Shown: one piece after another, positions 1 to 64,000 of the stretch | How the letters are laid out: the number at the start of each line of letters is the position of its first letter | How positions within the stretch are numbered: position 1 is the first letter of the stretch | IMG/VR virus record: IMGVR_UViG_3300003873_000004 | Coordinates: 31,269-95,268 of that record | Direction: 5' to 3' (one strand) | DNA: 64,000 nucleotides | DNA from: a virus | Notes under the pieces: generated by a model | Database searches by the model: none | Seen by the model: only the letters and a program-made list of their open reading frames with translations | What the model was told of the DNA's origin: nothing | Position numbers and translations under genes: made by a program

Positions 1-793
1 CCATTATACCTTGTAGGGATTTGCTTGTTGCGAGATGAACTTCGTCGACGATCACCGCCTGAGGCATCATACCACCGTCAACATAAGGGGTATTCCAGTA
101 AGACATGGGCATACGGAAAACCGACTGCCAGGTTGTTATGACAACCTGTTTATTTGTTATGCCAACCTGTTTATTTGTCTGTTTATCTCTACCAGACATG
201 ATTTGGTGACAATTTTGTTCTGCTTCCCACGTATCTTCGCTAGAATAATCTTCAAAATCGGAATACATCTGATAAACTAATCCAGTGGTAGGTACAATAA
301 TGAAGATTTTATCGTTGGATAATTTCTGCAAAAAACGTGTAAGTATGTAAATAATTAAGGATTTTCCACTAGACGTAGGACTTTTCAGAATACAACGTCG
401 GTTTTTTAACGCATGAACAGAGGCATTTCTTTGATAATCGTACGGATCAATTTTTACCCTTTTACAATGTACGTCAAGGCTATCTATGAATTTGTTGACC
501 AGCTTATTATTGATTCTTGAATCTTGCTCGAGTACATTTTTGTCTATAGAACAAGAATAGTCTCGATCTCGAGCAAATTCGGCAACATAAGAAGCCAGAC
601 CTAAGTAGATTGTCCTGTCGTTTGAACGGAACAAATGTATTTTTCCAGACCAGGATTTGTTCTTGAACTTCGGTGTGAACTGATACCCCGGCACTAGAAG
701 GCTGAAAAAATCGTTTAATTCTTCCGCAATTCCTCTATCACACTCAATATAAGCGTAGACATCGTTTTTCTTATGAATTACTATTTCTGTCAT
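1..793 (-). CDS. uvsW: UvsW SF2 DNA helicase (runs off the window start)
   Basis: Manual translation from ATG 793: MTEIVIHKKNDVY...IDPYDYQ...SPTSSGKS (Walker A)...VIVDEVH; close to uvsY as in T4-like phages. Confidence 0.92.
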   Translation of the reverse strand, partial: MTEIVIHKKNDVYAYIECDRGIAEELNDFFSLLVPGYQFTPKFKNKSWSGKIHLFRSNDRTIYLGLASYVAEFARDRDYSCSIDKNVLEQDSRINNKLVNKFIDSLDVHCKRVKIDPYDYQRNASVHALKNRRCILKSPTSSGKSLIIYILTRFLQKLSNDKIFIIVPTTGLVYQMYSDFEDYSSEDTWEAEQNCHQIMSGRDKQTNKQVGITNKQVVITTWQSVFRMPMSYWNTPYVDGGMMPQAVIVDEVHLATSKSLQGIM

Positions 794-1568
794 CAGAAAA
801 ACCGATCAATAGAAGTATAACTATTGTGTTCTATCGAAGTAGAATTGATGCGTGAATCAGCAATATCAAAATATTTTTCGTCTTGTTCAATTCCAATAAA
901 TTTTCGATTGAGTTTTTTTGCTGCGACTCCGGTCGAACCGCTGCCCATCGTAAAGTCTAGAACCGTTTCTTCTTCGTTTGTGTATGTTTTTATTAGATAT
1001 TTCAACAATTCTACTGGTTTCTGAGTAGGTGTAATTTACTACCACAATGAATAGAAAATTTTAGAATCGACAAGGGATAATATTCACCAGAAAGATTGCC
1101 TTTCTGTTTGAAATTCCCTTGTTTACCGTTGTTGCCTACAATAGAATTCGTATGTGTTCCGCCAGTTTTGGGACCTTTGTAAGATTTTCCTGTTCTCATT
1201 ATTGGTTTATACATTGGTTGTTTGTTGTAGAAAGTCAATATGTTTTCATATGACCCCATTGGCCGCTTTTTTGCGTATAGCGGGTTACTTCCTTTGCCTT
1301 TATCCCATATCCAATCATACTTGTAGTTTTTGATGTTACTCATTCTCAATGCGCTACTAAAAGGTTCGCAGCCAAACAAAACAATAGCTCCATTAGATTT
1401 GGTTATTCTATTTAATTGTTTCCACATTGGTTCAAAAGGAATTACATAATCCCATTTGCATGCTGTCGTTCCATACGGTGGATCGGTTAAAATAAAGTCG
1501 ATAGATTTATCAGGCAAATCTTTCATTAGTTCTAGGCAGTCGCCTTTTAATAGTTTGGTGTCTGTCAT
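793..1568 (-). CDS. DNA N6-adenine/N4-cytosine methyltransferase, frameshifted near 1028
   Basis: ORF 1011-1568 has TDPPY and ORF 793-1008 has LDFTMGSGSTG; adding one C (CAC CCT ACT CAG) restores the conserved HPTQKPVELL. Confidence 0.88.
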
Positions 1569-1967
1569 CTACATTCCATTCTCAAATTTTTTGAACTTCA
1601 AACAGTCCCGAATCAGAAATGACATTCCATTGATTTGCTTGATTACTGATTCGAGATAATTAGCACAAGTTTTCTCATAGTCTAATTTCAGTCGTTTTGC
1701 TTGTAGTTCAGAATCACCAGATACCAGAACGTCTATCTCTGCTTTGTTTTTCAGCACAACAGGATAGTCATTTCTATAATACAGGTATTTATCACTATAT
1801 GCCGAATCATATTCAGCTTGTAATTTCAGACAGTTCAATTGTGCTTCTGTGAACATCTGTAAATATTTCGAGTGTAGAATAGGAACACAGGCAGCAGCAG
1901 AATCAAGATGAAGTTGATCTATCTTCAAATCACGTGATACCTGTTGTTGTATATGCTCTAAATTCAT
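1569..1967 (-). CDS. uvsY: UvsY recombination mediator
   Basis: DLKID...LHSKY...Y.YY helical pattern; size and position near uvsW. Confidence 0.85.
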   Translation of the reverse strand: MNLEHIQQQVSRDLKIDQLHLDSAAACVPILHSKYLQMFTEAQLNCLKLQAEYDSAYSDKYLYYRNDYPVVLKNKAEIDVLVSGDSELQAKRLKLDYEKTCANYLESVIKQINGMSFLIRDCLKFKKFENGM

Positions 1968-2004
1968 TTGACTATTCTACACTATCTTGTGTAGATGTCA
2001 AGCG

Positions 2005-2469
2005 TTATTTTCGAAGAATAAATTGTTCGAAAGCAAATGTAGCTGAACCCATCAATACATCTGTTCCGTTCTGTGTAGTGAATTGTATCTCGCCTAAAAT
2101 TGTGGGGAACATTCCAACAAAATCAAACGATACAATTGGCGTTAGATTGTTGGTCAAAATATCAAGAGTAGCATCAGAAATAATATCTTTTGTTCTACCA
2201 TTGACCAACGAACCAGCACGCATCTGCTGCATCCAATTATAAATCTCCAAATAAGAAGTAAAATTTTCATCTACAACAAATTCTAGTGAGCATGGGTCGA
2301 AAGTTAGTTTCTCACCTGGAACTGGTATATCTTGTAGAGGTGTTGGTTGAATTGACTGCCCCATCGAAATAGTAGGCAGCGGACAATTAATAACCTGATA
2401 GGTAACATTAGGGATACGCCCGAAGTGAAATTGATAATTGCGTCCATAGGATTCGTTTGAAATAGCCAT
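2005..2469 (-). CDS. tail tube terminator/completion protein (T4 gp3-like)
   Basis: IPNVTY...LPTISMG...PGEKLTFD...F.VDEN...Y.EIYNWM; preceded by late-type CTAAATA. Confidence 0.78.
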   Translation of the reverse strand: MAISNESYGRNYQFHFGRIPNVTYQVINCPLPTISMGQSIQPTPLQDIPVPGEKLTFDPCSLEFVVDENFTSYLEIYNWMQQMRAGSLVNGRTKDIISDATLDILTNNLTPIVSFDFVGMFPTILGEIQFTTQNGTDVLMGSATFAFEQFILRK

Positions 2470-2524
2470 GTGATTATTTAGTTTGAAGTTGCGATGAATA
2501 TAGAGTCATAAGAAAAACTTATAG

Positions 2525-3742
2525 TCAGATAAAATATACAAATTTATCTTTTCGGACAACAGGAACTATAGATGCCTGTTCAGAAGACAACCAATAGAAA
2601 CCAGTTCTATTTTGTTGTTTTCTACGAAGATCGGGCGCGATCGCCCGCAGTGGTGAAGCAATGTTTTTGGCTGCGTTCAAATCCGCGTCATCTAAATGAC
2701 CGCATTTGTCGCACTCAAAAACTTTTCCTTTTCGGTTTGCTTTCTTCGTCCAACCGCATCCAGAACATCTTTGGCTTGTGTAAGTTGGGTTGATGTGCGT
2801 CACTAGAACGTCTAGTTCTTCACATCGAGCCTCGATCTTGTCAAAAATCTCTGGATATGTAAAATGAGAAAGGAATCTGGAACTTGTTTTTCCTTTCCTC
2901 ATGTCTTTTATGTTTTCTATCTTTAGCTCTTTACAACTGGACAGGTTTAGCCGGTTGATCGCCCAATTGATGTAGTTTGTTCTATGTTCTTGAGTCCTTC
3001 TAAATGCCTTCGAACCCTTTCTCTTTCTGGATAAGGTTTTCATGATTGAATCGAGATCGTGACCGTGGCGGTCGATCTTCGAAACTTGATTGTCTGAACA
3101 AGAAATGAGAGTCTTTGCTCCAATGTCGATGCCTAGAGTTTCTGTTCCTACATTTTGTCTTGGTTCTATTTCGAACAACATAGTAATTTCCTTTTCGTTC
3201 AGTCTAATAGATTTTTTTAGCTCACCTCTTGTCAGCAAATTATTAAAATGTCTGTGCCGTTTGAAAGGCAATTCAATTTTTATTTTACTTCCTATTGATC
3301 GTAGAGTTATGTATCCGTCAAACGAAGTTTTGTTTTCTTGATCAATATGAACAAACCTAGAATCTAATTCCAAGTTTATCTTATCTAAAATTGGCTTAGA
3401 TGGTGTATTGCGATCATAAACTTTTCTTAACTTGTTTGCTTTTTCGATGTTGCCTGATATTTCTAACTTATTAATCATCCATAAACGTTTCTTTTGCTTG
3501 GCTTTTGTTCCTTTAATGATGCCGATGGCCTGTTTTGTAGCACACTGTATCATTCTGGCAGAAAGCCAAGAAGTTATATTGTCAGTGAAGTCTCTCGTTG
3601 CGAACTTAGGGAGGGTTTCGTACCCCCAATAGAAGTCAATTGTTTTCTTCATAACATTTCTATATTCACAAACGATTGAAGACACCGTTTGTTTCTTCGA
3701 TTTGTTTGTGAATTTAAGAGAAACTTTAGAAGATTTAATCAT
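2525..3742 (-). CDS. tnpB: TnpB RNA-guided endonuclease
   Basis: RuvC motifs GIDIG, IENI, DADLNAA all intact; zinc finger CSGC...CDKC. Confidence 0.93.
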   Translation of the reverse strand: MIKSSKVSLKFTNKSKKQTVSSIVCEYRNVMKKTIDFYWGYETLPKFATRDFTDNITSWLSARMIQCATKQAIGIIKGTKAKQKKRLWMINKLEISGNIEKANKLRKVYDRNTPSKPILDKINLELDSRFVHIDQENKTSFDGYITLRSIGSKIKIELPFKRHRHFNNLLTRGELKKSIRLNEKEITMLFEIEPRQNVGTETLGIDIGAKTLISCSDNQVSKIDRHGHDLDSIMKTLSRKRKGSKAFRRTQEHRTNYINWAINRLNLSSCKELKIENIKDMRKGKTSSRFLSHFTYPEIFDKIEARCEELDVLVTHINPTYTSQRCSGCGWTKKANRKGKVFECDKCGHLDDADLNAAKNIASPLRAIAPDLRRKQQNRTGFYWLSSEQASIVPVVRKDKFVYFI

Positions 3743-4304
3743 TGTTCAATTCGTCAACGATTTTCGCCGTCTTTCTTTTTGATCTGCGTTTGCCATAGAT
3801 TCTCGCACAGAACGAAGTTATTATAGAAACTAAATCTTCTACGATTTCTTTTTCCTCTTGTGTTCTGTTCACAACAACGATTTCACCGGCAAATAAAGTT
3901 TCTATATAATTAAATCCAAATCGTGTCAGTCTATCCTTATGCTCGACAACAATTCTCCCTATTGTTGGGTCAGACAAAAGAGAAATCAGTTTTGGTCTAT
4001 TGTCATTTAACCCAGAAGCACATTCTTTCGTCACGATATTGACTACCCAGCCATTAGAACAACAAAAATCTTCTAGACGTTTTGCTTGGCTGTCCAAATT
4101 ATTGCGATTTTGAGAAGAACTAACTCGCGCGTAAATAGCAGTACGAACATCTGTCTCGACTTCGCTGTCAACTTCAATTAGAATTGTACCCGACGGCAAT
4201 TGTACATAATTATCAGGAAAATCCCCACGTTTCAACAATTGATAAGCTCCAGTGTATGTGTAGCCGTTTTCTTTTGCCCATTTTGACAGTTTAATTCGTT
4301 TCAT
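3735..4304 (-). CDS. tnpA: IS607 serine transposase
   Basis: N-terminal HTH, then YARVSS...ASG...VVEHKDRLTRFG...FCARIYG. Confidence 0.95.
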   Translation of the reverse strand: MKRIKLSKWAKENGYTYTGAYQLLKRGDFPDNYVQLPSGTILIEVDSEVETDVRTAIYARVSSSQNRNNLDSQAKRLEDFCCSNGWVVNIVTKECASGLNDNRPKLISLLSDPTIGRIVVEHKDRLTRFGFNYIETLFAGEIVVVNRTQEEKEIVEDLVSIITSFCARIYGKRRSKRKTAKIVDELNND

Positions 4305-4404
4305 ATATCTATTTAGTATTATATGTTTTTACACATTTATGGCGATTGTACATTATACTTAATCGAAAAGGCATAAAAATCTTTTTATCGAAAATTGAAA
4401 GAAA

Positions 4405-4920
4405 TCTCTTGACTTCTTGTTTCGAAACTGCTAGAATGCTTCGAGTACATTAAGTAGACATAGAGATTGATAGAAAAGATCAATAAAAGAAATAGATAAC
4501 TGCGCGGTTGCGTAGCAACCGTAGCTTCCGTAGCGCAGCGAAGGAAACAATTCAGCGCTGTTAGATACATTTGGCGTAGCCAGAGTTGCTCAAGAGGTTT
4601 TAGACTTTGGTTTTATTCAGCGTCATTAGATCACGGTAAACGTGATTAGCGCAGTTGGACTGCTAGTTAGGACACCTGTGCACTTCGAACAAGGATCTGG
4701 ACAGTATCTTGACAACTCTAAACTACGCCTTCGGCACTTCGAGCTTCGCTCTCCGAACGTGTTATTTTCTTCATTGTATAGTGTAGAACAATCATTAACA
4801 ACATCTGGACAACAGTCAACAACATTAGACTTTTCCTTCGCTGCGCTACGGAAGCTACGCCTTCGGCTTCGCAAATATGGATTATTTCTCTTGACAAGAT
4901 CATCAATATGGTGTAGACTT
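4405..4920. repeat. large intergenic quasi-palindromic element, copy 1
   Basis: Shared with 59343-59745; 66-bp identical core at 4647-4712; inverted repeat 4520-4547 / 4832-4859; TTGACT-N17-TAGAAT at 4409-4437. Confidence 0.9.
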
Positions 4921-4926
4921 ACGTCA

Positions 4927-6132
4927 ATGAATAATAAACCGACTTTAGATCAACAGAAGATTATAGACAAGATTATAGACAAGACTCTATCTGGTCATCA
5001 TTGTTGTCTAGATGCTCCGGCGGGAACAGGTAAAACATTTATTCTTGAATTTCTTGTTGATGAACTTCGACACAACGGTAAAACTGTTCATCTGTGTTCT
5101 ACAACTCATAAGTCTGTTGCTGTTCTCGAAAATAATTCGTTCGAAGAAGTTTCTACAATCCATTCGTTACTTGGTATGAAACCACAAATCGACTATAGAA
5201 CGGGTAAAGAAAAATATGTCATTGATAGAGACGTGCCTCGTAAAGTCAAGAAAGGTGAAGTAGTCATTTGTGATGAAGCATCGATGATCAATAATGAAAT
5301 GCTTGGTCTTATAGCAGAAGTGGTAAAAGAATTGAATGTTGTGTTTATATTTGTTGGTGACTCGTATCAATTACCTCCAGTCGGCGAGGAAAGGTCTAAT
5401 GCTTTATTCATGCCAAATAAATTCACTCTGGACAAGATTGTTCGTCACACTAATTCTATTGTAGATTGTTCAGTCAAAATGCGGGAATATATAGAAGATG
5501 GATATGTTCCATCAATTAGAGATTTTGATGAATTTCCTGATATAGAAGTTTTGAACAACACTAATTTTGATAAAATGTTTTTCGACAAGGTTAAAACTGG
5601 TCAATCTGTTCTTTTCGTAGCATGGACTAATAATAGAGTGGATTGTCAAGCAGCAGACGTTAGAAATTTCTTAGGATATTCACCGACGTCATTTGAACGT
5701 GGTGAAACTTTGATTCTAAATGCTCCATTGATCAAGAAGCGTTCGATTGTTGCTGGAAACAATTCTATTCATGTGGTAGATAAAGTTTCATCAAAAGAAA
5801 TAGGCGGAATAGACTTCTGTGCTATTACAACACAAGATGGTTTGAAATTCAACACAAAGATTGACTATAGTGATGTGAAAAATAGATTAGATGAAATGAC
5901 AAGAGTGGCAACTTTTGATGGTACTTCGAAAGGCTGGAGAGCTTATTACAGATTTAAGGAATCAAGCGTTCCCGTTTCTTTTCATCATTCTGTGACTGTT
6001 CACAAATCACAGGGAAGCACAGTTGATGAAGTGTTTATCGACTTTAGAGATATTATTCGATCTGATATTGCTTCTAAATTATTATACGTGGCTATTACAC
6101 GGGCGGCAAAAAGAGTTTATCTGTTAAATTGA
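4927..6132 (+). CDS. dda: Dda-like SF1B helicase
   Basis: APAGTGKT, ICDEASM, GDSYQLPPV, TVHKSQGST, YVAITRA; likely start ATG 4927 just after a promoter. Confidence 0.9.
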   Translation: MNNKPTLDQQKIIDKIIDKTLSGHHCCLDAPAGTGKTFILEFLVDELRHNGKTVHLCSTTHKSVAVLENNSFEEVSTIHSLLGMKPQIDYRTGKEKYVIDRDVPRKVKKGEVVICDEASMINNEMLGLIAEVVKELNVVFIFVGDSYQLPPVGEERSNALFMPNKFTLDKIVRHTNSIVDCSVKMREYIEDGYVPSIRDFDEFPDIEVLNNTNFDKMFFDKVKTGQSVLFVAWTNNRVDCQAADVRNFLGYSPTSFERGETLILNAPLIKKRSIVAGNNSIHVVDKVSSKEIGGIDFCAITTQDGLKFNTKIDYSDVKNRLDEMTRVATFDGTSKGWRAYYRFKESSVPVSFHHSVTVHKSQGSTVDEVFIDFRDIIRSDIASKLLYVAITRAAKRVYLLN

Positions 6133-6134
6133 TT

Positions 6135-6263
6135 CTAAGCCATTTTAGTTTCTTTCTAGTATGTTGGTATCAAAAAGAAATTCAAATTGTTTCTAGACAC
6201 ACTCTAGGGGCTAGAATTGTATTAAATAAAGTTCTTGACAAGTACAAAATAATAGTGTAGCAT
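6135..6263 (+). repeat. ~125-bp promoter-bearing dispersed repeat, copy A (others 20789-20912, 24737-24865, 49908-50036, diverged 59755-59879)
   Basis: Shared ...tatcaaaaagaaattcaaat.gtttctagaca..ctctaggggctagaa...aaagttcTTGACAagtaca...TAGCAT. Confidence 0.9.
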
Positions 6264-6287
6264 AAATCAATTGGAGTAAACAAAGAT

Positions 6288-6854
6288 ATGACACAGAAGA
6301 AAAAGAAGCCAGAACATTACGTTGATAACAAAAAAATGCTTGAGGTCGTAACTGACTGGAAAAATGAAATTCAGAAAGCGCGTGATGCTGGCGAAGATGA
6401 CCCTCGTATGCCGGAAGAACTGGGAAAGATGATTCTGTTAATTTGTAAACGACTGATGATGCGCCCAAATTTCTTGAATTATTCTTATAGAGAAGAATTT
6501 GTGTCTGATGCTATAGAAAATTGTATGAGATATGCCAAGAATTTCGACCCCGAGAAGTCGAAAAATCCATTTGGTTATTATACGCAAATTGCGTATTTTT
6601 CTGCTATTCATCGAATCAACAAAGAGAAAAAGCAGTTCGCTACAAAGGCAAAGATGGTTCAGCAATCTGGAGTTCTAGCCATTGGCGCTGAATCCAATAC
6701 ACAGGGTCATGACAATGCTGAAGATTATTCTAATGGCTATCGAGATTTTTTGAGAAACTTTTATGACGTGGAACTGGTATCAGATAAAGAAAAGAAACCA
6801 AGAAAGCCAAAACAATCAGCCCAACCTAATACTATCGATGTTACTAAAGCATGA
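6288..6854 (+). CDS. 55: late sigma factor gp55
   Basis: HYVDNK...PNF.NYSYREE...DAIENC.RY..NFDPEKSKNPFGYYTQI. Confidence 0.95.
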   Translation: MTQKKKKPEHYVDNKKMLEVVTDWKNEIQKARDAGEDDPRMPEELGKMILLICKRLMMRPNFLNYSYREEFVSDAIENCMRYAKNFDPEKSKNPFGYYTQIAYFSAIHRINKEKKQFATKAKMVQQSGVLAIGAESNTQGHDNAEDYSNGYRDFLRNFYDVELVSDKEKKPRKPKQSAQPNTIDVTKA

Positions 6855-7912
6855 TCATACCTATCGTCGGCGATGCACATTATGGAATTCGAAATGATTC
6901 GGATAATTTCTACAATTATTTTAAGCGTTTCTATGATAATATACTGTTTCCGTATATCGAAGAAAATAACATCAAAGCTATTATTCAAACAGGCGACTTC
7001 TTAGATAGAAGAAAAAATGTTGATTATAAGACTTTGAACCGCGTATCTATAGATTTCTTTGACAAACTACATGAACTGGGTTGTGAAATTCATACGTTCC
7101 CCGGTAACCATGATATTTACTATAGACATTCTACCAAAGTAAATTCTATCACAGAATTGTTTGATTGGCGAAAAGGTGTCCATATTTACAACGACCCAAC
7201 TACTGTCAATTTTGATGGATTGAATATAGACTTTTTTCCGTGGATAACCAAAGAGAATCTTGCTCAGACAGAAGATTTTGTGGCTAAAACTTCATCGTCA
7301 ATTTGTGTTGGACATTTCGAATTTTCTGGATTTGAAATACAAGCAGGGTTACTAAGCAAGTGCGGGATGGATACAAAACTGTTTGATAATTATTCTAGTG
7401 TGTTATCTGGTCATTTTCATCATAGGTCAACTACAGGGAATATTCAATATGTCGGAACACCATACGAAATGACTTGGGCTGATTTTGCTGACCCTAAAGG
7501 ATTTCATGTTCTCGATACCGATACACAGGAATTGTCATTCATCGAAAATCCAGACAAAATGTTTCACAAAGTATTCTATGCTTCTACTGTTGATTATTCT
7601 GGATACGATTTCGAAGAATTGAGTGATACTATTGTCAAATTGATTGTGAAAGACAGAGACGATATTTCTAAATTTGAATCTGTTGTTTCCAAGATAAATA
7701 GCGTGAAGCCATTGAATCTGACAATTGTCGAAAGTGATGTTACTGTGGTAGAAGGAATAGATCAAGAATCCATCGATGGCGTAGATACATTTAATGTACT
7801 GATGCGTGCAGCTAGGGCCACCGCCGAAACAGAAGGACTTGACCCAGACAAAACAGAGAGAATACTCACTGAATTATATCAAGAAGCCGTCGATATCAGT
7901 CGGGAAAACTAG
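6851..7912 (+). CDS. 47: recombination nuclease gp47 (Mre11/SbcD-like)
   Basis: GDAHYG, GDFLD, GNHD, GHFH phosphoesterase motifs. Confidence 0.95.
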   Translation: MIIPIVGDAHYGIRNDSDNFYNYFKRFYDNILFPYIEENNIKAIIQTGDFLDRRKNVDYKTLNRVSIDFFDKLHELGCEIHTFPGNHDIYYRHSTKVNSITELFDWRKGVHIYNDPTTVNFDGLNIDFFPWITKENLAQTEDFVAKTSSSICVGHFEFSGFEIQAGLLSKCGMDTKLFDNYSSVLSGHFHHRSTTGNIQYVGTPYEMTWADFADPKGFHVLDTDTQELSFIENPDKMFHKVFYASTVDYSGYDFEELSDTIVKLIVKDRDDISKFESVVSKINSVKPLNLTIVESDVTVVEGIDQESIDGVDTFNVLMRAARATAETEGLDPDKTERILTELYQEAVDISREN

Positions 7913-7920
7913 GAGAAACT

Positions 7921-9642
7921 TTGCTAATCATCAAAAGCGTAGAATATCGTAATTTTCTGTCTACTGGTAATGTGCCTATTAAATTGAATTTTGACAGTCG
8001 ATGTACTGGAATCACTGGAAAAAATGGGCATGGCAAGTCGACATTTAATTCTGCCTTGTTCTTCGCTATGTTCGGCAAGACCCTTCGAAAATTGAAGAAA
8101 GAACAGATTGTTAATTCTATCAACAAGAAAGACTTGCTTGTCACACTAGAACTTCGAGACGGCAAGAAAAACTATAAGATCGTTCGTGGTATCAAGCCAA
8201 ACATTTTTGAAATTTATGTCGATGGTATTTTGAGAGAACCCCCAGCGTCAATCAAAGATTATCAAAACTGGCTTGAAAATTCTGTTCTAAAAATGAATGA
8301 AGCTGTAGCAAAGCAATTGATGCTTCTAAACTCGACTTCCTTTATCCCGTTCATGATGTTGCCAGCGAAACAACGTAGAACTGTAGTAGAAGAAATTCTC
8401 GACATTCAAGTTTTCACCACAATTTCAACACTGATTCGTGGTAGATCAACCATTCTTAGCACGCAATATAACGATCTGATTTCAGAAATATCGTTGTTGA
8501 AAAACTCTATCAAGCTAAAACAAGAGCATTTAGCTGACATTAGCGTGAAGAAAGAGACACTAATCAAAGAAAAGCAAGAAAGAATTGTAAGTTTGAAGAC
8601 TGATATTACACGGATTGAATCTGGTATCATAGCAGCAACCGACGAAATCGCATTGAACAATGAGAAAATTTCTGATGCTGCGGCAAAAAGACAAAATAGG
8701 TCAGAACTAGACAAAATCATGACGGAAATTTCAGCAAAGAAATATCGTCTTGAAAAACATACAAAATTCGTACAGAATAATTCGTCTTGCCCTACATGTC
8801 AGCAGGAAATAGACGACAACTTTCGAGCAAATACAGTGAAGGAATCGGCGGAAGAATCAAAATCCCTAGAGACTGCCATAGACAAAGCAACAGAAATGCT
8901 TGACGAATTTGACAGTAGATTAGATGAAATAACAGCAATAGAAAAAAATATACTCAATTTGAACATTGATATTTCAAATAGTCATACCAGAATAGATGCT
9001 ATCGCTGAAAATATACGCGTGATAGAACTCGATTTACGAAATATGTCATCGTCTAATGATGAAAATGATGAATCTATTTTATCTGATATACAAAAAATTG
9101 AAGATCAATTGACGAAAACAAAATTAGAACGGGATGAATTGGTAGATAATACACAATATCTTAGAACTATAAATTCGTTGCTGAAAGATTCTGGCATCAA
9201 GACCAAAATAATCAAGCAGTATTTACCAACGATCAATTCGCTGATTCGCAAGTATCTTGAGATATTAGAGTTCCCTTGTGAGTTTACATTTGACGAAGAG
9301 TTCAACGAGACAATGAAATCACGGTATAGAGACGTATTTTCATATGATAATTTCTCTGCGGGGCAGCGCTGCCGTATAGATTTGGCCTTAATGTTCGCAT
9401 GGCGTGATTTATCAAGGCTTAGAAATTCATCAGCGTGTAATCTTCTTGTGCTAGATGAAATTGGGTCGTCTTCATTAGACGACAATGGTGTGGCCGCGTT
9501 TATGAAAATAGTTGGAAATTTGGATAAAACCAATGTGATTGTTATTTCTCATGATCAAAATATATTCGATTCCGACGCCTTCGACAAGCATCTTACTTTC
9601 AAATTGCAAAATAATTTCACCATTGTCGAAGAAACCTCTTGA
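7921..9642 (+). CDS. 46: recombination ATPase gp46 (Rad50/SbcC-like)
   Basis: GKNGHGKST, CPTC zinc hook, FSAGQ, LDE, ISH. Confidence 0.95.
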   Translation: MLIIKSVEYRNFLSTGNVPIKLNFDSRCTGITGKNGHGKSTFNSALFFAMFGKTLRKLKKEQIVNSINKKDLLVTLELRDGKKNYKIVRGIKPNIFEIYVDGILREPPASIKDYQNWLENSVLKMNEAVAKQLMLLNSTSFIPFMMLPAKQRRTVVEEILDIQVFTTISTLIRGRSTILSTQYNDLISEISLLKNSIKLKQEHLADISVKKETLIKEKQERIVSLKTDITRIESGIIAATDEIALNNEKISDAAAKRQNRSELDKIMTEISAKKYRLEKHTKFVQNNSSCPTCQQEIDDNFRANTVKESAEESKSLETAIDKATEMLDEFDSRLDEITAIEKNILNLNIDISNSHTRIDAIAENIRVIELDLRNMSSSNDENDESILSDIQKIEDQLTKTKLERDELVDNTQYLRTINSLLKDSGIKTKIIKQYLPTINSLIRKYLEILEFPCEFTFDEEFNETMKSRYRDVFSYDNFSAGQRCRIDLALMFAWRDLSRLRNSSACNLLVLDEIGSSSLDDNGVAAFMKIVGNLDKTNVIVISHDQNIFDSDAFDKHLTFKLQNNFTIVEETS

Positions 9643-9721
9643 CAAGAACATCGATATAGTCTAGACTTAGTTTATTGACGAAGGATAACATGACTAACAA
9701 TACTATAATTAAGGAGTTCAA

Positions 9722-9946
9722 ATGTCTGATATTTTTTGGATAACTAATTATTGTGATCCACATAATCGACACGAAAAAATGAACAGAGAAATTTACGGCG
9801 TGATGCTGAAATATATTGATCATCCACATGAAATGAAATCAATGCAAAACAAATTGTGGGAACTACATGTAGAAGGATATAACGTAAAGCATCTTTTGAA
9901 TGTTATATGCTATCGAAAGTGGTTAGAGAAATATCTCTTGACATAA
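9722..9946 (+). CDS. hypothetical protein
   Basis: AAGGAG SD and upstream TTGACA/TAGACT promoter. Confidence 0.7.
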   Translation: MSDIFWITNYCDPHNRHEKMNREIYGVMLKYIDHPHEMKSMQNKLWELHVEGYNVKHLLNVICYRKWLEKYLLT

Positions 9947-10001
9947 TCATCGAAAGGGTCTAGACTTAACTTATTGAAAGAGAAATTGAGGTGATTATAT
10001 T
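9938..10001 (+). promoter_or_regulatory. early sigma70-type promoter/leader cassette TTGACA-N17-TAGACT-TATTGTATTGAAAG + SD (also at 12130, 12386, 14550, 26437, 31641, 37010, 37358, 39332, 41369, 41488, 42748, 53646)
   Basis: Repeated near-identical -35/-10 with 17-bp spacer and conserved downstream leader. Confidence 0.9.
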
Positions 10002-12125
10002 ATGAAAAAGAAAACTGAATTGCTGGCTAAAATGATGGCCGCAGAAGATATTAACGTCATCTTCTCAAATGCTAAAACCGCCAGTTTCAATCCCGTATCC
10101 AGAACATTAGCAATGCCAACATTTGTAGAAGACTCACCAGAGTGTGTACGATTTGGTTTCGTAGCACATGAAATTTCGCATGCTATTCACACACCAGCGG
10201 TAGAAAAAGTTACCCCGATTCTGAACATTGTCGAAGATATACGCATTGAGAAGTTGATCAAGCGTAAATTTCGCGGTTCTGCCAATTACATTTCAAAAAT
10301 GTATGAATACTTATGGAGCGAAAACTTTTTTGGTTGTAATGAAGATGGAATCAACACCAAGAATTTTCTAGATCGCTTGAATGTTTATGCTAAGACCAAA
10401 GATTCTAAAAACGCTCCTAGTGTTCATTTTTCTGATGAAGAACAAAAGTTGGTTGATCGTTCTTTCCTTACGACGTCATTTGAAGATGTGCTGTCACTAT
10501 GTGAAGAAATCAAAGAGTTCATGAAAAATCAACAGCAAAATGAAGAACCAGAAACTACAAAAGAAATTCGCCGCGATAGTGACGAATCAGAAGAACAGAA
10601 AGAAAGTCAAGTTGAAGAATCTGATGCTGACGAAGAAGAAACTGACGAAGAGTCAGAAGAAAGCGAAAAACAAGAGTCTGAAGTGGATGAAGAGGAATCC
10701 CAAGACGAATCAGAAGAACAGAAAGAAAGTCAAGTTGAAGAATCTGATGCTGACGAAGAAGAAACTGACGAAGAAGAAACTGACGAAGTCAAACCATCAG
10801 GTCAGCTTGACGGCGAGACGATTCAAGAAGAATTTGAGCCAGAATCAGAAACTCAAGATCAACTAGATAACGCTTTCAATGAAATGGTAGATAAAGAAAA
10901 GAAAAGTGAAGATGTTGCTATGGTTGGAAGTTTTCCAGAAGATTTGATCCACAAAGACGGGGTTATCGAATTTCTCGAGAAGAAAATGAAATATACAAAA
11001 GGCGGTATCACGTATGGTACTGGCATACATCGTCGATATGTCAGCAATGTGGTTTTGCTTCTTGATTCAGATGACAGAACTGCGAAATTTATCAATGATG
11101 CTAAGGCTCAGGTAGCTTTGCTTTGTAAACAATTCGACATGAAAAAACGGGCTTCTCTATTTTCGAAGAGTAAAATCGCATCTACTGGGGAACTTGATGT
11201 GAATTTGCTGTCAGAATATAAATTTAAAGATGACCTATTCTTGAAAGATGAAATCTTACCAAAAGGAAAGAATCATGGTTTGGTGCTGCTGATAGACTTT
11301 TCGTATTCAATGGAGAGCCGAATAGATGCCACGTGCAAACAAGCTGCTGTTTTGGCGCTGTTTGCTAGAAAGGCTAACATCCCATTGAAAATATATGGGT
11401 TTACGACAGCACGATGGCGTGGATTTGATGCCAAGAAATTTGATGTTTCTGAGCAGGAAATCAACATTGGCAAAGCTGTTATTTTTCAGATTATTGACAC
11501 ATCAATCAAAGTTTCAAAATCTGATTTTGTTCGCGTCATTAAATTGTTGACACATGCCCCGACATGGTTTTATGATATTTCTGGAATGACTCCAATGTCA
11601 ACTACAGCAATGGTGGTCAGCGATGACGTTATTCGCTGGAAATCAAAAAATCAAATCGAACGCGTTAGCACATTGTTTCTTACTGATGGTGCTTCACACT
11701 ATCCGGTTAAGAAAAACATTGATCCTAAAATAGACAAAGATTTTCTAGTTTTTTATGGAAAATTGTTTGACACTAAAACCAAAAAGAAGCACGAAAGTTC
11801 CGATATGAGGTCGGCTTATAAAATATACAAAGATCGTACACAATCATCAATTGGAACAATGTTTATCGCCACAAGAAAAGATTTTCGTTATATTGTTAAT
11901 GCCAAAGACTTTTCTGAATTGAAAGCAGAAGGTATTGTGAAAGTTGATTATATGAGCGACGTTGTTGATGCCTATTTTTACATGACTGACGAAGATCGGC
12001 TTTCCGATGTCGCTGACATGGAAATCGAAGAAGGAAAAGCTGCTGGTCGATCGTTCACAAAGAAAGCCCGCGCTAAAGCCAAGTCGATAGTGTTTGTTAC
12101 ATACTTTGCTGAACTGCTCGGATAG
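10002..12125 (+). CDS. CobT-like HExxH metallopeptidase + vWA protein
   Basis: HEISH, acidic linker, MIDAS DFSYS...T...TDG; adjacent to a MoxR/CobS ATPase. Confidence 0.8.
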   Translation: MKKKTELLAKMMAAEDINVIFSNAKTASFNPVSRTLAMPTFVEDSPECVRFGFVAHEISHAIHTPAVEKVTPILNIVEDIRIEKLIKRKFRGSANYISKMYEYLWSENFFGCNEDGINTKNFLDRLNVYAKTKDSKNAPSVHFSDEEQKLVDRSFLTTSFEDVLSLCEEIKEFMKNQQQNEEPETTKEIRRDSDESEEQKESQVEESDADEEETDEESEESEKQESEVDEEESQDESEEQKESQVEESDADEEETDEEETDEVKPSGQLDGETIQEEFEPESETQDQLDNAFNEMVDKEKKSEDVAMVGSFPEDLIHKDGVIEFLEKKMKYTKGGITYGTGIHRRYVSNVVLLLDSDDRTAKFINDAKAQVALLCKQFDMKKRASLFSKSKIASTGELDVNLLSEYKFKDDLFLKDEILPKGKNHGLVLLIDFSYSMESRIDATCKQAAVLALFARKANIPLKIYGFTTARWRGFDAKKFDVSEQEINIGKAVIFQIIDTSIKVSKSDFVRVIKLLTHAPTWFYDISGMTPMSTTAMVVSDDVIRWKSKNQIERVSTLFLTDGASHYPVKKNIDPKIDKDFLVFYGKLFDTKTKKKHESSDMRSAYKIYKDRTQSSIGTMFIATRKDFRYIVNAKDFSELKAEGIVKVDYMSDVVDAYFYMTDEDRLSDVADMEIEEGKAAGRSFTKKARAKAKSIVFVTYFAELLG
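10581..10774 (+). repeat. 71-bp in-frame direct repeat in the acidic linker
   Basis: 10581-10651 identical to 10704-10774. Confidence 0.9.
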
Positions 12126-12196
12126 GTGCTTGACAAACAGAGCAAAAGGGTCTAGACTTATTGTATTGACAGAGACAAACCACAGGAGATTTAATT

Positions 12197-12382
12197 ATGG
12201 CACAAGAAGTATCAATTACAGATTTTGAAAAGCAAGTGAAAAGAGCCAAAGACGTTTTTGCTTATGTTGAAGGAATTGGATACCTCAAGGTAACCAAACA
12301 ATCTTTGCTTGCTACTGTCGACAACTATCCAGAAGACGACTATTTTTTCAGGCCCGACGAAAATGCGGTTTATATCAATTAA
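12197..12382 (+). CDS. small protein sharing its first 12 codons with the next gene
   Basis: MAQEVSITDFEK also starts ORF 12453; promoter and SD also duplicated. Confidence 0.75.
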   Translation: MAQEVSITDFEKQVKRAKDVFAYVEGIGYLKVTKQSLLATVDNYPEDDYFFRPDENAVYIN

Positions 12383-12452
12383 CGCTTGACAAACAGGTTA
12401 AAAGAGTCTAGACTTATTGTATTGACAGAGACAAACCACAGGAGATTTAATT

Positions 12453-13364
12453 ATGGCACAAGAAGTATCAATTACAGATTTTGAAAAGGGCGTTCTTGCT
12501 GAATATGGAACCAACGAATTATGTCGTCGAAAGATTGTTGAGTTTGCTAAGAAATATGATTACCGGGTTCCAAAACAGGTTTGGAATAACAAAACGTCAG
12601 AGAAGCGCGGCGCGACATATATTGTATCGGAACAACAAGTAACCAAGACTCAGACAGTAGATCAGAGTCAGCTAGTTGAAACACCAATAGCGGTAAAACC
12701 AAAGGCTGAAGTCGAAATGGTCGGTGGTATCAAAGCTATCCGTAGTACGGAAACACGTTACACCATCGACAAAGATCCAAACTTCATCCGTTGGGGCAAC
12801 TTTTCAGACTTTCGAGCAATCATCAAAGCAAATCGTTTCTTTCCCACTTTTGTCACTGGGTTGTCTGGTAACGGTAAGACTACAGGAATCGAGCAGGCTT
12901 GCGCGGCAGAGGGTCGAGAATGTATTCGATTCAACTTCACTCGTGAAACTGGTGCGGACGATTTGCTTGGCGGGCTTAGGCTGATTGACGGAGATACTGT
13001 TTTTCAGTATGGTCCGATTGCTGAGGCATATATGCGTGGAGCAATCCTTATACTGGACGAATGTCTAGAAGAAAACGAAGAGGTTCGAGTTGGAAAGGTG
13101 AACGAATGGGTTCCAATGAAACTCAAGGATATGAATTTTGGCCAAACTTACCCTGTAGTGTCATTTAATCAAGATACTGGAAAGTTTGAAAACGATACGG
13201 CTTCTATTATTTCGGATAAAGATGACGATCTTTACGAAGTTGAATTGGAAGATGGTTCGACAGTTGTTGTAAACTCGAAGCATCCGTTTGTGGTTGGCGA
13301 CGGCAAAGAAACCAAAACAATAGAAGATGGACTTATTGTAGGTGCCGAAGTGGTCGTTGCTTAA
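12453..13364 (+). CDS. CobS/MoxR AAA+ ATPase N-part fused to split intein N-half (13062-13361)
   Basis: GLSGNGKT, ILILDE, then CLEENEEV...VNSKHPF (intein blocks A/B), then stop. Confidence 0.92.
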   Translation: MAQEVSITDFEKGVLAEYGTNELCRRKIVEFAKKYDYRVPKQVWNNKTSEKRGATYIVSEQQVTKTQTVDQSQLVETPIAVKPKAEVEMVGGIKAIRSTETRYTIDKDPNFIRWGNFSDFRAIIKANRFFPTFVTGLSGNGKTTGIEQACAAEGRECIRFNFTRETGADDLLGGLRLIDGDTVFQYGPIAEAYMRGAILILDECLEENEEVRVGKVNEWVPMKLKDMNFGQTYPVVSFNQDTGKFENDTASIISDKDDDLYEVELEDGSTVVVNSKHPFVVGDGKETKTIEDGLIVGAEVVVA

Positions 13365-13404
13365 TTCATGTAATTCCAAAAACTGAAATTATATAAATAA
13401 AGAT

Positions 13405-14553
13405 ATGGATATAAATTATATAAACTTCGTTAAAGAAAATTTGGATTGGTATATAGAAAATGTTACGATTCCTGGGACAGTAGACATATATGATGGTGTT
13501 TATCACAATAGGTCTATTGCCCGGGACAAGTATAAAGAAATACAGCAAATAGATGTCGAGAAAGCTTGCCCAACGTGTGGTAAGAAATTCACCAGAAATA
13601 TTCGACACAAGAAAATATATTGTGGTTCCACCTGTCGTTATGGAGCAAAGAGGTCGACAAAGAAATATAGAACAAGAGAGAAAACCAACATCGTAACATA
13701 CTCAGGATTACAGGAAGTTCTCACAGAACTCAGAAAAATTAACGCTATCGAATATTTAAAAAACTACACCTTCCAAAATAAACCAATACAAAAGACAAAC
13801 ACCAAGAAAATCCGAGAGATACTTACGTTGTTTTCTAAAGACGACACCTTCGATGTTATTTTTGTAGACGGTTCGTTTGGGAAGATACCAGTGAAAAGAA
13901 CCCAGTTTTCTGAGGATTATTTAGCAAAGGCCATAAAATTAGGCATTCTCAACGAAGGTTCATCATACGACGAAATATACAAAACGAAATTTCCAGACGC
14001 GTATGCCAAATGTATAAAATGCGGAAATGACTTTTTGAAATACAAATATAGTCAAACCGAGAAACGGTTAATTAGGAATATTATGTATGACCTTTGTTCT
14101 TATAAATGTATATGTGATTCAAGAAATGAATTATATCCAGTATCAGACGAAACAAGGCAGCGGCAGTCGAACACTACAAAGTCTATTATAGCCAAAGGGC
14201 TGTTTACGCCAATCAACAATGCTATGAGGGGCAGAAAACAATCAACCAGCGAAAAATACGGAGAGGAAGTAAAATTCGATAGTTCCTGGGAGAAAAAGTT
14301 TTACGAGGAATATGAATATGAATTAAAACGAAGCACCCCTAGAATAGAATATATCTCTCCAATCGACAACAAATCCCACATATATGTTGTTGATTTTTTC
14401 GACAACAGAACAAAAACGATGATAGAAATCAAGCCGTCTTGCCACGTTTCTGATGAAGTTATAGTTGCTAAGACGGCAGCGGCAAAATTATGGGCAGAAG
14501 AACACGAGTGTACATTTAAAATTATCACGGAAAAAGATTATGATTTCTCTTGA
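13405..14553 (+). CDS. free-standing putative homing endonuclease (Zn fingers + TnsA-like PD-(D/E)XK domain)
   Basis: CPTC, CIKC; C-terminal DSSWE...YVVDF...IEIKP; TATAAATA upstream. Confidence 0.78.
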   Translation: MDINYINFVKENLDWYIENVTIPGTVDIYDGVYHNRSIARDKYKEIQQIDVEKACPTCGKKFTRNIRHKKIYCGSTCRYGAKRSTKKYRTREKTNIVTYSGLQEVLTELRKINAIEYLKNYTFQNKPIQKTNTKKIREILTLFSKDDTFDVIFVDGSFGKIPVKRTQFSEDYLAKAIKLGILNEGSSYDEIYKTKFPDAYAKCIKCGNDFLKYKYSQTEKRLIRNIMYDLCSYKCICDSRNELYPVSDETRQRQSNTTKSIIAKGLFTPINNAMRGRKQSTSEKYGEEVKFDSSWEKKFYEEYEYELKRSTPRIEYISPIDNKSHIYVVDFFDNRTKTMIEIKPSCHVSDEVIVAKTAAAKLWAEEHECTFKIITEKDYDFS

Positions 14554-14616
14554 CAAAGTGTTCGAAAGGGTCTAGACTTATTGTATTGAAAGAGACAAAT
14601 CAAAGGAGAATTTATT

Positions 14617-15285
14617 ATGGAAACAAAAAAAGTAGTTTCAATCAAAAAAGTAGGTCGCGGGCATGTCCGCAATTTGTGTGTAAACAAAAATCACACGTTC
14701 GTCACATCTAACGGAATAGTTACCCACAATTGCGACCTAGCAGATGCTAGAATAATGTGCCTTCAATCAGTTCTCGAAGGCAAGCCAATTTTCCTGCCAA
14801 AACTTGGTAAGAAAATTCATCCGGCTAAGGGATTCAATGTGTTTGCTACTGCTAATACCAAAGGTAAAGGTTCAGATAGTGGGCAATTCATGGGAACAAA
14901 TGTCATGAATGAAGCATTTCTTGATCGGTTTTCAATCACCATTGAACAGAGTTATCCAGCCGCGGCGATTGAGAAGAAGATCGTCAGTAAATATGCCACT
15001 GACTATTTCGGCCATGTTCTCAGTTTGCGAGATCAGACGGTTTGTGATAACTTGGTAACTTGGGCACAGATCACCCGCAAGAGTTTCCTGGAAGGTTCAA
15101 TTGACGAACTGATTTCGACTCGTCGACTGATTGCTACGGTTGAGTCGTATGCCATTTTCGGTTCAAATATCGAAAAGAGTATTGAATATGCTACGAACAG
15201 GTTTGATGACGATACTAAGGAAAGCTTCGTGGAACTGTACAAGCAAATCGATTCTGGTATGAAAACATTTGAGGAGGACGAATAA
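14617..15285 (+). CDS. split intein C-half (14617-14730) fused to AAA+ ATPase C-part
   Basis: METKKVVSIKK...NHTFVTSNGIVTHN|CDLAD...ATANTKG...NEAFLDRF...ISTRRL; own promoter at 14550. Confidence 0.92.
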   Translation: METKKVVSIKKVGRGHVRNLCVNKNHTFVTSNGIVTHNCDLADARIMCLQSVLEGKPIFLPKLGKKIHPAKGFNVFATANTKGKGSDSGQFMGTNVMNEAFLDRFSITIEQSYPAAAIEKKIVSKYATDYFGHVLSLRDQTVCDNLVTWAQITRKSFLEGSIDELISTRRLIATVESYAIFGSNIEKSIEYATNRFDDDTKESFVELYKQIDSGMKTFEEDE

Positions 15286-15296
15286 GGAGATAAAAT

Positions 15297-15557
15297 ATGA
15301 AGAAAACAATGATCACATCAGCATTGCTAGTTTTTGGAGCAACCACAGCACAGGCAGGATGGCTTGGAAATGCCGCAATGAATGCTGTATCGGGCAGTAG
15401 CGAAACAAAACAGCCGACGGCACAATATCAGCTAGAAGTAACAGGTACGAACGTACGGGTATATGAATGGCAACCGAAAGGTAGCAATAATGTTCGATGT
15501 GTGTTCGTTACTGGTTCTAAAAATTCATCTGGCGTTGCTTGTTATCGAGTGAAATGA
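15297..15557 (+). CDS. small exported protein
   Basis: Signal peptide MKKTMITSALLVFGATTAQA; SD. Confidence 0.75.
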   Translation: MKKTMITSALLVFGATTAQAGWLGNAAMNAVSGSSETKQPTAQYQLEVTGTNVRVYEWQPKGSNNVRCVFVTGSKNSSGVACYRVK

Positions 15558-15562
15558 TTGCG

Positions 15563-15649
15563 TGGCAGGTTGGCGAATGGTTGAAACCGCCCGGCTCATA
15601 ACCGGATTGCGAAAGCACACTGTAGGTTCGAATCCTACCCTGCCGACCA
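15563..15649 (+). tRNA. tRNA with CAT anticodon (Met/Ile2) and long variable arm
   Basis: Acceptor TGGCAGG/CCTGCCG-A-CCA; loop CTCATAA; T-loop GGTTCGAATCC. Confidence 0.85.
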
Positions 15650-15709
15650 ATTGATCCTTGACAATAGCATCAGAATAGTTTAGATTATCAAAATACAAAA
15701 GGAGAACGA

Positions 15710-16387
15710 ATGAAAATTTCAAAAGAAACACTGGAAGCACTAAAAAACTTTTCAGAGATCAATCAGAGCTTGGTCTTACGTGAAGGTCAGACACAGAAAA
15801 CTATCGCGCTGGCGAAAAATATTCTCGCAGAAGTATCGTTGACAGACACTTTTCCGAAAACTGTAGGGATTTATGACCTGTCAGAACTATTATCCATCCT
15901 GTCTATCATGCCGGATGCGGATGTAGAATTTGGTGACACTTCGATGAACATTACATCTGGAACAATGAAGACGAAGTTTGTCTATTCTGATGTTTCTAAT
16001 ATTCATCCAGAAACACCAGCAAAAACTATCGATGAAATCATGCCGGCAGTAGATGTAGAATTTGATCTTACTAAAAAGACACTAAATTCAGCATTGAAGA
16101 TGTCTGGTGTGATGAATCTTGAAGATTTACAGTTCACAGTGGTTGCCGGTAAGCTGGTTCTTCGTGTGACTGATCTATCATCAAGTTCAAGTAATAGTTC
16201 AGATATCGAAATTTGTGATATGGCGGGCACCTTTGATTTCAATTTCAAGTCAGAACGATTACAGAAATTGCTCGCAGACGATTATCATGTGAGTATTAGT
16301 TCGAAGTTTGTGTCCCGATTTGTTGGTTCAAACATCGATTCTGATTATCTGGTATCTCTGGAACAGACTTCTACATATGAGGCGTAG
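15710..16387 (+). CDS. 45: sliding clamp gp45
   Basis: MKISKETLEALKNFSEINQS...IYDLSELL. Confidence 0.95.
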   Translation: MKISKETLEALKNFSEINQSLVLREGQTQKTIALAKNILAEVSLTDTFPKTVGIYDLSELLSILSIMPDADVEFGDTSMNITSGTMKTKFVYSDVSNIHPETPAKTIDEIMPAVDVEFDLTKKTLNSALKMSGVMNLEDLQFTVVAGKLVLRVTDLSSSSSNSSDIEICDMAGTFDFNFKSERLQKLLADDYHVSISSKFVSRFVGSNIDSDYLVSLEQTSTYEA

Positions 16388-16390
16388 TTT

Positions 16391-17350
16391 ATGTCAATGA
16401 AAAATTTATTTCGAAATGACGACTACTTATTTACGAACAAATACATGCCAAATCATGTATCTGAGATGATACTTCCAAAGAGAATCAAAGATGTATTTCT
16501 GGAAATGGTGAACAACGGCAAAGGTCAGACACTATTATTGAATGGGCCTCCTGGAGTAGGTAAGACGAGTGTTTCTCTTTGTATTGCTAATGATCTAAAT
16601 GCTGATGTGATGTTCGTAAATGCTTCTCTTGAAGGAAACATGGACTTATTGCGAAATAAGGTCTCTGACTTTGCTTCCAGTGTATCGATGGAAAATTCCG
16701 GCAAGAAAAAGGTTATTATACTCGACGAAATCGAGGGGGTTTCCCCAGCGGTTCAATTATCTTTGCGTGGAATGTTAGAAAAGTTCTCAAAAAATGTGAT
16801 TTTTATTCTAACCACAAATTTCAAGAATCGTCTAATTCCACCCCTGATTTCTAGGTGTAATGTGACCGACTTCATTTTTGACAATGACGAAAAGGTCGAG
16901 ATGCAAGCTGGAATGTTTGAACGGGTGTTGTATATTCTAAAACAAGAAAATATAACGGCAGAACCAAAGGTGATCGCGCAGTTAGTCAAGAGGTTCTTTC
17001 CAGACTTTAGACGCTTGCTGAACGAACTCCAGAAATATGGGGCTACTGGTTCCATCGATACTGGAATTCTAGGTGTAGTTGGCGATGCTCGTATTTCTGA
17101 TTTGATGAATTTGCTCAAGAATAAGAAATTTACAGAAATGAGAAAATGGGTGGCCCAATCTGATGTTGGTGATGTTCAAATCTTTCGATCAATTTATGAT
17201 ACATCTTATGATTATATTGCACCAGCTTCTATTCCAGAACTGGTTTTGATCATTGCTGATTTTCAGTACAAGGCAGCATTTGTAGCAGATGCGGAAATTA
17301 ACCTTGCTGCCTGTCTAACAACCATTATGACAGAGTGTCAATTCCAATAG
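16391..17350 (+). CDS. 44: clamp loader large subunit gp44
   Basis: GPPGVGKT, IILDE, SRC, FPDFRR. Confidence 0.95.
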   Translation: MSMKNLFRNDDYLFTNKYMPNHVSEMILPKRIKDVFLEMVNNGKGQTLLLNGPPGVGKTSVSLCIANDLNADVMFVNASLEGNMDLLRNKVSDFASSVSMENSGKKKVIILDEIEGVSPAVQLSLRGMLEKFSKNVIFILTTNFKNRLIPPLISRCNVTDFIFDNDEKVEMQAGMFERVLYILKQENITAEPKVIAQLVKRFFPDFRRLLNELQKYGATGSIDTGILGVVGDARISDLMNLLKNKKFTEMRKWVAQSDVGDVQIFRSIYDTSYDYIAPASIPELVLIIADFQYKAAFVADAEINLAACLTTIMTECQFQ

Positions 17351-17400
17351 CTTGACAAGAGCATCAGAATAGTATAGCATAAACAAACAAGGAGAATATT

Positions 17401-17643
17401 ATGAACATTGAAAAAGCGGTAAAAGAAATTATATATCTTGCTGGCGACGAATCCGCCTTGACGGAAGATTTACTTTGGGAGGATTTTGACAACAGTGACA
17501 CAGAAGATTGGGTGACGTTAGTTGATATTGTATCAAATCATGTTGGAAATATTTCTGATGCCAATGAAACAGAACTACAGATGATGTCTTTGGCCACTGG
17601 TTTCAGTGTAGTGGAATTGGAATCTGGGTTTCTAGACAACTAA
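17401..17643 (+). CDS. acidic acyl-carrier-protein-like protein
   Basis: MNIEKAVKEII...DTEDWVTLV resembles ACP IEERVKKII...DSLDTVELV; own promoter and SD. Confidence 0.45.
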   Translation: MNIEKAVKEIIYLAGDESALTEDLLWEDFDNSDTEDWVTLVDIVSNHVGNISDANETELQMMSLATGFSVVELESGFLDN

Positions 17644-18090
17644 ATGGCACTTGATATTTTTGGTGAGGAAATCGAACAGGAAGAAGTGTTTGACATTTCT
17701 AGAAAGAAATACAAAATGTTCGATTTCCTCGGGGATATTACAAAGACAAAGCGAAATATTCTAAGACAAGATTCAGATGCGGAACGTGATTATTCGCCAT
17801 GGATTATCAATAAAATGTTGTCGATGAATATAGAAACTGTATTATACTCTCAAGAGATGAACTCTAACTATGTCGCAACAAAACAAATGCAGTATGATTT
17901 CTATATATCTGCTATTCGCCCCGGATATAGAAAGATGAATTGGGTGAAGGATATAAACAACAAAGACGTGAAACTATTACAGGCTTATTATGAGATCAAT
18001 AGAGAAAAAGCAACAGACATACTTTCCGTGTTGACCAAAGAACAATTGGGAGAAATTAAAATGAAAATGGATAAAGGTGGGAAGAAATGA
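17644..18090 (+). CDS. 62: clamp loader small subunit gp62
   Basis: FDFL..I...YSPWIINK.LS...EMN...QYDF; synteny 44-62-regA. Confidence 0.9.
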   Translation: MALDIFGEEIEQEEVFDISRKKYKMFDFLGDITKTKRNILRQDSDAERDYSPWIINKMLSMNIETVLYSQEMNSNYVATKQMQYDFYISAIRPGYRKMNWVKDINNKDVKLLQAYYEINREKATDILSVLTKEQLGEIKMKMDKGGKK

Positions 18091-18545
18091 ATGATAGTTA
18101 TACAATTGACGATCTACTAGAAATCGAACTACCAAATGATGACTCTTTTCTACAAATCAAAGAGACTCTGACTCGTTGTGGTGTGGTAAATTTCAAGACA
18201 AAAACGCTATATCAGACTTGTCATATTCTTCACAAGCATGACAGATATTTCTTAGTTCACTTCAAAGAAATGTTTGCTCTGGATGGAAAATGTGCTAGGT
18301 CACATATTTCAGAAGAAGATTATGATCGCAGAAATCGAATTGCTCAGATGCTAGAAAAATGGGGATTGTGTTCACTAATCAAATCTGTGATTGTTTTTGA
18401 AGGAGAACATCGAACCAAACTGTTTGTGCTAAAATATCAGGAATCGAAAGAAATTGTTCCAGAAACAGGCAAACTGAAATGGACACTAGAAACAAAATAT
18501 GATTTCGTGTCGGATAAGGAGAAAGAAATTGCCATTGACAATTGA
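18087..18545 (+). CDS. regA: translational repressor RegA
   Basis: FL.IKETLTR.G...LYQTCHILHK..RY..VHFKE.F.LDG. Confidence 0.95.
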   Translation: MNDSYTIDDLLEIELPNDDSFLQIKETLTRCGVVNFKTKTLYQTCHILHKHDRYFLVHFKEMFALDGKCARSHISEEDYDRRNRIAQMLEKWGLCSLIKSVIVFEGEHRTKLFVLKYQESKEIVPETGKLKWTLETKYDFVSDKEKEIAIDN

Positions 18546-19044
18546 ACCTACATTAGGAATTTATCGGATATCCGAAAGCGTAGTGATGCCAAAATTTGAA
18601 ACACAAGGTGCCGCCTGCTTCGATTTGAGATATCAGCCAACAGATTGGAAAGTATTGGTTTATGATGCGCTAAACTACAAACAATATCTACAGCAACGTG
18701 AAAATGGAGAATTGTTCATCAATCCTAATGAACGGGTTCTTGTTCCAACTGGAATTATATTTGATATTCCAGAAGGATTTAGTGTTCGAATTCATATTCG
18801 AAGCTCTATGGCACTGAAACTTGGTCTGTCTCTGGCTAATAGTGAGGCCGTCATTGATTCGGATTACACACATGAATCATTTGTGATGCTTCAAAATAAT
18901 TCACAAGCGTTAGTACAGATCAACAAAGGTGACCGTATCGCACAAGCAGAATTGGTTCGAAATCAACCGGTCGAGTTAGTAAGCGTAGATCGACCACAGC
19001 AGAAAACTGACCGCACTGGCGGATTCGGAAGCACAGGAAAATGA
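18529..19044 (+). CDS. dut: trimeric dUTPase
   Basis: AACFDL, RSS, VIDSDY, RIAQ, RTGGFGSTG. Confidence 0.93.
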   Translation: MPLTIEPTLGIYRISESVVMPKFETQGAACFDLRYQPTDWKVLVYDALNYKQYLQQRENGELFINPNERVLVPTGIIFDIPEGFSVRIHIRSSMALKLGLSLANSEAVIDSDYTHESFVMLQNNSQALVQINKGDRIAQAELVRNQPVELVSVDRPQQKTDRTGGFGSTGK

Positions 19045-19298
19045 AAATCTATGTTGTTCGAGTGAGTGGAAAATATCTGAAAGGTGGTGGATGTCGATAT
19101 GAATTGGTAGACGACATTTCGAACGCTCGAACCTATTCGGCTAAAAGATATGCTAAAAATTCAATCAGACAAACTATGGAATATGAATTGGATGAAAACA
19201 AGATCAAACAGTTCGAGAACGCAGAAATATTGGAATGCGATATGGTCATTGGTGGATTTCAAGTTGACCGATTAATATTTCTGATTGACATGACCTAA
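19041..19298 (+). CDS. hypothetical protein
   Basis: ATGA overlap with dut. Confidence 0.6.
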   Translation: MKIYVVRVSGKYLKGGGCRYELVDDISNARTYSAKRYAKNSIRQTMEYELDENKIKQFENAEILECDMVIGGFQVDRLIFLIDMT

Positions 19299-19347
19299 AT
19301 ATTAGTGTAGAGTAGAGTAGATAAAGTTTTAATCAAAAGGAGAAAAA

Positions 19348-19890
19348 ATGTTTGAAATTTCAAAGAATTTTCAAATTTGTTATGCACATAGAGTATTTTC
19401 TCAGAATGTAAATGAGAAGTATTCTGGGTCTTCTGATTGTCCATGTCAAAAAATTCATGGGCATGGAGGAGTCATTACGGTAAGTTTATCTGCTCCTAGT
19501 TTAGACACTAGAGGATTTGTTATTGACTATAAGGAATTATCATTCGTTCGAGATTTTCTTGATAATAACATCGACCACAGGTTTATTATATCAGATTTGG
19601 ACCCAGGGTTTTTGAGATTGGTCGGCTATACCCCAGCACAGTTTAAAGCTATGTCATCTAAAATTTCGCTTCTTGATGAAGTAGGAATGGGATATCGAAC
19701 ATTTGATGATTCTGATGTTCATTTAGATTCATTTGTGATGATAGAAAACATTAATCCAACCAGTGAGAATTTATCGAAGTGGGTTTACGAAGGCATAGAA
19801 AAGGTCATAAATTTGTCCGAATTCGATTGCACTGTGAATTATGTCGATTGGTCAGAAACAGCAAAAACACACGCAAGGTACTCTAAATGA
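19348..19890 (+). CDS. queD: 6-carboxytetrahydropterin synthase
   Basis: AHR...CQKIHGH...IDY...DH...PTSENL...ET. Confidence 0.9.
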   Translation: MFEISKNFQICYAHRVFSQNVNEKYSGSSDCPCQKIHGHGGVITVSLSAPSLDTRGFVIDYKELSFVRDFLDNNIDHRFIISDLDPGFLRLVGYTPAQFKAMSSKISLLDEVGMGYRTFDDSDVHLDSFVMIENINPTSENLSKWVYEGIEKVINLSEFDCTVNYVDWSETAKTHARYSK

Positions 19891-20786
19891 GCAAAGAACA
19901 AGAGATTTTAGTGTTCGAAACATTCTATTCGTGTCAGGGGGAATCGCTACGAGTAGGAGTACCGTCGATTTTCATTAGAGTGTTTGGCTGTTCTGCCTCT
20001 TGTCCTGGATTTGGTCAGCCAAAAGGGAAACTAATTCCAATCGAAGAAATGCCGCACAATACTTTCGATGCCTCTAAGATCACTAGAGTTGATCAATTAC
20101 CTGTTTCGAATATTGGATGTGATTCGGCGGCAGCATGGTCGAAGAAATATCGACACTTGGCTAAGAAATATACAGTAGATTCACTGATAGAACATATCGA
20201 ATCACTTGTTCCTAAATATGCGTACGAACGTCCAGATATTGTTATTACTGGTGGGGAACCGCTTCTACCAAAATTTCAGAAGTTCTGGGTAGAGTTTCTG
20301 AAAAAAACTCCAAATTTTTCTGAGATTACGTTTGAAACCAACGGCACGCAAAGGCTATCTACAGATTTGTTCGAAGCTATTACCAACGGAAATATCAGAT
20401 TCACGTTTTCGGTTTCACCAAAGCTGGAAATTAGTGGAGAACCACAGAGCAAGATGTTGAAACCAGAAGCAGTCACATCATACAGGATGCTATATGCTTT
20501 TGATTGGTCTGAAACTGGACATAATGTTTATCTAAAATTCGTAATTCGAGATAACGATGATGTGGAAGAAGTTTATCATTTTATCAACGAATACCAGAAA
20601 GATTACAAGGAAGAATTGTCACTCAAAACATGTGAGAAGCCTACCGTTTATCTCATGCCAGAAGGCGCCACAATAGAAGGGCTAAAGTTGACAGAAACAC
20701 AGGTGGCCAATATCGCGCTCGAAAATGGTTTCCGATATAGCCCAAGACTTCACTGCTCTTTGTTTGGCAATTCATGGGGCACGTAG
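19887..20786 (+). CDS. queE: 7-carboxy-7-deazaguanine synthase (radical SAM)
   Basis: FYSCQGE...FIR..GC...C...GCDS, TGGEP, ETNG, SPK, RLH. Confidence 0.92.
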   Translation: MSKEQEILVFETFYSCQGESLRVGVPSIFIRVFGCSASCPGFGQPKGKLIPIEEMPHNTFDASKITRVDQLPVSNIGCDSAAAWSKKYRHLAKKYTVDSLIEHIESLVPKYAYERPDIVITGGEPLLPKFQKFWVEFLKKTPNFSEITFETNGTQRLSTDLFEAITNGNIRFTFSVSPKLEISGEPQSKMLKPEAVTSYRMLYAFDWSETGHNVYLKFVIRDNDDVEEVYHFINEYQKDYKEELSLKTCEKPTVYLMPEGATIEGLKLTETQVANIALENGFRYSPRLHCSLFGNSWGT

Positions 20787-20939
20787 AGACATTTTACTCT
20801 TGATTTGATACCAGTATATCAAAAAGAAATTCAAATCGTTTCTAGACACACTCTAGGGGCTAGAAACACATTAAATAAAGTTCTTGACAAGTACAGATTA
20901 AGAGTGTAGCATCAATAGATCAAATTCGAGAGGTAATCC

Positions 20940-21566
20940 ATGCTCAAAGCCAATTCAAATATAGTAAAATATATGGAAGAAAACGGAATCACAAAACAAG
21001 CAATTCGGGATAATGTTGAGAAAGCATATCAGGGGGTCTTAGATGCCCTGCTGATCGACACTGAACATGATCACAATACGCGGGAAACCGCGCATCGAGT
21101 AGCTAAAATGATGGTGAATGAAATATACAAGGGCAGATATGAAGAAATGCCGAAAGTAACTTCTTTTCCAAACGACAAACATTATGATGGGTTGTATTCA
21201 GTTGGCCCTATCGAAGTTCGTGCCACCTGCGCTCACCATTCGATGCCGATTGTTGGCAATGCTTGGGTTGCTGTACTTCCGGGCAAGAGAGTTATTGGAT
21301 TATCAAAGTTTTCTCGAATAATTGATTGGCTTTCTTCCCGCCCGACAATTCAAGAAGAACTTTGTGAACAGGTAGCAGACACACTGGTAGAAGTGACCGA
21401 AGCAAAGGGGATTTATGTTGTTATCAAAGCATCTCATGGATGCTGTACCCAACGTGGTATCAAAGCATCGAATTCAAATATGACAACCGCAGTGATTCGT
21501 GGAGAATTTCGGGGCAACTCTGATTTGAAGCGCGAAGCTCTAGAACTGTTTGACGAGTTCAAATAA
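20940..21566 (+). CDS. folE: GTP cyclohydrolase I
   Basis: CAHH, GLSK..R, QE, HGC..RG. Confidence 0.95.
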   Translation: MLKANSNIVKYMEENGITKQAIRDNVEKAYQGVLDALLIDTEHDHNTRETAHRVAKMMVNEIYKGRYEEMPKVTSFPNDKHYDGLYSVGPIEVRATCAHHSMPIVGNAWVAVLPGKRVIGLSKFSRIIDWLSSRPTIQEELCEQVADTLVEVTEAKGIYVVIKASHGCCTQRGIKASNSNMTTAVIRGEFRGNSDLKREALELFDEFK

Positions 21567-21618
21567 TAGCTTGACAAGAGCATCGAAATAGTTTAGAATC
21601 ACCAATAAGGAGATTAAA

Positions 21619-21969
21619 ATGAGTTTATATACTGAAATTTTTGTGACATTTTCGTTCGAAGGGGAACATTGCTATCCAGACGCCCCAGACGAAGTGTCAT
21701 ATTTGAGGAATGTTCATCGTCATCTGTTCAATGTTCGAGTTGACATTGATGTGGAGCATGACGAACGCGAGATTGAGTTTCACATGTTCAAACATGAACT
21801 ACAATCTAGGTTTCGATCATATGAAGATTGCTCTAACAAATCTTGCGAGACGATGGCGCGTGAACTGGCTGGATACTTGCTTGCCAATTATCACGGTCGA
21901 GATTTCTCTGTGACTGTAGACGAAGATGGCGAGAACGGCGCCATCGTAACTCATATTAAGGACTTTTGA
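21619..21969 (+). CDS. QueD-like T-fold protein, DpdL-like
   Basis: LRNVHRHLF = LxxxHRHxF; REIEF; SCE; EDGENGA. Confidence 0.7.
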   Translation: MSLYTEIFVTFSFEGEHCYPDAPDEVSYLRNVHRHLFNVRVDIDVEHDEREIEFHMFKHELQSRFRSYEDCSNKSCETMARELAGYLLANYHGRDFSVTVDEDGENGAIVTHIKDF

Positions 21970-23018
21970 TGAGAAATTTATTTATCTTACCAATCGAACC
22001 AATCGAGAACCGTTACCCTGCAGACTGGTATCGATATGTTCCAAACCAGTTTCGAGATTATATTGCTGAAAATGGTCTAGACTTCGTGGTTCATCAGATC
22101 GATGGAATCTTTTCTGCTTCTAATTCGGGGAATACAAATTTTCTAAACTTTGTCGATTCTCATGGATATAAAACATCTCAGATGTTTGCTGTATCTGAGC
22201 TGATTCAGAAGGGCGAGGTTCACGATGGTGATGTGTTCCTTCTAACGGACGGCTGGAATCCTTGCGTCAACAATCTGAAAACGATGCTTGAAATGTCTAA
22301 TATCGACGCTCGAATTGTTGGTGTGTTTCATGCGGGCGGCTGGGACTCGGCAGATATTATTCCAAATACAGTCAAAAATAAAGATTGGTTGTATGAATCA
22401 GAACTTGGAATGTTCTCCGCATACGATGACATTATTGTGGCGACAAAGTTTCATGCCGATCTGATTATAGAATATAGTAACATTGAAGTTTACCCTATCA
22501 CCGTTTGCCCTTTCCCGATGGAATATATGAAGGACACATTGAAGAAATATGTCATCCCAGATTCAAAAAAACGAGATATTGTGGTGTTTCCTCATAGAAA
22601 TTCACCAGAGAAGCAGCCAGATTTGGCAGACGAAATCGGCAAGCGTTTGAAACTGCTAGGAATAACGTACATCAATTGCCGCGATTACAATTTCACTAAA
22701 GATGAATATTATCAACTACTGGCACAATCAAAGGTGTGTTTTTCTGTATCGTTACAAGAAACTCTTGGCATTGCACAATTTGAAGCCGCTCTGCTCGGAG
22801 CCATGCCATTAGTGCCGAATCGTTTATCCTACACAGAAATGTACCATGATGCGTTTAAGTATGTCAACGATAACGATATTGTTCAGCGAATAGTCGATAT
22901 GTTGGAATTTCCTAAGCACAAACAGGATGCTTATATCCATAATGTTGATTATGTTGGAAACAATTTTTTTGACGGCAACAATGGATTTTATCAAACGGTC
23001 TTGGGAGAACAACGATAA
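21966..23018 (+). CDS. GT-B glycosyltransferase
   Basis: FPHR..PEKQP and SLQETLGIAQFEA (ExxGxxxxEA). Confidence 0.82.
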   Translation: MMRNLFILPIEPIENRYPADWYRYVPNQFRDYIAENGLDFVVHQIDGIFSASNSGNTNFLNFVDSHGYKTSQMFAVSELIQKGEVHDGDVFLLTDGWNPCVNNLKTMLEMSNIDARIVGVFHAGGWDSADIIPNTVKNKDWLYESELGMFSAYDDIIVATKFHADLIIEYSNIEVYPITVCPFPMEYMKDTLKKYVIPDSKKRDIVVFPHRNSPEKQPDLADEIGKRLKLLGITYINCRDYNFTKDEYYQLLAQSKVCFSVSLQETLGIAQFEAALLGAMPLVPNRLSYTEMYHDAFKYVNDNDIVQRIVDMLEFPKHKQDAYIHNVDYVGNNFFDGNNGFYQTVLGEQR

Positions 23019-24191
23019 ATGAAAAGAAAATCAATATATTTTGCCTCTCTGAGTTGTGCAACTTCGAGTTATCTAAAGAAAACAGATGAAGAATTTCGAG
23101 CGATGGATCCTGCGCTATGGGAAGTTTCCCCGAGATTTGTCAACAAGAATGATACGTTTTATCACAAAGACGCTCTATTTTCTGCCTCACTTCACCAGAA
23201 ACTTTATCCAGACTTGCGTAAACAACTTCATTTAGATGACGATGTTAATATTTTTGTCGATAGTGGTGGATACTCTTTGGTTGCTGGTACGATTACAGAG
23301 AAGACTTGGAATAACGAAACTGCGCTAGCTTATTCAGAACGCAATGGTAATATCTTTCCTATCTTAGATAGACCAGTGAGTAACGCGGTAACACCAGCAG
23401 ATATCCAAGCATGTCTCGACAAGACCATGATCGCTGCGAAATATTATGAAGAACATAGAACGAAAGATTCTTGTGACATTCTCAATGTGTTGTCTGCTCG
23501 GACTTCACATGACATGGAACATTGGTATAATTCAATGAAGGAATTTTCTTTCGAAGGATGGGCACATGGTGGTCATAGTGGTAATCTGAAAGTTGCCCTC
23601 AAAGGTATATTGTTTCTTCTAGCGAAAGGGGAATACGACAAAGATCGAATTAAATTTCATCATGTTTTTGGAATATCTGGAATGGCCGCGATTGTTTACT
23701 TTGCTTTGGTTCAGCAATTGCTCAATAAAATGGGCGTAGATATCCAGCTAACCTTCGACAGTTCTTATTTCCAGAGACAGATGGGATTTGGGGCAGTGTT
23801 TATCAACCCAAAATGGACAGGCATGGGAATCTTACCATATTCTAATAAGAACGATTATTCGCATATGGATGACGTGCCAATGGTCTGTGACTGTGCCATC
23901 TGTAAGACTGTGCCATCTGTCAAGAAGTTCCTAGAGTCATCAATGACATTTTACATGAAAGGTTTGACTCATAATTTGTTGATGATGGATCGAATCAAAC
24001 ATCAAGCAGAATCAATTTTCGATACAGAAATATTAGAACAGCAGAAAACTGTATTCGGAGCAGAAATATACAATAATACACAACTTCTTCGTAAAGCGTT
24101 CGCAAACCCAAAAGCTGGCATGGAATATATTGATCGAATGTCGTTGAAAGACTTGGGCAACTCCCCTGTCAGTTTAGAAAATTTGTTTTAG
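23019..24191 (+). CDS. TGT-family transglycosylase, DpdA-like
   Basis: FVDSGGY, ILD.P, GWA.GG, H.FG, TFDSS, CDCAIC...H zinc site. Confidence 0.82.
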   Translation: MKRKSIYFASLSCATSSYLKKTDEEFRAMDPALWEVSPRFVNKNDTFYHKDALFSASLHQKLYPDLRKQLHLDDDVNIFVDSGGYSLVAGTITEKTWNNETALAYSERNGNIFPILDRPVSNAVTPADIQACLDKTMIAAKYYEEHRTKDSCDILNVLSARTSHDMEHWYNSMKEFSFEGWAHGGHSGNLKVALKGILFLLAKGEYDKDRIKFHHVFGISGMAAIVYFALVQQLLNKMGVDIQLTFDSSYFQRQMGFGAVFINPKWTGMGILPYSNKNDYSHMDDVPMVCDCAICKTVPSVKKFLESSMTFYMKGLTHNLLMMDRIKHQAESIFDTEILEQQKTVFGAEIYNNTQLLRKAFANPKAGMEYIDRMSLKDLGNSPVSLENLF

Positions 24192-24229
24192 TGCTTGACA
24201 AGACCAGCAAAAGGGTTTAGACTTGGCTT

Positions 24230-24412
24230 ATGAAGAAAAAGATGACTGAAAAAGTTTTGCGTGATTTGTTTCAAGAGCAAATTGACAGGATAGATTCAAA
24301 GATGGAGGATCTTCAAGATATTCTCTACGATTTAGACAGCATAAAAGATGGTCTTAGAGATACACTTGGTAGAATAATTTATGAAAATTTTGAGGAGAAT
24401 GAAAATGTATAG
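24230..24412 (+). CDS. small coiled-coil protein
   Basis: ATG 6 nt after TAGACT -10. Confidence 0.6.
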   Translation: MKKKMTEKVLRDLFQEQIDRIDSKMEDLQDILYDLDSIKDGLRDTLGRIIYENFEENENV

Positions 24413-24740
24413 TTGTCCAGTAGAAGATTATACTCCAGATGCTTGGAAAATTATGAAAATATCAGGCGACAACGGGCCCGCATATAAAGTTTTGTCTGGA
24501 TGGAATAGCGGTTATTTGACCACTGATGGCTGGCGTCTTAATAGTGGTATAGAAAAGGTCGAAGAATCCGGCGAGTTTTATTATATCACTGGCAGAAGTG
24601 GGTCTATCATAAAGGCTAACAAGAAAGCGGAAGGCTTTATTTCGGCTAATCGAAGTATTTTTGATAAGCTAAAAGAGCAGGAAACAGAATCTCTGAAAAT
24701 TGAAACAATTGATATGAAAGATTATTTGAATCAATCCTAA
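24405..24740 (+). CDS. conserved phage hypothetical protein
   Basis: YKVLSGW..GY...WRLNSGI pattern. Confidence 0.7.
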   Translation: MYSCPVEDYTPDAWKIMKISGDNGPAYKVLSGWNSGYLTTDGWRLNSGIEKVEESGEFYYITGRSGSIIKANKKAEGFISANRSIFDKLKEQETESLKIETIDMKDYLNQS

Positions 24741-24836
24741 GCCACTTTACTCTTGATTTGATAGCAGTATATCAAAAAGAAATTCAAATCGTTTCTAGAC
24801 ACTCTCTAGGGGCTAGAATATCAGTAAAGAAAGTTC

Positions 24837-25832
24837 TTGACAAGTACAGGACGGGAGTGTATCGTATTGACAAAATTACAACCATTTAGTAGCGCGATTG
24901 CGGAGATACAATTTGGCAGTCATCTCTACAAATTAAACACAGAAAACTCTGATCGAGATTATGCTGGAATTTATCTTCCTACGATCGATGATATTTTACT
25001 CGAAAATGTAACAACGGTTATCGACATAAGTGACAATAAGAAAACAAAGAACGGCCCAGAAGATATTGATCGAAAGTTTTATTCGCTTCGAAAGTTTATG
25101 TCACTGGCAGCAAAAGGCGATACCAATGTGATGGACATGCTTCATTGCTCGGATTCGGATATTCTAACCACATCTGATATTTTTGACACACTTCGAGCAA
25201 ATCGTTCAAAATGTTATACGAAAAACTGCTCGTCGATGGTTGGATATGTGAAAGCACAAGCCAATAAGTATGGCGTAAAGGGTTCCAGATTATCAGCAGT
25301 AAACAAAGCCTTGAAAATGTGCGAGGCAATACGCGACAAATCACAGACCCTTTCTGACTACTGGGATTTTATTCCTGTATCAGAATTTTCTAAGTTGATC
25401 AGCACAGATACAGAAAACTCGGGCGTTCAAAGATTCTATGAAGTATGTGGTAGAAAATATCAGGATTGTTTGACGTTTGAAGAGTTTGAAGAAAATATGA
25501 CTGCTTTGAAATCGAAATATGGAAGTCGGGCGGAGAAAGCAGAATCTAATGATGGTGTAGATTTCAAAGCGATTTCACATGCTCTACGCGTAGGATATCA
25601 GACACAGGACATATTAACCAAAGGAACATATGGTTTCCCTCTTGATCAAACAGAATATATCAAAAAAGTAAAAGCAGGTGAAGTAAACATTGGCGATGTT
25701 CGACAAGTCTTAGAAGATTTGGTGAAAAATATCAAAGTACAGATTGAGGAATCAGATTTGCCAGAAGAACCAGACACAAAGTTCTGGGACGATTTGTATT
25801 TGAAAATTTGTAGAGATCATTACTCAATATGA
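24837..25832 (+). CDS. Pol-beta-type nucleotidyltransferase (NrdC.11-like); start uncertain
   Basis: FGSHLY..NTENSDRD; K..SHALR. Confidence 0.85.
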   Translation: MTSTGRECIVLTKLQPFSSAIAEIQFGSHLYKLNTENSDRDYAGIYLPTIDDILLENVTTVIDISDNKKTKNGPEDIDRKFYSLRKFMSLAAKGDTNVMDMLHCSDSDILTTSDIFDTLRANRSKCYTKNCSSMVGYVKAQANKYGVKGSRLSAVNKALKMCEAIRDKSQTLSDYWDFIPVSEFSKLISTDTENSGVQRFYEVCGRKYQDCLTFEEFEENMTALKSKYGSRAEKAESNDGVDFKAISHALRVGYQTQDILTKGTYGFPLDQTEYIKKVKAGEVNIGDVRQVLEDLVKNIKVQIEESDLPEEPDTKFWDDLYLKICRDHYSI

Positions 25833-26095
25833 ACCAATCTAAATTAGAATCTTTCATCGAGTCAATGATGAACACGCTGTCTGGATTTGTAATATCTTGG
25901 ATGGCATGGGCGTTCGTTGTGGCTCCTCTATTTGGCTTACCTGTTGATATGACACAATCGTTCTGGATTACTGTTGTTTTCACTTTCATTTCTCTTGGTC
26001 GAAATTATATGGTTCGTCGAATATTTGTTGGTGGATTTCATCAGAAAGCAATCGAGTTGGCTAAAAGATTAAAGCCGATATTGGCGAGGTACTAA
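25829..26095 (+). CDS. small membrane protein
   Basis: QSKLES..ES..N..G, two hydrophobic helices, R.Y..RR.F. Confidence 0.75.
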   Translation: MNQSKLESFIESMMNTLSGFVISWMAWAFVVAPLFGLPVDMTQSFWITVVFTFISLGRNYMVRRIFVGGFHQKAIELAKRLKPILARY

Positions 26096-26096
26096 A

Positions 26097-26433
26097 ATGC
26101 GCACATTAGACATAGAAAGACTACACAAAGTTCATTTTAATGTACTTAACGGGAAATTGTATCGCGGACAAGGAACAACAACATATCAGTTGGTTTGCCT
26201 TGCTCAAAGTTTAGAATTTGTAGATATGTTTCGTTATAAAAGATCACAATTCTACACTATATTTAATTCCGATGCTGTTTGATATTCTCAAACTATTCGG
26301 ATACGTTCGCTTTCGAAAAACATATGCCGATGAAGTGATAATCAACGATACAAAAAGAATTCGTTTTATTCCTGTGTGTCAACCAAACAGATTACGTGGT
26401 CTAAAGACAGAAATAATTGAAGAACTAAGATAA
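26097..26433 (+). pseudogene. frameshifted hypothetical gene
   Basis: ORF stops at 26282 but another frame continues ...FDILKLFGYV...NRLRGLKTEIIEELR* to 26433. Confidence 0.55.
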
Positions 26434-26500
26434 TTCTTGACAAGAGCAAAGAAATAGTTTAGACTTATTGTATTGAAAGAGGAATAGAGAGGAAATAATA

Positions 26501-26824
26501 ATGTTCAGCATGTTATACATTGATGATATTCGGATGCCAAAAGAGTTTGGATATGATATTGTTCGAACCAGTCGCGCCGCCGTTACATACATGAAACGAG
26601 AAGGCTGCCCGCGCTACATTTCTTTCGATCATGATTTGGGGGGTGAAGACAATTCTATGATCATTGTTCGCTGGATGGTTGAAACAGACATGGAGAAAGA
26701 TGGGAAGTTCATTCCAGAGAATTTTGAGTGGTTTGTTCATTCTGCCAATCCAGTTGGCGTAGAAAATATCAATGGTTTGCTGAAAGGCTATCTCACATTT
26801 AGAAACGAATCGGAGAACGAATGA
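26501..26824 (+). CDS. cyclic-phosphate-processing receiver-domain protein
   Basis: LYIDDIR...ISFDHDLG...HSANPVG. Confidence 0.8.
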   Translation: MFSMLYIDDIRMPKEFGYDIVRTSRAAVTYMKREGCPRYISFDHDLGGEDNSMIIVRWMVETDMEKDGKFIPENFEWFVHSANPVGVENINGLLKGYLTFRNESENE

Positions 26825-27420
26825 GAATTATTGGACTTGCCGGGAAGGCGAGAAGCGGCAAAGACACTGTCGCCGGTATGATTCAAGACACATTAGAGCT
26901 AGATTTCCAGGAACTTGCCGTAAAATATGCTCTAGCTGGCCCATTGAAAGAAGCAGCAGCAAAAATGTTTGGAATTCATCTAGACGATTTCTACAACGAT
27001 AATAAAGAAACACCAAACGATTTCTGGGGCATCTCCCCTAGAGAAATTGCTCAGAAATTCGGGACGGAATGTGCTCGCGAAGTATTTCGAGAGGATTTCT
27101 GGTTGAAGCGTATGGAAATGGAAATGACGAGCACAAATTGCGACGTGTTCGTTATCACAGATATTCGATTTCGAAATGAAGCTGATTGGGTACGATCACA
27201 TGGCGGGGAAATTTGGCATGTTGTCCGACCTTCTATTGGTGATGGTGTTGTTCGAGATCACGCATCAGAAGCGGGAATTGAATTTGTTGAAGGTGACGTT
27301 TCTATTTCAAATGACGGTTCATTGCCGCAGCTAGAAAAACGTGTCCTGACCTTTTTAGATAATATCTTGACAAAAACTAAGATTTCTGATAGTCTCAGCG
27401 TAGAGAAGGAGAACAAATGA
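26821..27420 (+). CDS. 1: dNMP kinase (gp1-like)
   Basis: GKARSGKDT, PRE..Q..GTE, TDIRF.NE, H.SE. Confidence 0.9.
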   Translation: MRIIGLAGKARSGKDTVAGMIQDTLELDFQELAVKYALAGPLKEAAAKMFGIHLDDFYNDNKETPNDFWGISPREIAQKFGTECAREVFREDFWLKRMEMEMTSTNCDVFVITDIRFRNEADWVRSHGGEIWHVVRPSIGDGVVRDHASEAGIEFVEGDVSISNDGSLPQLEKRVLTFLDNILTKTKISDSLSVEKENK

Positions 27421-28949
27421 CAAAATTTTACACATCAGTTGAACCCTATGGCAATGCTTTCCGTGTCAGACAGGTAGATGATGGAATCAGATCGAACAGA
27501 ATCGTTCGTGGGTTTGTTCCAGACTTATTTCGACCAACAAACGACGAATCAGAAAAGCAAGCAATCGGAATGGACGGAAAGACTATGCTTGCCAAATTGC
27601 CTTGTTCTAACGTCAGAGAGGCCAAAGATTTGATTCAACAATACTCTGGGACGTCTTTTGATGTTTATGGCTCACCAAACATGATTTCTCAGTTCATTTC
27701 GAAAACATATCCAGGAACTATTGATTTCGACCCGTCTAACATTCGAATCTTCTACCTAGACATGGAATGTTACACTAGGAATCCAGATGGTTCGAGTGCT
27801 GGATTTCCTCACTCAAAGGATGCCAAGTTTCCGATCAATCTAATTCAGGTCATTGACAGTCAAGATGTCGAGGGTGATGTTGTTAGAATTTGGGGACTAC
27901 AGCCATTCGATGATTCAGAAAGTGACATTATCTACACAGTATGTCGAGACGAGAGCGACTTACTATGTCGATTTGTACAATTTTGGCAGAGTAACTGCCC
28001 AGACGTCATGACTGGCTGGAACGTAAAAGGATTCGATGTTCCTTACATTGTCAATCGTATTATGTCAGTGTTAGGCGAAGATGAAGCGAAGAAATTGTCT
28101 CCATGGGGCGAAGTTCGTCAGCGCAATTATACAAACGATTTTCAGCAAGAAGAACAGACGTATATTATTTCTGGGGTTGCTGTACTCGATTATCTTGAAC
28201 TCTATAAGAAATACACATACCATAATCTCGAAAATTATAAATTGGACAGTGTCGCACATTACGAATTGAAAAGTAGGAAGGTAGACTACTCAGATTTAGG
28301 CTCTCTGTTGCGTTTGTGTGACGAAGACCATGATAAATTTGTGGAATATGGAGCAACCGACTCCCGGCTGATTTTACAGTTAGAACAGAAGATGAAGTTG
28401 ATCAATTTGGTATTCGAGCTTGCTTACCATAACAAGACGAATTATGCTGATACTTTTTCTCCGGTTAGATCATGGGAAGCAATCATTTTCAATACGATGC
28501 TTGATCGAAATATGTATTCTACGGTCGAAAATACAGACAACACAGAACAATTTAGAATAGAAGGCGGTTTTGTAAAACAACCAACAACTGGTAAAATGTT
28601 AGAGTGGGTAATATCAGAAGATTTTGCTAGCCTATATCCGTCGCTTATTATGCAGTATAACATTTCGCCTGAGACATATCTAGGGCAGGATTATCTTGAC
28701 GTACCACAGTTTGAACGTGAAGACTTGATAGCGGGCAGTGTTGATTTGTCGAAGTTGACAGGAACAAATATCACAATGACACCAAACAGATCATTTTTCA
28801 ATACAGAAAACGAAGGAATATTACCCTATTTGATGGGGCTGATGTATGCGGAACGAAAATCAATCAAGCGAGAAATGTTATCTGTGGAACGGGAACGAGA
28901 GATCGTTCGAGATAAAATAAGAAGCTTATCGGATGAGACTGCCGGATAG
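27417..28949 (+). CDS. 43: DNA polymerase B N-part (43A)
   Basis: ExoI LDME, GWN..FD, motif A DFASLYPS; ends in the fingers helix. Confidence 0.93.
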   Translation: MTKFYTSVEPYGNAFRVRQVDDGIRSNRIVRGFVPDLFRPTNDESEKQAIGMDGKTMLAKLPCSNVREAKDLIQQYSGTSFDVYGSPNMISQFISKTYPGTIDFDPSNIRIFYLDMECYTRNPDGSSAGFPHSKDAKFPINLIQVIDSQDVEGDVVRIWGLQPFDDSESDIIYTVCRDESDLLCRFVQFWQSNCPDVMTGWNVKGFDVPYIVNRIMSVLGEDEAKKLSPWGEVRQRNYTNDFQQEEQTYIISGVAVLDYLELYKKYTYHNLENYKLDSVAHYELKSRKVDYSDLGSLLRLCDEDHDKFVEYGATDSRLILQLEQKMKLINLVFELAYHNKTNYADTFSPVRSWEAIIFNTMLDRNMYSTVENTDNTEQFRIEGGFVKQPTTGKMLEWVISEDFASLYPSLIMQYNISPETYLGQDYLDVPQFEREDLIAGSVDLSKLTGTNITMTPNRSFFNTENEGILPYLMGLMYAERKSIKREMLSVEREREIVRDKIRSLSDETAG

Positions 28950-29927
28950 TCCTCTATGTGTTTTCTGCCGTTTTGCAGTTAAGTCACAAATACCTTGAGA
29001 ACTAATATTCATATGAGAATACTTGTGTTTTATTTCATACGTAGTGCCAGTGAATTTATTTCCTGAGTCTATTTCGTACACCGTGTGAATTTTCTTATAT
29101 TTATCTATTTGTTGATCGTATTTTCTTGGTAGACTATCATCGTTTATCTTCATCCAGCCATCAGATTGACCATTAGGTTTTCTAAGAATATAGTATATGT
29201 TTACCTCCGGGTATTTGTCTGAGAATTCATGGTTTGTGCCATCGAAGCGTTCCTCGGTGTCTAAGTTATATAATGATATTTTCTTTGCTCCGTGGAACAA
29301 TCGTGAAGCCTCAGTGTTAGATTTTGTACTGTAAGTTGGTATGATGTTGTCGTGTGTGAGCATCCAGTCGTTTGATTTTGCTCCTTTATGTGATAGCATA
29401 TAATTCATGGAAACGTGTTCCCGTTTTCTGAACTCGTATACTGTACCGTTGAAGAATTTTTTCGTCTTAAGATTGTATGCTTGTATTACCTTTTTGTTGT
29501 TTGGTGATTCTTTCGCCCTTTCTATAATCCCTTCTGTCATTAGTCTTTTTGCCTCTACGCGCTGGCGCAAGGAACGATAGTTTCGGTTTATCTTTTGTGA
29601 ACAAATAAGCCCATAGGATAGATACATCTTTGTTTTACTTTTGCCCGTTGTTATTCTACATAGAAGGTGGTGAGCGAACAAATGCTCTCTGATGGATAGC
29701 TGCACAATATTATCTTCAGACTCGCCGGTTCCGGGAATAACTGCAAATTTAGATTGTCTAGGCGAGTCTAAGAAGAAACTTGCTGGAATGATGTGGTGTA
29801 ATTCCAGACGAGGAGCCTTGCTCGGAAACGCTTGTCTAGTCGTTATAAAATCGTCATAAATTTTAAGGTATTTGTTTTCTTTGAACGCTGCGAGATTATA
29901 CTCTCGATCATAAATAGATTTAGTCAT
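28926..29927 (-). CDS. free-standing HNH homing endonuclease (Mob-like)
   Basis: ELHHIIP...N.V.L..REH..AH.LL plus repeated C-terminal modules; TATAAATA on minus strand at 30004-30011. Confidence 0.85.
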   Translation of the reverse strand: MTKSIYDREYNLAAFKENKYLKIYDDFITTRQAFPSKAPRLELHHIIPASFFLDSPRQSKFAVIPGTGESEDNIVQLSIREHLFAHHLLCRITTGKSKTKMYLSYGLICSQKINRNYRSLRQRVEAKRLMTEGIIERAKESPNNKKVIQAYNLKTKKFFNGTVYEFRKREHVSMNYMLSHKGAKSNDWMLTHDNIIPTYSTKSNTEASRLFHGAKKISLYNLDTEERFDGTNHEFSDKYPEVNIYYILRKPNGQSDGWMKINDDSLPRKYDQQIDKYKKIHTVYEIDSGNKFTGTTYEIKHKYSHMNISSQGICDLTAKRQKTHRGLSGSLIR

Positions 29928-30076
29928 TTCAATACTCCATTATTGTTTTGATTAGAAGGCTGTTTGTGTTACTAGCACAGGCGGCCTTCGTTGTTTCTGA
30001 TAGTATTTATAAAAAGTTAAATTTTCGCTTGACAACTAATGTAAATAAATGTAGACTACACAAACATGGAGGAAAA

Positions 30077-31413
30077 ATGACATTAGAAAAACTAAAACAG
30101 CAGGAGCAGGATTTGACATCGAAGATTTCAAGTCTTAATAATGCTCAAATGGCTAGAAAAATCCTTTAATTTTGGAGGCTTTGGTCGGGAACGACCATTG
30201 TACATCGTGTGAATTGCTGGAAAGCTAAGTCGAAAGATATGCCAATCAGCAGCCAAGCCCACATAGGGAAGGTTCAGAGACTATCCGTAAGGAGTAGGAA
30301 TCAAGTGGTTCCGAAGCGCACGACAACCAGAACGGTTGATGATATAGTCCGATCTTGCGCGAAAGCGTAAGCTGCGAAAGCGAGGCAATAGTAACGTCAT
30401 TGTCTGAACATGTGCTAAATTCCTGTTTTGGTGCCCTAGCATCAAAATATTATAGATATAACAATTCATATATTGCTGAGTCCATAACTACGGCGGGACA
30501 AGTTGGTATCCAGTGGACAATGAGAAAAACAAATGAATATTTGAACCTTATTCTAAAAACTGACGATGTGGATTATACCGTCGGGGCAGACACAGATTCC
30601 GAATATGTTGAATTAAATCAGCTAGTTATGAGATATTTCAAAGATAAGCCAAACGCGACAGATCACGACAAAGTTGAATTTCTTGATCTGTTCTGTAAGA
30701 CCCAGCTCGACCCCGCGATTCAAAAGTCTTGTATTGAGATGAAAGATTATATGAACGCAAGATTAAACAAGCTAGATATGGAAAGAGAAGCCATATCTTC
30801 ACGTGGTTTTTTCACCGCGAAAAAACGGTACGCTCTACTGGTACATGACATGGAAGGCGTCCGCTACGCCAAACCAAAACTAAAAATCATGGGATTAGAA
30901 ACTCAGAAATCTTCTACACCAAAACCATGTAGAGATTTGCTAAAAGATATGATCATGGTAATGTTGACCAAAGGGGAAACAGAAACCCAAGAGTTCATCG
31001 AGAATGCCCATGATGATTTTATTGCTCTTGACATTGGTGAATATGCCGTCCCGCGTGGTATCAATGGTCTAGAAAAATATTGTATCGAAAATGGCAAAGC
31101 TATCAATGGTACACCAGCGCACGCTAAAGCAGCTTTAGTTTACAATATGATGATCAAACGAAAGAATTTACCGCTTGACCCAATCAAATCTGGGGACAAG
31201 TTGAAATATGTTCCACTGAAAGAACCAAATCCTTGTGGATTTCCAATTGTTGGATTCCCGTCACATCTAGGATTGCCAAAAGAATTTGGATTAGATGAAT
31301 ATGTGGACGTAGAAACTGTGTATTATAAAGCATTTTTGAAGCCGGCAGAAGCCATGCTTGGTGCTGTCGGATGGAATGTAGAGAAAACATCTAGTCTGGA
31401 GGACTTTTTCTGA
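30077..31413 (+). CDS. 43: DNA polymerase B C-part (43B), spliced 30077-30166 + 30415-31413
   Basis: Own promoter and GGAGG; spliced motif B RKIL|LNSCFGAL; DTDS; KKRY; KIMGLE..KSSTP. Confidence 0.9.
30167..30414 (+). ncRNA. group I intron (248 nt, no ORF)
   Basis: P AATTGCTGGAAA, Q AATCAGCAG, R TTCAGAGACTA, S GATATAGTCC; exon ends in U pairing with GAGG; terminal G; removal restores the frame. Confidence 0.93.
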
Positions 31414-31637
31414 TGAAAGAAGTCGATTACTCAAAAGAAGTAGCCAAAATTAACAGTAATTTGAAGATTCTGTCGATGACAAATCATTTTGCTGATCGAT
31501 ATGTGCATATGGTTCAGAGTGGATATGATAGAGCAGATACCGCCGAAGCCATTTTAACAATGGTAATTGACACGCTGGATGAACTTGAAGAAGAAAATTT
31601 GAAATATGAACAAGAATCTAAGTTTGGTTGGGATTAA
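31413..31637 (+). CDS. hypothetical protein
   Basis: TGATG overlap with 43B. Confidence 0.65.
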   Translation: MKEVDYSKEVAKINSNLKILSMTNHFADRYVHMVQSGYDRADTAEAILTMVIDTLDELEEENLKYEQESKFGWD

Positions 31638-31699
31638 CACTTGACAAGAGCAAAGAAATAGTTTAGACTTATTGTATTGAAAGAGAAATTGAGGATATT

Positions 31700-32008
31700 A
31701 TGAAAATTTATAGATCAATGTGTACAGAAGAATTCGAAAGAACAATTAGAAATCAGACTTTCGACTTCTCTAAATCCCGATTCAAGTGGTTCACACCAAA
31801 CTTAGATTATCAATCTAGAGTTCGAGATGGGAGTTTCAACAATTCAAATATTAAATCTGAACGATATGAACATTTGATCGAATTTGAAATTGATGATTCC
31901 AAATCAAAATGGTTTTTTAAAATTGGCCGCCGTGAATTGTTGCTGGACAGAAGGACAGCCAACCAAGTTCCGGTCAAAAATATACAAGTAATATTGAAGG
32001 AGATTTAG
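31700..32008 (+). CDS. hypothetical protein
   Basis: Promoter cassette and SD. Confidence 0.7.
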   Translation: MKIYRSMCTEEFERTIRNQTFDFSKSRFKWFTPNLDYQSRVRDGSFNNSNIKSERYEHLIEFEIDDSKSKWFFKIGRRELLLDRRTANQVPVKNIQVILKEI

Positions 32009-32180
32009 TTATGAACATATCACTAACGGAAGAAGAACGAAAAACATTGGCTCATTTACTGTTCTACATTGAAAAGGACGCGGTTTACGATTCTCTTCAA
32101 TATGATACCGATGAAGGAAAAGAAAGATCGATAGAAGTAATTGGTCGGATTTATGACAAATTGTATATTAGGAGCCCGCT

Positions 32181-32435
32181 ATGACATCGTGGTACGCTTT
32201 ACTAAAAGAAAAAGATGACAGTTTTGAACACTCTCATATGACAATAGTATTGTACGAAGGAAAAGAATACGTTAGGTTCGCTTCATATGGCAACGCCTTG
32301 TACAATACCGCTCTGAGTGTAGCCCGCGCTAACCGAGCCACTTTGTTGAAAGTTACTTGTGAGGACGAAGACGTGTTCGATTTCTTATCTGGCACATTTG
32401 TCGAAATTTTACTAGGGGCCGAATATGAACACTAA
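32181..32435 (+). CDS. hypothetical protein
   Basis: AGGAG SD. Confidence 0.6.
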   Translation: MTSWYALLKEKDDSFEHSHMTIVLYEGKEYVRFASYGNALYNTALSVARANRATLLKVTCEDEDVFDFLSGTFVEILLGAEYEH

Positions 32436-32886
32436 AGAAATATTTCTAAACGCGTTAGCCGATATTAACAAAGATGGGCTACCTTTCAGCGTACAGATTC
32501 ATTGTGTTGTAAACGAAGCAATGGAAATTCCAGAAGCAGTCAGAGCGCAGAATCCAAATCAGATCATGTTTCGACTTTCTTCTGATTTGTCGCCAAACAT
32601 ATTCTATGATTTCGATAGCCGAACATTTTCGTTTGATTGTACTTTCAGTCATAATCCTACACGAGTTTATATGAATCTTGATAATATTGCTGGAGTTGTA
32701 GACGATCTGGATAATTCTACAATGATGTTTGGCAGCATGCAAGAGCAAGTTCCGACTCAGGTTAGACCAGCACCAGCCCCACAAGCGCCAAAAGTAGAAC
32801 GCAAAGTAGAACGTGTGAAAAGTGTTCCGAAACCGCAAGCATTATTTACTAAGAAACATTTGTCGTTGGTTGTAGATAATACATGA
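32425..32886 (+). CDS. SspB-like ClpXP adaptor
   Basis: SspB-like core (I.F.L...FSF..TFS..P..VY.....I.GV), Pro-rich linker, C-terminal HLSLVV resembling the ClpX-binding LRVVK. Confidence 0.6.
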   Translation: MNTKEIFLNALADINKDGLPFSVQIHCVVNEAMEIPEAVRAQNPNQIMFRLSSDLSPNIFYDFDSRTFSFDCTFSHNPTRVYMNLDNIAGVVDDLDNSTMMFGSMQEQVPTQVRPAPAPQAPKVERKVERVKSVPKPQALFTKKHLSLVVDNT

Positions 32887-33084
32887 TCACTCGAGTTGAT
32901 ATGAAAGTAGATGGAAAGGTTCATTCTCTCCAGAAGCCCAATCGGCATCATAACTATTATATTCTAAGAACAAAAGGCTCAAGGATTTCTAGACGAAGAA
33001 TGGAATATTCTCACTCTGAAGATTTGTGGTGAAATATCTCCAAGCTAAATAGTTGTAACAATTTTGTTTAGCATGGAGTTCTAA

Positions 33085-33333
33085 ATGCCACCAGTTTTAT
33101 ATAATCATACATCAGGCTCAATCGAAAATGGAGTTCCCGTAGTTCCAAACGATTTGACACTTTTACCAAAATTTCGAGGTCTGTACGTTGGCGTCACCGG
33201 CAATATCGTAATACAGCATGTCTCTGGCGTCAGCGTAACATATATGGCGGTTCCTGTTGGCTTGTTACCCGTCGCTGGGTATCGAGTAATGGCAACCGGA
33301 ACTACTGCCGCCAGCCTTGTCGCTCTGTATTAA
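33085..33333 (+). CDS. head spike base protein (Rcc01079-like)
   Basis: PND...RGLYVG..GNI...LPV...RV.ATGTTA..LVALY; CTAAATA at 33045. Confidence 0.72.
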   Translation: MPPVLYNHTSGSIENGVPVVPNDLTLLPKFRGLYVGVTGNIVIQHVSGVSVTYMAVPVGLLPVAGYRVMATGTTAASLVALY

Positions 33334-33336
33334 TTC

Positions 33337-35241
33337 ATGTTTGGACTTGGATTAAGTTTCACTGGATTAACATTATTGAAAGGTGGGTGTTCGTGTGTAT
33401 TCCGCCACAACTTCCTCACCATGTCCGACACCCACGGCAACGTAGCTGGCACAGCATTGCGGCAGTTTGGGGCGAATGTTGTGGACTACACAGGGCAGCT
33501 AATTGCTGTTCCTGCTGATACGCAGCGGGTTACTGGTGGGCATTTTGTTGAGAATCTTGTGCCGTTTAGTGAGGATTGGACTAATGCGTACTGGACTACC
33601 TATACATCAGGTGGCGGAACCATAACAGTTAGTGCCGATAAGAAGTCGATAACCTTTGACGCTCCAGTTGGTGCAAGGGCGTTTATAAATCTTAGTCCTG
33701 GTATCTCCGGCGATGTAATGCTACAAGTTAGTCAGGTGAAAAACTCTAGTGGAGTTGTCCATAATGCGACATTGTATATGGGCTCGGTTCATGTAGCGAC
33801 CGCTGATGTGACAGGCGTGGTGGCGTTTAGGGCCGACCCGTTAGGTGGACAGATTAGGTTTGGACTAGGCTGCAATGGTGTTGATACCATAGCACATAAC
33901 ATGTCTATGACATTACCGTCCTTGGTTAACGTCACAGGCAAACCCGCCTCCTACGTCCCGCCATACGTTCCCCGCTTAACAGCAGCACCAGCATCACAGT
34001 GGTTCGATAACACATCATCCCTAACCGTTGACCCTGTTACGCATATTGTAACAGACACGGGAGTATCACAGCCTCTTCACCCATCCCGCACCTACCTCGG
34101 CGAAAAGTTGTACCTATCCGTAGTGAAGTACACCACGGCTACAGTTGTTCCAGTTGGCGGCTCTATGTATGACGCTGGGCGTTGGTACACCTCGGCTAAC
34201 GGTGGCACTACAAGCGGTGTTTCATTGTTAGCTGATACTGGTGTGACTGATTGGGTGGATAATGGGCTTTACAACCCTGAGTTTGGGCATCTGCTGGAGA
34301 GGCAGAGTACGAATAGGCATCCATCACCACAAGACCAGTCGGCACTAACTGGATGGACAGCAGGCACAACAGTAATAGCCAATAATGTGAATCTCACCAG
34401 TGCTGGTGCTTATCACTATGGGGAAATAAACGGCTTAACTATCGGAACATCTTATACTGGAAAGATACGTATGAGGTCACTCGATGGTAAGGCACAGGTG
34501 GGTCTGTCATTCTATAATGGTGCTACCTACCAGGCTCTTAAATGTATGCTCACAACAGCCTATCAAGACTTTGAAATACCAAATGTAACCATAGCAGGGG
34601 CACCTGTTATTTTTGGGCTTGATAACCGTGCCGCTGCACCGCAACAAGGCGATGGGACTACAACAGGGACAATAGATGTGGAGTTTGCACAGGTTGAATC
34701 TGGCTCAACATCCACGTCATTCATCAACGGCACCCGCTACGAAGAAGGCGGCATGGTGGCATATCCTACAGCCGCCCCTGCCTTCGCTGGCAAGGGCTTC
34801 CCTCAAGCGGCTGGTACGCTGTTAGCTAGTATGGTGGCGCAGCATGATTTGAGTGCACATGGGAATACAAATGATGCACTTATTACTACTGATACGAATT
34901 GGGATGCTATTCTTGGACAAGGGTGGACTCAGGGTATCTTCTCAAGTGATTCAAGAACAAACAACTCGCTATGGATGTCTACCCCATACCTACGCGGCGA
35001 GACAGTAGAATTTACAACACAGTGGGATGACAGCGTTCCTCAGTTCCGCGTTGGCTATCGTATTGCCGACAGGGGCATGGCTTGGACGTACAGCGTATAT
35101 CAACCATATGATGGTGCTTTCACCGATACTGGCTTCTTCAAGGCTCTAGCCGCCGGCACGCTTGGCTGGGCTATCCGCAACTGGATTGTATGGGACAGAC
35201 AGCTAACCGATGCCGAAATGGCAGGAGTGATAACAAAGTGA
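33337..35241 (+). CDS. head spike/fibre protein with beta-rich domains
   Basis: MFGLGLS start after the spike base gene; Thr/Gly rich; HLLERQSTN; elevated GC. Confidence 0.65.
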   Translation: MFGLGLSFTGLTLLKGGCSCVFRHNFLTMSDTHGNVAGTALRQFGANVVDYTGQLIAVPADTQRVTGGHFVENLVPFSEDWTNAYWTTYTSGGGTITVSADKKSITFDAPVGARAFINLSPGISGDVMLQVSQVKNSSGVVHNATLYMGSVHVATADVTGVVAFRADPLGGQIRFGLGCNGVDTIAHNMSMTLPSLVNVTGKPASYVPPYVPRLTAAPASQWFDNTSSLTVDPVTHIVTDTGVSQPLHPSRTYLGEKLYLSVVKYTTATVVPVGGSMYDAGRWYTSANGGTTSGVSLLADTGVTDWVDNGLYNPEFGHLLERQSTNRHPSPQDQSALTGWTAGTTVIANNVNLTSAGAYHYGEINGLTIGTSYTGKIRMRSLDGKAQVGLSFYNGATYQALKCMLTTAYQDFEIPNVTIAGAPVIFGLDNRAAAPQQGDGTTTGTIDVEFAQVESGSTSTSFINGTRYEEGGMVAYPTAAPAFAGKGFPQAAGTLLASMVAQHDLSAHGNTNDALITTDTNWDAILGQGWTQGIFSSDSRTNNSLWMSTPYLRGETVEFTTQWDDSVPQFRVGYRIADRGMAWTYSVYQPYDGAFTDTGFFKALAAGTLGWAIRNWIVWDRQLTDAEMAGVITK

Positions 35242-35708
35242 ATATCCTACTCGTAATATCAGCACCAAACACACTAAGCCTTGCCCTGCCACCGGCAGAC
35301 AAGAATGGAAAGACTACTGCTACACCAGCGCAGATAGCCATACATGACGACTTGATGAGCATAGACGCCCAGTGGACATTGTGTGGTGCTACTGCTACCC
35401 GTAACATGTTCGTTGTCGGTACGAGATCACAGACGCTAGCGGAAGCGGAAGCACTGATAGCCAAGCATCATCTTCCGTTGCGTATACTACATGCTCAGGA
35501 TGCGTTCAGCGTTACCGCGCCAGACCCAGCTGATGCCACCAAGACGATCACTACAACGACAGTACATAAGCAAGGCGTACATTCAACACTGCTCGGCTAC
35601 ATGCCAGCCGTTGTAACGTATAACCCTGATGGCACAGTGAAGACGACAGCTAAAGCTACAGCCGTAACATTGCCAAGCGCACAGGGGCAAGCACCATGGC
35701 ACGTCTAA
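35238..35708 (+). CDS. hypothetical protein of the GC-rich island
   Basis: GTG start overlapping the fibre stop codon. Confidence 0.6.
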   Translation: MNILLVISAPNTLSLALPPADKNGKTTATPAQIAIHDDLMSIDAQWTLCGATATRNMFVVGTRSQTLAEAEALIAKHHLPLRILHAQDAFSVTAPDPADATKTITTTTVHKQGVHSTLLGYMPAVVTYNPDGTVKTTAKATAVTLPSAQGQAPWHV

Positions 35709-35830
35709 TAGCAGTAATAATTATAGCCTTCTTATGCGGGTGCCATCACCCCACGCCGTTTCAAACTGGTGTAGAGAAACCATCTCCCCACGGTTGTATT
35801 GAAGGCCGAAGTAGAGGAGTAGATTGCTAA
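35696..35830 (+). CDS. small lipoprotein
   Basis: MARLIAVIIIAFLCGC lipobox, 44 aa (manual translation). Confidence 0.6.
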   Translation: MARLIAVIIIAFLCGCHHPTPFQTGVEKPSPHGCIEGRSRGVDC

Positions 35831-36207
35831 TGACGTTATGGAATAGACTAAACGAAATACAGGCAGATGTGCTGGGTAGATTCACTTATGTTTGTGACTG
35901 TGACAATCCACTAGAATTTAATCGAGTTGAATACTGGCAGGACGTCGAGCATCTAAATGGTGCTATACATGGTGACTGTGAGGATTTTGCTCTGGCCTGT
36001 CGTAAACTGTGTAGAGAAAAGAAAATTAGTACTCGTCTAGTCTATTGTTATACAGAGAAAAATGCCGGCCACTTAGTGTTGGAATCTGATGGTTGGATAT
36101 TAGATTGTCGGCAGAAAGAACCTGTAGCGAGGGACGATCTTCCATACAAGTGGGTTAGAATCTCTGGATATGAAACCGGCGACCCTTGGCACGAAATAAA
36201 GGAGTAA
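35830..36207 (+). CDS. transglutaminase-like cysteine peptidase (BTLCP-like)
   Basis: EYW...GDCEDFA...GHLVL...WILD. Confidence 0.8.
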   Translation: MTLWNRLNEIQADVLGRFTYVCDCDNPLEFNRVEYWQDVEHLNGAIHGDCEDFALACRKLCREKKISTRLVYCYTEKNAGHLVLESDGWILDCRQKEPVARDDLPYKWVRISGYETGDPWHEIKE

Positions 36208-36212
36208 TTCAA

Positions 36213-36593
36213 ATGAGCAGTTTCACAACACCACTGATAGTCAAGATTCACGTCAAAAATCCACAAGAACGGGAAATATATGTTCCGTTCACCTATGTTA
36301 CAAACGACGGAAGAACAATTACAGCACCAAAGGGGTTCTTCACTAATTTCGCTTCTACTCCAAAGTTTTTGTGGGAATTTTTGCCGCCGTTAGATCATTA
36401 TGGTAAAGCAGCAGTTATTCATGATTATCTATATCGAACTCCTGGACTCGGCTATACTAAAGCGGAGTCCGATCTAATTCTAAAAGAAGCATGCGAAAAT
36501 CTTGGTGTGAAGAAATGGAAGATCGACGCGCTATATTACGCGGTGAAATTGTTTGGATTTCACGCATGGAACAAACAGAGGAAATTCAAATGA
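36213..36593 (+). CDS. DUF1353-like protein
   Basis: PKGF.T.FAS.P...AAVIHDYLY...AV..FG. Confidence 0.8.
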   Translation: MSSFTTPLIVKIHVKNPQEREIYVPFTYVTNDGRTITAPKGFFTNFASTPKFLWEFLPPLDHYGKAAVIHDYLYRTPGLGYTKAESDLILKEACENLGVKKWKIDALYYAVKLFGFHAWNKQRKFK

Positions 36594-37006
36594 CTAAAAT
36601 AGAAAAACTGTTAGAAAAACATGAAGGCCGTCGTAATATGGCATACAAAGACAGCAAAGGCATCTGGACAATTGGTATTGGTCATAATCTCGAAGCGAAT
36701 TCTATTCCCGATGAAGCGGTCAGCATTATTTTTGCCGCAGACAAAGCTAATGTAGATTCGGATATTTCAAATAGCTTTCCTTGGTATTCTTCGTTAGACG
36801 AAGTTCGTCAAGGCGTAGTTGTAGATGTTGTTTTCAACATGGGGTTGCCTCGTTTCAAGGGATTTAAGAATACTATTCGATATATCAAGCAAGGAGATTA
36901 TGATAAAGCGGCAGACGAATTATTAGACAGTGATGCTGCACGCGATCTACCAAAAAGATATAATGAATTATCCGAAATGATGCGTACTGGAGAATGGCAA
37001 TTTTAG
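36590..37006 (+). CDS. T4-type lysozyme (GH24)
   Basis: HEG...YKDSKGIWTIGIGH...FNMG...AADELLDS. Confidence 0.9.
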   Translation: MTKIEKLLEKHEGRRNMAYKDSKGIWTIGIGHNLEANSIPDEAVSIIFAADKANVDSDISNSFPWYSSLDEVRQGVVVDVVFNMGLPRFKGFKNTIRYIKQGDYDKAADELLDSDAARDLPKRYNELSEMMRTGEWQF

Positions 37007-37419
37007 TGCTTGACAAACGCGTAGAATAAGTTTAGTATTATCGTATTGAGAGAAGTTAAGGAGATTATATCATGAATTTCAAAGAGAAGATGGCTGAACA
37101 GACCAAACAAATCAAAGAGTTTTGGGCCAAGCATACAGAGTTCACTATTGACGAAGCAGCAGCCATTTGGATTATTGAAAATGCCGAAACCTTTTCAAAG
37201 GAGAACGCATGATCATTCCAATCAAAAATGAACTACTAATCGCAGCAACAAAGAAAGAATCAAAAATCAACGAATATGTTGTGGGCGGATTTGCTCTGAT
37301 GTTTGCGTCAGCTATGATTGTTCTTGCTTTCATTGGATGGATTAGCTAAACATTTGCTTGACAAGAGCATAAAATAAGTTTAGTATTATCGTATTGAGAG
37401 AAGTTAAGGAGAAATAATT

Positions 37420-37815
37420 ATGAGAACACCAAATTTATTTAACATCAAGAAGTACGTTTCCAACAACTGTTATAGTCTTTTGTCGTATAGTTCTTCGTTC
37501 AAGGCTAATATTCTTAGTGGAATGTTTGATTTTGAAAAGGAAGATGCGCCCATATGGGCCGGCCCTTGGGGAGAGACTGGCGTTATCATGTTGCTTGATG
37601 ACGAAACCAACTCAAATGATCTAGAAGACGGTTACGAATCAGAAGGATACGCATCAATGGCAATGCCATATAGGATTTATCTGGCTGGTACCGATGATGT
37701 TTCATACTCAAAGGTATTTGCTACAATTGAAGATATGTATGACTGTGCTTGCTCGTTAGTAGAAACACCAACGCAGAAGCATATGTCAGAACTTGGTTTT
37801 GTGTTTACTAATTAA
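37420..37815 (+). CDS. hypothetical protein
   Basis: Promoter cassette and SD. Confidence 0.7.
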   Translation: MRTPNLFNIKKYVSNNCYSLLSYSSSFKANILSGMFDFEKEDAPIWAGPWGETGVIMLLDDETNSNDLEDGYESEGYASMAMPYRIYLAGTDDVSYSKVFATIEDMYDCACSLVETPTQKHMSELGFVFTN

Positions 37816-38240
37816 AAGGAGATTTCATTATGACGGAACTTGAAGAATTAGAACGCTTGTTGGAAACGGAACAGATGAAGGTTGAACCTGATCTTGATTT
37901 GATTAGGGAATTAGAACAGGAAATCGATGAGGCGCAAAATGACTGTTTCTGAACTCATAGAAAAACTAAATACTTATCTACCCAGCGATGAAGTTGTCGT
38001 TTTTGCTTCGGGTGATATGTACAAGCCTGAAGAAGTAGTTAGATTCGATACATCTGTTGTAGAAATTGGATGTGGATGGGCTACAATAGAAGATTAGTTT
38101 AGAGTGATTCCTTAGTCGGGAATTACAGTAAGCGGAGCAGACCAGAAACAATCATTGCTCGCGGCGCAGGGAACTAGGCATGCTTCGGTTGTTGAATGTC
38201 AGTGAAGTTTCAATCGGTGGGGATTGAAATACCAATTTAT

Positions 38241-38598
38241 GGGGGTGACTTAGATTCGACCGAGATCAAGATGTTTTAGTAAGCACACAGGAATAGATGG
38301 CGCCTTAATGCCAACAAAGCTCTTAACTGCAGCGAACGCCTCAAATATTTTGCGGGCAGCCGCTTAATCATTTCTGATAGTAATGCCAGTCGTGCTATCT
38401 CATGAAATGTCAAATTTAGACTGGCTAAGTTGATGACGTTTTTTCAAGTCATCGAACGAAAAACATAGAAATGATACGCCATGATCGATTTTGATATATT
38501 TCAGATTGTGGTCAAAGGTTATAAAATATGTCTAAGTGTGTAGAAAGCTTTAATTGACGATGCTCGATACAGGGGTGCAAATCCCCTCACCTTCACCA
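38241..38598 (+). ncRNA. ssrA: tmRNA, tag (A)AANASNILRAAA at 38329-38367
   Basis: 5' GGGGGTGAC..GATTCGAC; 3' AGGGGTGCAAATCCCCTCACCTTCACCA; TAACT before GCA resume codon; tag ends AAA-stop. Confidence 0.9.
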
Positions 38599-38638
38599 TT
38601 ATGGGGTTCTTAGAACCCCACCAGAACATAGGAGAAAT

Positions 38639-39187
38639 ATGAAGTCGTTTAATGAATCGTCGTTGTCCAGAGTATGGCAGCATTTCAAAAACGATGATCG
38701 AACTGTCGTTGTTCTAACTTCGTCAAGAGAAGGCATGCTTGACACTGATGTGATCAAAGGAAACAAATATATCGCCGCCAAATTACAAAATGCTGGATTT
38801 GGGTACTTCTTTGTTGAAGGTCATTTCATCGAAAATAAAGGAGATTCAGACGAAGCGAAGGCGAAAGAAGAATCCATTTTTGCCATTGCCGAAAGGGAGA
38901 AATCAAACAAGTTGATTTCTCTAGCGCATGCTTTAGCAAATAGATACAACCAAGACGCTATCATTGTGAAGGAAGGCAAAGGAGACAGTTCCATTTCATA
39001 CTTTTTGAACAAAGATAACACAAAAACGGCACTGAAAGGTAAATTGAGTCCAGGCAAGATTGGTGACTATTATACACGGCTTCATAACAATAAGAAAGCC
39101 AACACTTTTGTTTTTGAATCTGTAAAGCATACAAAAAGTTGGATAGGAAAGGCCGAAGAGTTCACACGAATGAGCAGCGTCACCTAG
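38639..39187 (+). CDS. SAM lyase (T3 SAMase)-like protein with capsid-targeting-like N-terminus
   Basis: VLTSSR...N...L...EGHFIE...EES...LANRYNQDAII. Confidence 0.6.
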   Translation: MKSFNESSLSRVWQHFKNDDRTVVVLTSSREGMLDTDVIKGNKYIAAKLQNAGFGYFFVEGHFIENKGDSDEAKAKEESIFAIAEREKSNKLISLAHALANRYNQDAIIVKEGKGDSSISYFLNKDNTKTALKGKLSPGKIGDYYTRLHNNKKANTFVFESVKHTKSWIGKAEEFTRMSSVT

Positions 39188-39456
39188 AAGTTTGTGAAAG
39201 CGTAAGAATGTAAACTTGTGGTTTACAAAATTGCGAATTGCCAGCGAATAACTACGCGTAGATGAAGAAACGTAAACTAACACATATTTTGAACAGTAAC
39301 AAACAAAATGTTAGAGTGCGAAACAAAGTGCTTGACAAGATCAAAGAAATAGTTTAGACTTATTGTATTGAAAGGGTGAAAATTGTTCAGGTGAACAGGC
39401 GTGCCCGCTGATGGTGGTTCGATTCCTCAAGTACACTCATTTCAGACGAAGGAAGT

Positions 39457-39772
39457 AGTGACGGTAATCGCAAAGTGTGCGGACTGAACGGAACTTCGGT
39501 AGTGAATGTGTCACAAAAGCAAGGGCTGCTCGATGGCCAAATCGAGCGAATAAAGCACGGTAAAATCCCGTATTGGTCGCAGTTTTGTTGATTCTCCCGA
39601 TACGCTTGGACAACAGTTTATCCCATAGTTGTTCAGCGAACCAGATCGACTGCTTAGGTGCAGTGCAAAAGTCAATCTCAGTCCGCACATCGAGAGGTTG
39701 ATTGGAGTTGAGATGTGCCCTATCCCGTCAGGTTATGGGAATGATGGTTCGATGTGGGGTCAAACTGTCATT
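39457..39772 (+). ncRNA. unidentified structured RNA (~315 nt)
   Basis: Closing helix 39457-65/39764-72; 12-bp helix 39476-87/39678-89; several inner hairpins; promoter at 39332. Confidence 0.65.
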
Positions 39773-39850
39773 AGCGTCTGTAGTTTAATTAGAGGACAAA
39801 ACACTTGCCATGAGGTTAGAGATTTGGGTTCGAATCCCGGCATGACGCTG
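39773..39850 (+). tRNA. degenerate tRNA-like element
   Basis: AGCGTC/GACGCT acceptor, TAGTTTAA D-arm start, GGTTCGAATCC; irregular anticodon arm. Confidence 0.5.
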
Positions 39851-40047
39851 ATTATTAAATGAAAACAACGATTATTAGGAGAATAACTAATGTCACAAAA
39901 AGAATACATCGCATGGTTAGAACAGGAATTGTCTAGGTATATTGTTGGTTCTTCTGATACGATGGAAGAAATCGTAGAGAAAATAGATCATGTTCTAGAG
40001 ACGCGAAACGACTTCTTAGAGAACGAAAACTTTGAAGAGGAGTGGTA

Positions 40048-41133
40048 ATGCCAGCATATTGGATAGATAAGAAAGGAAAATTTACAGAATCGAGAGATAA
40101 TCATATTATTTCTATCATTGCGAACCCTAAAGTGTTTGGTTTCACTCTAGCGCAATTGAAAGAAACTTATGTGAAATACGATGAACATTTTGGGGCTGAA
40201 GGCAAAGCGCGACGAGAAATCATCGATGAAGCTATCAGTCGAGGATGGATTAGAGTTCGATTATATCCTAGAACTCACTGGTCTATCACTATCGCTAAAC
40301 TTGACAAGCGTGTTCGCAATGTAATTACTGAATTTTGTCAGAATTTGATTGCTGGTAAATATCCCGCTGTTCGTAATCTCGACCAATATCAACCCGTGAA
40401 ATTTACTGCTGTGAAATCCAGACAGACTAATCAAGATTATACTGTCAAAGAAATAGCTGATGGCGAGCTATTGGACGGGAAGAAGCTGGTTGAAACCCTG
40501 TTTCTTATTGATGATTATTCGGATTTTCTTGAAGAAAGTTCGTTGTCACGTGTATGGAATCAGACCAGAAAGCATTCTGTTGGGACTATTACAGCATACA
40601 GATATGCTCGTGACTGTGGTACTGGTGAAGTTTATACGAAGAACGAGAATAAATCCCGAAATGTTGTGCTTAGAGCAAAACTTCTCAAACTCGGATATTC
40701 TATTACCAAAATCAAAGGAACATATATCGAAAATTATGGTTCATCAAAGGAAATCGAAGTGTCAGAGGAGTCCTTCTTGGTGGTTGATTTGGACGACGAC
40801 GGCAAGCTACGCACTAATCTAATCAAACTCGGAACAGAGTTCGACCAAGATTCTATCACATTTCAAGAAAATTCAAACACGGGATATTTTCTAATTTCGA
40901 CAAATAAATGTGAAAGTGGATATCCGGGTCATGGAAAGATCGGAGTTATCAAGAAGCTTGGCAAAACGATGTTCGGTAAGAAAGGTGAGTTTTTCTCAAA
41001 AGTGAACGGACGGCCATTCGTGTTTGAAGAAGTTGGCGAACATTTGATCAATTTTTCAGATTTAGAAATTTCCGGAAAGCGTGGTGTTGTAGAATGGTCT
41101 AAGAAGAGTGGACAATCTGCGTGTTCGATTTAG
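40048..41133 (+). CDS. two-domain protein with C-terminal SAM lyase-like domain
   Basis: FLEESSLSRVW...ITAYR...NKSRN..L...GTYIE...EESFLV...LGTEFDQDSI; paralogue of 38639. Confidence 0.65.
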   Translation: MPAYWIDKKGKFTESRDNHIISIIANPKVFGFTLAQLKETYVKYDEHFGAEGKARREIIDEAISRGWIRVRLYPRTHWSITIAKLDKRVRNVITEFCQNLIAGKYPAVRNLDQYQPVKFTAVKSRQTNQDYTVKEIADGELLDGKKLVETLFLIDDYSDFLEESSLSRVWNQTRKHSVGTITAYRYARDCGTGEVYTKNENKSRNVVLRAKLLKLGYSITKIKGTYIENYGSSKEIEVSEESFLVVDLDDDGKLRTNLIKLGTEFDQDSITFQENSNTGYFLISTNKCESGYPGHGKIGVIKKLGKTMFGKKGEFFSKVNGRPFVFEEVGEHLINFSDLEISGKRGVVEWSKKSGQSACSI

Positions 41134-41835
41134 CAAAAGAACCAACAACGAAGGAGAAATGAACATGGCGGATGCATCGGGTGCTCCATCAGAACTATTT
41201 TTAGTTGTAAGCAGTAGAGCGACATTGTTCCCTGGCACTATTGGGATCCACACTTACAAAAATTCACGCATTAAAAATGTCAACTGAATCTAATATTAGA
41301 TATTTCGTCTATTCAACAAAAATGCTGGCAGTCGCAACCAATCATCCTTCAACACTAGAAAATATCGCTTGACAAGAGCGTCAAAATAGTTTAGACTTAT
41401 TGTATTGAAAGGGAAAGAAGCGTTCAAAGAACAAGCTTCAACGGTTAGACAAACTAATCACTGGTGAAAGGCCAGGAAACAAAGTGCTTGACAAGATCAA
41501 AGAAATAGTTTAGACTTATTGTATTGAAAGAAGTTAAGGAGATTATATTATGAAAAAATTATCAACAACAAAAAGAATCAAGTGTGAAAATTGTGGGGCG
41601 TTCATTCGTGAAAATCTGATGCCGAAACATAAGTGTAAAGTTTGGCGCGAAAAAGAGCTGGACAAAATCGTAGAACGCATGGAGAAGAAATGAGTCACGA
41701 TTCATGTAAACTTTGTGGATGGGTGGAACCAGAGAACGGTAAAGCTGTGACACGTCGATGCGATCGAGAAGGTTGTCCACAGAAGAAAGAATACCCATTA
41801 ATGAACTGGCTTAAGAAAGCTTTTGTGGAGAAAAG

Positions 41836-42054
41836 ATGAACGTAAATTTAGAAACAACACCGTGCGTTTTCGCTCATCCAAAATTACATAATTTGTTTTA
41901 CTGTGATCGACACCCGCAGGGGATGACTCAGAACATGGGCGAAGCTAATCGATATGTTGGCGCGCAAGCAAGGATGGAAGGCGTAGCAGATATGATTAAA
42001 AAATTCCCCAAAATTAAACCGGGACAGGTGGTGTTCAATTACATTGTTAGCTGA
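41836..42054 (+). CDS. hypothetical protein
   Basis: GGAG SD; ATGA overlap. Confidence 0.6.
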   Translation: MNVNLETTPCVFAHPKLHNLFYCDRHPQGMTQNMGEANRYVGAQARMEGVADMIKKFPKIKPGQVVFNYIVS

Positions 42055-42078
42055 ACTATCATGAAGCTAAATAATTAA

Positions 42079-42744
42079 ATGCTGACTTTGAATGAATTTC
42101 TGGTAGAACGAGAATACAAAGAATTTTGTGCACTGGACTTCGATGCTTTAGATGAAGGAGTGCTAGATAGACTATCCGGCGCAATGAAAAAGAAAATCGA
42201 ATTTGTCAAAAGGGTTGCTGATAAGACAGGAAACAAATTGTCTGATGTCGTGGCAACTTTCAAAAATAGAAAAGTGTTTTCTTTCTTCACCAAGATTAAA
42301 TGGTCGTTCGACAAGTTGATTCAACTTCTCAAAACTGGTTACAAAGCATACGGCACACTGATCAAAGTTGTATCTGAATATTTGGCAAAAAATCCCGTAG
42401 TGAAATGGACAGACAAGAAGCTGATCGAATTAGACGATTTCTTGAAAACTCATCCTAAGACGCGAAGAATGGCAGGATTTGTGGTGGCTGGATTGCTGGC
42501 GTATGTATGGTTTCATGTAGCATTTTCTGGTGATGTGTCCACAGACTTCGATATGTCACAACTTATAGCTGCTATGTCTGGAAGTTTTTCATTATCCAAC
42601 ATATTCTCTGGAGCGAATGGAATCACCATGATCGGCCTGCTTTTGGCTGGCACTTTAACTGGCGGGTTTCCTTGGCCGTCTAGAGCCAATACACAATTCA
42701 TTACAGCAATTATCGGCACACTAATTCACAAATTTCGACATTAG
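42079..42744 (+). CDS. late membrane-segment protein with capsid-targeting-like N-terminus
   Basis: MLTLNEFLVE; CTAAATA-N5-ATG; hydrophobic C-terminus. Confidence 0.7.
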   Translation: MLTLNEFLVEREYKEFCALDFDALDEGVLDRLSGAMKKKIEFVKRVADKTGNKLSDVVATFKNRKVFSFFTKIKWSFDKLIQLLKTGYKAYGTLIKVVSEYLAKNPVVKWTDKKLIELDDFLKTHPKTRRMAGFVVAGLLAYVWFHVAFSGDVSTDFDMSQLIAAMSGSFSLSNIFSGANGITMIGLLLAGTLTGGFPWPSRANTQFITAIIGTLIHKFRH

Positions 42745-42814
42745 CGCTTGACAACAGCGTCAAAATAGTTTAGACTTATTGTATTGAAAGAGAAAAACAA
42801 AAGGAGATTATATT

Positions 42815-43069
42815 ATGAAAAACAAATTAGACATAGGTGGCCCAAAAGGTAATGCTTATTACATTCTAAGTGTTGCTGAAAGTTTGTCAGAACAGTTGGG
42901 ATATAATACAGACGAAATACTTTACAAGATGGAATCCGGCGGGTATGAAGATTTACTGCGTGAGTTCAATCACTGGTTCGATGATGTTGTGACTCTGGTG
43001 TCATCAGAGAAACTTCCAGTTGATTCGAGTTTGTACACACTAGAAAATGATTCTGTGAGGTATTTGTAA
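42815..43069 (+). CDS. hypothetical protein
   Basis: GP.GNAY.IL...M.SG.YE.LL pattern; promoter cassette. Confidence 0.7.
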   Translation: MKNKLDIGGPKGNAYYILSVAESLSEQLGYNTDEILYKMESGGYEDLLREFNHWFDDVVTLVSSEKLPVDSSLYTLENDSVRYL

Positions 43070-43497
43070 TGTTAGGCAAGGCTATTGCGCTAGCAGCAAA
43101 AATACACGAGGGGCAGAAAGATAAGGGTGGATATGCTTATATTCTTCATCCGCTTCGAGTCATGAACGGACTAAATTCAACAGACAAAGAACTCTGTGCC
43201 ATCGCTGTTCTACACGACACGGTAGAAGATTCGGATTTGACAGAACAAGATTTACGAGAGCAAGGATTTCCTGAGCGGGTTGTTGTTGGTGTTGTTGCTA
43301 TGAGTAGGCGCCCTGGAGAATCATACGAGACATTCATTGAGCGTTGCGCGTGTAATTCTGATGCTCGATTGGTAAAACTTCAAGACCTTCGAGATAATTC
43401 CGACATTACTCGATTGAAAGGCATATCGAAACAAGATTTGGAACGAATGGAAAAATATCACAAGGCGTGGGTTTATTTGTCAGGAGCACAGAAATGA
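43069..43497 (+). CDS. HD-domain small alarmone hydrolase (Mesh1/SpoT-HD-like)
   Basis: H.GQ.DK.G..YI.HP..V...AVLHDTVED...VKL.D..DN. Confidence 0.85.
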   Translation: MLGKAIALAAKIHEGQKDKGGYAYILHPLRVMNGLNSTDKELCAIAVLHDTVEDSDLTEQDLREQGFPERVVVGVVAMSRRPGESYETFIERCACNSDARLVKLQDLRDNSDITRLKGISKQDLERMEKYHKAWVYLSGAQK

Positions 43498-43829
43498 ATT
43501 ATACTCGATACACAGATGAAGAATTAATCGTCATCGGGCTATGGGAAGATGTAGATTCTCTAGAGTTCGAACTGGCAGAAAGATTGGATCGACTGATTGA
43601 GGAAGTTGAAGACTAGAAAAATACGAAGAAGATATCGCAGAATTGGAAAACGTAGCCGAGAGTCAAAAATGTACAATAGAAAAACATGACGACGAAATCG
43701 ACAAAAAGGATGACGTTATAGCCAATCTCGAAGAAGAAATAGAATTCTTGCGAAAAGAAAATTTGAAACTAAAAAGAACCGGTGGAGATTGCTCTCGTGT
43801 TGTAACTTAACATAGGAGGACACCACAAA

Positions 43830-44186
43830 ATGTCTAGAACAATTAGAAGAAAAACATACAAGTCTGGTCTATACGAATTCGACGATTATGCTGGCGAAAC
43901 ACGTATAGAATTTCGACTGTTTAGAAATACATTTTACATCAAACCTGGATCAGGAGCACGTGGAAAATATATTGTTCTAACCAAAGAACATGAACGGAAA
44001 CAAAAAGCAAGATTTCATTCAGACTCATACGAAACCATGAGAAATGCCCAGAAGTGGTATCGCCGGATGCTAAATAAAACACTAAGGACAAAACAAAAGC
44101 AATATTTAAGGAATGCTATCAAAAATGAAACATTTGAAAAATACGCTGAACCAAGATTTATCAAAGATGCAGGATGGTATTGGTAA
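43830..44186 (+). CDS. basic hypothetical protein
   Basis: AGGAGG SD; MSRTIRRK...WYRR. Confidence 0.7.
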   Translation: MSRTIRRKTYKSGLYEFDDYAGETRIEFRLFRNTFYIKPGSGARGKYIVLTKEHERKQKARFHSDSYETMRNAQKWYRRMLNKTLRTKQKQYLRNAIKNETFEKYAEPRFIKDAGWYW

Positions 44187-44477
44187 TGCGGTAGGCTCAT
44201 ACACAAATCGTTTTGTTTTGTTTCTCTTAGTAATTTTCACCTTTCTGTATTTTCAGTCGTGCGTTCCAAATACACCAGCGCCCGCATTTAATTACAGTCA
44301 AACACGTGGTGTAGCGCAACCCAGCTCAGGTAACCTCCTCCAGAGCCTTGGAGCAAAATGCGCTGAAACTCATGCCGATAGAGTTCGAGAAGTAGATTCC
44401 GGAGTCCTTCTCGTTAGCGACAGCTTTGATAATCGCGTCGACGTGCCTCTGAGTTTCTTACCTTTTAGGAGCATCAA

Positions 44478-44786
44478 ATGACAGAAGAAACTAAAACAGA
44501 AGCAGCAACTTTTGGGTATATCCGAAAAAATCCTCTAAAGGCCGTTGCTGGGGTTATGACAATTCTTGGAATTTTAGTATCAACTGTCTGGGCCGCCGAT
44601 GCTAGATTCAATCAAACTCCACAAATAACAGAATTAAAAAATTCAATTCAATTTGACCGTAGGCAATCTCTAGAAGATTCCATCATGGTTCTTCAAATGA
44701 AAACTGCAGGCGCTGATCAGAAAGCTATCGACAAAGCTCTACTAGAACGATACAAGAACAGGCTGAACAATCTAAGCAAAAAATAA
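44478..44786 (+). CDS. single-TM coiled-coil protein
   Basis: One hydrophobic helix; SD. Confidence 0.65.
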   Translation: MTEETKTEAATFGYIRKNPLKAVAGVMTILGILVSTVWAADARFNQTPQITELKNSIQFDRRQSLEDSIMVLQMKTAGADQKAIDKALLERYKNRLNNLSKK

Positions 44787-44836
44787 TTCTTGACTTCTCC
44801 TTAAGATTCGCGTAGAATCATTCAAAAGGAGATCAC

Positions 44837-45097
44837 ATGTCAGACAAACAATTCGCAGACATTAAAATAGGCTTGAAAGATGCCGTGCTTGTATTTTCGC
44901 CAGAAAATGATAATAGCTACGGGCTAGCTGTTCACGCGCCTAAAGAAATCGTAGAAGATGAAAATTCTACCATTCCGATCAATGTTGCCGTCGCAGCACA
45001 AATTTATACATACATTTCGAATGAAGAAAACATGAAGAAAATAATTGAATATTTTGAAGAAACTATGGGAAATTCTGAGGAGAAAGAATGGGGCTGA
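44837..45097 (+). CDS. hypothetical protein
   Basis: Promoter and SD. Confidence 0.65.
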   Translation: MSDKQFADIKIGLKDAVLVFSPENDNSYGLAVHAPKEIVEDENSTIPINVAVAAQIYTYISNEENMKKIIEYFEETMGNSEEKEWG

Positions 45098-46115
45098 TAG
45101 ATAATTTACTAAAACCCGGAGCAATTGGGAAAATATCGACATTAGATACGTCGGTAATATTTAACGAAAAAGATACATTTCAAACCACCCTGCCAATAGT
45201 CAACATAGCGTTTTCTGGTGAAATTGATGGCGGTGTAAGCACAGGTCTTACAGTATTGAGTGGAGAATCAAAGACGTTCAAAACTTTGTTGATGTTGTAT
45301 TGTCTAAAGGCATATCAGAACAAATATCCAGAATCCGTTTGCCTGTTTTACGACTGTGAATTTGGAGTGACCCCAGACTATATCAAATCCATCGGTCTTG
45401 ATGGCAGCAGAATTATTCATATTCCGGTTGAGCATGTCGAACAGCTAAAATTCGACCTTGTTGCGAGATTAAAAGAAATCAAAAAAAACGACAAGGTGTT
45501 TATCATGGTCGATTCTCTTGGCAATTTAGCATCAAAGAAAGAGGTGGAAGACGCACAAGATGAAAAGTCCGTCGCGGATATGACAAGGGCTAAGGCTATA
45601 CGTTCGCTTTTGCGTATAATTACTCCACACCTAACAATGAAAGATATTCCGTGTTTCTTAGTAAACCATGTGTATAAAGAGATTGGAATGTTTCCAAAAA
45701 CTATTATTCCGGGTGGCAGTGCCGTTACATATGCCGCAAACCAGATTTTTGTCATTGGAAAAGCAAAAGAAAAATAGGAAAGGAATTGTCTGGGTTCAAA
45801 TTTACAATCAATATACACAAATCGAGAAATGTAATCGAGGGTTCTAAGTTTGCGTTTATCGCAAGTTTCGAAGACGGCATTGACAAATGGACAGGATTGC
45901 TTGATGTGGCTCTAGCTACAGGTCACGTAACCAAGCCCTCTAACGGTTGGTATGTCCGGCCAAACATCGATGACGTAAAGTATCGAGAGAAGAATACGCA
46001 CAGCGCAGAATTCTGGATGCCAATTTTACAGAAAACAGATTTCCCGCAAGCGGTATCCAGAAAATTCAAACTATCAACAAATAATCTAACACAAGAGGAA
46101 GAATCAAATGAGTAG
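45088..46115 (+). CDS. uvsX: UvsX recombinase, frameshifted near 45772
   Basis: GESKTFKT, YDCEFG, DSLGNLASKKE, DMTRAK; one extra A in GAAAAAT joins KAKEK-IGKELSGFKF. Confidence 0.92.
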
Positions 46116-46380
46116 TCTAGAATATGAAATCGTTTTGCTTGACGATACCGGCCGAGTAAATGTGGACGGACAAAACACTGGAATCATTATCGACAACACA
46201 TTAGCTAAAATTGATGAAGTTTATTTCGAAGAAGATAATTTGATCGTAGAATATAAATTGTCAAACGAGTATGATTATCCAGAAGATATTGACAAGTTCA
46301 AAGAAAGTCTAACTTTGATCATCGCAAAATTGATGGCAGAACTTGCTGATGATTTGAAGGATGAAAATGCCGACGATTGA
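46108..46380 (+). CDS. acidic hypothetical protein between uvsX and 41
   Basis: Overlapping ORF in the gp40 position. Confidence 0.6.
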   Translation: MSSLEYEIVLLDDTGRVNVDGQNTGIIIDNTLAKIDEVYFEEDNLIVEYKLSNEYDYPEDIDKFKESLTLIIAKLMAELADDLKDENADD

Positions 46381-47779
46381 TGATCAGCTTTCGATAGAAT
46401 CATTAATACTCACAAATTTAATCAACAACGAAGAATACGCACGAAAGGTATCACCTTTTCTAAAGGTAGAATATTTTGAGGACAGATACAAGAAAATTGT
46501 CTTCGAAGAATATGTTGATTATCTTACCAAGTATAATTCTATTCCAACCAAAGAAGCATTATATCTCGAAGTAGAAGTGCGAACAGATATTGATGCTGAT
46601 TTGTTAGATGGGGTTCAGAAATCACTTTTAGAAGTATCACAACATGCTTCTGATGATAAGGCAGACCCAAAATGGTTAGCTGATACTACAGAACAGTATT
46701 GTAAGGATAGAGCATTATATTTGGCTGTTACTGATGCTATTGGTATCATCGACGGCCAAGATAAGAAGCGCGATAAAAATGCTATTCCAAGTATTCTATC
46801 AGACGCACTGGCTGTTACTTTTGATACTCATATTGGACATGATTATTTCGATGATGCCGCAGATCGGTGGGATTTTATGCACCGGGACGAAGCACGAATC
46901 AAATTTGATCTGGATTGGTTCAATAAAGTTTCCGGAGGAGGAATACCACCAAAAACTCTAACTGCGGTGCTTGCGGGTTCTGGCGTAGGTAAATCTCTCG
47001 CCATGTGCCATATGGCAGCAGGATTCACGATGGCAGGCAAAAATGTTTTGTATATCACGATGGAAATGGCAGAAGAAAGAATTTCGGAACGTATTGATGC
47101 AAATTTGTTAAATACCAGTCTTGACGATTTGCTGACGTTGCCGAGAGAAACATACACCAAGAAAATAGATAAACTTCGTAAGAATACAGTAGGGAATTTT
47201 GTGGTAAAGGAATATCCAACGGCAGCCGCACATGTTGGGCACTTCCGTCATCTTATTCAAGAGCTGAAACTCAAGAAGAAATTTCATCCAGACATCATTT
47301 TTGTCGATTACTTAAATATCTGTGCATCAGCTAGAGTTCGTGGTGGGGAAAATACATATGTGCTATGTAAAAGTATAGCGGAGGAACTTCGAGGGCTGGC
47401 TATCGAATTAGATGTTGCCATTATTACCGCGACTCAAACAAATCGCGAAGGAAGTTCGGCCTCTGATTTATCAATGACTGATGTGTCTGAAAGTTTTGGT
47501 ATCGCAATGACGTTGGATTTATTCATAGGAATGATTTCGACAGATCAACTAGCAGCACAAGATCAAGTTTTGTTCAAATGTTTGAAAACAAGATTTGCTG
47601 ATCTTAGCGCAATGAAGCCGGGTTTGATGGGAATTGATAGGCCAAAGATGCGTCTTATGGAGTTGGAAAATAATGTTGCGCATCAGTTACAACAAAACCA
47701 ATCAATGATACCACCAAAGACCATGCCTCCAGAATTCAATGCGGTCAAAGTTGATAAATTCGATGGGTTTGAAATCTAA
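46367..47779 (+). CDS. 41: replicative helicase gp41
   Basis: AGSGVGKS, YITMEMAEE, VDYLNIC, AEELRGLA, ATQTNR, SESFG. Confidence 0.95.
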   Translation: MPTIDDQLSIESLILTNLINNEEYARKVSPFLKVEYFEDRYKKIVFEEYVDYLTKYNSIPTKEALYLEVEVRTDIDADLLDGVQKSLLEVSQHASDDKADPKWLADTTEQYCKDRALYLAVTDAIGIIDGQDKKRDKNAIPSILSDALAVTFDTHIGHDYFDDAADRWDFMHRDEARIKFDLDWFNKVSGGGIPPKTLTAVLAGSGVGKSLAMCHMAAGFTMAGKNVLYITMEMAEERISERIDANLLNTSLDDLLTLPRETYTKKIDKLRKNTVGNFVVKEYPTAAAHVGHFRHLIQELKLKKKFHPDIIFVDYLNICASARVRGGENTYVLCKSIAEELRGLAIELDVAIITATQTNREGSSASDLSMTDVSESFGIAMTLDLFIGMISTDQLAAQDQVLFKCLKTRFADLSAMKPGLMGIDRPKMRLMELENNVAHQLQQNQSMIPPKTMPPEFNAVKVDKFDGFEI

Positions 47780-47796
47780 TCTTGCTAAATACTGAC

Positions 47797-48603
47797 ATGA
47801 TTTCCTTCTCAGAATATTTAAATGAAGCAATTTTTGACATAAATTCTGCTGTTGATCATATTTTCGACACGTACTATGCTGATTATTTCAAGAAATTGTC
47901 GAAATTGCATGGCGGGGATACAATACCACGAAGGCCATCATCAAGAACTTTCACATCTAAAAGATTGGCAAAATTGTCTAACAACAAAGCAATTACTGTG
48001 GCTAATCTTATTAAGCCCGTAACTATTACGATAGAAGGTCAGAACAATTCATATAATCCAGTATCTTCACAAATTTTGATCAAGATGTCTCAGTTTGCCG
48101 ATTATGTTCAAAGATTTTCAAATGTGTTGGAACAGGCAGACAAAGACAGAAGCGCAGAAGATGTTTTTTCCAATATGATGATGAATCCGAAAGAAGAGCG
48201 TTCGTTTCGAGAAGATTTTCGTGGCGAGAAGATCAAGAATTCTATTGCTCATGAATTGTCCCATTGGCTGAATGACACAAAAAATAACAATAATATAATG
48301 ACAAAATTGATGAACGCGAAGGGTAAAAACGTATCTATAGAGGTTTTACAGGGATTAGATAATGTAGCACTGACTGATTTTGAACGTGATGCGCAAATTC
48401 ATCAGATAGCACAAATGAAACGTAAAATCTCGCAAGCAGTATGGGATAGTTTATCATTTGAAGAAATGCTATCCAGAGATAATTCTTTGTATCGAGCAAT
48501 TTGGATTAGACTATCAAAAAAAGATCAAAAGACATGGAAGAAATTGATACTAAAACGTATGGCACGTGAAAAACTACTAGGCAAAAATATGAGGTTCAAA
48601 TAA
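47797..48603 (+). CDS. late protein with HExxH zincin motif and capsid-targeting-like N-terminus
   Basis: MISFSEYLNEA; AHELSH...E.DA; CTAAATA-N5-ATG. Confidence 0.7.
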   Translation: MISFSEYLNEAIFDINSAVDHIFDTYYADYFKKLSKLHGGDTIPRRPSSRTFTSKRLAKLSNNKAITVANLIKPVTITIEGQNNSYNPVSSQILIKMSQFADYVQRFSNVLEQADKDRSAEDVFSNMMMNPKEERSFREDFRGEKIKNSIAHELSHWLNDTKNNNNIMTKLMNAKGKNVSIEVLQGLDNVALTDFERDAQIHQIAQMKRKISQAVWDSLSFEEMLSRDNSLYRAIWIRLSKKDQKTWKKLILKRMAREKLLGKNMRFK

Positions 48604-48604
48604 T

Positions 48605-49911
48605 ATGTTATCATTTAAGAAATTTATCACTACCAATCATCGTCGTGAAGGCGAAACCGAATTAGACGAAGGTGGAGCTATATGAAATTATATAATAAAA
48701 TGGATCTATAAAAAGTTTTCGGCCATTTGCAGAACGTAAAGGACGTTGATACTTTTCAATTTTCTGATTTAGAGACAATCATATCCAACGCCTTATCGGG
48801 CAAGTTGTTGAAAACAAAGGAAAAAAACGACGGCCAAAATTTATTGATCTCCTGGATTGATGGGGAGTTCCGCGCTGCCCGCAATGGTAGCCATATTAAA
48901 AACTTTGGTAAAAATTCTATGACAGTATCAGCAACCAAAAGTATGTTTGCTGGACGCGGAACTATAGAAACGGCATTTTCTGATGCTGTTGGTGATATAT
49001 CCAAAGCGATTTCTAATCTTACTGCTAAGCAACAGGAAAAGATTTTCATGAACGGCAAGAAATTCATGAGCGTAGAAGTACAACATTCTGCGAATCCTAA
49101 TGTTGTTCACTATGGAAACGATACAATTGTTCTACAAGGAACACTTGAATATGATGAAGCAGGGAAACCTATTTCTCAGTTTAATATAGAAGATGCTAGA
49201 ATTCTGTCTGGTATGTTACAACAAGTTAGAGCCACAGCACAGAATACGTTTGAAGTAAAAGCAATCAAACAATTAGCTTTGAAAAAATTACCAAACTTCG
49301 CACAATTGAAAAAGAAATTTACTTCCGATTTACGAAAGGTAAGATCACGTTATGGATTATCGAATTCCGCGACAATTTCTGAATATAAAGAATCATATTG
49401 GCGAGAACAGATTACTCGAAATCTTACTGGTCTGGAAAAAGATGTTGAAGAATTACTCATTAACAGATGGGCACATTTCATCAAGCGACCGTCAATTGTT
49501 CAGATTGCTAAGATGTCCAAGCTAGGATCAGACATTCGAGCAATGGATAAAAACCATACAAAATTGGCTAAGAATGCTGATCAACCAATTGAAGATATTT
49601 TTCTACAAGTTGGTGCTAGAGTGATGGAAGGGATGACAGAATTTATGTCAGTCAATCCAGAATTTTCATCTAGTGTCATGACTAAGAACTTGAAAGATGC
49701 TATTGCCAAGATCGAAGCATCTGGAAACGAAGCAGCAATTGCTAAACTTCGATCAGAGTTGGCGCGATTAGATAGGATTGGAATTGAGCGTATCGTTCCG
49801 TCGGAAGGGATCACTTTTTTCGTACGAAAGGGCGGCGAAGATATACTTTTGAAACTCACCGGCGCTTTCGCTCCACTGAACCAAATAAATTCCATCTTAT
49901 GGCAGCTCTAA
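48605..49911 (+). CDS. KxDG ligase-like nucleotidyltransferase protein, interrupted by a 38-nt insert
   Basis: MLSFKKF...LDEGGA | FGHL...KEKNDGQN...EGI....LLKLTG.FAP.NQ. Confidence 0.65.
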
Positions 49912-50042
49912 GCCATTTTAGTTTGTTTCCAGTATGTTGGTATCAAAAAGAAATTCAAATTGTTTCTAGACATACTCTAGGGGCTAGAATTGTATTAAAT
50001 AAAGTTCTTGACAAGTACAGATTAAGAGCGTAGCATTGAAAT

Positions 50043-50948
50043 ATGTTAAAACCTGTAAATGAGTCACTACACAACGTCACGCTTCAAGATATTCTTGATC
50101 ATAAGAAACTATCATCAGATCAGATCAATCATGATCTAACCAAGTTGCTAGAGTTTGATGCCACAGAAAATAGGAACAATTTCTATGGCAATCCTACTCT
50201 CTATCACTATCAGCTAGAAAACTTGCTGAAATGCCATCGTGACAAAGGCAAAACTTTGTTTGATGTTTGGAATGATGAAGAACAAAGAGCAAAATTGATC
50301 TCAGACACCAGAAAGCGAAATCGCGGTGGACGGACGGCTGCAGGAAATATATTCGAATGCTTCCGCATCAACACGGGCTCTGTTGTGATGTTCAAATCAA
50401 CAACCGCAAAATATATCTACCAAAAATATGGAGCAAAGAAAGTTCTTGATCCAACGGCTGGTTGGGGAGGTAGGATGCTTGGCGCGTGGGCGTTAGGTAT
50501 TGACTATACTGGCATTGATACAAACATCGGAATGGTTCACTCATATTATGAGATGCTGACCGCGCTGGCAAATTATCCGACAATAATAAATACGTCTTGC
50601 GTGAAAATGATATGGGATTCATGTTTAGATGTTGATTTTTCTAAGATTAAATATGATTTTGTTCTAACTAGCCCACCATATATCAACATGGAAGTCTACG
50701 AACATATGACTAAATGGAACAACGACGAAGCGTTCTATGTCGAGTTTCTATTACCGCTGTGGAATAAATGTGTTGACAACATTGAAGAAGGTGGCGGTAA
50801 AGTTTGTTTCAATATTAGCCCTCAAATGTACAAAGACGCTAAATACTACGGACTAAGAGACTGTGATTTTGTTGAAGATTTGAAACAACAACTCGGACAA
50901 CAAACCGGTAAGAAAAAACAAGATTTAATATATGGATGGAATTGCTGA
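50043..50948 (+). CDS. DNA amino-methyltransferase
   Basis: LDPTAGWGGR and LTSPPY..E.Y. Confidence 0.88.
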   Translation: MLKPVNESLHNVTLQDILDHKKLSSDQINHDLTKLLEFDATENRNNFYGNPTLYHYQLENLLKCHRDKGKTLFDVWNDEEQRAKLISDTRKRNRGGRTAAGNIFECFRINTGSVVMFKSTTAKYIYQKYGAKKVLDPTAGWGGRMLGAWALGIDYTGIDTNIGMVHSYYEMLTALANYPTIINTSCVKMIWDSCLDVDFSKIKYDFVLTSPPYINMEVYEHMTKWNNDEAFYVEFLLPLWNKCVDNIEEGGGKVCFNISPQMYKDAKYYGLRDCDFVEDLKQQLGQQTGKKKQDLIYGWNC

Positions 50949-52301
50949 ATGAGATACGACAAAATAATTGAAATAATCAATGAGGCAAATTCAGCAAAGT
51001 TACGCGTAGAAAAGTTCAAATTATCATCGATGAAGAACATAGGCAAAAAAACGATTATTCTAAGACTGATGAATTTCGTCAAATCTAATCCAGAATACAG
51101 TGACGAAATTCATCTACCAGCTCCAACAGGGAAAGCCGCGGCATACAACAAAGACTCTATGACTGTGATTGCGGTGACAGATAAATCAATTTTAGCCCAT
51201 ATCAAACGCAGCATGAATATTTTTGACATTGCTTCTCAGAAAGGGGATGATGAATATGTTGTATCAAGTACAAACGGCAGCAAAGTGAAGTTTCGTCTGT
51301 CGTCTGGTCGAGGATTTTATTTTGATGGAGAGAAAGAGCAGAGTTCACCAACTACCGCACAGCAAGAAACCGGAACTATCAAGTTCCTAGAACATTTCAT
51401 CTACAATGGTAGGTACCCTTCTAAGAAAGAAGTAAGCGAAATTGTTGGTTTCAACTTTGACGATAAATGGTATAGTAGCTTTGTAAATCAAGCAGACGCT
51501 ATTACAAAATTTATACATTTAAAAAGTTCAATGAGAATTGATCTAGACAGTTCGAGTTCTTCTATAGGCAAGAAAGCATATAGTTTACTAAAACGAAATC
51601 ACGGATTCAAAGAATCGGATGATAATTGGAACCCAGCAGATATCTGGATTGTTGATACAGGCAAAGAAAGCAAAATATTAGCAGAACTTGATGCGGCCCC
51701 ATCCGTGTTAGATTTTAATGTGAAAATGAAAGAGTTTTTCGATGATAAAACTCTTATTGGTGTTTCCCTTAAGAAAATGCTCCATTCCGCTCAAGCAAAA
51801 GTAATTGATATATCCAAAGCCAAACCGTTCGATTTGTCATTCAAAGAATCTATATACAACGTCAGCAATACATATTGGGATATAGAAACAAGTGGATATC
51901 CAGAAAGATTTATGATTAGAGCCAGAGCAAAAGCCAAAACGATTACGAAGAAATCAGATATTAGAATATTCTTCGAAGGCAAACTAAAAAACAGTAGTGA
52001 ATTTCTTGGTGCTATTCCCACTAGATTTATTAAAACATCAGGATCAGATTCGGTAAGTTTTGACATAGACTACGATCATGTTGTATCAATGGCAAACGAA
52101 GTCGAAAAACTTGGATTTATGAAAGTCAAGAATTTGGAAGCTCTGAAATCTTCGGACGAAATGAAATTAACTTATGTCTATGTCATGCTAAGATACGCGC
52201 AAAAAATTTACTCGGCAGGCAAAAACAATTTACAAAATTTGGGTCGTGCTGGATTCAAACTCAATAAATTTTCTTCTGTACATCTAAAGGTTGGCGGGTA
52301 A
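50949..52301 (+). CDS. restriction-endonuclease-like PD-(D/E)XK protein
   Basis: QQE...WNPADIW...GVSLKK. Confidence 0.55.
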   Translation: MRYDKIIEIINEANSAKLRVEKFKLSSMKNIGKKTIILRLMNFVKSNPEYSDEIHLPAPTGKAAAYNKDSMTVIAVTDKSILAHIKRSMNIFDIASQKGDDEYVVSSTNGSKVKFRLSSGRGFYFDGEKEQSSPTTAQQETGTIKFLEHFIYNGRYPSKKEVSEIVGFNFDDKWYSSFVNQADAITKFIHLKSSMRIDLDSSSSSIGKKAYSLLKRNHGFKESDDNWNPADIWIVDTGKESKILAELDAAPSVLDFNVKMKEFFDDKTLIGVSLKKMLHSAQAKVIDISKAKPFDLSFKESIYNVSNTYWDIETSGYPERFMIRARAKAKTITKKSDIRIFFEGKLKNSSEFLGAIPTRFIKTSGSDSVSFDIDYDHVVSMANEVEKLGFMKVKNLEALKSSDEMKLTYVYVMLRYAQKIYSAGKNNLQNLGRAGFKLNKFSSVHLKVGG

Positions 52302-52304
52302 ACC

Positions 52305-53642
52305 ATGAACGAATCTATGCTATCAAACATCATCGATAAAATCGTAACGAAATTCAAAACAACAATTGAAATTTCAAGAGAACTAAAACGATTCAAAAAG
52401 GAATTTGCCAAGAATCCCGGTGCGGAAACTCGAAGAAAATTCGAGAAGAAAGCAGACAAAATTGCTTCAATGTACGGTGATCACAAACGCGAAGTAAAAA
52501 CAATGTTCATGTTGGCACTACAGGAGCAAGAAGAAAAAAAAATCGAATCGTTCACTAATTGGATAGACGAACAAGAACGACTAGATGAACGTCTGATTGT
52601 TTTGAACAATTCTAAGAAATATAATCAGGCGCTTGTACTTTCTGGGGGTGCTGGAAGCGGAAAAGGATTCGCACTCTCAAATTTCATCGATGTGTCAAAT
52701 TATAAAGTTCGTGACGTGGATGAAATCAAACGTCTTTTACAGAAAATATCATCACTTGGTAAAATCAATATAGAACAGTTATGGAAATCAGCAGACAAGA
52801 CTGAAATTTTACCAAATCAAGCGAAAATTGTGTCGAAAGTGTTGGCACAAAACCACTACAAATTAGAGAATCTTATTCTAAAAGAACCAGATCACGTTTT
52901 GACCCTACATATCATTGTTGATATTATTGGTTGGAAGAAGAAATCCATAGATTTGCTCAAACAGTCTATTCCAACAAACTCAGATCATAAACCAAATATT
53001 GTATTTGATATGACTTCGAAATCGAGATCATCAGTCAAAGCGATAGTTCAACAATGTCTAGATATGGGATATGAAGAAAAAAATATTCATCTTGTATGGG
53101 TATTGACCGATTATAAGATCGCCATCGAACAAAATAAAGCAAGAGAACGAGTCGTTCCTGAAGATATTATGTTAATGACACATCGAGGAGCAGCAAACAC
53201 TCTAACAGAACTAATGGCGGGTCAAGTTCCTCGCGGGATTGACGGAGCAATCTGGGTTATTCTAAACAATAGAGAAAATACGATATTCTGGAAGCACGGC
53301 GACGGGAACCTTAGGAACACGCCAGAACTTTATAACGATTCTACTAATCAGATATCAGCAGCAAAGGTCGATCAAGAAAAGTATGATCGAATTTATGGCG
53401 CCGGGGCTTTCGAGAAGAGAAATGCGCGAACAAATGGATCCTTTGAAAAAGAGAAAGCTGTAGTTAAATCGTTTTCCCGTATTCATGTCAAAAAAGCAGG
53501 AAAGCCACTTGGAGTAAATGTGATGCCATTTGCCACACAACTTTTTAATTGGGTGATAGCAAACATTCCAAGATCGGCAGTCGAAGCGCTAAGAACATCT
53601 TTCGGCGTTATTTTAGGTAAACATCATGGTAGTTCAATTTAA
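52305..53642 (+). CDS. P-loop kinase (zeta toxin/AAA_33-like) with N-terminal extension
   Basis: LSGGAGSGKG, DVD, VFDMT, N..RER.VP. Confidence 0.7.
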   Translation: MNESMLSNIIDKIVTKFKTTIEISRELKRFKKEFAKNPGAETRRKFEKKADKIASMYGDHKREVKTMFMLALQEQEEKKIESFTNWIDEQERLDERLIVLNNSKKYNQALVLSGGAGSGKGFALSNFIDVSNYKVRDVDEIKRLLQKISSLGKINIEQLWKSADKTEILPNQAKIVSKVLAQNHYKLENLILKEPDHVLTLHIIVDIIGWKKKSIDLLKQSIPTNSDHKPNIVFDMTSKSRSSVKAIVQQCLDMGYEEKNIHLVWVLTDYKIAIEQNKARERVVPEDIMLMTHRGAANTLTELMAGQVPRGIDGAIWVILNNRENTIFWKHGDGNLRNTPELYNDSTNQISAAKVDQEKYDRIYGAGAFEKRNARTNGSFEKEKAVVKSFSRIHVKKAGKPLGVNVMPFATQLFNWVIANIPRSAVEALRTSFGVILGKHHGSSI

Positions 53643-53692
53643 TGCTTGACAAGATCATCGAAAGAGTCTAGACTTTTGTTATTGAAGGAGAC

Positions 53693-53917
53693 ATGATGAT
53701 TAAATTTGAAGAGTTTAACCCAGACCCATATACAGGTATAAAAATATCGGATGGGAAGAAAACAATAGAATATCTTGCCGTTCAACTATATGACGAAATT
53801 ATATATTATGTTGAACGCAAGAAACCAGAGACAATCGAACAAGCGTGTGAATATATTGAAGAGTTTGAGAAGATGAATCTGGTCGAACGACTTCGTGCGT
53901 TGTGGGAACAGAAATGA
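53693..53917 (+). CDS. hypothetical protein
   Basis: Promoter and SD. Confidence 0.65.
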   Translation: MMIKFEEFNPDPYTGIKISDGKKTIEYLAVQLYDEIIYYVERKKPETIEQACEYIEEFEKMNLVERLRALWEQK

Positions 53918-54180
53918 TTGAATTTAAACCTATTTACGACGATTGGTACGACGACATAGAAATATGGGAAAACGATGTTTGCGTTTCTACTGTTTCTATC
54001 AATGTTGGCAAATATAATGATTTTGTAGAATACCTAAGTCGACAACCACCACCAAAAACAGTCAAAGATGCCGAGCAAGCGATTATTCGATATCGAGAAT
54101 TGTCGGACGAGAAAATTGCTTGTGTGCTCAGAGTGTTTGAAGAACAGAAAAGGCTAAATAAATCAACAGGAGATTTTTAG
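53914..54180 (+). CDS. hypothetical protein, paralogue-like to the previous ORF
   Basis: Both start M.I.F and share P.T..A...I. Confidence 0.6.
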   Translation: MIEFKPIYDDWYDDIEIWENDVCVSTVSINVGKYNDFVEYLSRQPPPKTVKDAEQAIIRYRELSDEKIACVLRVFEEQKRLNKSTGDF

Positions 54181-54230
54181 TGGCGTCGTTTAGAAAGACT
54201 AGCGAAGACTAAATCAACAGGAGATTTTTA

Positions 54231-54557
54231 GTGGCATCTTATAGTACAATCAAAAAGATAATGAATGAAAAGAAATCAGACTATCAGGTTTACTTTTCTT
54301 CGTATTCTGCAGCAATCAAAGAAATTGAAAAATATGGCGAAAAATATGGATATACTTTCGATGATACCTCTGATCCTACTATGATTGGTGATCAGATGGC
54401 AACCAAAGTAGGCATGGGGCCAAAGAGACCCAATCATGGTAGGACTAACAAATTTCATTTCGATCTCTACAAAAACAACAAATTGCAGAAGAAAAAATTA
54501 CATGCTCAGGTGTATGGTGACGAAGGTCGTTTTGAATTGAACCTGTACATTTCGTAA
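54231..54557 (+). CDS. hypothetical late protein
   Basis: SD; YFSSYSAA...LH.QVY....FELN.Y. Confidence 0.7.
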   Translation: MASYSTIKKIMNEKKSDYQVYFSSYSAAIKEIEKYGEKYGYTFDDTSDPTMIGDQMATKVGMGPKRPNHGRTNKFHFDLYKNNKLQKKKLHAQVYGDEGRFELNLYIS

Positions 54558-55000
54558 TGCTGAATTTCAAAGATTTTCTGATAGAGCGTTCTAATTTAGC
54601 CGCAGAGAAATTGGCAGCGTTGAAAAATAAAAAGGTTGCTCAGACACCAATCACGGCAGCACAATTAGATAAGTTAGAAAAACATCTCGACGCACTGTTC
54701 AAACATCTTAAGATCGACATTGAATTTTCGAAACATTTTTTTGATAGACTTCACGACAAGCGGAATGGTAAAACCATTTCTATTGACGAACTTAATGCTC
54801 TGTTCCAGAAAGTACATAAAAAGTTTGGTGTTGTTCTAACACAAGAGCCAGATAAGTTCGAAGCTGTGTTCAAATCAATTAAATCAAAGATAAATATACC
54901 TTTTGTAATCAAACTAAATAAAGGTATGATTGAAATAATTTCGAAAACTATAATGAGAAAGTCAAACTTTGGCACAAGCAACAAGGAATTGAAAGTATGA
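54557..55000 (+). CDS. capsid-targeting-like protein, possible RNase-fold domain
   Basis: MLNFKDFLIE; FSKHFFDR..D.RN...I...EL; KTIMRK. Confidence 0.6.
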   Translation: MLNFKDFLIERSNLAAEKLAALKNKKVAQTPITAAQLDKLEKHLDALFKHLKIDIEFSKHFFDRLHDKRNGKTISIDELNALFQKVHKKFGVVLTQEPDKFEAVFKSIKSKINIPFVIKLNKGMIEIISKTIMRKSNFGTSNKELKV

Positions 55001-55203
55001 AAATCACACCAAAAATCACAATTGCTAAATTTGAAAAGATGGGATATAATGTCGATAAGACAAAACGATACCTTCAAGCCGTAATTGGTGCTAAGATGAG
55101 CAAAGGCGACTCTGTAATCAGTTTCAGTTATGGCCGGATTTCATCGGACAACAAGGTGAGTTACTTTATATCACCGACGATAAAGCAGACGAAAAAGTTT
55201 TAG
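54997..55203 (+). CDS. hypothetical protein
   Basis: ATGA overlap. Confidence 0.55.
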   Translation: MKITPKITIAKFEKMGYNVDKTKRYLQAVIGAKMSKGDSVISFSYGRISSDNKVSYFISPTIKQTKKF

Positions 55204-55295
55204 TGTCTCATTTTAAGGAAATCACAAAGCAACAGAAGGGAAGATTTCCAGCGATCAAGCTGTATAAAACGAAGAGTTCGAAGGACGTAATCTAA

Positions 55296-55556
55296 ATGTC
55301 GCTATCCTCAGACCAGTTTAAAACATATAACAAAATGGTTCGAGACATATCGAAAGTTTACAAAGGCTCAAGATTCAATCATTTTGGCTTGTCTGGTGAT
55401 ACCATGCAAGTCAATGTAACCGTATCTAAGTTCATACCAGACGATAAGAAACGATCAATCACAGATATATTCAAAGAAAACGGCATGAAGAAAATCAAAG
55501 AGATTTATCAACCCGGCAGCGGTTCTGGTATTATTATTCAAGGTGTTGATAAGTAA
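55296..55556 (+). CDS. hypothetical protein
   Basis: Operon position. Confidence 0.55.
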   Translation: MSLSSDQFKTYNKMVRDISKVYKGSRFNHFGLSGDTMQVNVTVSKFIPDDKKRSITDIFKENGMKKIKEIYQPGSGSGIIIQGVDK

Positions 55557-56165
55557 ATGATAGATTATTTTGAATCCTTTTCTGATTGGTATTATAGAAC
55601 AAGCCCTTCAGATTTATCGACAATAGAAGAAGCGTGGTCTGCTGATGCTGTTCCAGAAAAACGATCAAAACCAGTAGAATTATTTCTTGGACGATTACAG
55701 CCGCCACATTTAGGTCATTTGAAAATCATCAAAGCGATGAAAAATCCTATTGTTGTTCTAGTGAAAGGGAAATTATCAAGCGCTGACAAGAAAAGAAATC
55801 CACTAGATACAAAATATCAAACAGTGTTACTACGAAAAATGATTCCCGGCTTGCGTGTCATTGTAGCAACCAACGGATATTTGCCAGAAATAATTTCTTC
55901 CTTGCGCGAAGCAACCAACAACGAAGTAGTAAAAGTTTATGCCGGTGAAGATCGAATCGCGGGATATAAGAAACAGTTAGATTCTATAAATAAAAAACTT
56001 GACAAGAACAAGCAGTTCATGGTAGACTTCATAAAGACGAAGAGATATACGTCAGCAACACAAGTTAGAGATTCTATCAAGGCAGACGACGAAGCAAAAT
56101 TTAAGACTATGATGCCAAAAGAAGTATGGGATGAATGGGACAAATTGAGAGGATTGATCAAATGA
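55557..56165 (+). CDS. HxGH cytidylyltransferase-like nucleotidyltransferase
   Basis: FLGRLQPPHLGH...AGEDR...SATQVR. Confidence 0.85.
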   Translation: MIDYFESFSDWYYRTSPSDLSTIEEAWSADAVPEKRSKPVELFLGRLQPPHLGHLKIIKAMKNPIVVLVKGKLSSADKKRNPLDTKYQTVLLRKMIPGLRVIVATNGYLPEIISSLREATNNEVVKVYAGEDRIAGYKKQLDSINKKLDKNKQFMVDFIKTKRYTSATQVRDSIKADDEAKFKTMMPKEVWDEWDKLRGLIK

Positions 56166-56422
56166 GTTTTGATACAATCAAACGAATCATAAAAGAAAAA
56201 GTAGATGCCTTTGTTGACATTCGTACAATGGATATGGATTCTGAGCAAGGAACAAAACTTCATACTACTCATTTGAAGAAAGCTAAAGCAGACTTGAAGA
56301 AAAATAAAATACTGTTTGGTGGTTCTGAATCCGCATGGGCTATAAAAGTAAATAAAAAGGATGTCGAGCAAGCTGTAAATGTGCTAAAACGCAACAAATT
56401 ACAGACGAAGGTAGATAAATGA
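56162..56422 (+). CDS. hypothetical protein
   Basis: MSFDTIKRIIKE. Confidence 0.6.
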   Translation: MSFDTIKRIIKEKVDAFVDIRTMDMDSEQGTKLHTTHLKKAKADLKKNKILFGGSESAWAIKVNKKDVEQAVNVLKRNKLQTKVDK

Positions 56423-56832
56423 ATCGTTGGCAGAGGGTGATCGCTGAAGATAAACTGGACGTAGAGCAGATCGATCAGAAGAAATTGATTTTCAATCTAA
56501 AACAGATCACAGCAAAACTTGGTTTGTCTTTTCGAAATGTTGTGCCAGAAATTAGACTCACTTTTACTAATGTGGAACTCGTGTTTCGTTTTGGTTCTCC
56601 GAGCATAGTTGATGTTAATGGTTCTACAAAATTATATAATTTCGATGTTATTATTCAAAACAACGGCGATATTGTAGTCAATGCGTCCAACAAAGATATG
56701 AAGCATCTAGTCGATTTGAATCGAGTGGGAAACGTCAAAACACTAAATAATCTGTATGATCGGCGCGGTCTGTTCCAGAAACAGATTGAGTTTGCTATCA
56801 AAACGATCAAAGATAATTTGGAGACAGAATGA
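56419..56832 (+). CDS. hypothetical protein
   Basis: MNRWQRVIAE; ATGA overlap. Confidence 0.6.
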   Translation: MNRWQRVIAEDKLDVEQIDQKKLIFNLKQITAKLGLSFRNVVPEIRLTFTNVELVFRFGSPSIVDVNGSTKLYNFDVIIQNNGDIVVNASNKDMKHLVDLNRVGNVKTLNNLYDRRGLFQKQIEFAIKTIKDNLETE

Positions 56833-57479
56833 AAACATTAAAACAATTTCAGTCGATCAACAGCAAAGACAAAGAAGGCAAATTTCTCGCACAATATGAT
56901 TTTGACACTCAGAAAATGAGTCCAGCAGAAATCAAGAAATATGTCAAGGGTCTGTCGAAAGAACAGAAGAAAATTCTAGCTGATGTAGACAAGGCCGAAC
57001 AAGACAAAGAAGATCGTAAAGCACAGTATGAGTCGGTGAAGGTTGGATCGACAGTCAGTTACACCAGCAAACAGTTATCATCTAAAGGCAAGACAAAGAA
57101 AGGTAAAGTAATCAAAGTGGATGGAGAGAAAATCACCATCGACACTAATTCTGGGTTCTCCAAGACGAAAAGCTATCCTACTGTTTTGAAAGCTGACGAA
57201 TATACAGTATTGAAAGAAAGTATTAAATCGTTCGACGAGTTTGTGAATGAAAGTAAAATATTCGGGAAAGAGATAAAACACGGGAAGATAAAACTGGTTC
57301 GAAACGCTCCGGGCAAACCAATCGATATTTTTGTTTCTGGCGAAAAGGTTGGTCTTGTACGATTCGAAAGTGGTGAAGACTACGAAACATATTGGGTATT
57401 ACTTGATGGGGTGAAGGGCAAACACGAAGAATTTACCTTGGATGGCGTTATAAGATACATCAAAAAGACAACAAGTTGA
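56829..57479 (+). CDS. multi-module protein with internal capsid-targeting-like motif
   Basis: MKTLKQF...LKESIKSFDEFVNE. Confidence 0.65.
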   Translation: MKTLKQFQSINSKDKEGKFLAQYDFDTQKMSPAEIKKYVKGLSKEQKKILADVDKAEQDKEDRKAQYESVKVGSTVSYTSKQLSSKGKTKKGKVIKVDGEKITIDTNSGFSKTKSYPTVLKADEYTVLKESIKSFDEFVNESKIFGKEIKHGKIKLVRNAPGKPIDIFVSGEKVGLVRFESGEDYETYWVLLDGVKGKHEEFTLDGVIRYIKKTTS

Positions 57480-57538
57480 AATATATTGCTTGACAAGAGC
57501 ATCTAAATCATCTAGCATTATCACATAGGAGTTAAACA

Positions 57539-57838
57539 TTGAAAACATATAACGAATTTATTACAGAAGCGGCATCAAAGGCAGGCAAACGTATTCTTGC
57601 TCGCACACTAAAGCAGAAATTGTCTGATGCTTGGACAATTGGCGGTGGTGGCACTCTAGTTGCTATGGGCGATGCTGACGAAGTTTCTATCGAAGATGCG
57701 GTAAAAGTGTTGTCTAAAATCTCTGGAGTTGGTGAGTTCAAAGACGCTAAACTTGCTGGCGGTAAGAAATCCTCATTTGATGGCGGTATTATTTCCGTAA
57801 TTGAAACTGGTGGCAATGTTCGCGTGGAATATGCTTAA
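57539..57838 (+). CDS. internal head protein-like
   Basis: MKTYNEFITE, close to T4 IPII/IPIII MKTYQEFIAE; TTG start with AGGAG. Confidence 0.7.
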   Translation: MKTYNEFITEAASKAGKRILARTLKQKLSDAWTIGGGGTLVAMGDADEVSIEDAVKVLSKISGVGEFKDAKLAGGKKSSFDGGIISVIETGGNVRVEYA

Positions 57839-57870
57839 CTCTTTTTAGATTTACCAAAGATACGATCATA

Positions 57871-57902
57871 GGACGACCGATATTTGTCGGTCGTCTCTTT
57901 TT
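57871..57902 (+). terminator. intrinsic terminator at the convergence point
   Basis: GACGACCGA-loop-TCGGTCGTC followed by a T tract. Confidence 0.75.
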
Positions 57903-57916
57903 GGTTCTCACTACCT

Positions 57917-58420
57917 TTAGCCATTTTTCTTCATTCCTTTCTGTGCGAACATGAACATGCCCTCAGGGTGACGTAATAAAATATCAGGATTGCCGTTTTC
58001 TTTGGCAAATTTCTTAATGTGATCTACTTGATCATTCTTTCCCATGAATTTTGCCCAATGTTGATGTTTTGCTCTACCAAGTCGGGCCTTCGAAAATACT
58101 TCTGAATCAACATCGAAGAACGGTTTACCAAACGCTGTTCCGTGTGATACTGCCTTTGATACACCATCTGATGCGGCGTGTGATGCTAGTGCTACTCCAG
58201 TGGTAACGGTTTCAACTAAGTCGGTTTTCCATTTTGATACAGCGTCAACCAGATATTGAGGGTCAGACACGAACAAAATAACACGGTCGTCGAATTTCTT
58301 GATCATAAGTGATTTCTTACCATCTGTAAGGCTGTGTTTGGCTTCTTCGAACCACTTCGCATATTTTTTAATTATTTTTTCGTACCCCTTTGGGGTGAGA
58401 ACCTTTTCCGTTGATTTCAT
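57917..58420 (-). CDS. conserved T4-like hypothetical protein
   Basis: FDVDSEVF.K...G..K...W; minus-strand operon. Confidence 0.65.
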   Translation of the reverse strand: MKSTEKVLTPKGYEKIIKKYAKWFEEAKHSLTDGKKSLMIKKFDDRVILFVSDPQYLVDAVSKWKTDLVETVTTGVALASHAASDGVSKAVSHGTAFGKPFFDVDSEVFSKARLGRAKHQHWAKFMGKNDQVDHIKKFAKENGNPDILLRHPEGMFMFAQKGMKKNG

Positions 58421-58421
58421 T

Positions 58422-58928
58422 CTATGCTTCCTCGTCCATAATGAATCTTGTATTTTTTCCAGAGATTATATCTTTTCCTTCATATACAGTCCAGTAATGT
58501 AGGAAAGTATCATCTGTTCGTTTTATGTTTCTGATTAGTTTGTCACCAATTATCACATTTTCCTGTAATGCGTTTGGCGGTGTAGCGATATAAGGAACTT
58601 CGATGTTCAATTCTTCTATAATATATTCAATCGTTTCTTCGTTCAATTTCATTTCTTCTTTCAACAAAAACAGCGCCGCTGCTAGTGAACCAAACTTAGA
58701 CTTGCCTCCAGGCAATCTCTGAACTAATCTCTTGATATTGGCCGCCAAAACTTTCATCAACCCCATTGACTCTTGCTCTGGTTTCGTTTTAGAATCACGA
58801 ATTTTCTTTCCGTTTTTGTCAATCAACCCAAGTTCAAAGGCGTCCCATTCATCCCATGGCTTGGTGATTTGTCGAACAAGTCGATATGCTGTGAGTAATT
58901 GTATCGATCCTGTTCCAGCAAATGACAT
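58422..58928 (-). CDS. conserved T4-like hypothetical protein
   Basis: W.AF.LG.ID..G...AAALFLLKE. Confidence 0.75.
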   Translation of the reverse strand: MSFAGTGSIQLLTAYRLVRQITKPWDEWDAFELGLIDKNGKKIRDSKTKPEQESMGLMKVLAANIKRLVQRLPGGKSKFGSLAAALFLLKEEMKLNEETIEYIIEELNIEVPYIATPPNALQENVIIGDKLIRNIKRTDDTFLHYWTVYEGKDIISGKNTRFIMDEEA

Positions 58929-58929
58929 T

Positions 58930-59310
58930 CTAAATCTCCTTCAATGTATTTATGATTGATCTGTCGGCTTTAATTTTTGGCAAATTTACTTCACCAATTC
59001 TATCTGGAAGAACATTCAAAAAGCATAAAACAGATTTCAGCACAGCATGACACTCTGGAGGGCAGATGAAGAACAACATTTTCGATGTAGGTGTAGCGCC
59101 AAACACATTAGTCAAAATAATAATATGATTTAATAAACATCTTGGGTCAATATCATTTTGATCTCGTATATGTCTCAAAATCAATCTCTTGACATTGTTC
59201 AATCTTCGTAAATCGGAATTATATTCAGCAAGACTGGAGCAAGCGCGGGTATCGTAGTTTTTAGTGGCGTAAATCGCAAAAGACTCTTGATTTAGTTTGT
59301 CAAAATTCAT
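58930..59310 (-). CDS. conserved T4-like late protein
   Basis: L...F..YA...Y...C....E...D...R..LNHII.L.NVFG; CTAAATA-N5-ATG. Confidence 0.8.
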   Translation of the reverse strand: MNFDKLNQESFAIYATKNYDTRACSSLAEYNSDLRRLNNVKRLILRHIRDQNDIDPRCLLNHIIILTNVFGATPTSKMLFFICPPECHAVLKSVLCFLNVLPDRIGEVNLPKIKADRSIINTLKEI

Positions 59311-59342
59311 GTTGATATTTAGTTGAAGACGAGTCGAAGTTT

Positions 59343-59745
59343 TCTCTTGACTTCTTGTTTCGAAACTGCTAGAATGCTTCGAGTACATTAAGTAGACATA
59401 GAGATTGATAGAAACAAAGTTAAAAAGAAATAGATCGTTGCGAAGCCGAAGGCGTAGCTTCCGTAGCGCAGCGAAGGAGAAGTTTAGAGTTATTAGATAT
59501 ATTGGCGTAGCCAGAGTTGCTCGAGAGGTTTTAGACTTTGGTTGAATTAGATACGCTCTAGATCATATTGAATTGGTTTAGCGCAGTTGGACTGCTAGTT
59601 AGGACACCTGTGCACTTCGAACAAGGATCTGGACAGTATCTTGATGACGTTGAACTACGCCTTCGGCACTTCGAGCTTCGCTCTCCGAACGTGCTATTTC
59701 TTCATCAATATTTCTCTTGACAAGAACATCAAGATGATGTAAAAT
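59343..59745. repeat. large intergenic quasi-palindromic element, copy 2
   Basis: Matches 4405-4920; core at 59579-59644. Confidence 0.9.
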
Positions 59746-59886
59746 AGATTCTAACACCATTTTAATGGTTTAGACTACCATTGTATCAATTCTACATTCT
59801 AAAGCGTTTAAGACGTACTCTAGAGGCTAGAAACATATTAAACAAAGTTCTTGACAAGAGCAAACAACAAGTGTAGTCTCTAGACA

Positions 59887-60909
59887 ATGTTAAATGACCA
59901 AAAATACCTTGGAATGCTGTCTAGTAGACTTCGAAACTATTCAAAGAAAGACTCTAGACTGTATAACTTCTCGTGTCCGTTATGTGGAGATTCGACTTCC
60001 GACAAGAAGAAAGCTAGAGCGTATTGCATGCCAAAGAAGAAAGGAACAGGTCTATACTTCTTTTGTCACAAGTGTAACGAGGCCATGCCCTTCGGATTAT
60101 TACTCAAGAGAATAGATAATCTTCTCTACAAAGAATACCAAAAGGAACGAATTGGCTCCAGATATTCTAACAAGCCAAAAGAGATCGAAGTTCCGAAATT
60201 CAACAACATGAAAAAGACATTAGAAGTAGTTTCATCAAACTCTAGCGTTTTTGATGATCTTCAAGATATGTCAAAGATGCCAAGAAAGGTTGCTGAATAT
60301 TTGATCAACCGTAAAATACCTCTAGACAAACTCTGGAAGTATTTCTACTATGCTGATGATTTCAAAAAAGTAGCTAATCAAATCTGTGCTGGAACCTTTT
60401 CTAAAGCTGCGCTAAAATATAAAGAATCCAGAATTGTGTTGACAATGTTAGACTCTTCTGCTAGAATTACTGGAATACAAGGTAGAACAATTGGAGAATC
60501 GTCTGCTAAATATATCACTATCAAACGCAGTGAATCAGCAAGAAAGATTTTTGGCTTAGACCAAATAAAATATAATCGGCCTGTCATAGTATTAGAAGGC
60601 CCGATCGACTCTTGTTTTCTTGATAATGCGATAGGTGTTTGTGGTGCTGATTTAGTTAGTCAAGTGGAAGGGTTAAATATCAATCCAATTTTCTGTTTTG
60701 ACAATGAACCATATTCGAAGATTATCACAAAGAAAGTATATCGAGCGATACAGCAAAATTATTATGTGGTTATCTACCCAAGAAACATAAAGCAGAAAGA
60801 CATAAACGAAATGGTCTTATCTGGCATAGATGTGTCTGATATGATAAAAAAACGAACATTCTCTGGTCTTAGAGCCAGGGCAGAATTTGCACAATGGAAG
60901 AGGACATGA
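59887..60909 (+). CDS. 61: DNA primase gp61
   Basis: CPLCGDS...CHKC zinc finger, QGR, EGPIDS, FDNE, KDINE. Confidence 0.95.
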   Translation: MLNDQKYLGMLSSRLRNYSKKDSRLYNFSCPLCGDSTSDKKKARAYCMPKKKGTGLYFFCHKCNEAMPFGLLLKRIDNLLYKEYQKERIGSRYSNKPKEIEVPKFNNMKKTLEVVSSNSSVFDDLQDMSKMPRKVAEYLINRKIPLDKLWKYFYYADDFKKVANQICAGTFSKAALKYKESRIVLTMLDSSARITGIQGRTIGESSAKYITIKRSESARKIFGLDQIKYNRPVIVLEGPIDSCFLDNAIGVCGADLVSQVEGLNINPIFCFDNEPYSKIITKKVYRAIQQNYYVVIYPRNIKQKDINEMVLSGIDVSDMIKKRTFSGLRARAEFAQWKRT

Positions 60910-61902
60910 ATGACGATACCTAATATTTTATCAAAGAATGAAACTTTTGAAGTACAATATCCGTGGGCTGACGAGTTTAGTGAAAAACAAGCCAACATAT
61001 TCTGGACAGCAACCGAAATCAATGTAGAGAAAGATAAACATTGTATTCTTGTTGATATGACCGAAGCAGAAAGAGAAGCGGTCATCGAAGTGTTGAAATT
61101 ATTTACCTTGTATGAAGTTAGAGCAGGCAGCGCATATTGGCTTGGCCGATATATGAGAACCTTTCAGAGACCAGAACTACAGAGAATGGCTGCTACATTT
61201 GGTTTCTTCGAGCTTGGGGTTCACAAGCCATTTTATATGAAACTCAATGAAGTTTTGTCTCTATCTGATGATGATTTCTTTCTAGCATATCATGAAGATG
61301 AAGAAATAAACGAACATATTTCCTTTATTGGTGATATGATCAAACATCAGAATCCTTTGATTTCAATGGCTGCCTTTTCTATGGTAGAAGGCGCGATTTT
61401 ATATTCTAGCTTTGGCTTTCTAAAACATTTTCAATCAGTTGGGAAGAATTTATTGATAAATGTGAATAGAGGAATTGCGTTCTCGGCAAGGGACGAAAAT
61501 TTGCATTCTGAAGCCGGCGCCAAAACTTTCACTGTGCTGAAAGATGAAATGAATTTATCGGAAGTAGACGCGGCAGGTCTCGAAGCGTCTGTGATTACTA
61601 TTGCCAAAACATTATGGAAACACGAAGAACTAATAGTCGATCGTATTTTCTCTCATGGTGAAATTTCTGGAATCACAAAAACACAGCTAAGAAATTTTGT
61701 TCAATCCAGAATCAATGTTTGCTTGAGAAATCTTGGATATAAGAATTTGTTCGATGTAAAATACAATCCTGTTGCTGATTGGTTCTATGACGGCATTACT
61801 GGATTTATGTTCAATGATACCTTTTCCGGTATTGGTAACTCATACACTCGAAATTGGGATGAAGAAGCATTTGTTTACGAAACTTTCTCGGAGGAAAAAT
61901 AA
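60910..61902 (+). CDS. nrdB: ribonucleotide reductase beta subunit
   Basis: FW...E, E..H..FY, EG..LYSSF, RDENLH. Confidence 0.93.
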   Translation: MTIPNILSKNETFEVQYPWADEFSEKQANIFWTATEINVEKDKHCILVDMTEAEREAVIEVLKLFTLYEVRAGSAYWLGRYMRTFQRPELQRMAATFGFFELGVHKPFYMKLNEVLSLSDDDFFLAYHEDEEINEHISFIGDMIKHQNPLISMAAFSMVEGAILYSSFGFLKHFQSVGKNLLINVNRGIAFSARDENLHSEAGAKTFTVLKDEMNLSEVDAAGLEASVITIAKTLWKHEELIVDRIFSHGEISGITKTQLRNFVQSRINVCLRNLGYKNLFDVKYNPVADWFYDGITGFMFNDTFSGIGNSYTRNWDEEAFVYETFSEEK

Positions 61903-64000
61903 TGTCGAAGTCATTATATACTAAATTATCAGAAGAACGAAAAAAGCAGCAAGAAGAAGGCACATTACCAGAATGGGTAACTACTGCTGGATTTCAGATG
62001 TTTTCTGATAGATATTTGTACGACGCTAACAATATGAAAGAACAGTTCGAACGTATTGCCAGCATAGCGGCTAAGCATCTACCAAAAGAACATCAGCAGA
62101 CAGCAAATGATAAATTCTTCGAACTGATGTGGAAGGGTTGGATGTCTTGTTCTACACCAGTTTTAGCCAATATGGGAACAAATCGAGGATTGCCTGTTGC
62201 ATGCAGCGGTGGCATTGTCGGAGACGAGATTTTTTCCATGTTCGAATCCGCTTTAGAAGCCGCCGTATTGACAAAGAATGGATTTGGTACTTCATCTTAT
62301 CTAGGCAACATTAGACCAAGAGGTGCCGCAATTTCGACTGGCGGCAAAGCATCTGGAGTTGTGCCAGTGTTTCGTCATTTTGTTTCTATTATGCGTGATG
62401 TATCACAAAGCGGTATTCGCCGAGGCTCTTGGGCCGGATATTTACCAATCGAACATGGAGATTTCGATGAACTTGCTGACTATGTTAAGGATAATCCCGA
62501 TGACGCTAATGTGGGCTGGAATATTTCTGACAATTTTATTGAAAAGTTGCAGAATCAAGACGAAGAAGCAACACGTCGTTTCAAGAAAGCTATGAAGATG
62601 AAGATGCTGACAGGCAAAGGATATTTCTTCTTCATCGATGAAGTGAACAGACAGAATCCTTATGCTTATACGAAGAACGGATTGACAGTAAAAGCGTCGA
62701 ATTTGTGTCTTGTTGGTGATACTAAAGTCAAAGTACGACAGAATAAAAAGAAATTTGAAATTGAATTATCTGAACTTGTATCACGATGGCAGGCGGGCGA
62801 AAAATTCAAGGTTTATTCTTGTGACATCAATACAAAGGAAGTTCGTTGGAACAAAGTCACTGATGCGGCTATGACAAATCCCGCCGCTAAAATTTACACA
62901 ATCACAGACCCACAGACAGGCAAAACAATTCGTTGTACTAGCGATCATAAAGTATATACGGTAAATCGTGGATATGTTAAAGCTACTAAATTGAAAACTA
63001 CTGATATTCTTTTACATTCTGATTTGTCTGAATATCAAGCAGGTATTACAATTTCTGGTGGAACAGATCTTGAACCCGTGTATGATATTACTGTAGAGAA
63101 TACACACAATTTCTTTGCTAGTGATATTCTTGTTCATAATTGTTCAGAAATCGCTCTATTCTCGGACAAAGATCATACATTCTCCTGTGTTTTATCGTCA
63201 ATGAATCTATCCAAGTATGATGAATGGAAAGATACTGATGCTGTTTTCTGGAGTACCGTATTTTTGGATTGTGTTTGCTCTGATTTCTTACAACGAGCAA
63301 AGACAATCAAAGGGCTGGAAAAAGTTGTTCGATGTACGGAGAAGGGAAGAGCGGTTGGACTTGGCGCTATGGGTTTACATACTCTATTCCAGAAGCGTGG
63401 AATACCATTCGAAGATATGCGAGCTTTTTTGCTCAACACTGAAATTTCCAAACATATTGAAGGGCACTCGAAAGAAGCTTCGATCTGGTTGGCAAAAGAA
63501 TTAGGAGAACCAGAGTGGTGTAAGGGATTGGGAATCAGAAATACTCATTTGACAGCAATCGCTCCAAATAAATCTACCGCTCTGTTGCTTGGTGGTATTT
63601 CAGAAGGAATCAATCCTGATCCTGCTATTGTGTACACTCAAATGACCGCCGCTGGTGAAGTATCGAGAATCAATTCTGTATTCCTAGAACTGATGAAAGA
63701 ACGAGGAAAATACAAGAAATCTATTGTGGCTGATATTTCCGATCACTTTGGTTCAGTGCAACATTTGGATTGGCTGACCGATGACGAAAAATTAGTGTTC
63801 AAGACTGCGTTCGAGATCAATCAGGAAACTATTATCAACATGGGCGCAGTTAGACAGAACTTTGTTGATCAAAGTCAATCTCTAAATTTGTTTTTCTCAG
63901 CAGAAGAGGACGAACGATGGATTTCTCATATTCACAAGCTTGCCTTCGAGAATAACATCAAGGCCCTTTATTACATCACGAGCCTTACTGGAGTAGAAAC
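61902..64000 (+). CDS. nrdA: ribonucleotide reductase alpha subunit with intein (runs off the window end)
   Basis: Manual translation MSKSLYTKLSEERK...STPVLAN...ASNL[intein]CSEI...AIAPN. Confidence 0.93.
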   Translation, partial: MSKSLYTKLSEERKKQQEEGTLPEWVTTAGFQMFSDRYLYDANNMKEQFERIASIAAKHLPKEHQQTANDKFFELMWKGWMSCSTPVLANMGTNRGLPVACSGGIVGDEIFSMFESALEAAVLTKNGFGTSSYLGNIRPRGAAISTGGKASGVVPVFRHFVSIMRDVSQSGIRRGSWAGYLPIEHGDFDELADYVKDNPDDANVGWNISDNFIEKLQNQDEEATRRFKKAMKMKMLTGKGYFFFIDEVNRQNPYAYTKNGLTVKASNLCLVGDTKVKVRQNKKKFEIELSELVSRWQAGEKFKVYSCDINTKEVRWNKVTDAAMTNPAAKIYTITDPQTGKTIRCTSDHKVYTVNRGYVKATKLKTTDILLHSDLSEYQAGITISGGTDLEPVYDITVENTHNFFASDILVHNCSEIALFSDKDHTFSCVLSSMNLSKYDEWKDTDAVFWSTVFLDCVCSDFLQRAKTIKGLEKVVRCTEKGRAVGLGAMGLHTLFQKRGIPFEDMRAFLLNTEISKHIEGHSKEASIWLAKELGEPEWCKGLGIRNTHLTAIAPNKSTALLLGGISEGINPDPAIVYTQMTAAGEVSRINSVFLELMKERGKYKKSIVADISDHFGSVQHLDWLTDDEKLVFKTAFEINQETIINMGAVRQNFVDQSQSLNLFFSAEEDERWISHIHKLAFENNIKALYYITSLTGVE
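62706..63140 (+). mobile_element. 145-aa mini-intein in NrdA
   Basis: CLVGDT...CTSDH...VYDITVENTHNFFASDILVHN|C; no endonuclease domain. Confidence 0.93.

Follow-up and report, generated by a model that had tools for sequence, protein, structure and literature searches.

A duplicated promoter and mini-hairpin cassette beside the dda-like and primase genes of an uncultured T4-like phage: a candidate replication origin or non-coding RNA

To our knowledge, the replication origins of T4-type phages have been defined experimentally in T4 alone and have no common sequence signature, so that they are unrecognisable in thousands of uncultured relatives. T4-type phages also carry the intergenic repeats termed PeSL (promoter-early stem-loop) and encode the small stable RNAs rnaC and rnaD. 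In the ColE1 system the replication primer is an untranslated, structured and promoter-driven RNA (RNA II), and the primosome is recruited by hairpins on the displaced strand. For C-GNA-G mini-hairpins we know of no biology beyond strand-specific initiation on single-stranded DNA. They are used in G4 oric, in ssiA of RSF1010 (CCGAAGG), which lies opposite ssiB, and in the hairpin promoters of N4, and their stability is missed by standard parameters (review, PMC13037366). In T4 itself oriF and oriG minimally comprise a promoter and an A+T-rich DNA unwinding element (DUE), the site of R-loop formation by the transcript; the promoter used by oriE is an early one, and oriE, oriF and oriG are all placed at points of transcriptional divergence (PMC3016281).

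In this work we have analyzed a non-coding cassette that occurs twice in an uncultured phage, T4-like by gene content. The window (the whole stretch of 64,000 nt that was analysed) corresponds to bases 31269-95268 of a 95,268-bp IMG/VR virus record with a CheckV completeness of ~52%. It encodes a Dda-like helicase (4927-6132), a gp55-like late sigma factor, SbcCD-like gp47/46, UvsY, a tail-tube protein, a gp61-like primase (59887-60909, matching PHROG 47 and 451, T4 gp61-like), NrdB and a gp41-like DnaB helicase near 46.9 kb, as well as a tmRNA, a group I intron and one tRNA. Identity of its Dda to any cultured phage is below 31% (best about 30%), and blastn against 50,697 cultured phage records gave zero matches; Pfam searches of the record for gp59 and RNase H were silent, as were their controls, and so carry no information. 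Of the sequencing runs on record, two contain the stretch, both of DNA and from one sample, and none of RNA does; in the contigs of these two the depth is doubled on the repeats and the right copy maps onto the left one, which confirms the two copies; no other arrangement or IS-free allele was seen among these contigs.

Judged from its sequence, the cassette is a real, conserved and unusual non-coding element, for which the functions proposed here are candidates. The alternatives are an origin that is primed from a promoter and bears ssi-like hairpin arrays, and a new non-coding RNA (ncRNA) of phages; with three sequences the two readings are inseparable. We place the origin first, because a promoter followed by an A+T-rich, skewed tract at a late/early divergence matches the design of T4 origins and because the known biology of C-GNA-G mini-hairpins is strand-specific initiation on ssDNA. 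The cassette would then be an early transcription unit complete in itself and superimposed on a DNA element with dyad symmetry, and its likeliest job would be a T4-origin-like replication start, that is, an origin built of a promoter and an unwinding element with single-strand hairpin signals on opposite strands (probability about 0.4). If the cassettes are origins, they offer a recognisable, motif-based origin type for T4-like phages, tie the mostly anecdotal association of GCGNAGC with initiation (G4, RSF1010, N4) to a large dsDNA phage, and provide short DNA substrates on which loading of helicase, primase and Dda could be assayed strand by strand. If they encode RNA, they represent a new and sizeable family of phage ncRNAs with an unusual repeated-pentamer architecture, heading blocks of replication genes. 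Either outcome is testable on synthetic DNA, with no need of a phage culture.

Like oriF (uvsY) and oriG (34) of T4, the cassette has a promoter followed by an A+T-rich element at a divergence point, and the phage, like T4, has a replication set of Dda, gp61-like primase, gp41-like helicase and UvsY. Unlike those origins, whose promoter is MotA-dependent and of the middle mode and whose transcript is also an mRNA, the cassette has an early sigma70-type promoter, a non-coding and apparently terminated transcript, and mini-hairpin arrays that T4 origins lack. The -35 of its entering promoter P1 (TTGACT or TTGACA at 17-nt spacing) belongs to the early class and not to the MotA-dependent one; the cassette is therefore no strict member of the oriF/oriG type, and an oriE-like dependence on an early promoter is possible. 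In contrast to the evenly spaced direct-repeat iterons of oriE, it carries irregular 5-nt motifs in two inverted arrays. With ssiA/ssiB of RSF1010 it shares inverted hairpin signals on opposite strands and the geometry of outward synthesis, and the ssiA heptamer CCGAAGG itself occurs at 59446-59452 of the top strand and, in both right arms, on the bottom strand. The RSF1010 signals differ in being single hairpins of ~40 nt read by the RepB' primase after iteron-dependent opening, whereas here there are many small hairpins in arrays, no iteron/RepC system and a primase of the DnaG/gp61 type; no RepB'- or RepC-like gene was noted near the element in this record of ~52% of the genome. Under the origin reading the cassette resembles ColE1 in combining a structured, promoter-driven, untranslated RNA of several hundred nt with displaced-strand hairpins, but the two are unrelated in sequence, an antisense partner like RNA I was not seen, and the putative hybrid tract lies at the 5' end of the cassette transcript as against the 3' end in ColE1. 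The complementary-strand origin of G4 (St-1, alpha3) and the virion-RNAP promoters of N4 likewise rely on strand-specific GCGNAGC or GCGNNAGC mini-hairpins (PMC13037366); in those ssDNA phages, and in the podovirus with an RNAP of its own, the sites stand singly, whereas paired arrays in a T4-like genome are seen here. PeSL and rnaC/rnaD are similar as repeated intergenic promoter/stem-loop modules and as ncRNAs of unknown function, respectively, but the cassette is much longer, has a dyad motif architecture and exists in two copies only.

Layout and genomic setting of the cassette

The two copies in the record are paralogous and ~85% identical, with a unit of ~370 bases: the left one extends over 4405-4790, with a scar to 4885, and the right one over 59343-59712. 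The sole orthologue that was found lies on a 7.1-kb IMG/VR contig (L089), whose primase is 84% identical and whose copy is diverged. Common to all three copies are an early sigma70-type promoter with an extended -10, a leader, a top-strand CGNAG array and the TGGC-GTA-GCCA hairpin; in the right part they share a variable middle, a bottom-strand CGNAG array and a hairpin with a T-tract, after which comes the promoter of the downstream gene. The features of the two copies are as follows.

Left copy
4409-4437, + strand: entering promoter P1, TTGACT-17-TAGAAT, with TG extended -10
4444-4500, + strand: A+T-rich, purine-rich leader (75% A+T, 72% purine)
4500-4547, + strand: left-arm CGNAG array, including CGGTTGC-GTA-GCAACCG at 4505-4521
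4571-4584, + strand: invariant 14-nt box TTGGCGTAGCCAGA, hairpin TGGC-GTA-GCCA
4585-4720, + strand: middle segment, containing the 67-bp block, unalignable with L089
4723-4760, - strand: right-arm CGNAG array, GCC-GAA-GGC and GAGC-GAA-GCTC on the bottom strand
4734-4775, + strand: imperfect hairpin and T-tract TTATTTTCTTCATT (RNA -7.3 kcal/mol), resembling a terminator
4784-4801, + strand: 18-nt box TAGAACAATCATTAACAA, present twice in the L089 tail and absent from the right copy
4818-4883, - strand: additional partial left arm in inverted orientation, 86% identical to the reverse complement of 59429-59494
4891-4919, + strand: exiting promoter P2, TTGACA-17-TAGACT, for the Dda-like helicase gene 4927-6132

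Right copy
59347-59375, + strand: P1, TTGACT-17-TAGAAT, with TG extended -10
59382-59436, + strand: A+T-rich, purine-rich leader, assigned by composition
59438-59478, + strand: left-arm CGNAG array with GC-GAA-GC, GCC-GAA-GGC, GC-GTA-GC and GC-GCA-GC
59502-59515, + strand: invariant 14-nt box TTGGCGTAGCCAGA, identical in both copies and L089
59655-59692, - strand: right-arm CGNAG array
59666-59705, + strand: hairpin and T-tract (RNA -9.8 kcal/mol)
59717-59745, + strand: P2, TTGACA-17-TAAAAT

Most of this anatomy had been outlined in the first-pass annotation, and its entering promoter, exiting promoter and purine-rich tract (the 55-nt leader, 72% purine) are all found, both promoters in each copy and on the + strand. 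P1 of both copies matches the consensus at 10/12 positions besides the TG of the extended -10, and its -35, the sequence TGCTAG.AT and the next 25 nt are kept in the orthologue. The leader of 55-57 nt ranks, among 55-nt windows across the record and in composition only, within the top 1.6% by A+T content and the top 0.015% when A+T content and strand skew are combined; by its composition the left leader (4444-4500) resembles a DNA unwinding element. No leftward promoter that would mirror P1 was found in the cassette. A transcript is likely to be made from P1, as far as the promoter sequence can tell, and P1 seems to serve only a non-coding stretch of ~330 nt. No ORF is conserved, as the indels between the copies are not multiples of 3. 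The end hairpins of both window copies have bulged stems and were not flagged by a simple consensus terminator scanner.

Each cassette is flanked on one side by a late gene that points leftward and on the other by early replication genes (dda, primase) that point rightward. The leftward gene beside each window copy is preceded by CTAAATA-N5-ATG, a T4-late-like promoter, and in all three copies a leftward CTAAATA-N4/5-ATG promoter of late type on one side faces rightward early replication genes on the other. The position claimed earlier, directly upstream of dda or primase, holds for dda; on the primase side a repeated 130-nt promoter cassette (59750-59879), with a third promoter at 59851-59879, precedes the primase gene. 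The genes do diverge at both sites, as had been proposed, but the minus-strand block beside the right copy is an island of three genes headed by a DUF7207 gene, and the left neighbour of the left copy is tnpA of an IS607-like tnpA/tnpB pair. Repeated promoter cassettes are found elsewhere in the genome too, a 59-nt promoter and leader in 20 copies and the 130-nt cassette in 5.

Arrays, copies and conservation

The density of CGNAG pentamers peaks window-wide at the two cassettes (7 per 150 nt against a background of ~0.5), and clusters of three pentamers (17 overlapping matches, versus 1 for the reversed control) occur in the record only within them. In the left halves the pentamers are carried by the top strand, in the right halves by the bottom strand. 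When hairpins with stems of at least 2 bp were counted, 24/24 C-GNA-G hairpins obeyed this polarity, 18/18 in the two copies and 6/6 in the orthologue (five triloops and one GTAA tetraloop), in agreement with the strand pattern first noticed. The 0.9 kb of the cassettes holds 16/46 of the G/C-stem C-GNA-G hairpins of the record. An extra flanking pair accompanies 50% of the pentamers in the cassettes versus 25% outside (Fisher p = 0.003, the copies not being independent), and half of the cassette pentamers are without one. Their spacing is irregular (5-10 nt) and differs by arm and copy, and some pentamers directly abut.

The sequence of individual stems varies. The hairpins near +62, counted from the inferred P1 start, are CGGTTGC-GTA-GCAACCG, GCC-GAA-GGC and GCCC-GCA-GGGC in the three copies, and in the right arm, written as the top strand, the window copies have GCC-TTC-GGC and GAGC-TTC-GCTC and the orthologue GCAC-TAC-GTGC and GCGATTGC-TAC-GCAATCGC. 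The hairpin stems are specific to their arm and not mirrored in the opposite one. In these alignments the stems thus appear to turn over, with the loop class (GNA closed by C-G) and the strand being kept. Other terminators of the phage carry ordinary tetraloops instead of C-GNA-G loops. Nearest-neighbour DNA folding of the arms gave z-scores of about -0.6 to -1.9 (about -3.3 to -3.6 for the right arm of the orthologue) and does not separate the strands.

The orthologous copy lies between a leftward gp25-like baseplate gene and the rightward primase gene. It repeats the whole order: P1 (TTGACA-17-TAGCAT), the conserved start, an A+T-rich and purine-rich leader, a top-strand array, the 14-nt box, an unalignable middle of similar length, a bottom-strand array and an 8-bp G/C-rich hairpin directly before the T-tract. 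Conservation across the three copies covers the promoter with its leader, the pentamers, two boxes (the 14-nt one and a short GACGYTGAAC) and the T-tract; the spacers and hairpin stems have diverged, as has all of the middle, 67-bp block included. Since the orthologue keeps the arrays and their polarity while spacers, stems and middle have diverged, selection on the hairpins may be argued.

A BLAST search of 4405-4920 against the whole 95,268-bp record returned itself and 59343-59705 only (85% over 370 nt, E 1.5e-115), which bears out the duplication of a non-coding element at 4405-4920 and 59343-59745 and leaves the copy count at two, with a single diverged orthologue among relatives. Identical runs between the copies measure 72, 67, 41, 26, 21 and 20 nt. 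The identical core, given as 66 bp in the first-pass annotation, exists but is 67 bp long (4646-4712 = 59578-59644); because it is unconserved in the orthologue, gene conversion accounts better than constraint for its identity within the genome. The reverse complement of 4834-4874 matches 59438-59478 at 41/41 positions, just as annotated, and belongs to a longer inverted similarity (4818-4883 versus 59429-59494, 86%), a 66-nt partial arm present in the left copy only; the left copy also contains a perfect 28-bp inverted repeat (4520-4547 / 4832-4859). Dda proteins of relatives (43-67% identity) have an additional N-terminal domain of ~90 aa, which is missing from the Dda of the window and encoded nowhere else in the record, and the side of dda that is without this domain is occupied by the cassette, the inverted arm fragment and the IS607-like element. 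Because of the missing domain, the arm fragment and the IS607-like neighbour, it looks as though the primase-side element had been inserted secondarily, and rearranged, to give the left copy, and by this rearranged appearance the cassette shows itself to be recombinogenic.

Candidate functions

The promoters (as consensus matches), the leader composition, the arrays and their polarity, the conservation and the position by dda and primase are read directly from the DNA; R-loop formation, hairpin extrusion, protein recognition and any initiation are steps that we infer. In the origin reading, host RNA polymerase would start at P1 and enter the 55-bp A+T-rich leader, giving a purine-rich RNA that would remain annealed as an R-loop and prime rightward leading-strand synthesis. 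The left-arm hairpins would fall on the strand displaced by an R-loop from P1, and this top strand could fold into SSB-resistant C-GNA-G mini-hairpins that would keep the bubble from closing and show the phage helicase-primase (the gp41/gp61 homologues, Dda) where to load or prime. For the opposite direction the task would fall to the mirror array, carried by the bottom strand in the right arm; as the 3' ends of the hairpin-bearing strands point to the centre, primers laid on either array would be extended outward.

This scheme is favoured by the excess of flanking pairs, the strict polarity, the retained loop class and the ordinary loops of the other terminators. It is weakened by several observations. 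A hairpin and U-tract precede the next promoter in 3/3 copies, and an origin needs none; the consensus RNA fold is better in the top than in the bottom sense and a 17-bp helix is kept; half of the pentamers are unflanked, DNA folding of the arms is unremarkable and P1 has no leftward mirror. GC skew, considered as a sign of an origin, turns at both sites but tracks gene orientation, and the closest larger relative is without the motif in 75 kb. Furthermore, T4 origins have no common motif, hence there is no family signature to match. The bidirectional origin or primase/helicase loading site proposed at the outset thus retains an anatomy that fits T4 origins and the known uses of C-GNA-G, while its ncRNA alternative has gained support as well. 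A ColE1-like variant, combining a structured primer RNA with displaced-strand hairpins, would reconcile the signals at the RNA and DNA levels. In its most specific form, which we regard as less likely than not, the proposal is of a previously undescribed class of T4-like origin, with a terminated, structured, RNA II-like primer made from an early promoter, an R-loop in the leader and opposite-strand, SSB-resistant C-GNA-G arrays of ssi type for machinery of the gp41/gp61/Dda type, present twice in the genome and prone to recombination.

Almost as probable as the origin is the reading that the cassette is the gene for a stable, structured early ncRNA of ~320-345 nt, reaching from P1 to the hairpin and U-tract. 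Such an RNA could titrate proteins as a sponge or decoy, could form a long imperfect duplex for RNase III to process, or could be a riboregulator of another kind, and the arrays on opposite strands would be the two sides of an extended closing helix. A promoter and a terminator-like end are present in 3/3 copies and the next gene has a promoter of its own; in the orthologue this end has the canonical form, a G/C-rich stem of 8 bp (-13.7 kcal/mol, z -4.0) with a U-tract behind it, as compared with -7.3 and -9.8 kcal/mol in the window. Whole-transcript MFE z-scores are -2.7, -3.6 and -4.6 in the three copies, and in the consensus structure 88% of cells are paired versus 35-43% when the partners are slid. 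RNAalifold predicts long-range helices between columns 9-18/332-340 and 111-128/277-295, which would close the molecule: they join the 5' leader to the sequence ahead of the U-tract and flank the middle with a helix of 17 bp, in which three pairs are compensatory and several G-U. The consensus energy is -35.2 kcal/mol in the top sense versus -22.3 kcal/mol in the bottom sense. Thus the structured ncRNA that had been named as the alternative has gained in weight, through the end hairpin and U-tract of all three copies, the sense-dependent fold and the 17-bp helix. As to covariation, 14 pairs change on both sides, a figure reached by 0/500 shuffles, but the three sequences include two paralogues, the structure was derived from the same data and the controls are biased, so these RNA signals are suggestive. 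In the orthologue the order of pentamers is the same on both arms (GTA, GCA, GAA, GTA, GAA), which makes arm-to-arm pairing possible, and the phage has other non-coding RNAs in its tmRNA and group I intron. Against an ncRNA stand the absence of Rfam 15 matches at the gathering score (at E up to 10 just one model was hit, that of a human lncRNA, in antisense and by chance, with 17.9 bits) and the conservation of the outer arms and not of the middle, the reverse of most structured RNAs. The arm-specific stems also mean that the polarity of the GNA loops does not follow simply from arm-to-arm pairing; no special role in RNA is known for C-G-closed UNC triloops, and zero antisense targets of the conserved boxes were found in the record. 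An apparent swapping of arms between the copies (cross-copy complementarity of 9/9 and 7/7) was superseded by the 111-128/277-295 helix, which pairs inside each copy.

Two further readings are ranked below the origin and the ncRNA because they explain less. The cassette could be a recombination-prone promoter/stem-loop/promoter module of PeSL type, copied around the genome and having only promoter and terminator activity. The many repeated promoter cassettes of this genome (20 of 59 nt, 5 of 130 nt) suit such a module, as do the inverted third-arm fragment of the left copy, the location of that copy next to an IS607-like element and a dda without its ~90-aa N-terminal domain, and the long identical blocks that suggest gene conversion. 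It is nevertheless improbable, given that there are two copies only, that terminal inverted repeats and target duplications are absent, with homology running from promoter to T-tract, and that the arrays, polarity, 14-nt box and A+T-rich leader kept by the orthologue are left unexplained. Still less probable, and in fact very unlikely, is that the pentamers are protein-binding sites in duplex DNA, forming two inverted operator-, partition- or iteron-like arrays that control the divergent late and early promoters: the motif is indeed kept while the spacers vary, the arrays are inverted, a palindromic TGGC-N3-GCCA box is found in all copies and T4 oriE has iterons of unknown role, but the irregular 5-10 nt spacing and abutting pentamers fit phased binding poorly, no candidate binding protein was identified and the excess of flanking complementarity favours hairpins.

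Three simpler identities were rejected: a tRNA-like 67-bp core, on which ARAGORN and Rfam were silent and which is unconserved in the orthologue; a small ORF with a TTG start, which runs for ~47 codons in the right copy but for 10 in the left and has no counterpart in the orthologue; and a MITE or IS-type element, since the distribution is not that of a random MITE, with two copies only and neither terminal inverted repeats (TIR) nor target-site duplications (TSD).

Searches among relatives

Exact-pattern scans of IMG/VR (a core 25-mer; TCCGTAGC..TGGCGTAGCCAG; GTAGACA..TGGCGTAGCCA; a leader pattern) returned the orthologue and chance matches in coding DNA only; contigs L135 and L136, picked up by TCCGTAGC..TGGCGTAGCCAG as possible homologues, were rejected as such chance matches. 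Among JGI metagenome contigs a primase-based scan found no relative and a DNA-pattern scan gave 41 chance matches, 0 of them with the dyad. The motif dyad was also absent from 1.69 Mb of loci, nearly all of them belonging to other T4-like phages, in a motif-cluster scan, and it is therefore not a generic sequence habit. In the closest larger relative (G001, contig L009; Dda 56%) there was no similar DNA, and within the 75 kb examined neither pentamer clusters nor a primase were found. At the corresponding place upstream of its dda gene lies a different non-coding stretch of 1.4 kb, with 25-nt direct repeats and a hairpin with 35-bp arms.

Surroundings of the left cassette and the Dda N-terminus

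The left copy of the cassette, the duplicated non-coding dyad element, is directly adjoined on its left side by an IS607-like tnpA/tnpB pair (window 2525-4304, minus strand), in which a late-type CTAAATA-N5-ATG motif is located upstream of tnpA. The pair encodes:
within 2525-4304, minus strand: TnpA, serine recombinase of 189 aa (PF00239)
within 2525-4304, minus strand: TnpB, 405 aa, with a Cas12f1-like TNB domain

The Dda-like helicase encoded to the right of this cassette (window 4927-6132) is devoid of an N-terminal domain of approximately 90 aa that is present in its closest relatives (P0002, P0004 and P0005; 43-67% identity), and no trace of this domain has been found elsewhere across the 95-kb record.

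The cassette tail and related contigs

An 18-nt box, TAGAACA..CATTAACA, is located 3' of the T-tract that follows the right-end hairpin of the cassette; the left copy has a single instance, L089 (the 7.1-kb contig of a related phage) has two, and the right copy has none:
window 4784-4801
L089:2291-2308
L089:2322-2339
The box is overlapped by a weak leftward promoter-like site, TTGACT-17-AATGAT/C, kept in the left copy and in L089. An nrdB-like gene of L089 (3540-5937) is apparently interrupted, its 294-aa N-terminal part being followed by an HNH homing-endonuclease ORF (4496-5425).

In L009, a larger relative contig whose Dda is 56% identical, the same late/early divergence point is occupied by a 1.4-kb non-coding stretch upstream of dda (8243-9690), which shows no similarity to the cassette and contains:
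8243-8344: three or four 25-nt direct repeats
8437-8547: inverted repeat with 35-bp arms
9416 and 9554: duplicated 30-nt box

Repeated promoter modules

A 130-nt intergenic cassette is present in five copies in the window, and its 3' end constitutes a distinct promoter class, TTGACAAGTACA...GTGTAGCAT:
6134-6263
20783-20912
24736-24865
49907-50036
59750-59879
Ahead of this promoter stands a near-palindromic TCTAGACACACTCTAGGGGCTAGAA box, possibly an operator. L089 has a diverged copy of the 130-nt cassette upstream of its primase gene.

A second module of 59 nt, CTTGACAAGAGCA...AATAGTTTAGACTTATTGTATTGAAAGAG, comprises an early promoter with its 5' leader and occurs at 20 sites in the window, the conserved stretch reaching far past the -35 and -10 hexamers. 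Examples are:
26431-26489
31635-31693
41482-41540

Other features of the window

38241-38598: phage-encoded tmRNA (Rfam, 81 bits)
30157-30371: ORF-less group I intron (Rfam, 107 bits)
10581-10789: region with a perfect 71-nt tandem duplication (10581-10651 = 10704-10774), inside an acidic Glu/Asp-rich coding stretch

Follow-up and report, generated by a model that had tools for sequence, protein, structure and literature searches.

A decapeptide shared by the N-termini of several unrelated proteins in an uncultured marine T4-like phage is, in our assessment, probably the form that the T4 capsid targeting sequence (CTS) takes in this lineage. For a core set of strict cases, its reading as a T4-type leader for capsid targeting and cleavage is well supported at the sequence level. 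Because a near-T4 tag is found on at least five unrelated proteins, including a zinc-protease-like and an RNase-like one, the phage probably loads its capsid with a small cargo that is enzymatic in part. The analysis covered a stretch of 64,000 nucleotides (the window), a portion of a 95-kb fragment; genes are named by their first position in the window (Table 1).

Table 1. Positions of tagged genes, candidate tagged genes and transcription signals.
Feature	Position	Strand	Description
42079	42079..42744	+	221 aa; MLTLNEFLVE; basic; C-terminal half Gly-rich, hydrophobic
47797	47797..48603	+	268 aa; MISFSEYLNE; HExxH (zincin-like)
54557	54557..55000	+	147 aa; MLNFKDFLIE; predicted RegB/RelE-type endoribonuclease fold behind flexible linker
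57539	57539..57838	+	99 aa; TTG start; MKTYNEFITE; mature part pI about 9
Fifth strict tag	genome 22178-22417, outside the window		79 aa; MISFSEYITE; between portal and gp21-type protease genes
P-loop (zeta-toxin-like) kinase	52305..53642	+	445 aa; Pfam Zeta_toxin, phrog_5268
Two-module protein	56829..57479	+	216 aa; N-terminal half-tag MKTLKQF
SAM-lyase-like protein	38639..39187	+	MKSFNESSLSRVW; PF23780 below cut-off
26-codon ORF	48605..48685	+	MLSFKKFITT...ELDEGGAI, then stop; detached tag-bearing N-terminus of ligase-like gene
KxDG ligase-like ORF	48727..49911	+	other frame, past a 41-nt AT-rich frame-breaking gap
Basic protein	54231..54557	+	108 aa; MASYSTIKKIMNE
HxGH cytidylyltransferase-like protein	55557..56165	+	202 aa; phrog_3041, phrog_395; Pfam CTP_transf_like below cut-off
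Late-promoter motif GCTAAATA	42067..42074	+	12 nt before ATG of 42079
Late-promoter motif GCTAAATA	47785..47792	+	12 nt before ATG of 47797
GCTAAATA	50839..50846	+	within end of methyltransferase ORF, 110 nt before 50949
GCTAAATA	54154..54161	+	77 nt before 54231
Sigma-70-type early promoter cassette	57490..57518	+	TTGACA-17-TAGCAT; before 57539; cassette family of roughly 20 copies
Strong intrinsic terminator	57871..57896	+	11-bp stem, 6 G-C pairs, T-run; closes + strand block

The strict tag, its likeness to the T4 leader and its promoters

The strict decapeptide was scored as M-x-[STN]-[FYL]-x-[EDKQ]-[FY]-[ILVMF]-x-E. It opens 5 of the 152 genes called on the 95-kb contig, against 0.002 expected, and occurs once internally in the 30,067 aa of the proteome (0.37 expected). 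A broadened expression gave nine matches where 0.69 were expected, six of them N-terminal. Four of the five strict tags lie in the window (42079, 47797, 54557 and 57539). All five have F/Y at position 7, I/L at position 8 and E at position 10; position 4 is F/Y in four of them, and the Leu that 42079 has there counts against the CTS reading. An earlier note on this DNA had described CTS-like starts on many open reading frames, and every N-terminus that it quoted was found at its coordinate. The description held for the four strict cases in the window, but not for the half-matches and looser forms: the N-termini of 38639 (MKSFNE) and 56829 fit the first half of the motif only, and around the looser forms at 50949, 54231, 55557, 56162 and 56419 the occurrence of [ILV]-x-E near the N-terminus was not enriched once the strict cases were removed (5 of 25 in the region versus 12 of 85 elsewhere). 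Most of these looser tags are at chance level.

The two MISFSEY tags, on 47797 and on the 79-aa gene, differ at synonymous sites, and in four unrelated cargo families the tag is kept in homologues down to about 30% identity, with linkers that vary; together, these observations suggest that the tag peptide is under selection. A homologue in the cultured Vibrio phage PVA8 starts with MITFNEHLVE. Across 26 related viral loci, [FYW][ILVM]xE falls within aa 3-14 in 104 of 730 genes versus 12 expected, with up to 13 tagged genes clustered, and a few untagged ones interspersed, within T4-like structural modules.

The closest likeness is that of the 57539 tag, which is identical in 8 of 10 residues to MKTYQEFIAE, a sequence that we confirmed on ipII and ipIII in the T4 record. 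In T4, positions 4 and 7 determine targeting, and positions 8 and 10 processing (PMC9026906); the 57539 tag retains both pairs. The phage also encodes a gp21-type (Peptidase S77) protease (phrog_207, E 9e-67), the 79-aa tagged gene occupies the T4 gp67/68 slot of the head operon, and a scaffold-like protein of 294 aa carries 21 [LI]xE sites, or 7.1 per 100 aa versus 1.06 genome-wide. The mature parts of the tagged proteins are basic (pI 9-10), as in T4 internal proteins. Internal [LI]xE sites number two in 42079 and none in 57539 or 47797, where 2.0 were expected after the tag. The two sites in 42079 count against the CTS reading, as do two further observations: over the block 47797-57838 the depletion of [LI]xE in mature cargo is weak (14 observed, 22.8 expected), and the DGHHR protein of the head operon, tagged in relatives, has no tag here.

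The T4 late promoter sequence TATAAATA is not enriched, with 3 copies on the + strand versus about 8 expected. The late motif of this phage is (G)CTAAATA. Its form GCTAAATA has 18 copies on the + strand and a single one on the - strand, with about 3 chance sites expected per strand. Its spacing at 42079 and 47797 is identical to that at the portal, baseplate and other structural genes. The claim of late promoters upstream of several tagged frames finds backing in the lineage's own motif at these two genes, but not in the T4-type one. The copy at 50839 is a possible late promoter for 50949 and 52305, uncertain because of the number of chance sites expected. The copy at 54154 is likely the late promoter of the run 54231-57838, which contains 54557; promoter, ribosome-binding site and GTG start are duplicated there about 55 nt apart, and no strong terminator was found before 57871, so that read-through from 54154 to 57838 is possible. 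The own promoter of 57539 is of the early type only, which counts against the CTS reading, as does its TTG start. An AGGAG ribosome-binding site accompanies that start, which lies two codons downstream of an in-frame stop, and in our own reading T4 ipII and ipIII are likewise preceded by promoter sequences of the early type. Overall, near-identity to T4, the protease, the scaffold, predicted late promoters and conservation in homologues lend good support, for the strict cases, to the proposal that the tag is a T4-type leader for capsid targeting and protease cleavage.

Candidate cargo and doubtful members of the set

The zincin-like protein 47797 has a tag-like N-terminus in all its homologues. 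In an alignment of 22 sequences, H152, E153, H156, D160, E196 and H202 are invariant, and E10 and F13 nearly so. Its AF2 model has a pLDDT of 90.6, and its top structural neighbours (VIA-wide) are mostly zinc metallopeptidases, but with Z<=5; Foldseek against PDB returned nothing at E<=0.001, and Pfam gave no match. The fold assignment from the model is thus modest.

In the 54557 family, the tag is conserved and the linker variable, with H60, R64, K130 and R134 invariant. Its AF2 model (pLDDT 88) has low confidence over residues 1-30, with part of the first ~10 predicted to be helical; in both this model and that of 47797, the first ~10 residues have a mean pLDDT of about 60. The best match among solved structures is T4 RegB (2hx6; Z 6.8, rmsd 3.6, 106 aligned residues), a match at the level of the fold, followed by RelE (Z 6.4) of the RelE-family toxins. 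In BFVD, a RegB-type 'site-specific RNA endonuclease' was found (E 4e-6). RegB itself differs in being untagged and early, and its sequence similarity to 54557 is undetectable (no sequence-profile match by hhalign). The model thus points to a RegB/RelE-fold protein, probably an RNase, although the fold assignment is modest.

The family of 42079 comprises 350 representative clusters, many of which start with M-x-[ST]-[FY]-x-[EQ]-[FY]; the homologue in locus L014 starts with MQFSTYLNE. Neither Pfam nor PHROG gave 42079 a name. Homologues of 57539 retain MKTYxEFINE, and the match of the protein to phrog_7857, 'internal virion protein', is confined to residues 1-25 (E 0.0027).

Each tagged protein consists of one domain; in 52305, 56829 and 40048 only, an internal tag-like site follows an additional module at the N-terminus. 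In the kinase 52305, the motif IESFTNWIDE (aa 80-89, nt 52542-52571) lies just N-terminal to the conserved domain, tblastn homology begins at aa 79-90, and the homologue in the cultured T4-like Citrobacter phage IME-CF2 starts with MKSFKDFVSLDE. Besides its half-tag, 56829 carries a full internal tag, IKSFDEFVNE (aa 132-141, nt 57222-57251), with ATT at the Met position. In the homologue P0063, a 56829-type upstream domain (VKVGS...LKES) is directly joined to MKTYSEFINE and 57539-type cargo.

Of the enzyme-like cargo proposed earlier, the zincin-like 47797, the RegB/RelE-fold 54557 and the hydrophobic-tailed 42079 can be retained, and the kinase 52305 has its motif internally; for the ligase-like protein, the SAM lyase and the nucleotidyltransferase, the proposal is weakly supported or unsupported. 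In the KxDG ligase-like gene, an interruption cuts off the tag, which has no Glu10. Homologues of the 48605/48727 pair are continuous across the junction, reading MKFLKSYEEFLNENLILE and then GGSYGHLNHPF from the start in LR756500, and NIIAE and then GGLGGHMNHPF in Mel-JY01. The interrupted sequence was reproduced in Logan contigs from the source sample at about 17x depth, and the gene is probably broken; 48727 had no match in Pfam, PHROG or PDB sequences. A tag on the SAM-lyase-like 38639 is not supported: what looks like one is the start of a domain shared with its paralogue 40048, in which residue 161 is the alignment partner of residue 4; moreover, P3 is Phe rather than Leu/Ile, and no late promoter lies nearby. 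The start of the nucleotidyltransferase-like 55557, MIDYFESFSD, misses the strict motif, and its domain is tagged in a relative only, as the C-terminal part of a 502-aa protein in locus L004 (start MNFETYLSE). Similarly, L020 encodes a tagged protein of 192 aa (start MKFETYLNE) whose C-terminal half aligns with residues 15-107 of 54231, but the N-terminus of 54231 itself misses the strict motif, and a tag on it is doubtful.

Proposed mechanism and competing explanations

We infer a course of events that runs from docking and cleavage to presence in the virion, ejection and any enzymatic activity. The new protein would be docked onto the scaffolding core during prohead assembly by its residues 1-7, of which the fourth is aromatic or Leu and the seventh aromatic, and the gp21-type head protease would cleave after [IL]-x-Glu10. 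The basic mature protein would be left within the DNA-filled head and would most likely exit with the DNA at infection. For this half-genome, the predicted cargo comprises the 79-aa head-operon protein, the IP-like 57539, 54557, 47797 and 42079. The internal motif in 52305 and 56829 may be a protease cut site that frees the downstream module.

Alternatively, the tagged proteins could, like T4 gp67 and gp68, belong to the prohead core or help in assembly, and then be destroyed or expelled by the protease; there would be no injected toolkit. The position of the 79-aa protein in the gp67/68 slot fits this view, as do the short N-terminal [LI]xE leaders found on all T4 core proteins. Nevertheless, the larger tagged proteins have folded, basic chains almost devoid of internal [LI]xE sites, so that the protease would leave them intact, in contrast to the scaffold and its 21 sites. 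The genes for these proteins are scattered among variable genes outside the conserved head operon, and the zincin-like and RegB/RelE-like folds suggest targets among host molecules. We consider this explanation unlikely.

Less probable still is that the shared N-terminus has no sorting role and is a by-product of gene shuffling or translation starts, that is, an AT-rich start or a recombination linker travelling with promoter cassettes. Repeated cassettes are abundant in the genome, the tag codons are AT-rich, and the tag is the exact point at which one upstream domain is fused to differing cargos (56829 versus P0063). Yet the tags differ at synonymous sites, follow differing promoter types or none, coincide in their conserved positions with those important in T4, and are retained at about 30% identity in distant phages. 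Least likely of all, the leader might be recognized by another enzyme or partner, such as a modifying enzyme or a chaperone, instead of the prohead core and protease. Modifying enzymes can indeed use shared leaders, but the tagged genes have no linked candidate partner gene here, and the [IL]-x-E ending, for which the scaffold is also enriched, fits the specificity of the encoded gp21-type protease.

Comparison with known systems

In the giant phages phiKZ and SPN3US, many inner-head proteins likewise bear N-terminal propeptides, and a gp21-related protease cuts ejection proteins after Glu in a short motif (PMC5694885); these propeptides are mostly >100 residues and not a common decapeptide. 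A precedent for loading an enzyme in this way is the T4 ADP-ribosyltransferase Alt, which has a short N-terminal propeptide cut by gp21, is packaged in the head and enters the cell along with the DNA (PMC9026906; PMC5512222). Its leader, however, is about 7 residues long and not an IP-type CTS, and no ADP-ribosyltransferase was found in this phage sequence.

Polyvalent proteins and PBECR bring zincin-like peptidases and BECR/RelE-fold RNases, packed in the head, into the cell early (Iyer, Burroughs, Anand, de Souza & Aravind 2017, PMC5512222), and the idea of such head-packed enzymes is common to both systems. There, the enzymes are domains of a single giant polypeptide that usually also contains MuF or portal domains, whereas in the present phage most have a gene of their own, which in each case includes a T4-type leader. 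Pfam models of PBECR and polyvalent domains gave no match, and the tagged set was rejected as polyvalent proteins, which carry several unrelated effector domains per polypeptide.

The nearest counterparts are the CTS-tagged internal proteins of T4, which share the phage superfamily, the gp21-type protease, an [LI]xE-rich scaffold and a 10-residue N-terminal leader whose key positions are 4 and 7 (aromatic), 8 (I/L) and 10 (E). Both phages have basic mature parts and a variable set of unrelated cargo proteins, and 57539 resembles an IP in size. The late promoter motif is not the same. Tagged genes are more numerous here, at least five in half a genome versus three found in T4 with a comparable pattern; the candidate cargo here is larger and enzyme-like, and some tag-like motifs lie within proteins, where two domains join. 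The principle of the tag was already known from T4; what is new is this cargo.

The strict tag and its likeness to the T4 leader

The strict form of the tag, the decapeptide M-x-[STN]-[FYL]-x-[EDKQ]-[FY]-[ILVMF]-x-E, was found at the N-terminus of 5 of the 152 called genes, against 0.002 expected. Inside proteins the pattern occurs once in 30,067 residues, and no others were seen in six frames. The one strict-tagged gene outside the window sits where T4 has gp67/68. Between the two MISFSEY tags there are differences at synonymous sites, and the small IP-like gene 57539 (genes are named by their start in the window) has a TTG start, with an AGGAG site ahead and a stop two codons upstream. The 12 N-termini quoted in the earlier note were all recovered in place. 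Its looser tags did not hold as a class, since they are defined by an [ILV]-x-E close to the N-terminus and, after removal of the strict cases, the region is no richer in them than elsewhere; 50949, 55557 (HxGH cytidylyltransferase-like), 56162 and 56419 are without statistical support of their own. The last of these (MNRWQRVIAE) retains positions 4, 8 and 10, and the N-termini of 38639 and 56829 show the first half of the motif only.

T4 ipII and ipIII both begin MKTYQEFIAE, and 57539 begins MKTYNEFITE. In the T4 leader, positions 4 and 7 serve targeting and positions 8 and 10 serve processing by gp21, a protease that cleaves after L/I-x-E (PMC9026906, a review of Black's work); the same four positions are conserved in the tags of our phage. 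The genome-wide density of [LI]xE is 1.06 sites per 100 residues; the scaffold-like protein, at 294 residues, contains 21, and the gp21-type protease itself contains 9. T4 core proteins all have short N-terminal [LI]xE leaders. The mature parts of the tagged proteins are basic (pI 9-10), and depletion of [LI]xE in the cargo is weak. Packaging, cleavage, ejection and catalysis are inferred for the tagged proteins.

The 95,268-bp IMG/VR virus record, of which the window covers bases 31269-95268, is ~52% complete (CheckV). Its upstream part carries a T4-type morphogenesis module with sheath, portal, gp21-type protease (phrog_207, E 9e-67), scaffold and major capsid protein, and its gp41 helicase is ~52% identical to gp41 of T4-like cyanophages. 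Megablast of 5 kb against a phage collection gave no match, and no tRNAs were found in window 37000-42000. Contigs from two sequencing runs of the probable source sample repeat the window sequence; no RNA runs containing it were listed.

Positions of tagged genes and other features (window coordinates unless marked otherwise), with tags of homologues
Feature	Position	Details	Tags of homologues
Hydrophobic-tailed protein, 221 aa, MLTLNEFLVE	42079	strict tag	M-x-[ST]-[FY]-x-[EQ]-[FY] start in many, among 150 listed
HExxH zincin-like protein, 268 aa, MISFSEYLNE	47797	strict tag	MRLKQYLTEKTF, MKTYKQFLLEHTF; MITFNEHLVE in PVA8, a cultured KVP40-like Vibrio phage
RegB/RelE-fold protein, 147 aa, MLNFKDFLIE	54557	strict tag	MKSFSDFLIE, MISFKEYLAE, MIYSWSEW..INE; linker hypervariable
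Small IP-like protein, 99 aa	57539	strict tag	MKTYxEFINE
79-aa protein	outside window, between portal and protease genes	strict tag, MISFSEYITE	
DGHHR head-operon protein, 235 aa, basic	contig 23039-23746 (outside window), between protease and scaffold genes	no [LI]xE site; C-terminus with tag-like ILSFKQYLNIY	N-terminal tag in three related loci
Late motif CTAAATA, 12 nt before ATG	2481, 4316, 42067, 47785		
634-aa ORF	33045-35241	late motif ahead of the ORF; GC of the stretch 0.43-0.49 vs ~0.38 elsewhere	
Two small membrane-type ORFs	44070-44786	GCTAAATA ahead, at 44070	
Duplicated late motif, RBS and GTG start	54154-54238	copies ~55 nt apart	
Early-promoter cassette, ~59 nt (CTTGACAAGAGCA..TAGACTTATTGTATTGAAAGAG)	4885-59903	~20 copies	
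130-nt element	6134-6263, 20783-20912, 24736-24865, 49907-50036, 59750-59879	5 copies	
Split uvsX	45088-46115	ORFs of 229 and 109 aa in different frames, at an A-run (GAAAAATAGG, ~45770)	
Insert in ligase-like gene	48683-48723	41 nt, AT-rich, with TATAAAAA	
Ligase-like and HxGH modules, Mel-JY01	L035 2236-4155	fused	
Ligase-like and HxGH modules, LR756500	L047 2405-5663	adjacent	

Relatives, cargo and internal junctions

The tag outlasts sequence divergence in every family tested, and close homologues of 47797 and 54557 lie together on one 14.7-kb contig. In 26 related viral loci, [FYW][ILVM]xE falls within residues 3-14 in 104 of 730 genes, a count that takes in a few homing-endonuclease paralogues that are not tags, compared with 12 expected. 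Tagged genes (MRLKQYLxE and MDLVEKYLGE types) lie close together in these loci, as many as 13 to an array, with a few untagged genes between; the arrays sit within T4-like structural modules. The tag is also found on relatives' homologues of proteins that in our phage have no tag or only a loose one, namely the DGHHR protein, the HD hydrolase 43069, 54231 and the nucleotidyltransferase domain of 55557. The DGHHR protein had no Pfam match and no significant match in a PDB sequence search; our guess is that it is ParB-like.

The proposal of tagged, enzyme-like cargo may hold for 47797 and 54557, whose fold matches have modest scores, and is not supported for the SAM-lyase-like 38639 and the ligase-like gene. 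In the family alignment of 47797, the HExxH motif, D160, E196 and H202 are invariant; its model (pLDDT 90.6) has zinc peptidases as closest structural neighbours, at Z<=5 only. In 54557 a flexible tag and linker precede a folded domain. Among solved structures T4 RegB is the best neighbour of this domain (Z 6.8) and RelE toxins come next; a RegB-type nuclease was matched in BFVD (E 4e-6). A comparison of the 54557 family with T4 RegB by hhalign was negative, leaving the link absent at sequence level. Foldseek searches of both models against PDB, and PDB sequence searches with the 54557 family alignment and the ligase-like ORF, yielded nothing significant. The C-terminal half of 42079 is Gly-rich and hydrophobic. 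Neither Pfam nor PHROGs put a name to 42079, 56162, 56419, 56829 or the 79-aa protein, an ESM Atlas search for 42079 and Pfam on its long homologues were uninformative, and tblastn with the 99-aa protein 57539 found no match.

The SAM-lyase-like 38639 aligns with its paralogue 40048 from residue 4, making MKSFNE a 6-residue lead-in; its P3 is Phe, and it lacks a late promoter. The ligase-like gene (48605 and 48727) is split by a 41-nt frame-breaking gap, and its tag has no Glu10; 48605 is an ORF of 26 codons. The insert separates EGGA from GHL, and the source-sample contigs reproduce the gap. Translational bypass of the T4 gene 60 type over it was dropped, as in our reading of the sequence no take-off and landing pair is frame-restoring. 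A locus search with the ligase-like ORF alone found nothing. The uvsX gene is also split; one additional A would give a continuous ...KAKEKIGKELSGFKF, and the split may reflect an error in sequencing, a genuine frameshift or programmed slippage.

Tag-like motifs also occur inside proteins. The two-module protein 56829 (216 aa) contains IKSFDEFVNE at residues 132-141, and its homologue P0063 shares the upstream domain, followed by MKTYSEFINE and 57539-type cargo. The P-loop (zeta-toxin-like) kinase 52305 (445 aa) has IESFTNWIDE at residues 80-89, exactly at the start of homology to other phages, and its homologue in the Pseudotevenvirus Citrobacter phage IME-CF2 begins MKSFKDFVSLDE. In the ligase-like family, an [LI]-x-E|GG joint is preserved in three phages: ELDE|GGA in ours, LILE|GGS in LR756500 and IIAE|GGL in Microcystis phage Mel-JY01, where it lies between a nucleotidyltransferase domain and the ligase-like domain. 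These cases suggest that the tag motif doubles as a protease joint and a module-exchange point. The fused and adjacent arrangements of the ligase-like and HxGH nucleotidyltransferase modules in these relatives suggest that the two cooperate.

Promoters and predicted late expression

The T4 late promoter TATAAATA was rejected as the late promoter of this phage, showing no enrichment. The + strand carries 18 copies of the motif GCTAAATA and the - strand one; most lie upstream of structural genes, often exactly 12 nt from the ATG. The motif lies at exactly this distance ahead of 42079 and 47797. Another copy, at 54154, stands ahead of the 54231-54557 run. Since there is no strong terminator before 57871, late transcription can take in 57539 too. 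The promoter of 57539 itself is an early-type cassette; in our reading of the T4 sequence, early-type promoter sequences likewise lie upstream of ipII and ipIII.

The 12-nt spacing of CTAAATA recurs contig-wide (portal, baseplate, 42079, 47797 and others), which implies leaderless or near-leaderless late mRNAs. In the 54154-54238 duplication, the first copy opens a 10-codon mini-ORF upstream of 54231. The small membrane-type ORFs 44113 (122 aa, possible lipobox) and 44478 (102 aa, one transmembrane segment) look like a spanin-like late lysis pair. The 634-aa ORF lies in a stretch of unusually high GC. Mobile promoter cassettes (PeSLs) have been described for T4-like phages, and the early-promoter cassette and 130-nt element resemble them; mechanical ORF calling yields spurious small ORFs across the promoter cassettes.

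The tag as a possible address label, and known systems

A possible reading, which we regard as rather doubtful in its full extent, is that the T4 capsid targeting sequence (CTS) acts as a general "address label", placed before any module or between modules, in this phage and in a broad range of its uncultured T4-like relatives. Swappable RNA- or protein-directed enzymes (RegB/RelE-like RNase, zincin-like protease and P-loop kinase; in relatives also ligase-like, NMNAT/cytidylyltransferase-like and HD proteins) would be loaded into the head, freed by the head protease at [LI]-x-E joints and injected, so that host mRNA is shut down or phage-targeted RNA repaired ahead of all phage gene expression. 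If the tag works as in T4, head contents could be read from sequence alone, giving a predictable list of proteins that enter the host before gene expression. This would extend to abundant uncultured marine phages a mechanism whose study has been confined almost entirely to T-even coliphages, and it points to specific proteins as candidates in early host shut-off or counter-defence. MISFSEYLNE, MRLKQYLTE and MDLVEKYLGE are variant tags that may be packaging signals.

T4 Alt is a known packaged enzyme. Variable internal proteins with only the CTS in common are established in T-even phages (PMC3012670; PMC9026906), and polyvalent proteins were earlier predicted to include zincin and RelE-like RNase domains delivered by the head (PMC5512222). 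RegB/RelE-fold and zincin-like proteins are not known among T4-type internal proteins. The locus thus joins the known T-even CTS system, with cargo families that are new to it; here tags are also seen at internal junctions.

Follow-up and report, generated by a model that had tools for sequence, protein, structure and literature searches.

On the + strand of the window (the whole stretch of 64,000 nucleotides analyzed here, belonging to a 95-kb contig of a T4-like phage), two open reading frames were found whose products resemble the S-adenosylmethionine (SAM) lyase of phage T3. The first (ORF A) encodes a stand-alone protein, and in the second (ORF B) the lyase-like domain follows an N-terminal domain of a different family. 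The features of the locus are listed below in window coordinates.

37358..37386, + strand: sigma-70-type early promoter TTGACA-17-TAGTAT, heading a unit that ends in a tmRNA gene and ORF A
38639..39187, + strand: ORF A, 182 aa, a stand-alone member of the SAM-lyase-like "A-type" subfamily
38639..38656, + strand: leader MKSFNE of ORF A, a truncated capsid-targeting-like propeptide with the invariant Glu as its last residue
38657..38677, + strand: SSLSRVW of ORF A, opening the first helix of the protein in its predicted mature form
38819..38953, + strand: active-site residues G61, F63, E65, E77 and Q105 of ORF A, placed by alignment with T3 gp0.3 and by column counts
39332..39360, + strand: sigma-70-type early promoter TTGACA-17-TAGACT, followed by a non-coding stretch and then by the 52-codon ORF and ORF B
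39890..40048, + strand: 52-codon ORF, acidic, with a stop codon that overlaps the ATG of ORF B (TAATG)
40048..41133, + strand: ORF B, consisting of an N-terminal domain, a linker and a SAM-lyase domain of the "B-type" subfamily
40048..40509, + strand: N-terminal domain of ORF B, ~160 residues, uncharacterised family
40510..40536, + strand: internal tag-like string DDYSDFLEE, ending at Glu165; putative prohead-protease site L-E-E then S
40537..41130, + strand: SAM-lyase domain of ORF B, residues 166-363, with G226, Y228, E230, E242 and Q269

A strong AGGAG Shine-Dalgarno sequence lies directly 5' of the ATG of ORF A, whose product begins with MKSFNE followed by SSLSRVW. The product of ORF B is 363 aa long from the listed GTG at 40042 and 361 aa long from the ATG at 40048; the latter is the likelier start, because GAGGAG ends 6 nt before it, the 52-codon ORF has a stop codon that overlaps with it, and database entry P0001 agrees with it. 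Residue numbers of ORF B follow the 363-aa form. The 52-codon ORF and ORF B are likely to be translationally coupled. The idea of this small ORF as a dedicated partner of the lyases was dropped, since it was not conserved beside SAM lyases across 87 related loci. A nucleotide search of 50,697 phage records revealed no near relative, and a tblastn search of the same records with ORF A gave no match.

Family, fold and active site

SAM lyases split S-adenosylmethionine into methylthioadenosine and homoserine lactone. A preliminary description of this DNA had proposed that the two ORFs are paralogues of the T3 enzyme, and the proposal was upheld by sequence profile, fold and conserved active-site residues. 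The two products could be aligned by BLASTP over 177 residues (29% identity, E 3e-12), with the alignment beginning exactly at the junction that precedes SSLSRVW. Pfam family PF23780 was matched by ORF B with 44 bits (cut-off 28) and by ORF A with 25.1 bits, slightly below that cut-off, and it was present in 58 of 62 ORF A homologues. When the gp0.3 sequence in the T3 genome record was aligned with both proteins using MAFFT, the T3-like motif pattern reported in the preliminary description was recovered, at an identity of only ~17-23%. The invariant columns were R19, G55, E59, E67 and Q94 in T3, corresponding to R30, G61, E65, E77 and Q105 in ORF A and to R187, G226, E230, E242 and Q269 in ORF B.

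According to Guo et al. 2021 (PMC7877911), from which the roles of individual SAM-lyase residues were taken, Svi3-3 binds its substrate through the strictly conserved Gly56, Glu69 and Gln104, which hold the methionine moiety of SAM, plus the aromatic Tyr58. The corresponding set was G226, Y228, E242 and Q269 in ORF B and G61, F63, E77 and Q105 in ORF A, with Gly, Glu and Gln occurring without exception in 64 and 120 relatives, and the same pattern of Gly, aromatic residue, Glu and Gln-Asp/Glu was common to T3, Svi3-3 and both ORFs. The Phe previously pointed out in one copy in place of the conserved Tyr was confirmed (Phe63 in ORF A vs. Tyr228 in ORF B), yet it represents a subfamily trait rather than a defect. 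B-type sequences have Tyr at this column; of 64 A-type sequences, 44 have Trp, 17 have Phe and two have Tyr.

Predicted models of both proteins were used as queries in an exhaustive structure comparison (VIA) covering 48,161 chains. The comparison with the T3 enzyme and Svi3-3, which had been suggested beforehand, resulted in a match, with the T3 SAM lyase (7ock_L) ranking first for ORF A (Z 9.6, rmsd 4.1, 128 aa) as well as for ORF B (Z 9.3, rmsd 4.4, 137 aa; model residues 168-327). These top matches stood ~3 Z units over unrelated folds, and Svi3-3 (6zm9_A) scored Z 7.2 with ORF B and 6.1 with ORF A. SAM lyases also occupied the first seven places for ORF A and the first three for ORF B in Foldseek. 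In a sequence search of solved structures, the family profile reached only E 0.69 to the T3 SAM lyase and ORF B alone had no match, and no match was found in NCBIfam. Enzymes of this family form homotrimers whose active sites lie between subunits; a three-copy prediction for residues 166-363 of ORF B scored 0.25 against a mark of 0.42.

Sequence comparisons and predicted models thus support the placement of ORF A and ORF B as genuine members of the phage SAM-lyase family, sharing both PF23780 and the fold of T3 gp0.3 (7OCK, 8BB1) and Svi3-3 (6ZM9). Judging from homology, fold and conserved residues, both would be active enzymes with an anti-defence role, and their chemistry and use against host defence are presumed to be like those of T3 and Svi3-3. 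A SAM-lyase fold serving another role, either the cleavage of SAM-derived signals such as the SAM-AMP of type III CRISPR systems or mainly the binding and blocking of host SAM synthetase in place of bulk SAM depletion, was also considered. The SAM-AMP lyase 9gab appeared among the weaker matches of both models (Z 4.4; Foldseek E 0.05), the T3 SAM lyase binds SAM synthetase in solved complexes (7ock, 8bb1), and Trp or Phe replaces Tyr in the ORF A subfamily. However, the T3 SAM lyase and Svi3-3 clearly outscored the SAM-AMP lyase, and the residues that hold the methionine moiety in Svi3-3 are invariant in both subfamilies, making such a role very unlikely.

Conservation was uneven between the copies. 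ORF A differed at 7 of 44 conserved columns of its own subfamily, one of them the nearly invariant Phe in the T-A-F-R strand, vs. only 2 of 68 in ORF B. Together with its sub-threshold Pfam score and truncated leader, this could point to decay or re-purposing of ORF A as a duplicate, with the lyase of ORF B as the only working enzyme. Against this, ORF A has an uninterrupted reading frame behind a strong ribosome-binding site, every strictly invariant residue is retained, and the AF2 model is confident (pLDDT 81). Moreover, its T-S-S-R variant is also carried by an 87%-identical orthologue and was therefore inherited rather than produced by fresh decay. We regard a decayed ORF A as unlikely. 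Each of the two proteins belongs to one of two old sister subfamilies, both of which occur in large phages with a gene for a T4-type (S77) prohead protease.

Junction and leaders

ESSLSRVW had been noted in ORF A and in the C-terminal half of ORF B, and when all six frames of the entire 95-kb contig were scanned, E[ST]SL[SA]R occurred at these two sites only. The preliminary description took this shared boundary as a sign of protease release; the boundary itself stands, but it is weak evidence on its own, since the domain starts at the same point whether fused or free. Across the family, Glu occupied P1 in all 176 junctions preceding SSLSR, and Leu, Ile or Val occupied P3 in 165 of them (94%); [Leu/Ile/Val]-x-Glu is the cleavage motif of the T4 gp21 prohead protease. 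In tandem and fused proteins the junction motif was repeated at every lyase domain. The junction Glu was placed, in both models, within a low-confidence segment directly before the first helix: residues 1-6 of ORF A had pLDDT <50 and were followed by a helix at 6-17, and the linker of ORF B (residues 149-165, pLDDT <50) contained DDYSDFLEE.

Conservation was not limited to the presumed cut site, as S, L, S, R, V and W of SSLSRVW were each conserved in at least 90% of the family. For this reason, [LIV]-x-E-SSLSRVW could be a single structural or functional helix. The additional N-terminal helix SSLSR[VI]W is a hallmark of the A-type and B-type subfamilies, while T3 gp0.3 lacks both this helix and the [LIV]-x-E junction, leaving an 11-column gap in the alignment.

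Many family members carry leaders of 9-10 residues of the form M-K-x-F/L-x-E/K-Y/F-L/I-x-E. In the T4 record, the internal proteins IPII and IPIII begin with MKTYQEFIAE and IPI with MKTFKEFT. Positions 4 and 7 of the T4 capsid-targeting sequence act in targeting and positions 8 and 10 direct processing, with Asp at position 10 stopping cleavage (PMC9026906). These 9-10-residue leaders are like those of T4 IPI, IPII, IPIII and Alt, being short and hydrophobic at positions 4 and 7, with Leu/Ile at 8 and Glu at 10. This four-position pattern was found at 27% of junctions vs. 1-3% of other Glu positions, a 10-28x enrichment. Leaders of only 4-7 residues, too short for a T4-like tag, were present in many A-type relatives.

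Both copies of this phage are atypical for the family, one with a short leader with Phe at P3 and the other with an internal tag-like string. The site L-E-E/S of ORF B fits the cleavage motif, while F-N-E/S of ORF A has the Glu but a Phe at P3, with no other case among 64 relatives. The six-residue leader of ORF A has T4 position 4 and lacks positions 7 and 8; its nearest homologue (P0122, 87% identity) has a complete 10-residue leader. ORF B begins with MPAYW and has no tag at its N-terminus, its tag-like string being located internally, where DDYSDFLEE (ending at residue 165) is followed by SSLSRVW. This string agrees with positions 4, 7, 8 and 10 of the T4 capsid-targeting sequence, and equivalents such as YSEFLHE and TFDEFLNE were found in homologues. 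A full N-terminal capsid-targeting sequence of ~10 residues was absent from both ORF A and ORF B, and for this reason neither was classed as proven T4-type cargo; both may still function in that manner. To our knowledge, there is no precedent for a six-residue leader or an internal tag acting in targeting.

The N-terminal domain of ORF B had no match in Pfam or PHROG, and a protein atlas search returned only low-score matches (about 0.85). No fold name was given to it, as structural matches were weak (Stay-Green, the best, with Z 6.1; gelsolin-like, Z 5). At E<=1e-3 its family comprised 1,111 clusters, in which stand-alone proteins 140-190 aa long predominated, with repeated fusions to PF23780 domains in either order; in the neighbourhoods inspected, drawn from loci of IMG/VR, members were repeatedly fused to SAM lyases or encoded adjacent to them. 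The [LIV]-x-E strings that precede internal N-domains in fusion proteins were set aside, because their chance frequency was too high for them to serve as evidence.

Head assembly genes, promoters and proposed delivery with the DNA

A gene for an S77 prohead protease (PF03420, 129 bits) was detected at contig position 22422-23042, outside the window. The adjoining gene encodes a scaffold-like protein with 25 [LIV]-x-E sites (8.2 per 100 aa vs. ~1.5 elsewhere, a 5-fold difference), and the capsid protein has four such sites within its first 41 residues. Similar leaders were found in further ORFs of the phage, including an IPII/III-like KTYNEFITE followed by AASKAGK. An S77 protease was also encoded by all five named phages tested and by both complete IMG/VR records carrying a family member. 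Phages with a gene of the family include S-CREM2, Paraglaciecola GD virus 1 and Alishewanella phage Slickus01.

A relative has been recovered from phage particles. In a 2023 study (PMC10665884), gp6 of Synechococcus phage S-CREM2 is listed as "SAM hydrolase (virion protein)", having been identified by mass spectrometry in CsCl-purified virions (19 peptides, 26% coverage), and its authors propose that it is delivered into the host to act against restriction. The text as consulted contains no discussion of a tag or of a protease site (PMC10665884). The protein begins with MKDFDSFLEE and, further on, has SLEE followed by SSLSRL; homology was found to ORF B (E 6e-10) as well as to the ORF A family (97.5% probability). 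It shares the L-E-E/SSLSR junction with ORF B and belongs to a T4-like phage. Its tag-like leader at the N-terminus is complete and its C-terminus is extended by a long basic segment, in contrast to the truncated leader of ORF A and the foreign domain at the N-terminus of ORF B. The homologue of Campylobacter phage IBB_35 (gene 5-9) was not among 38 virion proteins detected by gel-band mass spectrometry of low sensitivity, a set that did include its neighbours 5-10, 5-12 and 5-13.

The reading that best accounts for the family-wide junction, the tag-like leaders, the S77 protease, the scaffold-like protein and the presence of S-CREM2 gp6 in virions is that ORF A and ORF B are injected capsid cargo, made, trimmed and delivered in the style of T4 internal proteins (rough probability 0.55). 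We infer from their sequences, and by analogy with T4, that both would be cleaved at Glu-Ser and packaged. Both proteins would be produced early and then recruited into the core of the assembling prohead, where the protease would cut after Glu, removing the six-residue leader of ORF A and separating the 160-residue N-domain of ORF B from its lyase. The lyases would stay inside the head until ejection alongside the DNA, and they would deplete SAM ahead of the expression of any phage gene, weakening SAM-dependent defences such as type I and type III restriction and BREX. The literature search returned no paper on tag-directed packaging of a SAM lyase. Release by a protease and delivery by the virion had already been put forward in the preliminary description; the proposal gains at the family level from the junction, the leaders, the co-occurrence with S77 proteases and the S-CREM2 virion proteome, and loses from the atypical form of both copies.

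The likeness to T4 extends to the predicted cleavage after Glu by an S77 protease, to genes with early promoters in the vicinity of a lysozyme gene and RNA genes, and to the probable use of the cargo against host defence, as in IPI*. It differs in that the T4 internal proteins are small, basic and of unrelated folds, with no SAM lyase among them.

With regard to transcription, the promoter at 37358..37386 belongs to an early-promoter class that is repeated in the genome. The late motif of the phage, GCTAAATA, was not found near ORF A or ORF B. The T4 late promoter TATAAATA had five occurrences in the phage, below chance, and is not used by it. In T4 itself, the promoters of ipI, ipII and ipIII are of the early type, and the late promoter TATAAATA is missing from these genes, while the control gene e has two copies of it. 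A missing late promoter was consequently dropped as a case against packaging. The preliminary description had overlooked that the T4 internal-protein genes, like ORF A and ORF B, stand behind early promoters.

The same promoters, with no late promoter near, would also suit ordinary early lyases acting in the cytoplasm as T3 gp0.3 does. T3 is a small podovirus without a prohead protease, and the SAM lyase is its first early gene. For ORF A and ORF B, this would mean that [LIV]-x-E-SSLSRVW is the first helix of the subfamily, perhaps aiding the active site or a trimer, and that the short leaders simply pad the N-terminus or are left over from an ancestral tag, defunct in both copies. Conservation well beyond the presumed cut site, the frequency of leaders of 4-7 residues, the truncated leader of ORF A, the leaderless N-terminus of ORF B and the failure to detect the IBB_35 homologue in virions all agree with a cytoplasmic role. 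It accounts less well for an invariant Glu (100%) with a hydrophobic P3 (94%) in a segment disordered in the models, for the enrichment of T4-tag-like leaders at the junction, for the confinement of the family to genomes encoding an S77 protease (the five named phages and two complete IMG/VR records) and for the physical presence of gp6 in S-CREM2 virions; early promoters are equally a property of the T4 internal-protein genes. In addition, a free active lyase would starve the QueE-like enzyme and the methyltransferase of the phage. A purely cytoplasmic role is thus possible but somewhat doubtful.

The preliminary description had listed a SAM-dependent QueE and two methyltransferases in this genome. 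A radical-SAM (QueE-like) gene is indeed present, flanked by QueD-like and FolE genes, as is at least one DNA methyltransferase of N6/N4 type; the second methyltransferase was only a weak match. A gene for SAM synthetase (MetK) was not detected in the contig, which is half-complete. Being synthesized early, an active lyase could hit the phage's own SAM users in the producing cell, and the need of the QueE-like enzyme and the methyltransferase for SAM would favour a lyase that is sequestered or restrained. One form of restraint would make ORF B a zymogen-like cargo polyprotein, in which the N-domain acts as a covalent safety catch or as a head-docking module. The N-domain would keep the lyase harmless in the producing cell, sparing both SAM users, until the prohead protease cuts L-E-E/S inside the capsid and leaves the enzyme armed for injection. 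We consider this elaboration rather unlikely.

The T3 SAM lyase protects only after transcription and translation. If ORF A and ORF B are packaged as injected cargo, the enzyme would act from DNA entry on, when restriction and BREX settle the outcome. The combination of a SAM-lyase domain, a T4 cut motif and a leader across the family suggests a strategy common to large T4-like phages of water, gut and soil metagenomes, and packaging offers an account of the virion-associated "SAM hydrolase" of one cyanophage. What this genome adds is the retention of two old paralogues side by side, one of them joined to a widespread uncharacterised domain exactly at the cut site, which makes the idea of a protease-armed polyprotein testable. 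It also sharpens the question of how a phage that needs SAM for the modification of its own DNA tolerates its own SAM destroyer.

The two ORFs and their assignment to the SAM-lyase family

On the 95,268-bp linear IMG/VR virus contig, whose completeness is estimated at about half and whose right-hand 64 kb form the window, the stand-alone SAM-lyase-like protein (ORF A) and the larger protein composed of an N-domain, a linker and a SAM-lyase domain (ORF B) are found in the following setting (window positions):

35824-37006, + strand: BTLCP-type transglutaminase-like cysteine peptidase (PF06035), DUF1353 protein and T4-type lysozyme (PF00959), consecutive
38241-38598, + strand: tmRNA gene, full-length with CCA end (Rfam RF00023, 81.3 bits against a gathering threshold of 47, E 2e-31)
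38639-39187, + strand: ORF A, 182 aa, with a strong ribosome-binding site
39361-39889, + strand: ORF-poor stretch of about 500 nt behind an early promoter at 39332, with no credible ORF
40048 (ATG), + strand: ORF B, 361 aa in the best reading, in which the start codon shares nucleotides with the stop codon of a 52-codon ORF, in agreement with the database entry

The tmRNA gene, directly upstream of ORF A, was not reported by ARAGORN. In the ORF-poor stretch there are GGTTCGATTCC and GGTTCGAATCC strings resembling T-loops, as well as a tRNA match below threshold at 39775-39848 (22.3 bits vs. 29); the stretch may hold degenerate tRNAs or another structured RNA. As listed, the ORFs of the DUF1353 protein and the lysozyme share about 100 nt, so a later Met is the probable start of the lysozyme.

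ORF A begins with MKSFNE followed by SSLSRVW, and in ORF B the same motif is preceded by DDYSDFLEE(165) (residues numbered on the 363-aa listing starting at 40042). The alignment of the two proteins begins exactly at this point (29% identity, E 3e-12), so that the common motif and the paralogy of ORF A with the C-terminal half of ORF B, as given in the preliminary description, were correct; no further copy of the junction motif was found in the rest of the contig, scanned in all frames.

The Pfam S-AdoMet lyase family PF23780 matched ORF B with 44 bits, above the curated threshold of 28, and ORF A with 25 bits, slightly under it. Each ORF has hundreds of homologues in the database, and PF23780 was present in nearly all among the matches listed (182). 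AlphaFold models built on the homologue alignments were confident (pLDDT 85 for ORF B and 81 for ORF A). When the models were compared exhaustively with 48,161 solved chains, the T3 SAM lyase ranked first for both (Z 9.3 over 137 residues for ORF B; Z 9.6 over 128 residues for ORF A), followed by Svi3-3 (Z 7.2 and 6.1, respectively), with unrelated ferredoxin-like folds about 3 units lower; independently, Foldseek returned only SAM lyases as top matches of both. The structural comparison with T3 SAMase and Svi3-3 that had been proposed as a check thus placed SAM lyases at the top for both ORFs, as modelled.

Gly56, Glu69 and Gln104 of Svi3-3 are strictly conserved among proven SAM lyases, and Tyr58 packs on the sulfonium (Guo et al. 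2021, PMC7877911). Based on an alignment of both ORFs with T3 gp0.3 taken from the T3 genome record, the counterparts of Gly56, Tyr58, Glu69 and Gln104 are G226, Y228, E242 and Q269 in ORF B, and G61, F63, E77 and Q105 in ORF A. The Gly, Glu and Gln were invariant among 120 relatives of the ORF B lyase domain (B-type) and 64 relatives of ORF A (A-type). The Phe earlier pointed out in one copy in place of the conserved Tyr is indeed present in ORF A, yet it is a subfamily habit rather than an oddity: the A-type column holds Trp (44/64), Phe (17/64) or Tyr (2/64), which preserves the aromatic character of the site. Deviations from the conserved subfamily columns number 7 of 44 in ORF A and 2 of 68 in ORF B, and the unusual T-S-S-R strand of ORF A is common to an 87%-identical orthologue. 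Taken from sequence and models, it is very probable that both ORFs are SAM-lyase-family enzymes, with predicted activity.

The junction Glu and head maturation

Across the family, Glu directly precedes the SSLSR helix in all 176 junctions, with Leu, Ile or Val two residues before it in 165. Leaders ahead of this Glu are between 3 and about 44 residues long; a large class of 9-10 residues follows M-K-x-F/L-x-E/K-Y/F-L/I-x-E, and longer leaders often carry that string first and a second [LIV]-N-E last. T4 IPII and IPIII start with MKTYQEFIAE, and IPI with MKTFKEFT...ITE (T4 record). In this capsid-targeting sequence, positions 4 and 7 direct head loading and positions 8 and 10 direct processing, Asp at 10 blocking cleavage (review of Black's work, PMC9026906); Glu is the residue after which T4-type proteases cut (PMC5694885). 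The T4 four-position pattern was found at 27% of family junctions vs. 1-3% of other Glu positions. DDYSDFLEE of ORF B matches tag positions 4 to 10, while MKSFNE of ORF A matches positions 1 to 6, or equals its orthologue's leader minus 4 residues.

The chief alternative is that of an ordinary cytoplasmic lyase, expressed early, whose N-terminal helix is structural. T3 gp0.3 lacks an equivalent of the SSLSRVW helix in the alignment, and in both AlphaFold models the junction Glu is the last residue of a low-confidence segment that the first helix follows immediately. An invariant Glu within a variable, seemingly disordered stretch is what a protease requirement would predict, and a helix cap would account for it less easily. 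Metagenomic relatives (P0003, P0009, P0292, P0273) carry tandem SAM-lyase domains, or lyase, N-domain and lyase, each lyase domain opening with [LIV]-x-E and S(S/G)LSR, as would be expected of polyproteins to be cut apart.

The phage encodes an S77 (T4 gp21-type) prohead protease (129 bits). Sequences bearing [LIV]-x-E sites or T4 tag-like leaders were:

contig 23747-24664, upstream of the window, near the protease gene: scaffold-like protein, 305 aa, 25 [LIV]-x-E sites
contig 24725-26008, upstream of the window: capsid protein, 427 aa, 4 [LIV]-x-E sites in the first 41 residues
contig 22178-22417, outside the window, directly upstream of the protease: 79-aa ORF, leader MISFSEYITE
window 42079-42744: ORF with 10-residue capsid-targeting-like leader MLTLNEFLVE
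window 47797-48603: ORF with leader MISFSEYLNE, of the same kind
window 54557-55000: ORF with leader MLNFKDFLIE, of the same kind
window 57539-57838: TTG-started ORF, KTYNEFITE then AASKAGK

The scaffold-like protein holds 8.2 [LIV]-x-E sites per 100 residues vs. about 1.5 in neighbouring proteins, and its richness, with that of the capsid protein, reads as a clear sign of head maturation by T4-type proteolysis. The ORF at 57539 looks like an analogue of T4 IPII/III, and the ORFs with T4 tag-like leaders, two of which have the late GCTAAATA motif 12 nt upstream, together suggest a sizeable set of head cargo.

Expression and virion precedent

Late promoters of this phage are GCTAAATA, usually 11-12 nt upstream of the ATG of head and tail genes, and early promoters belong to a repeated TTGACA-17-TAGACT class. 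The late motif occurs 30 times as CTAAATA in the whole contig (e.g. window 33045, 42067, 44070, 47785), and T4's TATAAATA is under-represented (5 copies). As the late motif very often lies exactly 11-12 nt from the ATG, a spacing that excludes a ribosome-binding site, late mRNAs may have almost no leader. Upstream of ORF A are an early promoter at 37358 and the tmRNA gene, and upstream of ORF B is the early promoter at 39332; no late promoter was found near either when the contig was scanned for GCTAAATA. This setting resembles the early expression of T3. The regions upstream of T4 ipI, ipII and ipIII likewise showed early-type promoters and no TATAAATA (two in the control gene e), and the T4 ip genes, like ORF A and ORF B, are found close to the lysozyme gene and to RNA genes. 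The cargo and cytoplasmic readings thus cannot be told apart by promoter class.

All named phages in which a family member occurs are large myoviruses (Campylobacter CP220, CPt10 and IBB_35, Lak megaphages, Alishewanella Slickus01, Paraglaciecola GD virus 1, Microcystis Mel-JY01 and cluster C cyanophages). The S77 protease was encoded in all five of those tested and in both complete IMG/VR records among 22 family-carrying contigs, the other 20 being fragments and uninformative in this respect. In cyanophage S-CREM2, ORF6, annotated as a 'SAM hydrolase', was detected in CsCl-purified virions (19 peptides, 26% coverage), and its authors suggested that it enters the host and shields DNA from restriction (2023, PMC10665884). 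Its sequence starts with MKDFDSFLEE and later reads ...SLEE then SSLSRL; it is homologous to the ORF B lyase (E 6e-10, alignment from LEESSLSR) and matches the ORF A family profile with 97.5% probability, so that a junction-bearing family member is physically present in virions. The result for IBB_35 points the other way: the homologue, gene 5-9, was absent from 38 virion proteins identified by gel-band MS, which also missed several expected structural proteins.

Weighing these observations, we consider that the family, as a rule, is head cargo processed at the junction Glu (probability about 0.7). That these two copies are themselves loaded and cut is only slightly favoured, because the tag of ORF A is truncated with an atypical P3 residue (two before the Glu) and that of ORF B is internal. 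The ordinary cytoplasmic lyase is the less probable of the two main readings. A SAM hydrolase in the virion has already been published for one cyanophage, so the kind is not new; new are the pair of old paralogues, the fusion of the ORF B lyase to a widespread N-domain family exactly at the putative cut site, and the family-wide junction statistics.

The N-domain and the SAM users of the phage

Residues 1-150 of ORF B were modelled as a confident separate domain followed by a disordered linker; Pfam and PHROG gave no match for this domain, and no convincing relative emerged from profile and fold comparisons. Its family comprises 1,111 clusters, in which free-standing proteins of 140-190 aa predominate; members recur as fusions to PF23780 domains, placed ahead of, behind or between these, and are sometimes duplicated. 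Among 87 related viral loci, the N-domain was fused to the lyase in 8 and encoded on its own, no more than about 3.5 kb away, in 5, an arrangement that argues for a functional link between the two. The phage's own SAM users and the genes beside them were located as follows:

window 18499-21566, + strand: dUTPase/dCTP-deaminase-like, QueD-like PTPS, radical-SAM (QueE-like, 24 bits, below cut-off) and GTP cyclohydrolase I (FolE), a predicted 7-deazaguanine DNA modification gene set
window 859-1568, - strand: N6/N4 DNA-methyltransferase match (83 bits), with a C-terminal half crossing four stop codons; possibly a split, interrupted or broken gene

Where QueE and two methyltransferases had been proposed, the radical-SAM gene is thus QueE-like below cut-off, and at least one N6/N4 methyltransferase is present. 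A search of the half-genome contig for MetK found no such gene. For a phage with a radical-SAM cluster and a methyltransferase but no MetK found, restraint of the lyase in the producing cell would make sense, and we regard it, with low probability, as a means by which the phage's own SAM users might be spared.

Follow-up and report, generated by a model that had tools for sequence, protein, structure and literature searches.

Why does a promoter that elsewhere in this phage genome stands directly before a gene lead, at one locus, into some 480 nt that encode nothing? The promoter lies at 39332 of the window, by which we mean the whole 64-kb stretch of DNA that was analyzed, bases 31269-95268 of the 95-kb IMG/VR virus record IMGVR_UViG_3300003873_000004. 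The record is about half complete. Its split gp43 polymerase shares ~40% identity with gp43 of T4-like cyanophages, and because the identity is only this high, we place the virus as a distant T4-type phage without a cultured close relative. The stretch behind the promoter is probably a new non-coding RNA, most of whose proposed fold is unproven.

Genomic Setting and the Early-Promoter Cassette

The features that frame the locus are listed below in window coordinates.

15563: tRNA-Met (Rfam, curated thresholds; the single default ARAGORN call in the window)
30157-30371: group I intron (Rfam, curated thresholds, 107 bits)
38241-38598: tmRNA (Rfam, curated thresholds, 81 bits)
38639-39187: upstream gene, with a match to the S-AdoMet lyase family at 25.1 bits, below the cut-off of 28
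39320-39373, plus strand: early-promoter cassette, with -35 TTGACA at 39332-39337, a 17-nt spacer, -10 TAGACT at 39355-39360 and the conserved leader TATTGTATTGAAAG
39877-39881, plus strand: ribosome-binding site AGGAG, followed by a 52-aa ORF (ATG at 39890) and then by the S-AdoMet-lyase-like gene
40048-41133: downstream gene (361 aa), whose C-terminal half matches the S-AdoMet lyase family at 44 bits

The position between two SAM-lyase-like genes that the initial annotation had given to the stretch is borne out, as is its elevated GC content (0.48 for 39374-39850 versus 0.384 for the whole window). All sequence elements named there are present, at or within 1 nt of the positions given. Between the untranslated stretch and the downstream ORFs, no terminator was found. 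The entire 95-kb record holds one intact tRNA.

How secure is the promoter? A scan of the window yields the cassette consensus gcTTGACA-N17-TAGACT-tattgtattgaaag, and the record contains at least 20 near-identical copies, one of which, at 41488, is identical to the 39332 copy over 55 nt. The 39332 promoter is a genuine member of this repeated family. Homology among cassettes stops at 39373/4, and the unique sequence GGGTGAA starts precisely there; the cassette is the sole part of the locus that is repeated in the genome, and the 480-nt stretch is single-copy in the record. The predicted transcript start is at ~39367. The remaining cassette copies have a Shine-Dalgarno sequence and an ATG within ~20-30 nt, whereas the first Shine-Dalgarno sequence after the 39332 copy, AGGAG at 39877, is 520 nt away.

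Absence of Coding Capacity

No Shine-Dalgarno sequence precedes AGGAG 39877 after the promoter, and no credible ORF was found across the 520 nt. The longest ORFs are 39437-39688 on the minus strand (83 aa) and 39629-39862 on the plus strand (77 aa), and neither has a Shine-Dalgarno sequence. The ORFs of the stretch have no Pfam or PHROG matches. When the 83-aa minus-strand ORF was compared with 1.8 billion representative proteins, only multi-stretch matches to long repetitive proteins were returned. The stretch is without coding capacity, and the layout proposed at the outset, a non-coding segment driven by a promoter, is supported on both counts.

Known RNA Families and tRNA-Like Units

Does the stretch belong to a described RNA family? 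We ran cmscan against Rfam 15 on the 64-kb window and on segments of 2.2 kb and 0.5 kb, at gathering thresholds and at E<=10, also with relaxed filters. Within the stretch, the only matches at E<=10 are two of tRNA type, both sub-threshold. The same scans recover the tmRNA and the group I intron of the window at the scores given above. The lack of any other match at E<=10 excludes GOLLD, ROOL, RNase P, introns, riboswitches, tmRNA (permuted forms included) and manA RNA, in agreement with the initial proposal of an RNA outside known families. None of the Rfam classes of SAM riboswitch matches the stretch. For manA RNA (RF01745), no match was found at E<=10 in 39360-39860 and none in the 95-kb record; the same model scores 90 bits in a related contig, L028. 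The tmRNA and intron modes of ARAGORN gave nothing credible on the stretch.

Three elements of tRNA character are spread along it.

39374-39438, plus strand: 5' tRNA-like unit, with a GGGTG/CACTC stem, the hairpin TTGTTC-AGGT-GAACAG and the T-loop word GGTTCGATTCC at 39416-39426, and without an anticodon arm
39741-39753, plus strand: second T-loop word, ATGATGGTTCGAT, a 12/13 match to 39411-39423, without a complementary 3' strand for a T-stem
39773-39850, plus strand: 3' pseudo-tRNA, with a 6-bp acceptor AGCGTC/GACGCT plus two mismatches, the T arm TTGGG-TTCGAAT-CCCGG and a defective anticodon arm

The flanking units had been described as tRNA-like, the 3' one as a degenerate tRNA. That description stands for the 3' unit, which Rfam tRNA (RF00005) matches at 22.3 bits over 39775-39848, against a cut-off of 29. 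It has a good T arm with a GTTCRA loop beside the acceptor stem; the anticodon arm, in place of the 5-bp stem and 7-nt loop of a cloverleaf, shows a mismatched stem and a 6-nt loop in the Rfam alignment. ARAGORN makes no default call here and reports a 'possible pseudogene' when relaxed. The 5' unit is the weak part of the description: its sole match is to tRNA-Sec at 16.4 bits (E 1.8-8), an ARAGORN call requires thresholds lowered to ~60-70%, and its T arm sits on the acceptor stem only with a bulge. No tRNA-like match at E<=10 was obtained for the core between the T-loops. The word at 39741-39753 is also complementary to CGAACCA at 39637-39643.

The T-loop words are more frequent here than expected. 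GGTTCGA occurs 19 times in both strands of the window (128 kb) versus 6.3 expected, and three plus-strand occurrences fall within 440 nt of the stretch, where window density predicts ~0.07 (Poisson estimate ~6e-5). Their spacing is 330 and 81 nt, so that the last two stand at a tRNA-like distance. Around two of these words lies the 13-mer ATGRTGGTTCGAT, with copies 330 nt apart (two in the window versus 0.19 expected); beyond this 13-mer, a search for paralogy among the three tRNA-like units found nothing in common. Elsewhere in the window, GGTTCGA at 13082 and 13254 lies inside a 303-aa ORF with no RNA match.

Two candidates of known type were considered and rejected. A group I intron inside a tRNA is contradicted by the lack of any intron-model match and of any similarity to the window's own intron, and by the presence of a T loop in each unit. 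A retron msr/msd was set aside, as no reverse transcriptase gene lies nearby.

Predicted Folding and Inverted Repeats

The potential helices of the stretch are as follows.

39457-39465 / 39764-39772, plus strand: 9-bp long-range complement AGTGACGGT/ACTGTCATT, with seven Watson-Crick and two G-U pairs
39476-39487 / 39678-39689: perfect 12-bp inverted repeat TGTGCGGACTGA/TCAGTCCGCACA, without G-U pairs
39528-39547, plus strand: 7-bp hairpin GCTCGAT-GGCCAA-ATCGAGC
39557-39571, plus strand: hairpin ACGG-TAAAATC-CCGT
39573-39578 / 39644-39649, plus strand: candidate helix TTGGTC/GATCGA, enclosing the hairpin 39603-39638
39579 / 39648: GCAGTT/GACTGC
39608-39614 / 39628-39634, plus strand: hairpin GGACAAC/GTTGTTC, extendable to 39603/39638, the best supported of the set
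39685-39718, plus strand: 7-bp hairpin GCACATC...GATGTGC with a 20-nt loop, competing with the 12-bp helix for 39685-39689
39723-39740, plus strand: hairpin TCCCG-TCAGGTTA-TGGGA, in an anticodon-arm-like position

Taken as a whole, the stretch has a minimum free energy that is unremarkable relative to shuffled sequence (z-score -0.34 on the plus strand, -1.18 on the minus strand). The sole significant sub-window, 39476-39689, reaches z -3.35 and -3.27, alike on both strands, and the value for its interior falls to -0.6 without the 12-bp arms, so that the repeat is the sole source of the signal. Of 1000 dinucleotide-shuffled versions of the region, 5 contained a perfect 12-bp inverted repeat (P=0.005). 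Beyond this repeat, folding energy gives no support to a structure.

Several segments have more than one potential partner. The sequence GCACA(TC) at 39685-39691 has three that are mutually exclusive, at 39476-39482, 39712-39718 and 39749-39759. In addition, ATTCTCC at 39591-39597 is complementary to the Shine-Dalgarno region GGAGAAT at 39878-39884. Since ~130 stems of at least 5 bp are possible in the region, some are expected to be kept by chance, and one-sided 'kept' pairs are of little weight.

Conservation in a Second Strain

Alignment of the source-metagenome contigs to 39150-40150 revealed one diverged strain at about one-third of the depth. This strain was read from difference tables, in which differences near the alignment ends are not listed. 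It aligns over 39512-39758, and with the adjoining sequence in common defines one further feature.

~39501-39760, plus strand: conserved core of ~260 nt, common to two strains of the sample

Within 39512-39733, the strains differ by 30 substitutions in 222 nt (~13%) and nine gaps, most of which are not multiples of three (+1, +1, +1, -1, +1, +3 and +1 nt in one alignment). Over 39710-39758, there are 3 differences in 49 nt (~6%). The neighboring gene, at 40046-40150, carries 19 differences in 105 nt (18%) and no gaps; of its 11 listed differences, 9 are at third codon positions, and we estimate that ~40% of third positions differ. Compared with these near-neutral sites, the core, at ~13%, is at least 3-fold better conserved. 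Its invariant blocks are 39556-39572, 39592-39608, 39680-39702 and 39704-39740 (37 nt); variable parts include 39549-39555, with five of seven bases changed, and 39648-39666, which is rewritten. At 39694-39761, the depth of contigs is raised, which suggests that further strains carry the same block.

The 5' side behaves differently. Upstream of ~39501, 30 bases of the second strain are visible; they are AT-rich, and 11 of 19 match (~42% different) before the common sequence GTGAATGTGT. Because of this low match, we regard the 5' third of the stretch as diverged or replaced in the second strain, and the 5' strands of the long helices seem to lie outside the conserved unit, which would begin 3' of them. 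Conservation of the 5' tRNA-like unit is doubtful on the same comparison, while the 5' part of the 3' pseudo-tRNA exists in the second strain, with changes. A TAGAAT word 5' of the core in this strain could, as speculation, be a promoter -10 directly before the core.

Which helices survive this comparison? The hairpin GGACAAC/GTTGTTC gains an A after 39609 and a C after 39633, yielding GGAACAAC/GTTGTTCC, a perfect 8-bp helix, and its loop retains TATCCCA; it is supported by these compensatory insertions, the one paired change on which we rely. A G-U pair of this hairpin on the plus strand would be C-A on the minus strand. As G-U pairs make sense on the plus strand only, they point to a plus-strand RNA structure. 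The helix 39573-39578/39644-39649 is possibly supported, by T39573>G and A39649>C, a change from U-A to G-C that appears in one alignment (X1) and is alignment-dependent; the rival pairing 39644-39651/39696-39703 is likewise retained. The helices ACGG/CCGT, GCACATC/GATGTGC and TCCCG/TGGGA are invariant between the strains and hence uninformative as helix tests; the ACGG/CCGT hairpin is unchanged while its flanks vary. For GCTCGAT/ATCGAGC, the second strain has T39542>C, and the partner A39533 falls in the zone of unlisted differences.

The remaining pairings fare worse. In the second strain, changes on both sides of GCAGTT/GACTGC are non-complementary and the pairing is lost, as are CGTATTGG/CCGATACG and ATCTCA/TGAGAT. 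The 12-bp helix is weakened in its inner half: C39679>A, G39482>A and C39484>T leave two mismatches and one G-U among six visible pairs. The 9-bp closing helix has A39770>T on its 3' strand, with its 5' partner outside the visible sequence. The five helices first proposed for the locus thus divide, with GACAAC/GTTGTT compensated, GCAGTT/GACTGC lost, the 12-bp helix weakened, and GCTCGAT/ATCGAGC and the closing helix each changed on the one strand that can be read. The larger claim, a single domain closed by the 9-bp complement and containing the 12-bp helix, is not borne out, as the 5' arms of both lie in sequence that is ~40% different or replaced in the second strain. Nor is there support for one giant tRNA-like molecule with the 9-bp helix as its closing stem, since the 3' strand of the T-stem is missing and conservation does not extend to the 5' strands.

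Homolog Searches and Related Loci

Searches of IMG/VR, JGI metagenome contigs and GTDB genomes, and of GenBank phages by blastn, brought up no homolog of the stretch. Pattern searches were equally unproductive: a 15-mer of the helix arm gave 24 chance matches in IMG/VR, a conserved 17-mer gave one GC-rich chance match, and a gapped pattern of three T-loops matched a tRNA array and a combination of tmRNA, ORF and tRNA-Met. A 20-mer of the promoter cassette led to one 36.6-kb relative, G001, in which the cassettes are present and the RNA is absent. The neighboring proteins led to no homolog of the RNA in IMG/VR. A protein 77% identical to the downstream gene product (P0002) is encoded on a 2.3-kb JGI contig that probably carries a homologous RNA.

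More distant relatives that share the lyase-like gene show what else may occupy the site. In L002 and L003, ordinary tRNAs (Met, Ser, Met) lie upstream of the gene. In L028, a tmRNA and the lyase-like gene are followed by tRNA-Met at 8341-8413, manA RNA at 8422-8623 (90 bits) and tRNA-Thr at 8625-8697, with gaps of 1-8 nt. L029 and L031 likewise combine manA, tmRNA and tRNAs. The L002/L003 and L028 loci have no sequence similarity to the stretch.

Interpretation of the Locus

What, then, is transcribed from the 39332 promoter? We consider the chances about even that the stretch functions as a non-coding RNA of the kind represented by T4 rnaC/rnaD, with a core at ~39501-39760, transcribed from the cassette and processed in the manner of a tRNA at the pseudo-tRNA. 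On this reading, 39367-39889 would form the untranslated head of an early transcript in three parts: the multi-hairpin core, the pseudo-tRNA directly 3' of it (39773-39850) and, in this strain, a 5' part made up of a weak tRNA-like fold (39374-39438) and of separate 5' strands with potential partners on the core's 3' side. The three GGTTCGA words, the 13-mer repeat and the pseudo-tRNA speak for tRNA ancestry or mimicry. Host tRNA-processing enzymes would cut at the pseudo-tRNA, RNase P at ~39773 and 3' trimming after 39850, and cleavage would free the core as a stable RNA, apart from the mRNA that encodes the 52-aa product and the S-AdoMet-lyase-like protein. T4 rnaC and rnaD are laid out likewise beside tRNA-Arg. 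Transcription, its start site, the cleavage sites, stability and any trans-acting role are what we infer from sequence, and RNase P may not accept the pseudo-tRNA as a substrate. The initial proposal of an unrecognized phage RNA is supported for the core, which diverges less than synonymous sites and has one compensated hairpin, and is not confirmed for the overall closed domain.

Could the stretch instead be the wreck of at least three tRNA genes, now a long 5' UTR without a function of its own, in which at most the last acceptor/T-arm serves as a processing site for the mRNA? Decay is suggested by the tRNA-like spacing of the last two T-loop words, by two sub-threshold units with broken arms in a record with one intact tRNA, by relatives in which intact tRNAs adjoin the same lyase-like gene, and by a fold without an energetic signal. 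A decayed cluster would not explain a core that lacks any tRNA-like match at E<=10 and changes at least 3-fold more slowly than the synonymous sites of the next gene, nor a compensated hairpin that is unrelated to any tRNA arm. Moreover, the most tRNA-like units, the first and the third, appear less conserved, whereas retention of a processing signal alone would predict the reverse. We consider decay to be somewhat unlikely, with perhaps one chance in four.

A cis-acting leader, in which alternative pairings control how the attached mRNA, with its 52-aa ORF and lyase-like gene, is translated or how stable it is, possibly in response to a ligand or temperature, is less probable and, in our view, doubtful. 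It would account for the missing terminator, for the three exclusive partners of 39685-39691 and for the perfect complementarity of ATTCTCC, within an invariant block, to the Shine-Dalgarno region; relatives also hold manA, a riboswitch candidate, in the same neighborhood (PMC2864571). At 480 nt, however, the stretch is far above the size of known leaders of such type and matches no riboswitch family, all Rfam SAM classes included. A 7-nt anti-Shine-Dalgarno match is no rare coincidence in 480 nt (estimate 0.03-0.15), and cleavage at the tRNA-like unit that lies between the two complementary segments would uncouple them.

It is improbable, though worth stating, that the core and T-loop modules form a new class of trans-acting phage tRNA-mimic RNA, made early in infection beside the tmRNA and two S-AdoMet-lyase-like anti-restriction proteins. 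If so, the mimic might be, for example, a decoy or sponge for host defense nucleases that target tRNA or for factors that bind or process tRNA.

Very unlikely is an element that acts as DNA, either a MITE-like mobile or recombination module bounded by the 12-bp inverted repeat or a replication or recombination site between cassettes. The repeat is perfect, lacks G-U pairs and stabilizes both strands equally; the stretch is GC-rich for this phage, cassettes flank it in a region prone to shuffling, of the kind known for PeSL (PMC2839356), and the sharp difference 5' of ~39500 in the second strain could be a recombination breakpoint. But the stretch is single-copy in the 95-kb record and the searches found none elsewhere, no target-site duplication is present at 39469-39475 / 39690-39696, the second strain retains the interior and not the 5' arm, the reverse of what a mobile element would leave, and the G-U pairs of the supported hairpin argue for RNA of the plus strand.

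Finally, a small protein gene on either strand is close to refuted: the 77- and 83-aa ORFs exist, but they lack Shine-Dalgarno sequences and family matches, second-strain indels break the frame inside both, and the listed core substitutions by position modulo 3 (10/10/5) show neither codon periodicity nor a third-position bias.

For the functional RNA, we speak of a lead rather than a result, because its conservation rests on one partial comparison. Recent work has linked phage tRNAs to the evasion of defenses that cleave tRNA. A conserved, promoter-driven RNA built partly of tRNA parts, among anti-restriction genes and a tmRNA, would be a plausible further case of RNA-based host takeover, and more sequences could define a new RNA family.

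Comparison with Known Systems

In T4-type phages, PeSL (promoter-early stem-loop) cassettes flank accessory modules within plastic regions (Arbiol et al. 2010, PMC2839356), and the promoter and its setting here resemble them. In both, many near-identical strong sigma-70-type early promoters surround accessory modules (at least 20 cassettes here); the likeness concerns the promoter and setting, not the 480-nt RNA. Among RNAs, GOLLD, ROOL, RNase P, group I/II introns and tmRNA are also large and structured and often stand beside phage tRNAs, but none has a match in 39360-39860 at E<=10. A nearer parallel is manA RNA, a riboswitch candidate that occurs in T4-like marine phages (PMC2864571). In L028, it too is a structured RNA between tRNAs, near a tmRNA and the same lyase-like gene; it differs from the RNA here in size and in conserved words, and its model finds no match in this record. 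The RNA described here belongs to no described family.

The closest layout is that of T4 itself, where tRNA-Arg, rnaD (species 2, 119 nt) and rnaC (species 1, 139 nt) abut. These, like the RNA here, are untranslated RNAs of a T4-type phage that adjoin tRNA or tRNA-like genes on one transcript, a likeness of layout only. At its end, T4 rnaC carries a canonical T arm, GGGTTCGAATCCCGGC, a 16-mer found identically at 39826-39841; this generic 16-nt T arm is all that blastn finds in common and falls short of homology. The core here is 2-3 times longer, and its flanking 'tRNAs' are defective. Stability and processing have been shown for rnaC and rnaD and are predicted for the present RNA. Within the tRNA clusters of T4-type phages, rnaC and rnaD have been stable RNAs without an explanation for fifty years. 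Taken together, the L028 and T4 layouts indicate that an untranslated RNA among tRNA or tRNA-like genes on an early transcript is an established arrangement in this lineage.

Domain swapping beside the candidate non-coding RNA

S-AdoMet-lyase-like genes lie on both sides of the candidate non-coding RNA, and a comparison of their products with those of the related phage contig L028 reveals domain swapping at the ESSLSRVW junction. In the 361-aa protein downstream, an N-terminal domain of ~150 aa precedes one S-AdoMet-lyase-like paralogue. Protein P0018 of L028 instead joins the ~150-aa domain to the other paralogue type, which is free-standing here.

Window 38639-39187: free-standing paralogue
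Window 40048-41133: 361-aa fusion protein
L028 5001-6014: fusion protein P0018

Within the candidate RNA, a 60-nt block at 39694-39761 is covered 2-4 times more deeply by the summed contigs of the source metagenome (76 and 47 versus ~19). This rise suggests that additional strains or phages in the sample have just this piece of the RNA in common.

Structured RNAs and tRNAs

A one-piece tmRNA (window 38241-38598; Rfam, 81 bits) is encoded 0.8 kb upstream of the candidate RNA on the same strand; tmRNA genes are present in the related contigs L028, L029, and L031 as well. At L028 8341-8861, a manA RNA (90 bits) is flanked by tRNA-Met and tRNA-Thr, from which it is separated by 1-8 nt, and tRNA-Asn comes next. 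Its placement inside a tRNA array is noteworthy because manA has been described as a candidate riboswitch of 5' UTRs (PMC2864571). L029 and L031 have sub-threshold manA matches (50 bits) near a tmRNA. The 95-kb record has a single intact tRNA, a tRNA-Met(CAT) at window 15563-15649 whose length of 87 nt is unusual; a promoter cassette begins immediately after it, at 15658.

Early-promoter cassettes

At least 20 near-identical early-promoter cassettes are spread over window 4409-60439, with the layout gcTTGACA-N17-TAGACT-tattgtattgaaag followed by an SD; a second sub-type reads gctagaa...aagttcTTGACAagtaca...TAGCAT.

Early-promoter cassette, example window positions: 9938, 12130, 12386, 14550, 26437, 31641, 39332, 41369, 41488, 42748
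Second sub-type, recurrences in the window: 6235, 20884, 24837, 50008, 59851

Two cassettes form a tandem pair 119 nt apart (41369-41540), separated by a short, unique spacer (GGGAAAGAAGCGTTCAAAGAAC...) in which no ORF is evident. The cassettes bracket small accessory modules and resemble PeSLs, the promoter-early stem-loop cassettes of T4-type phages.
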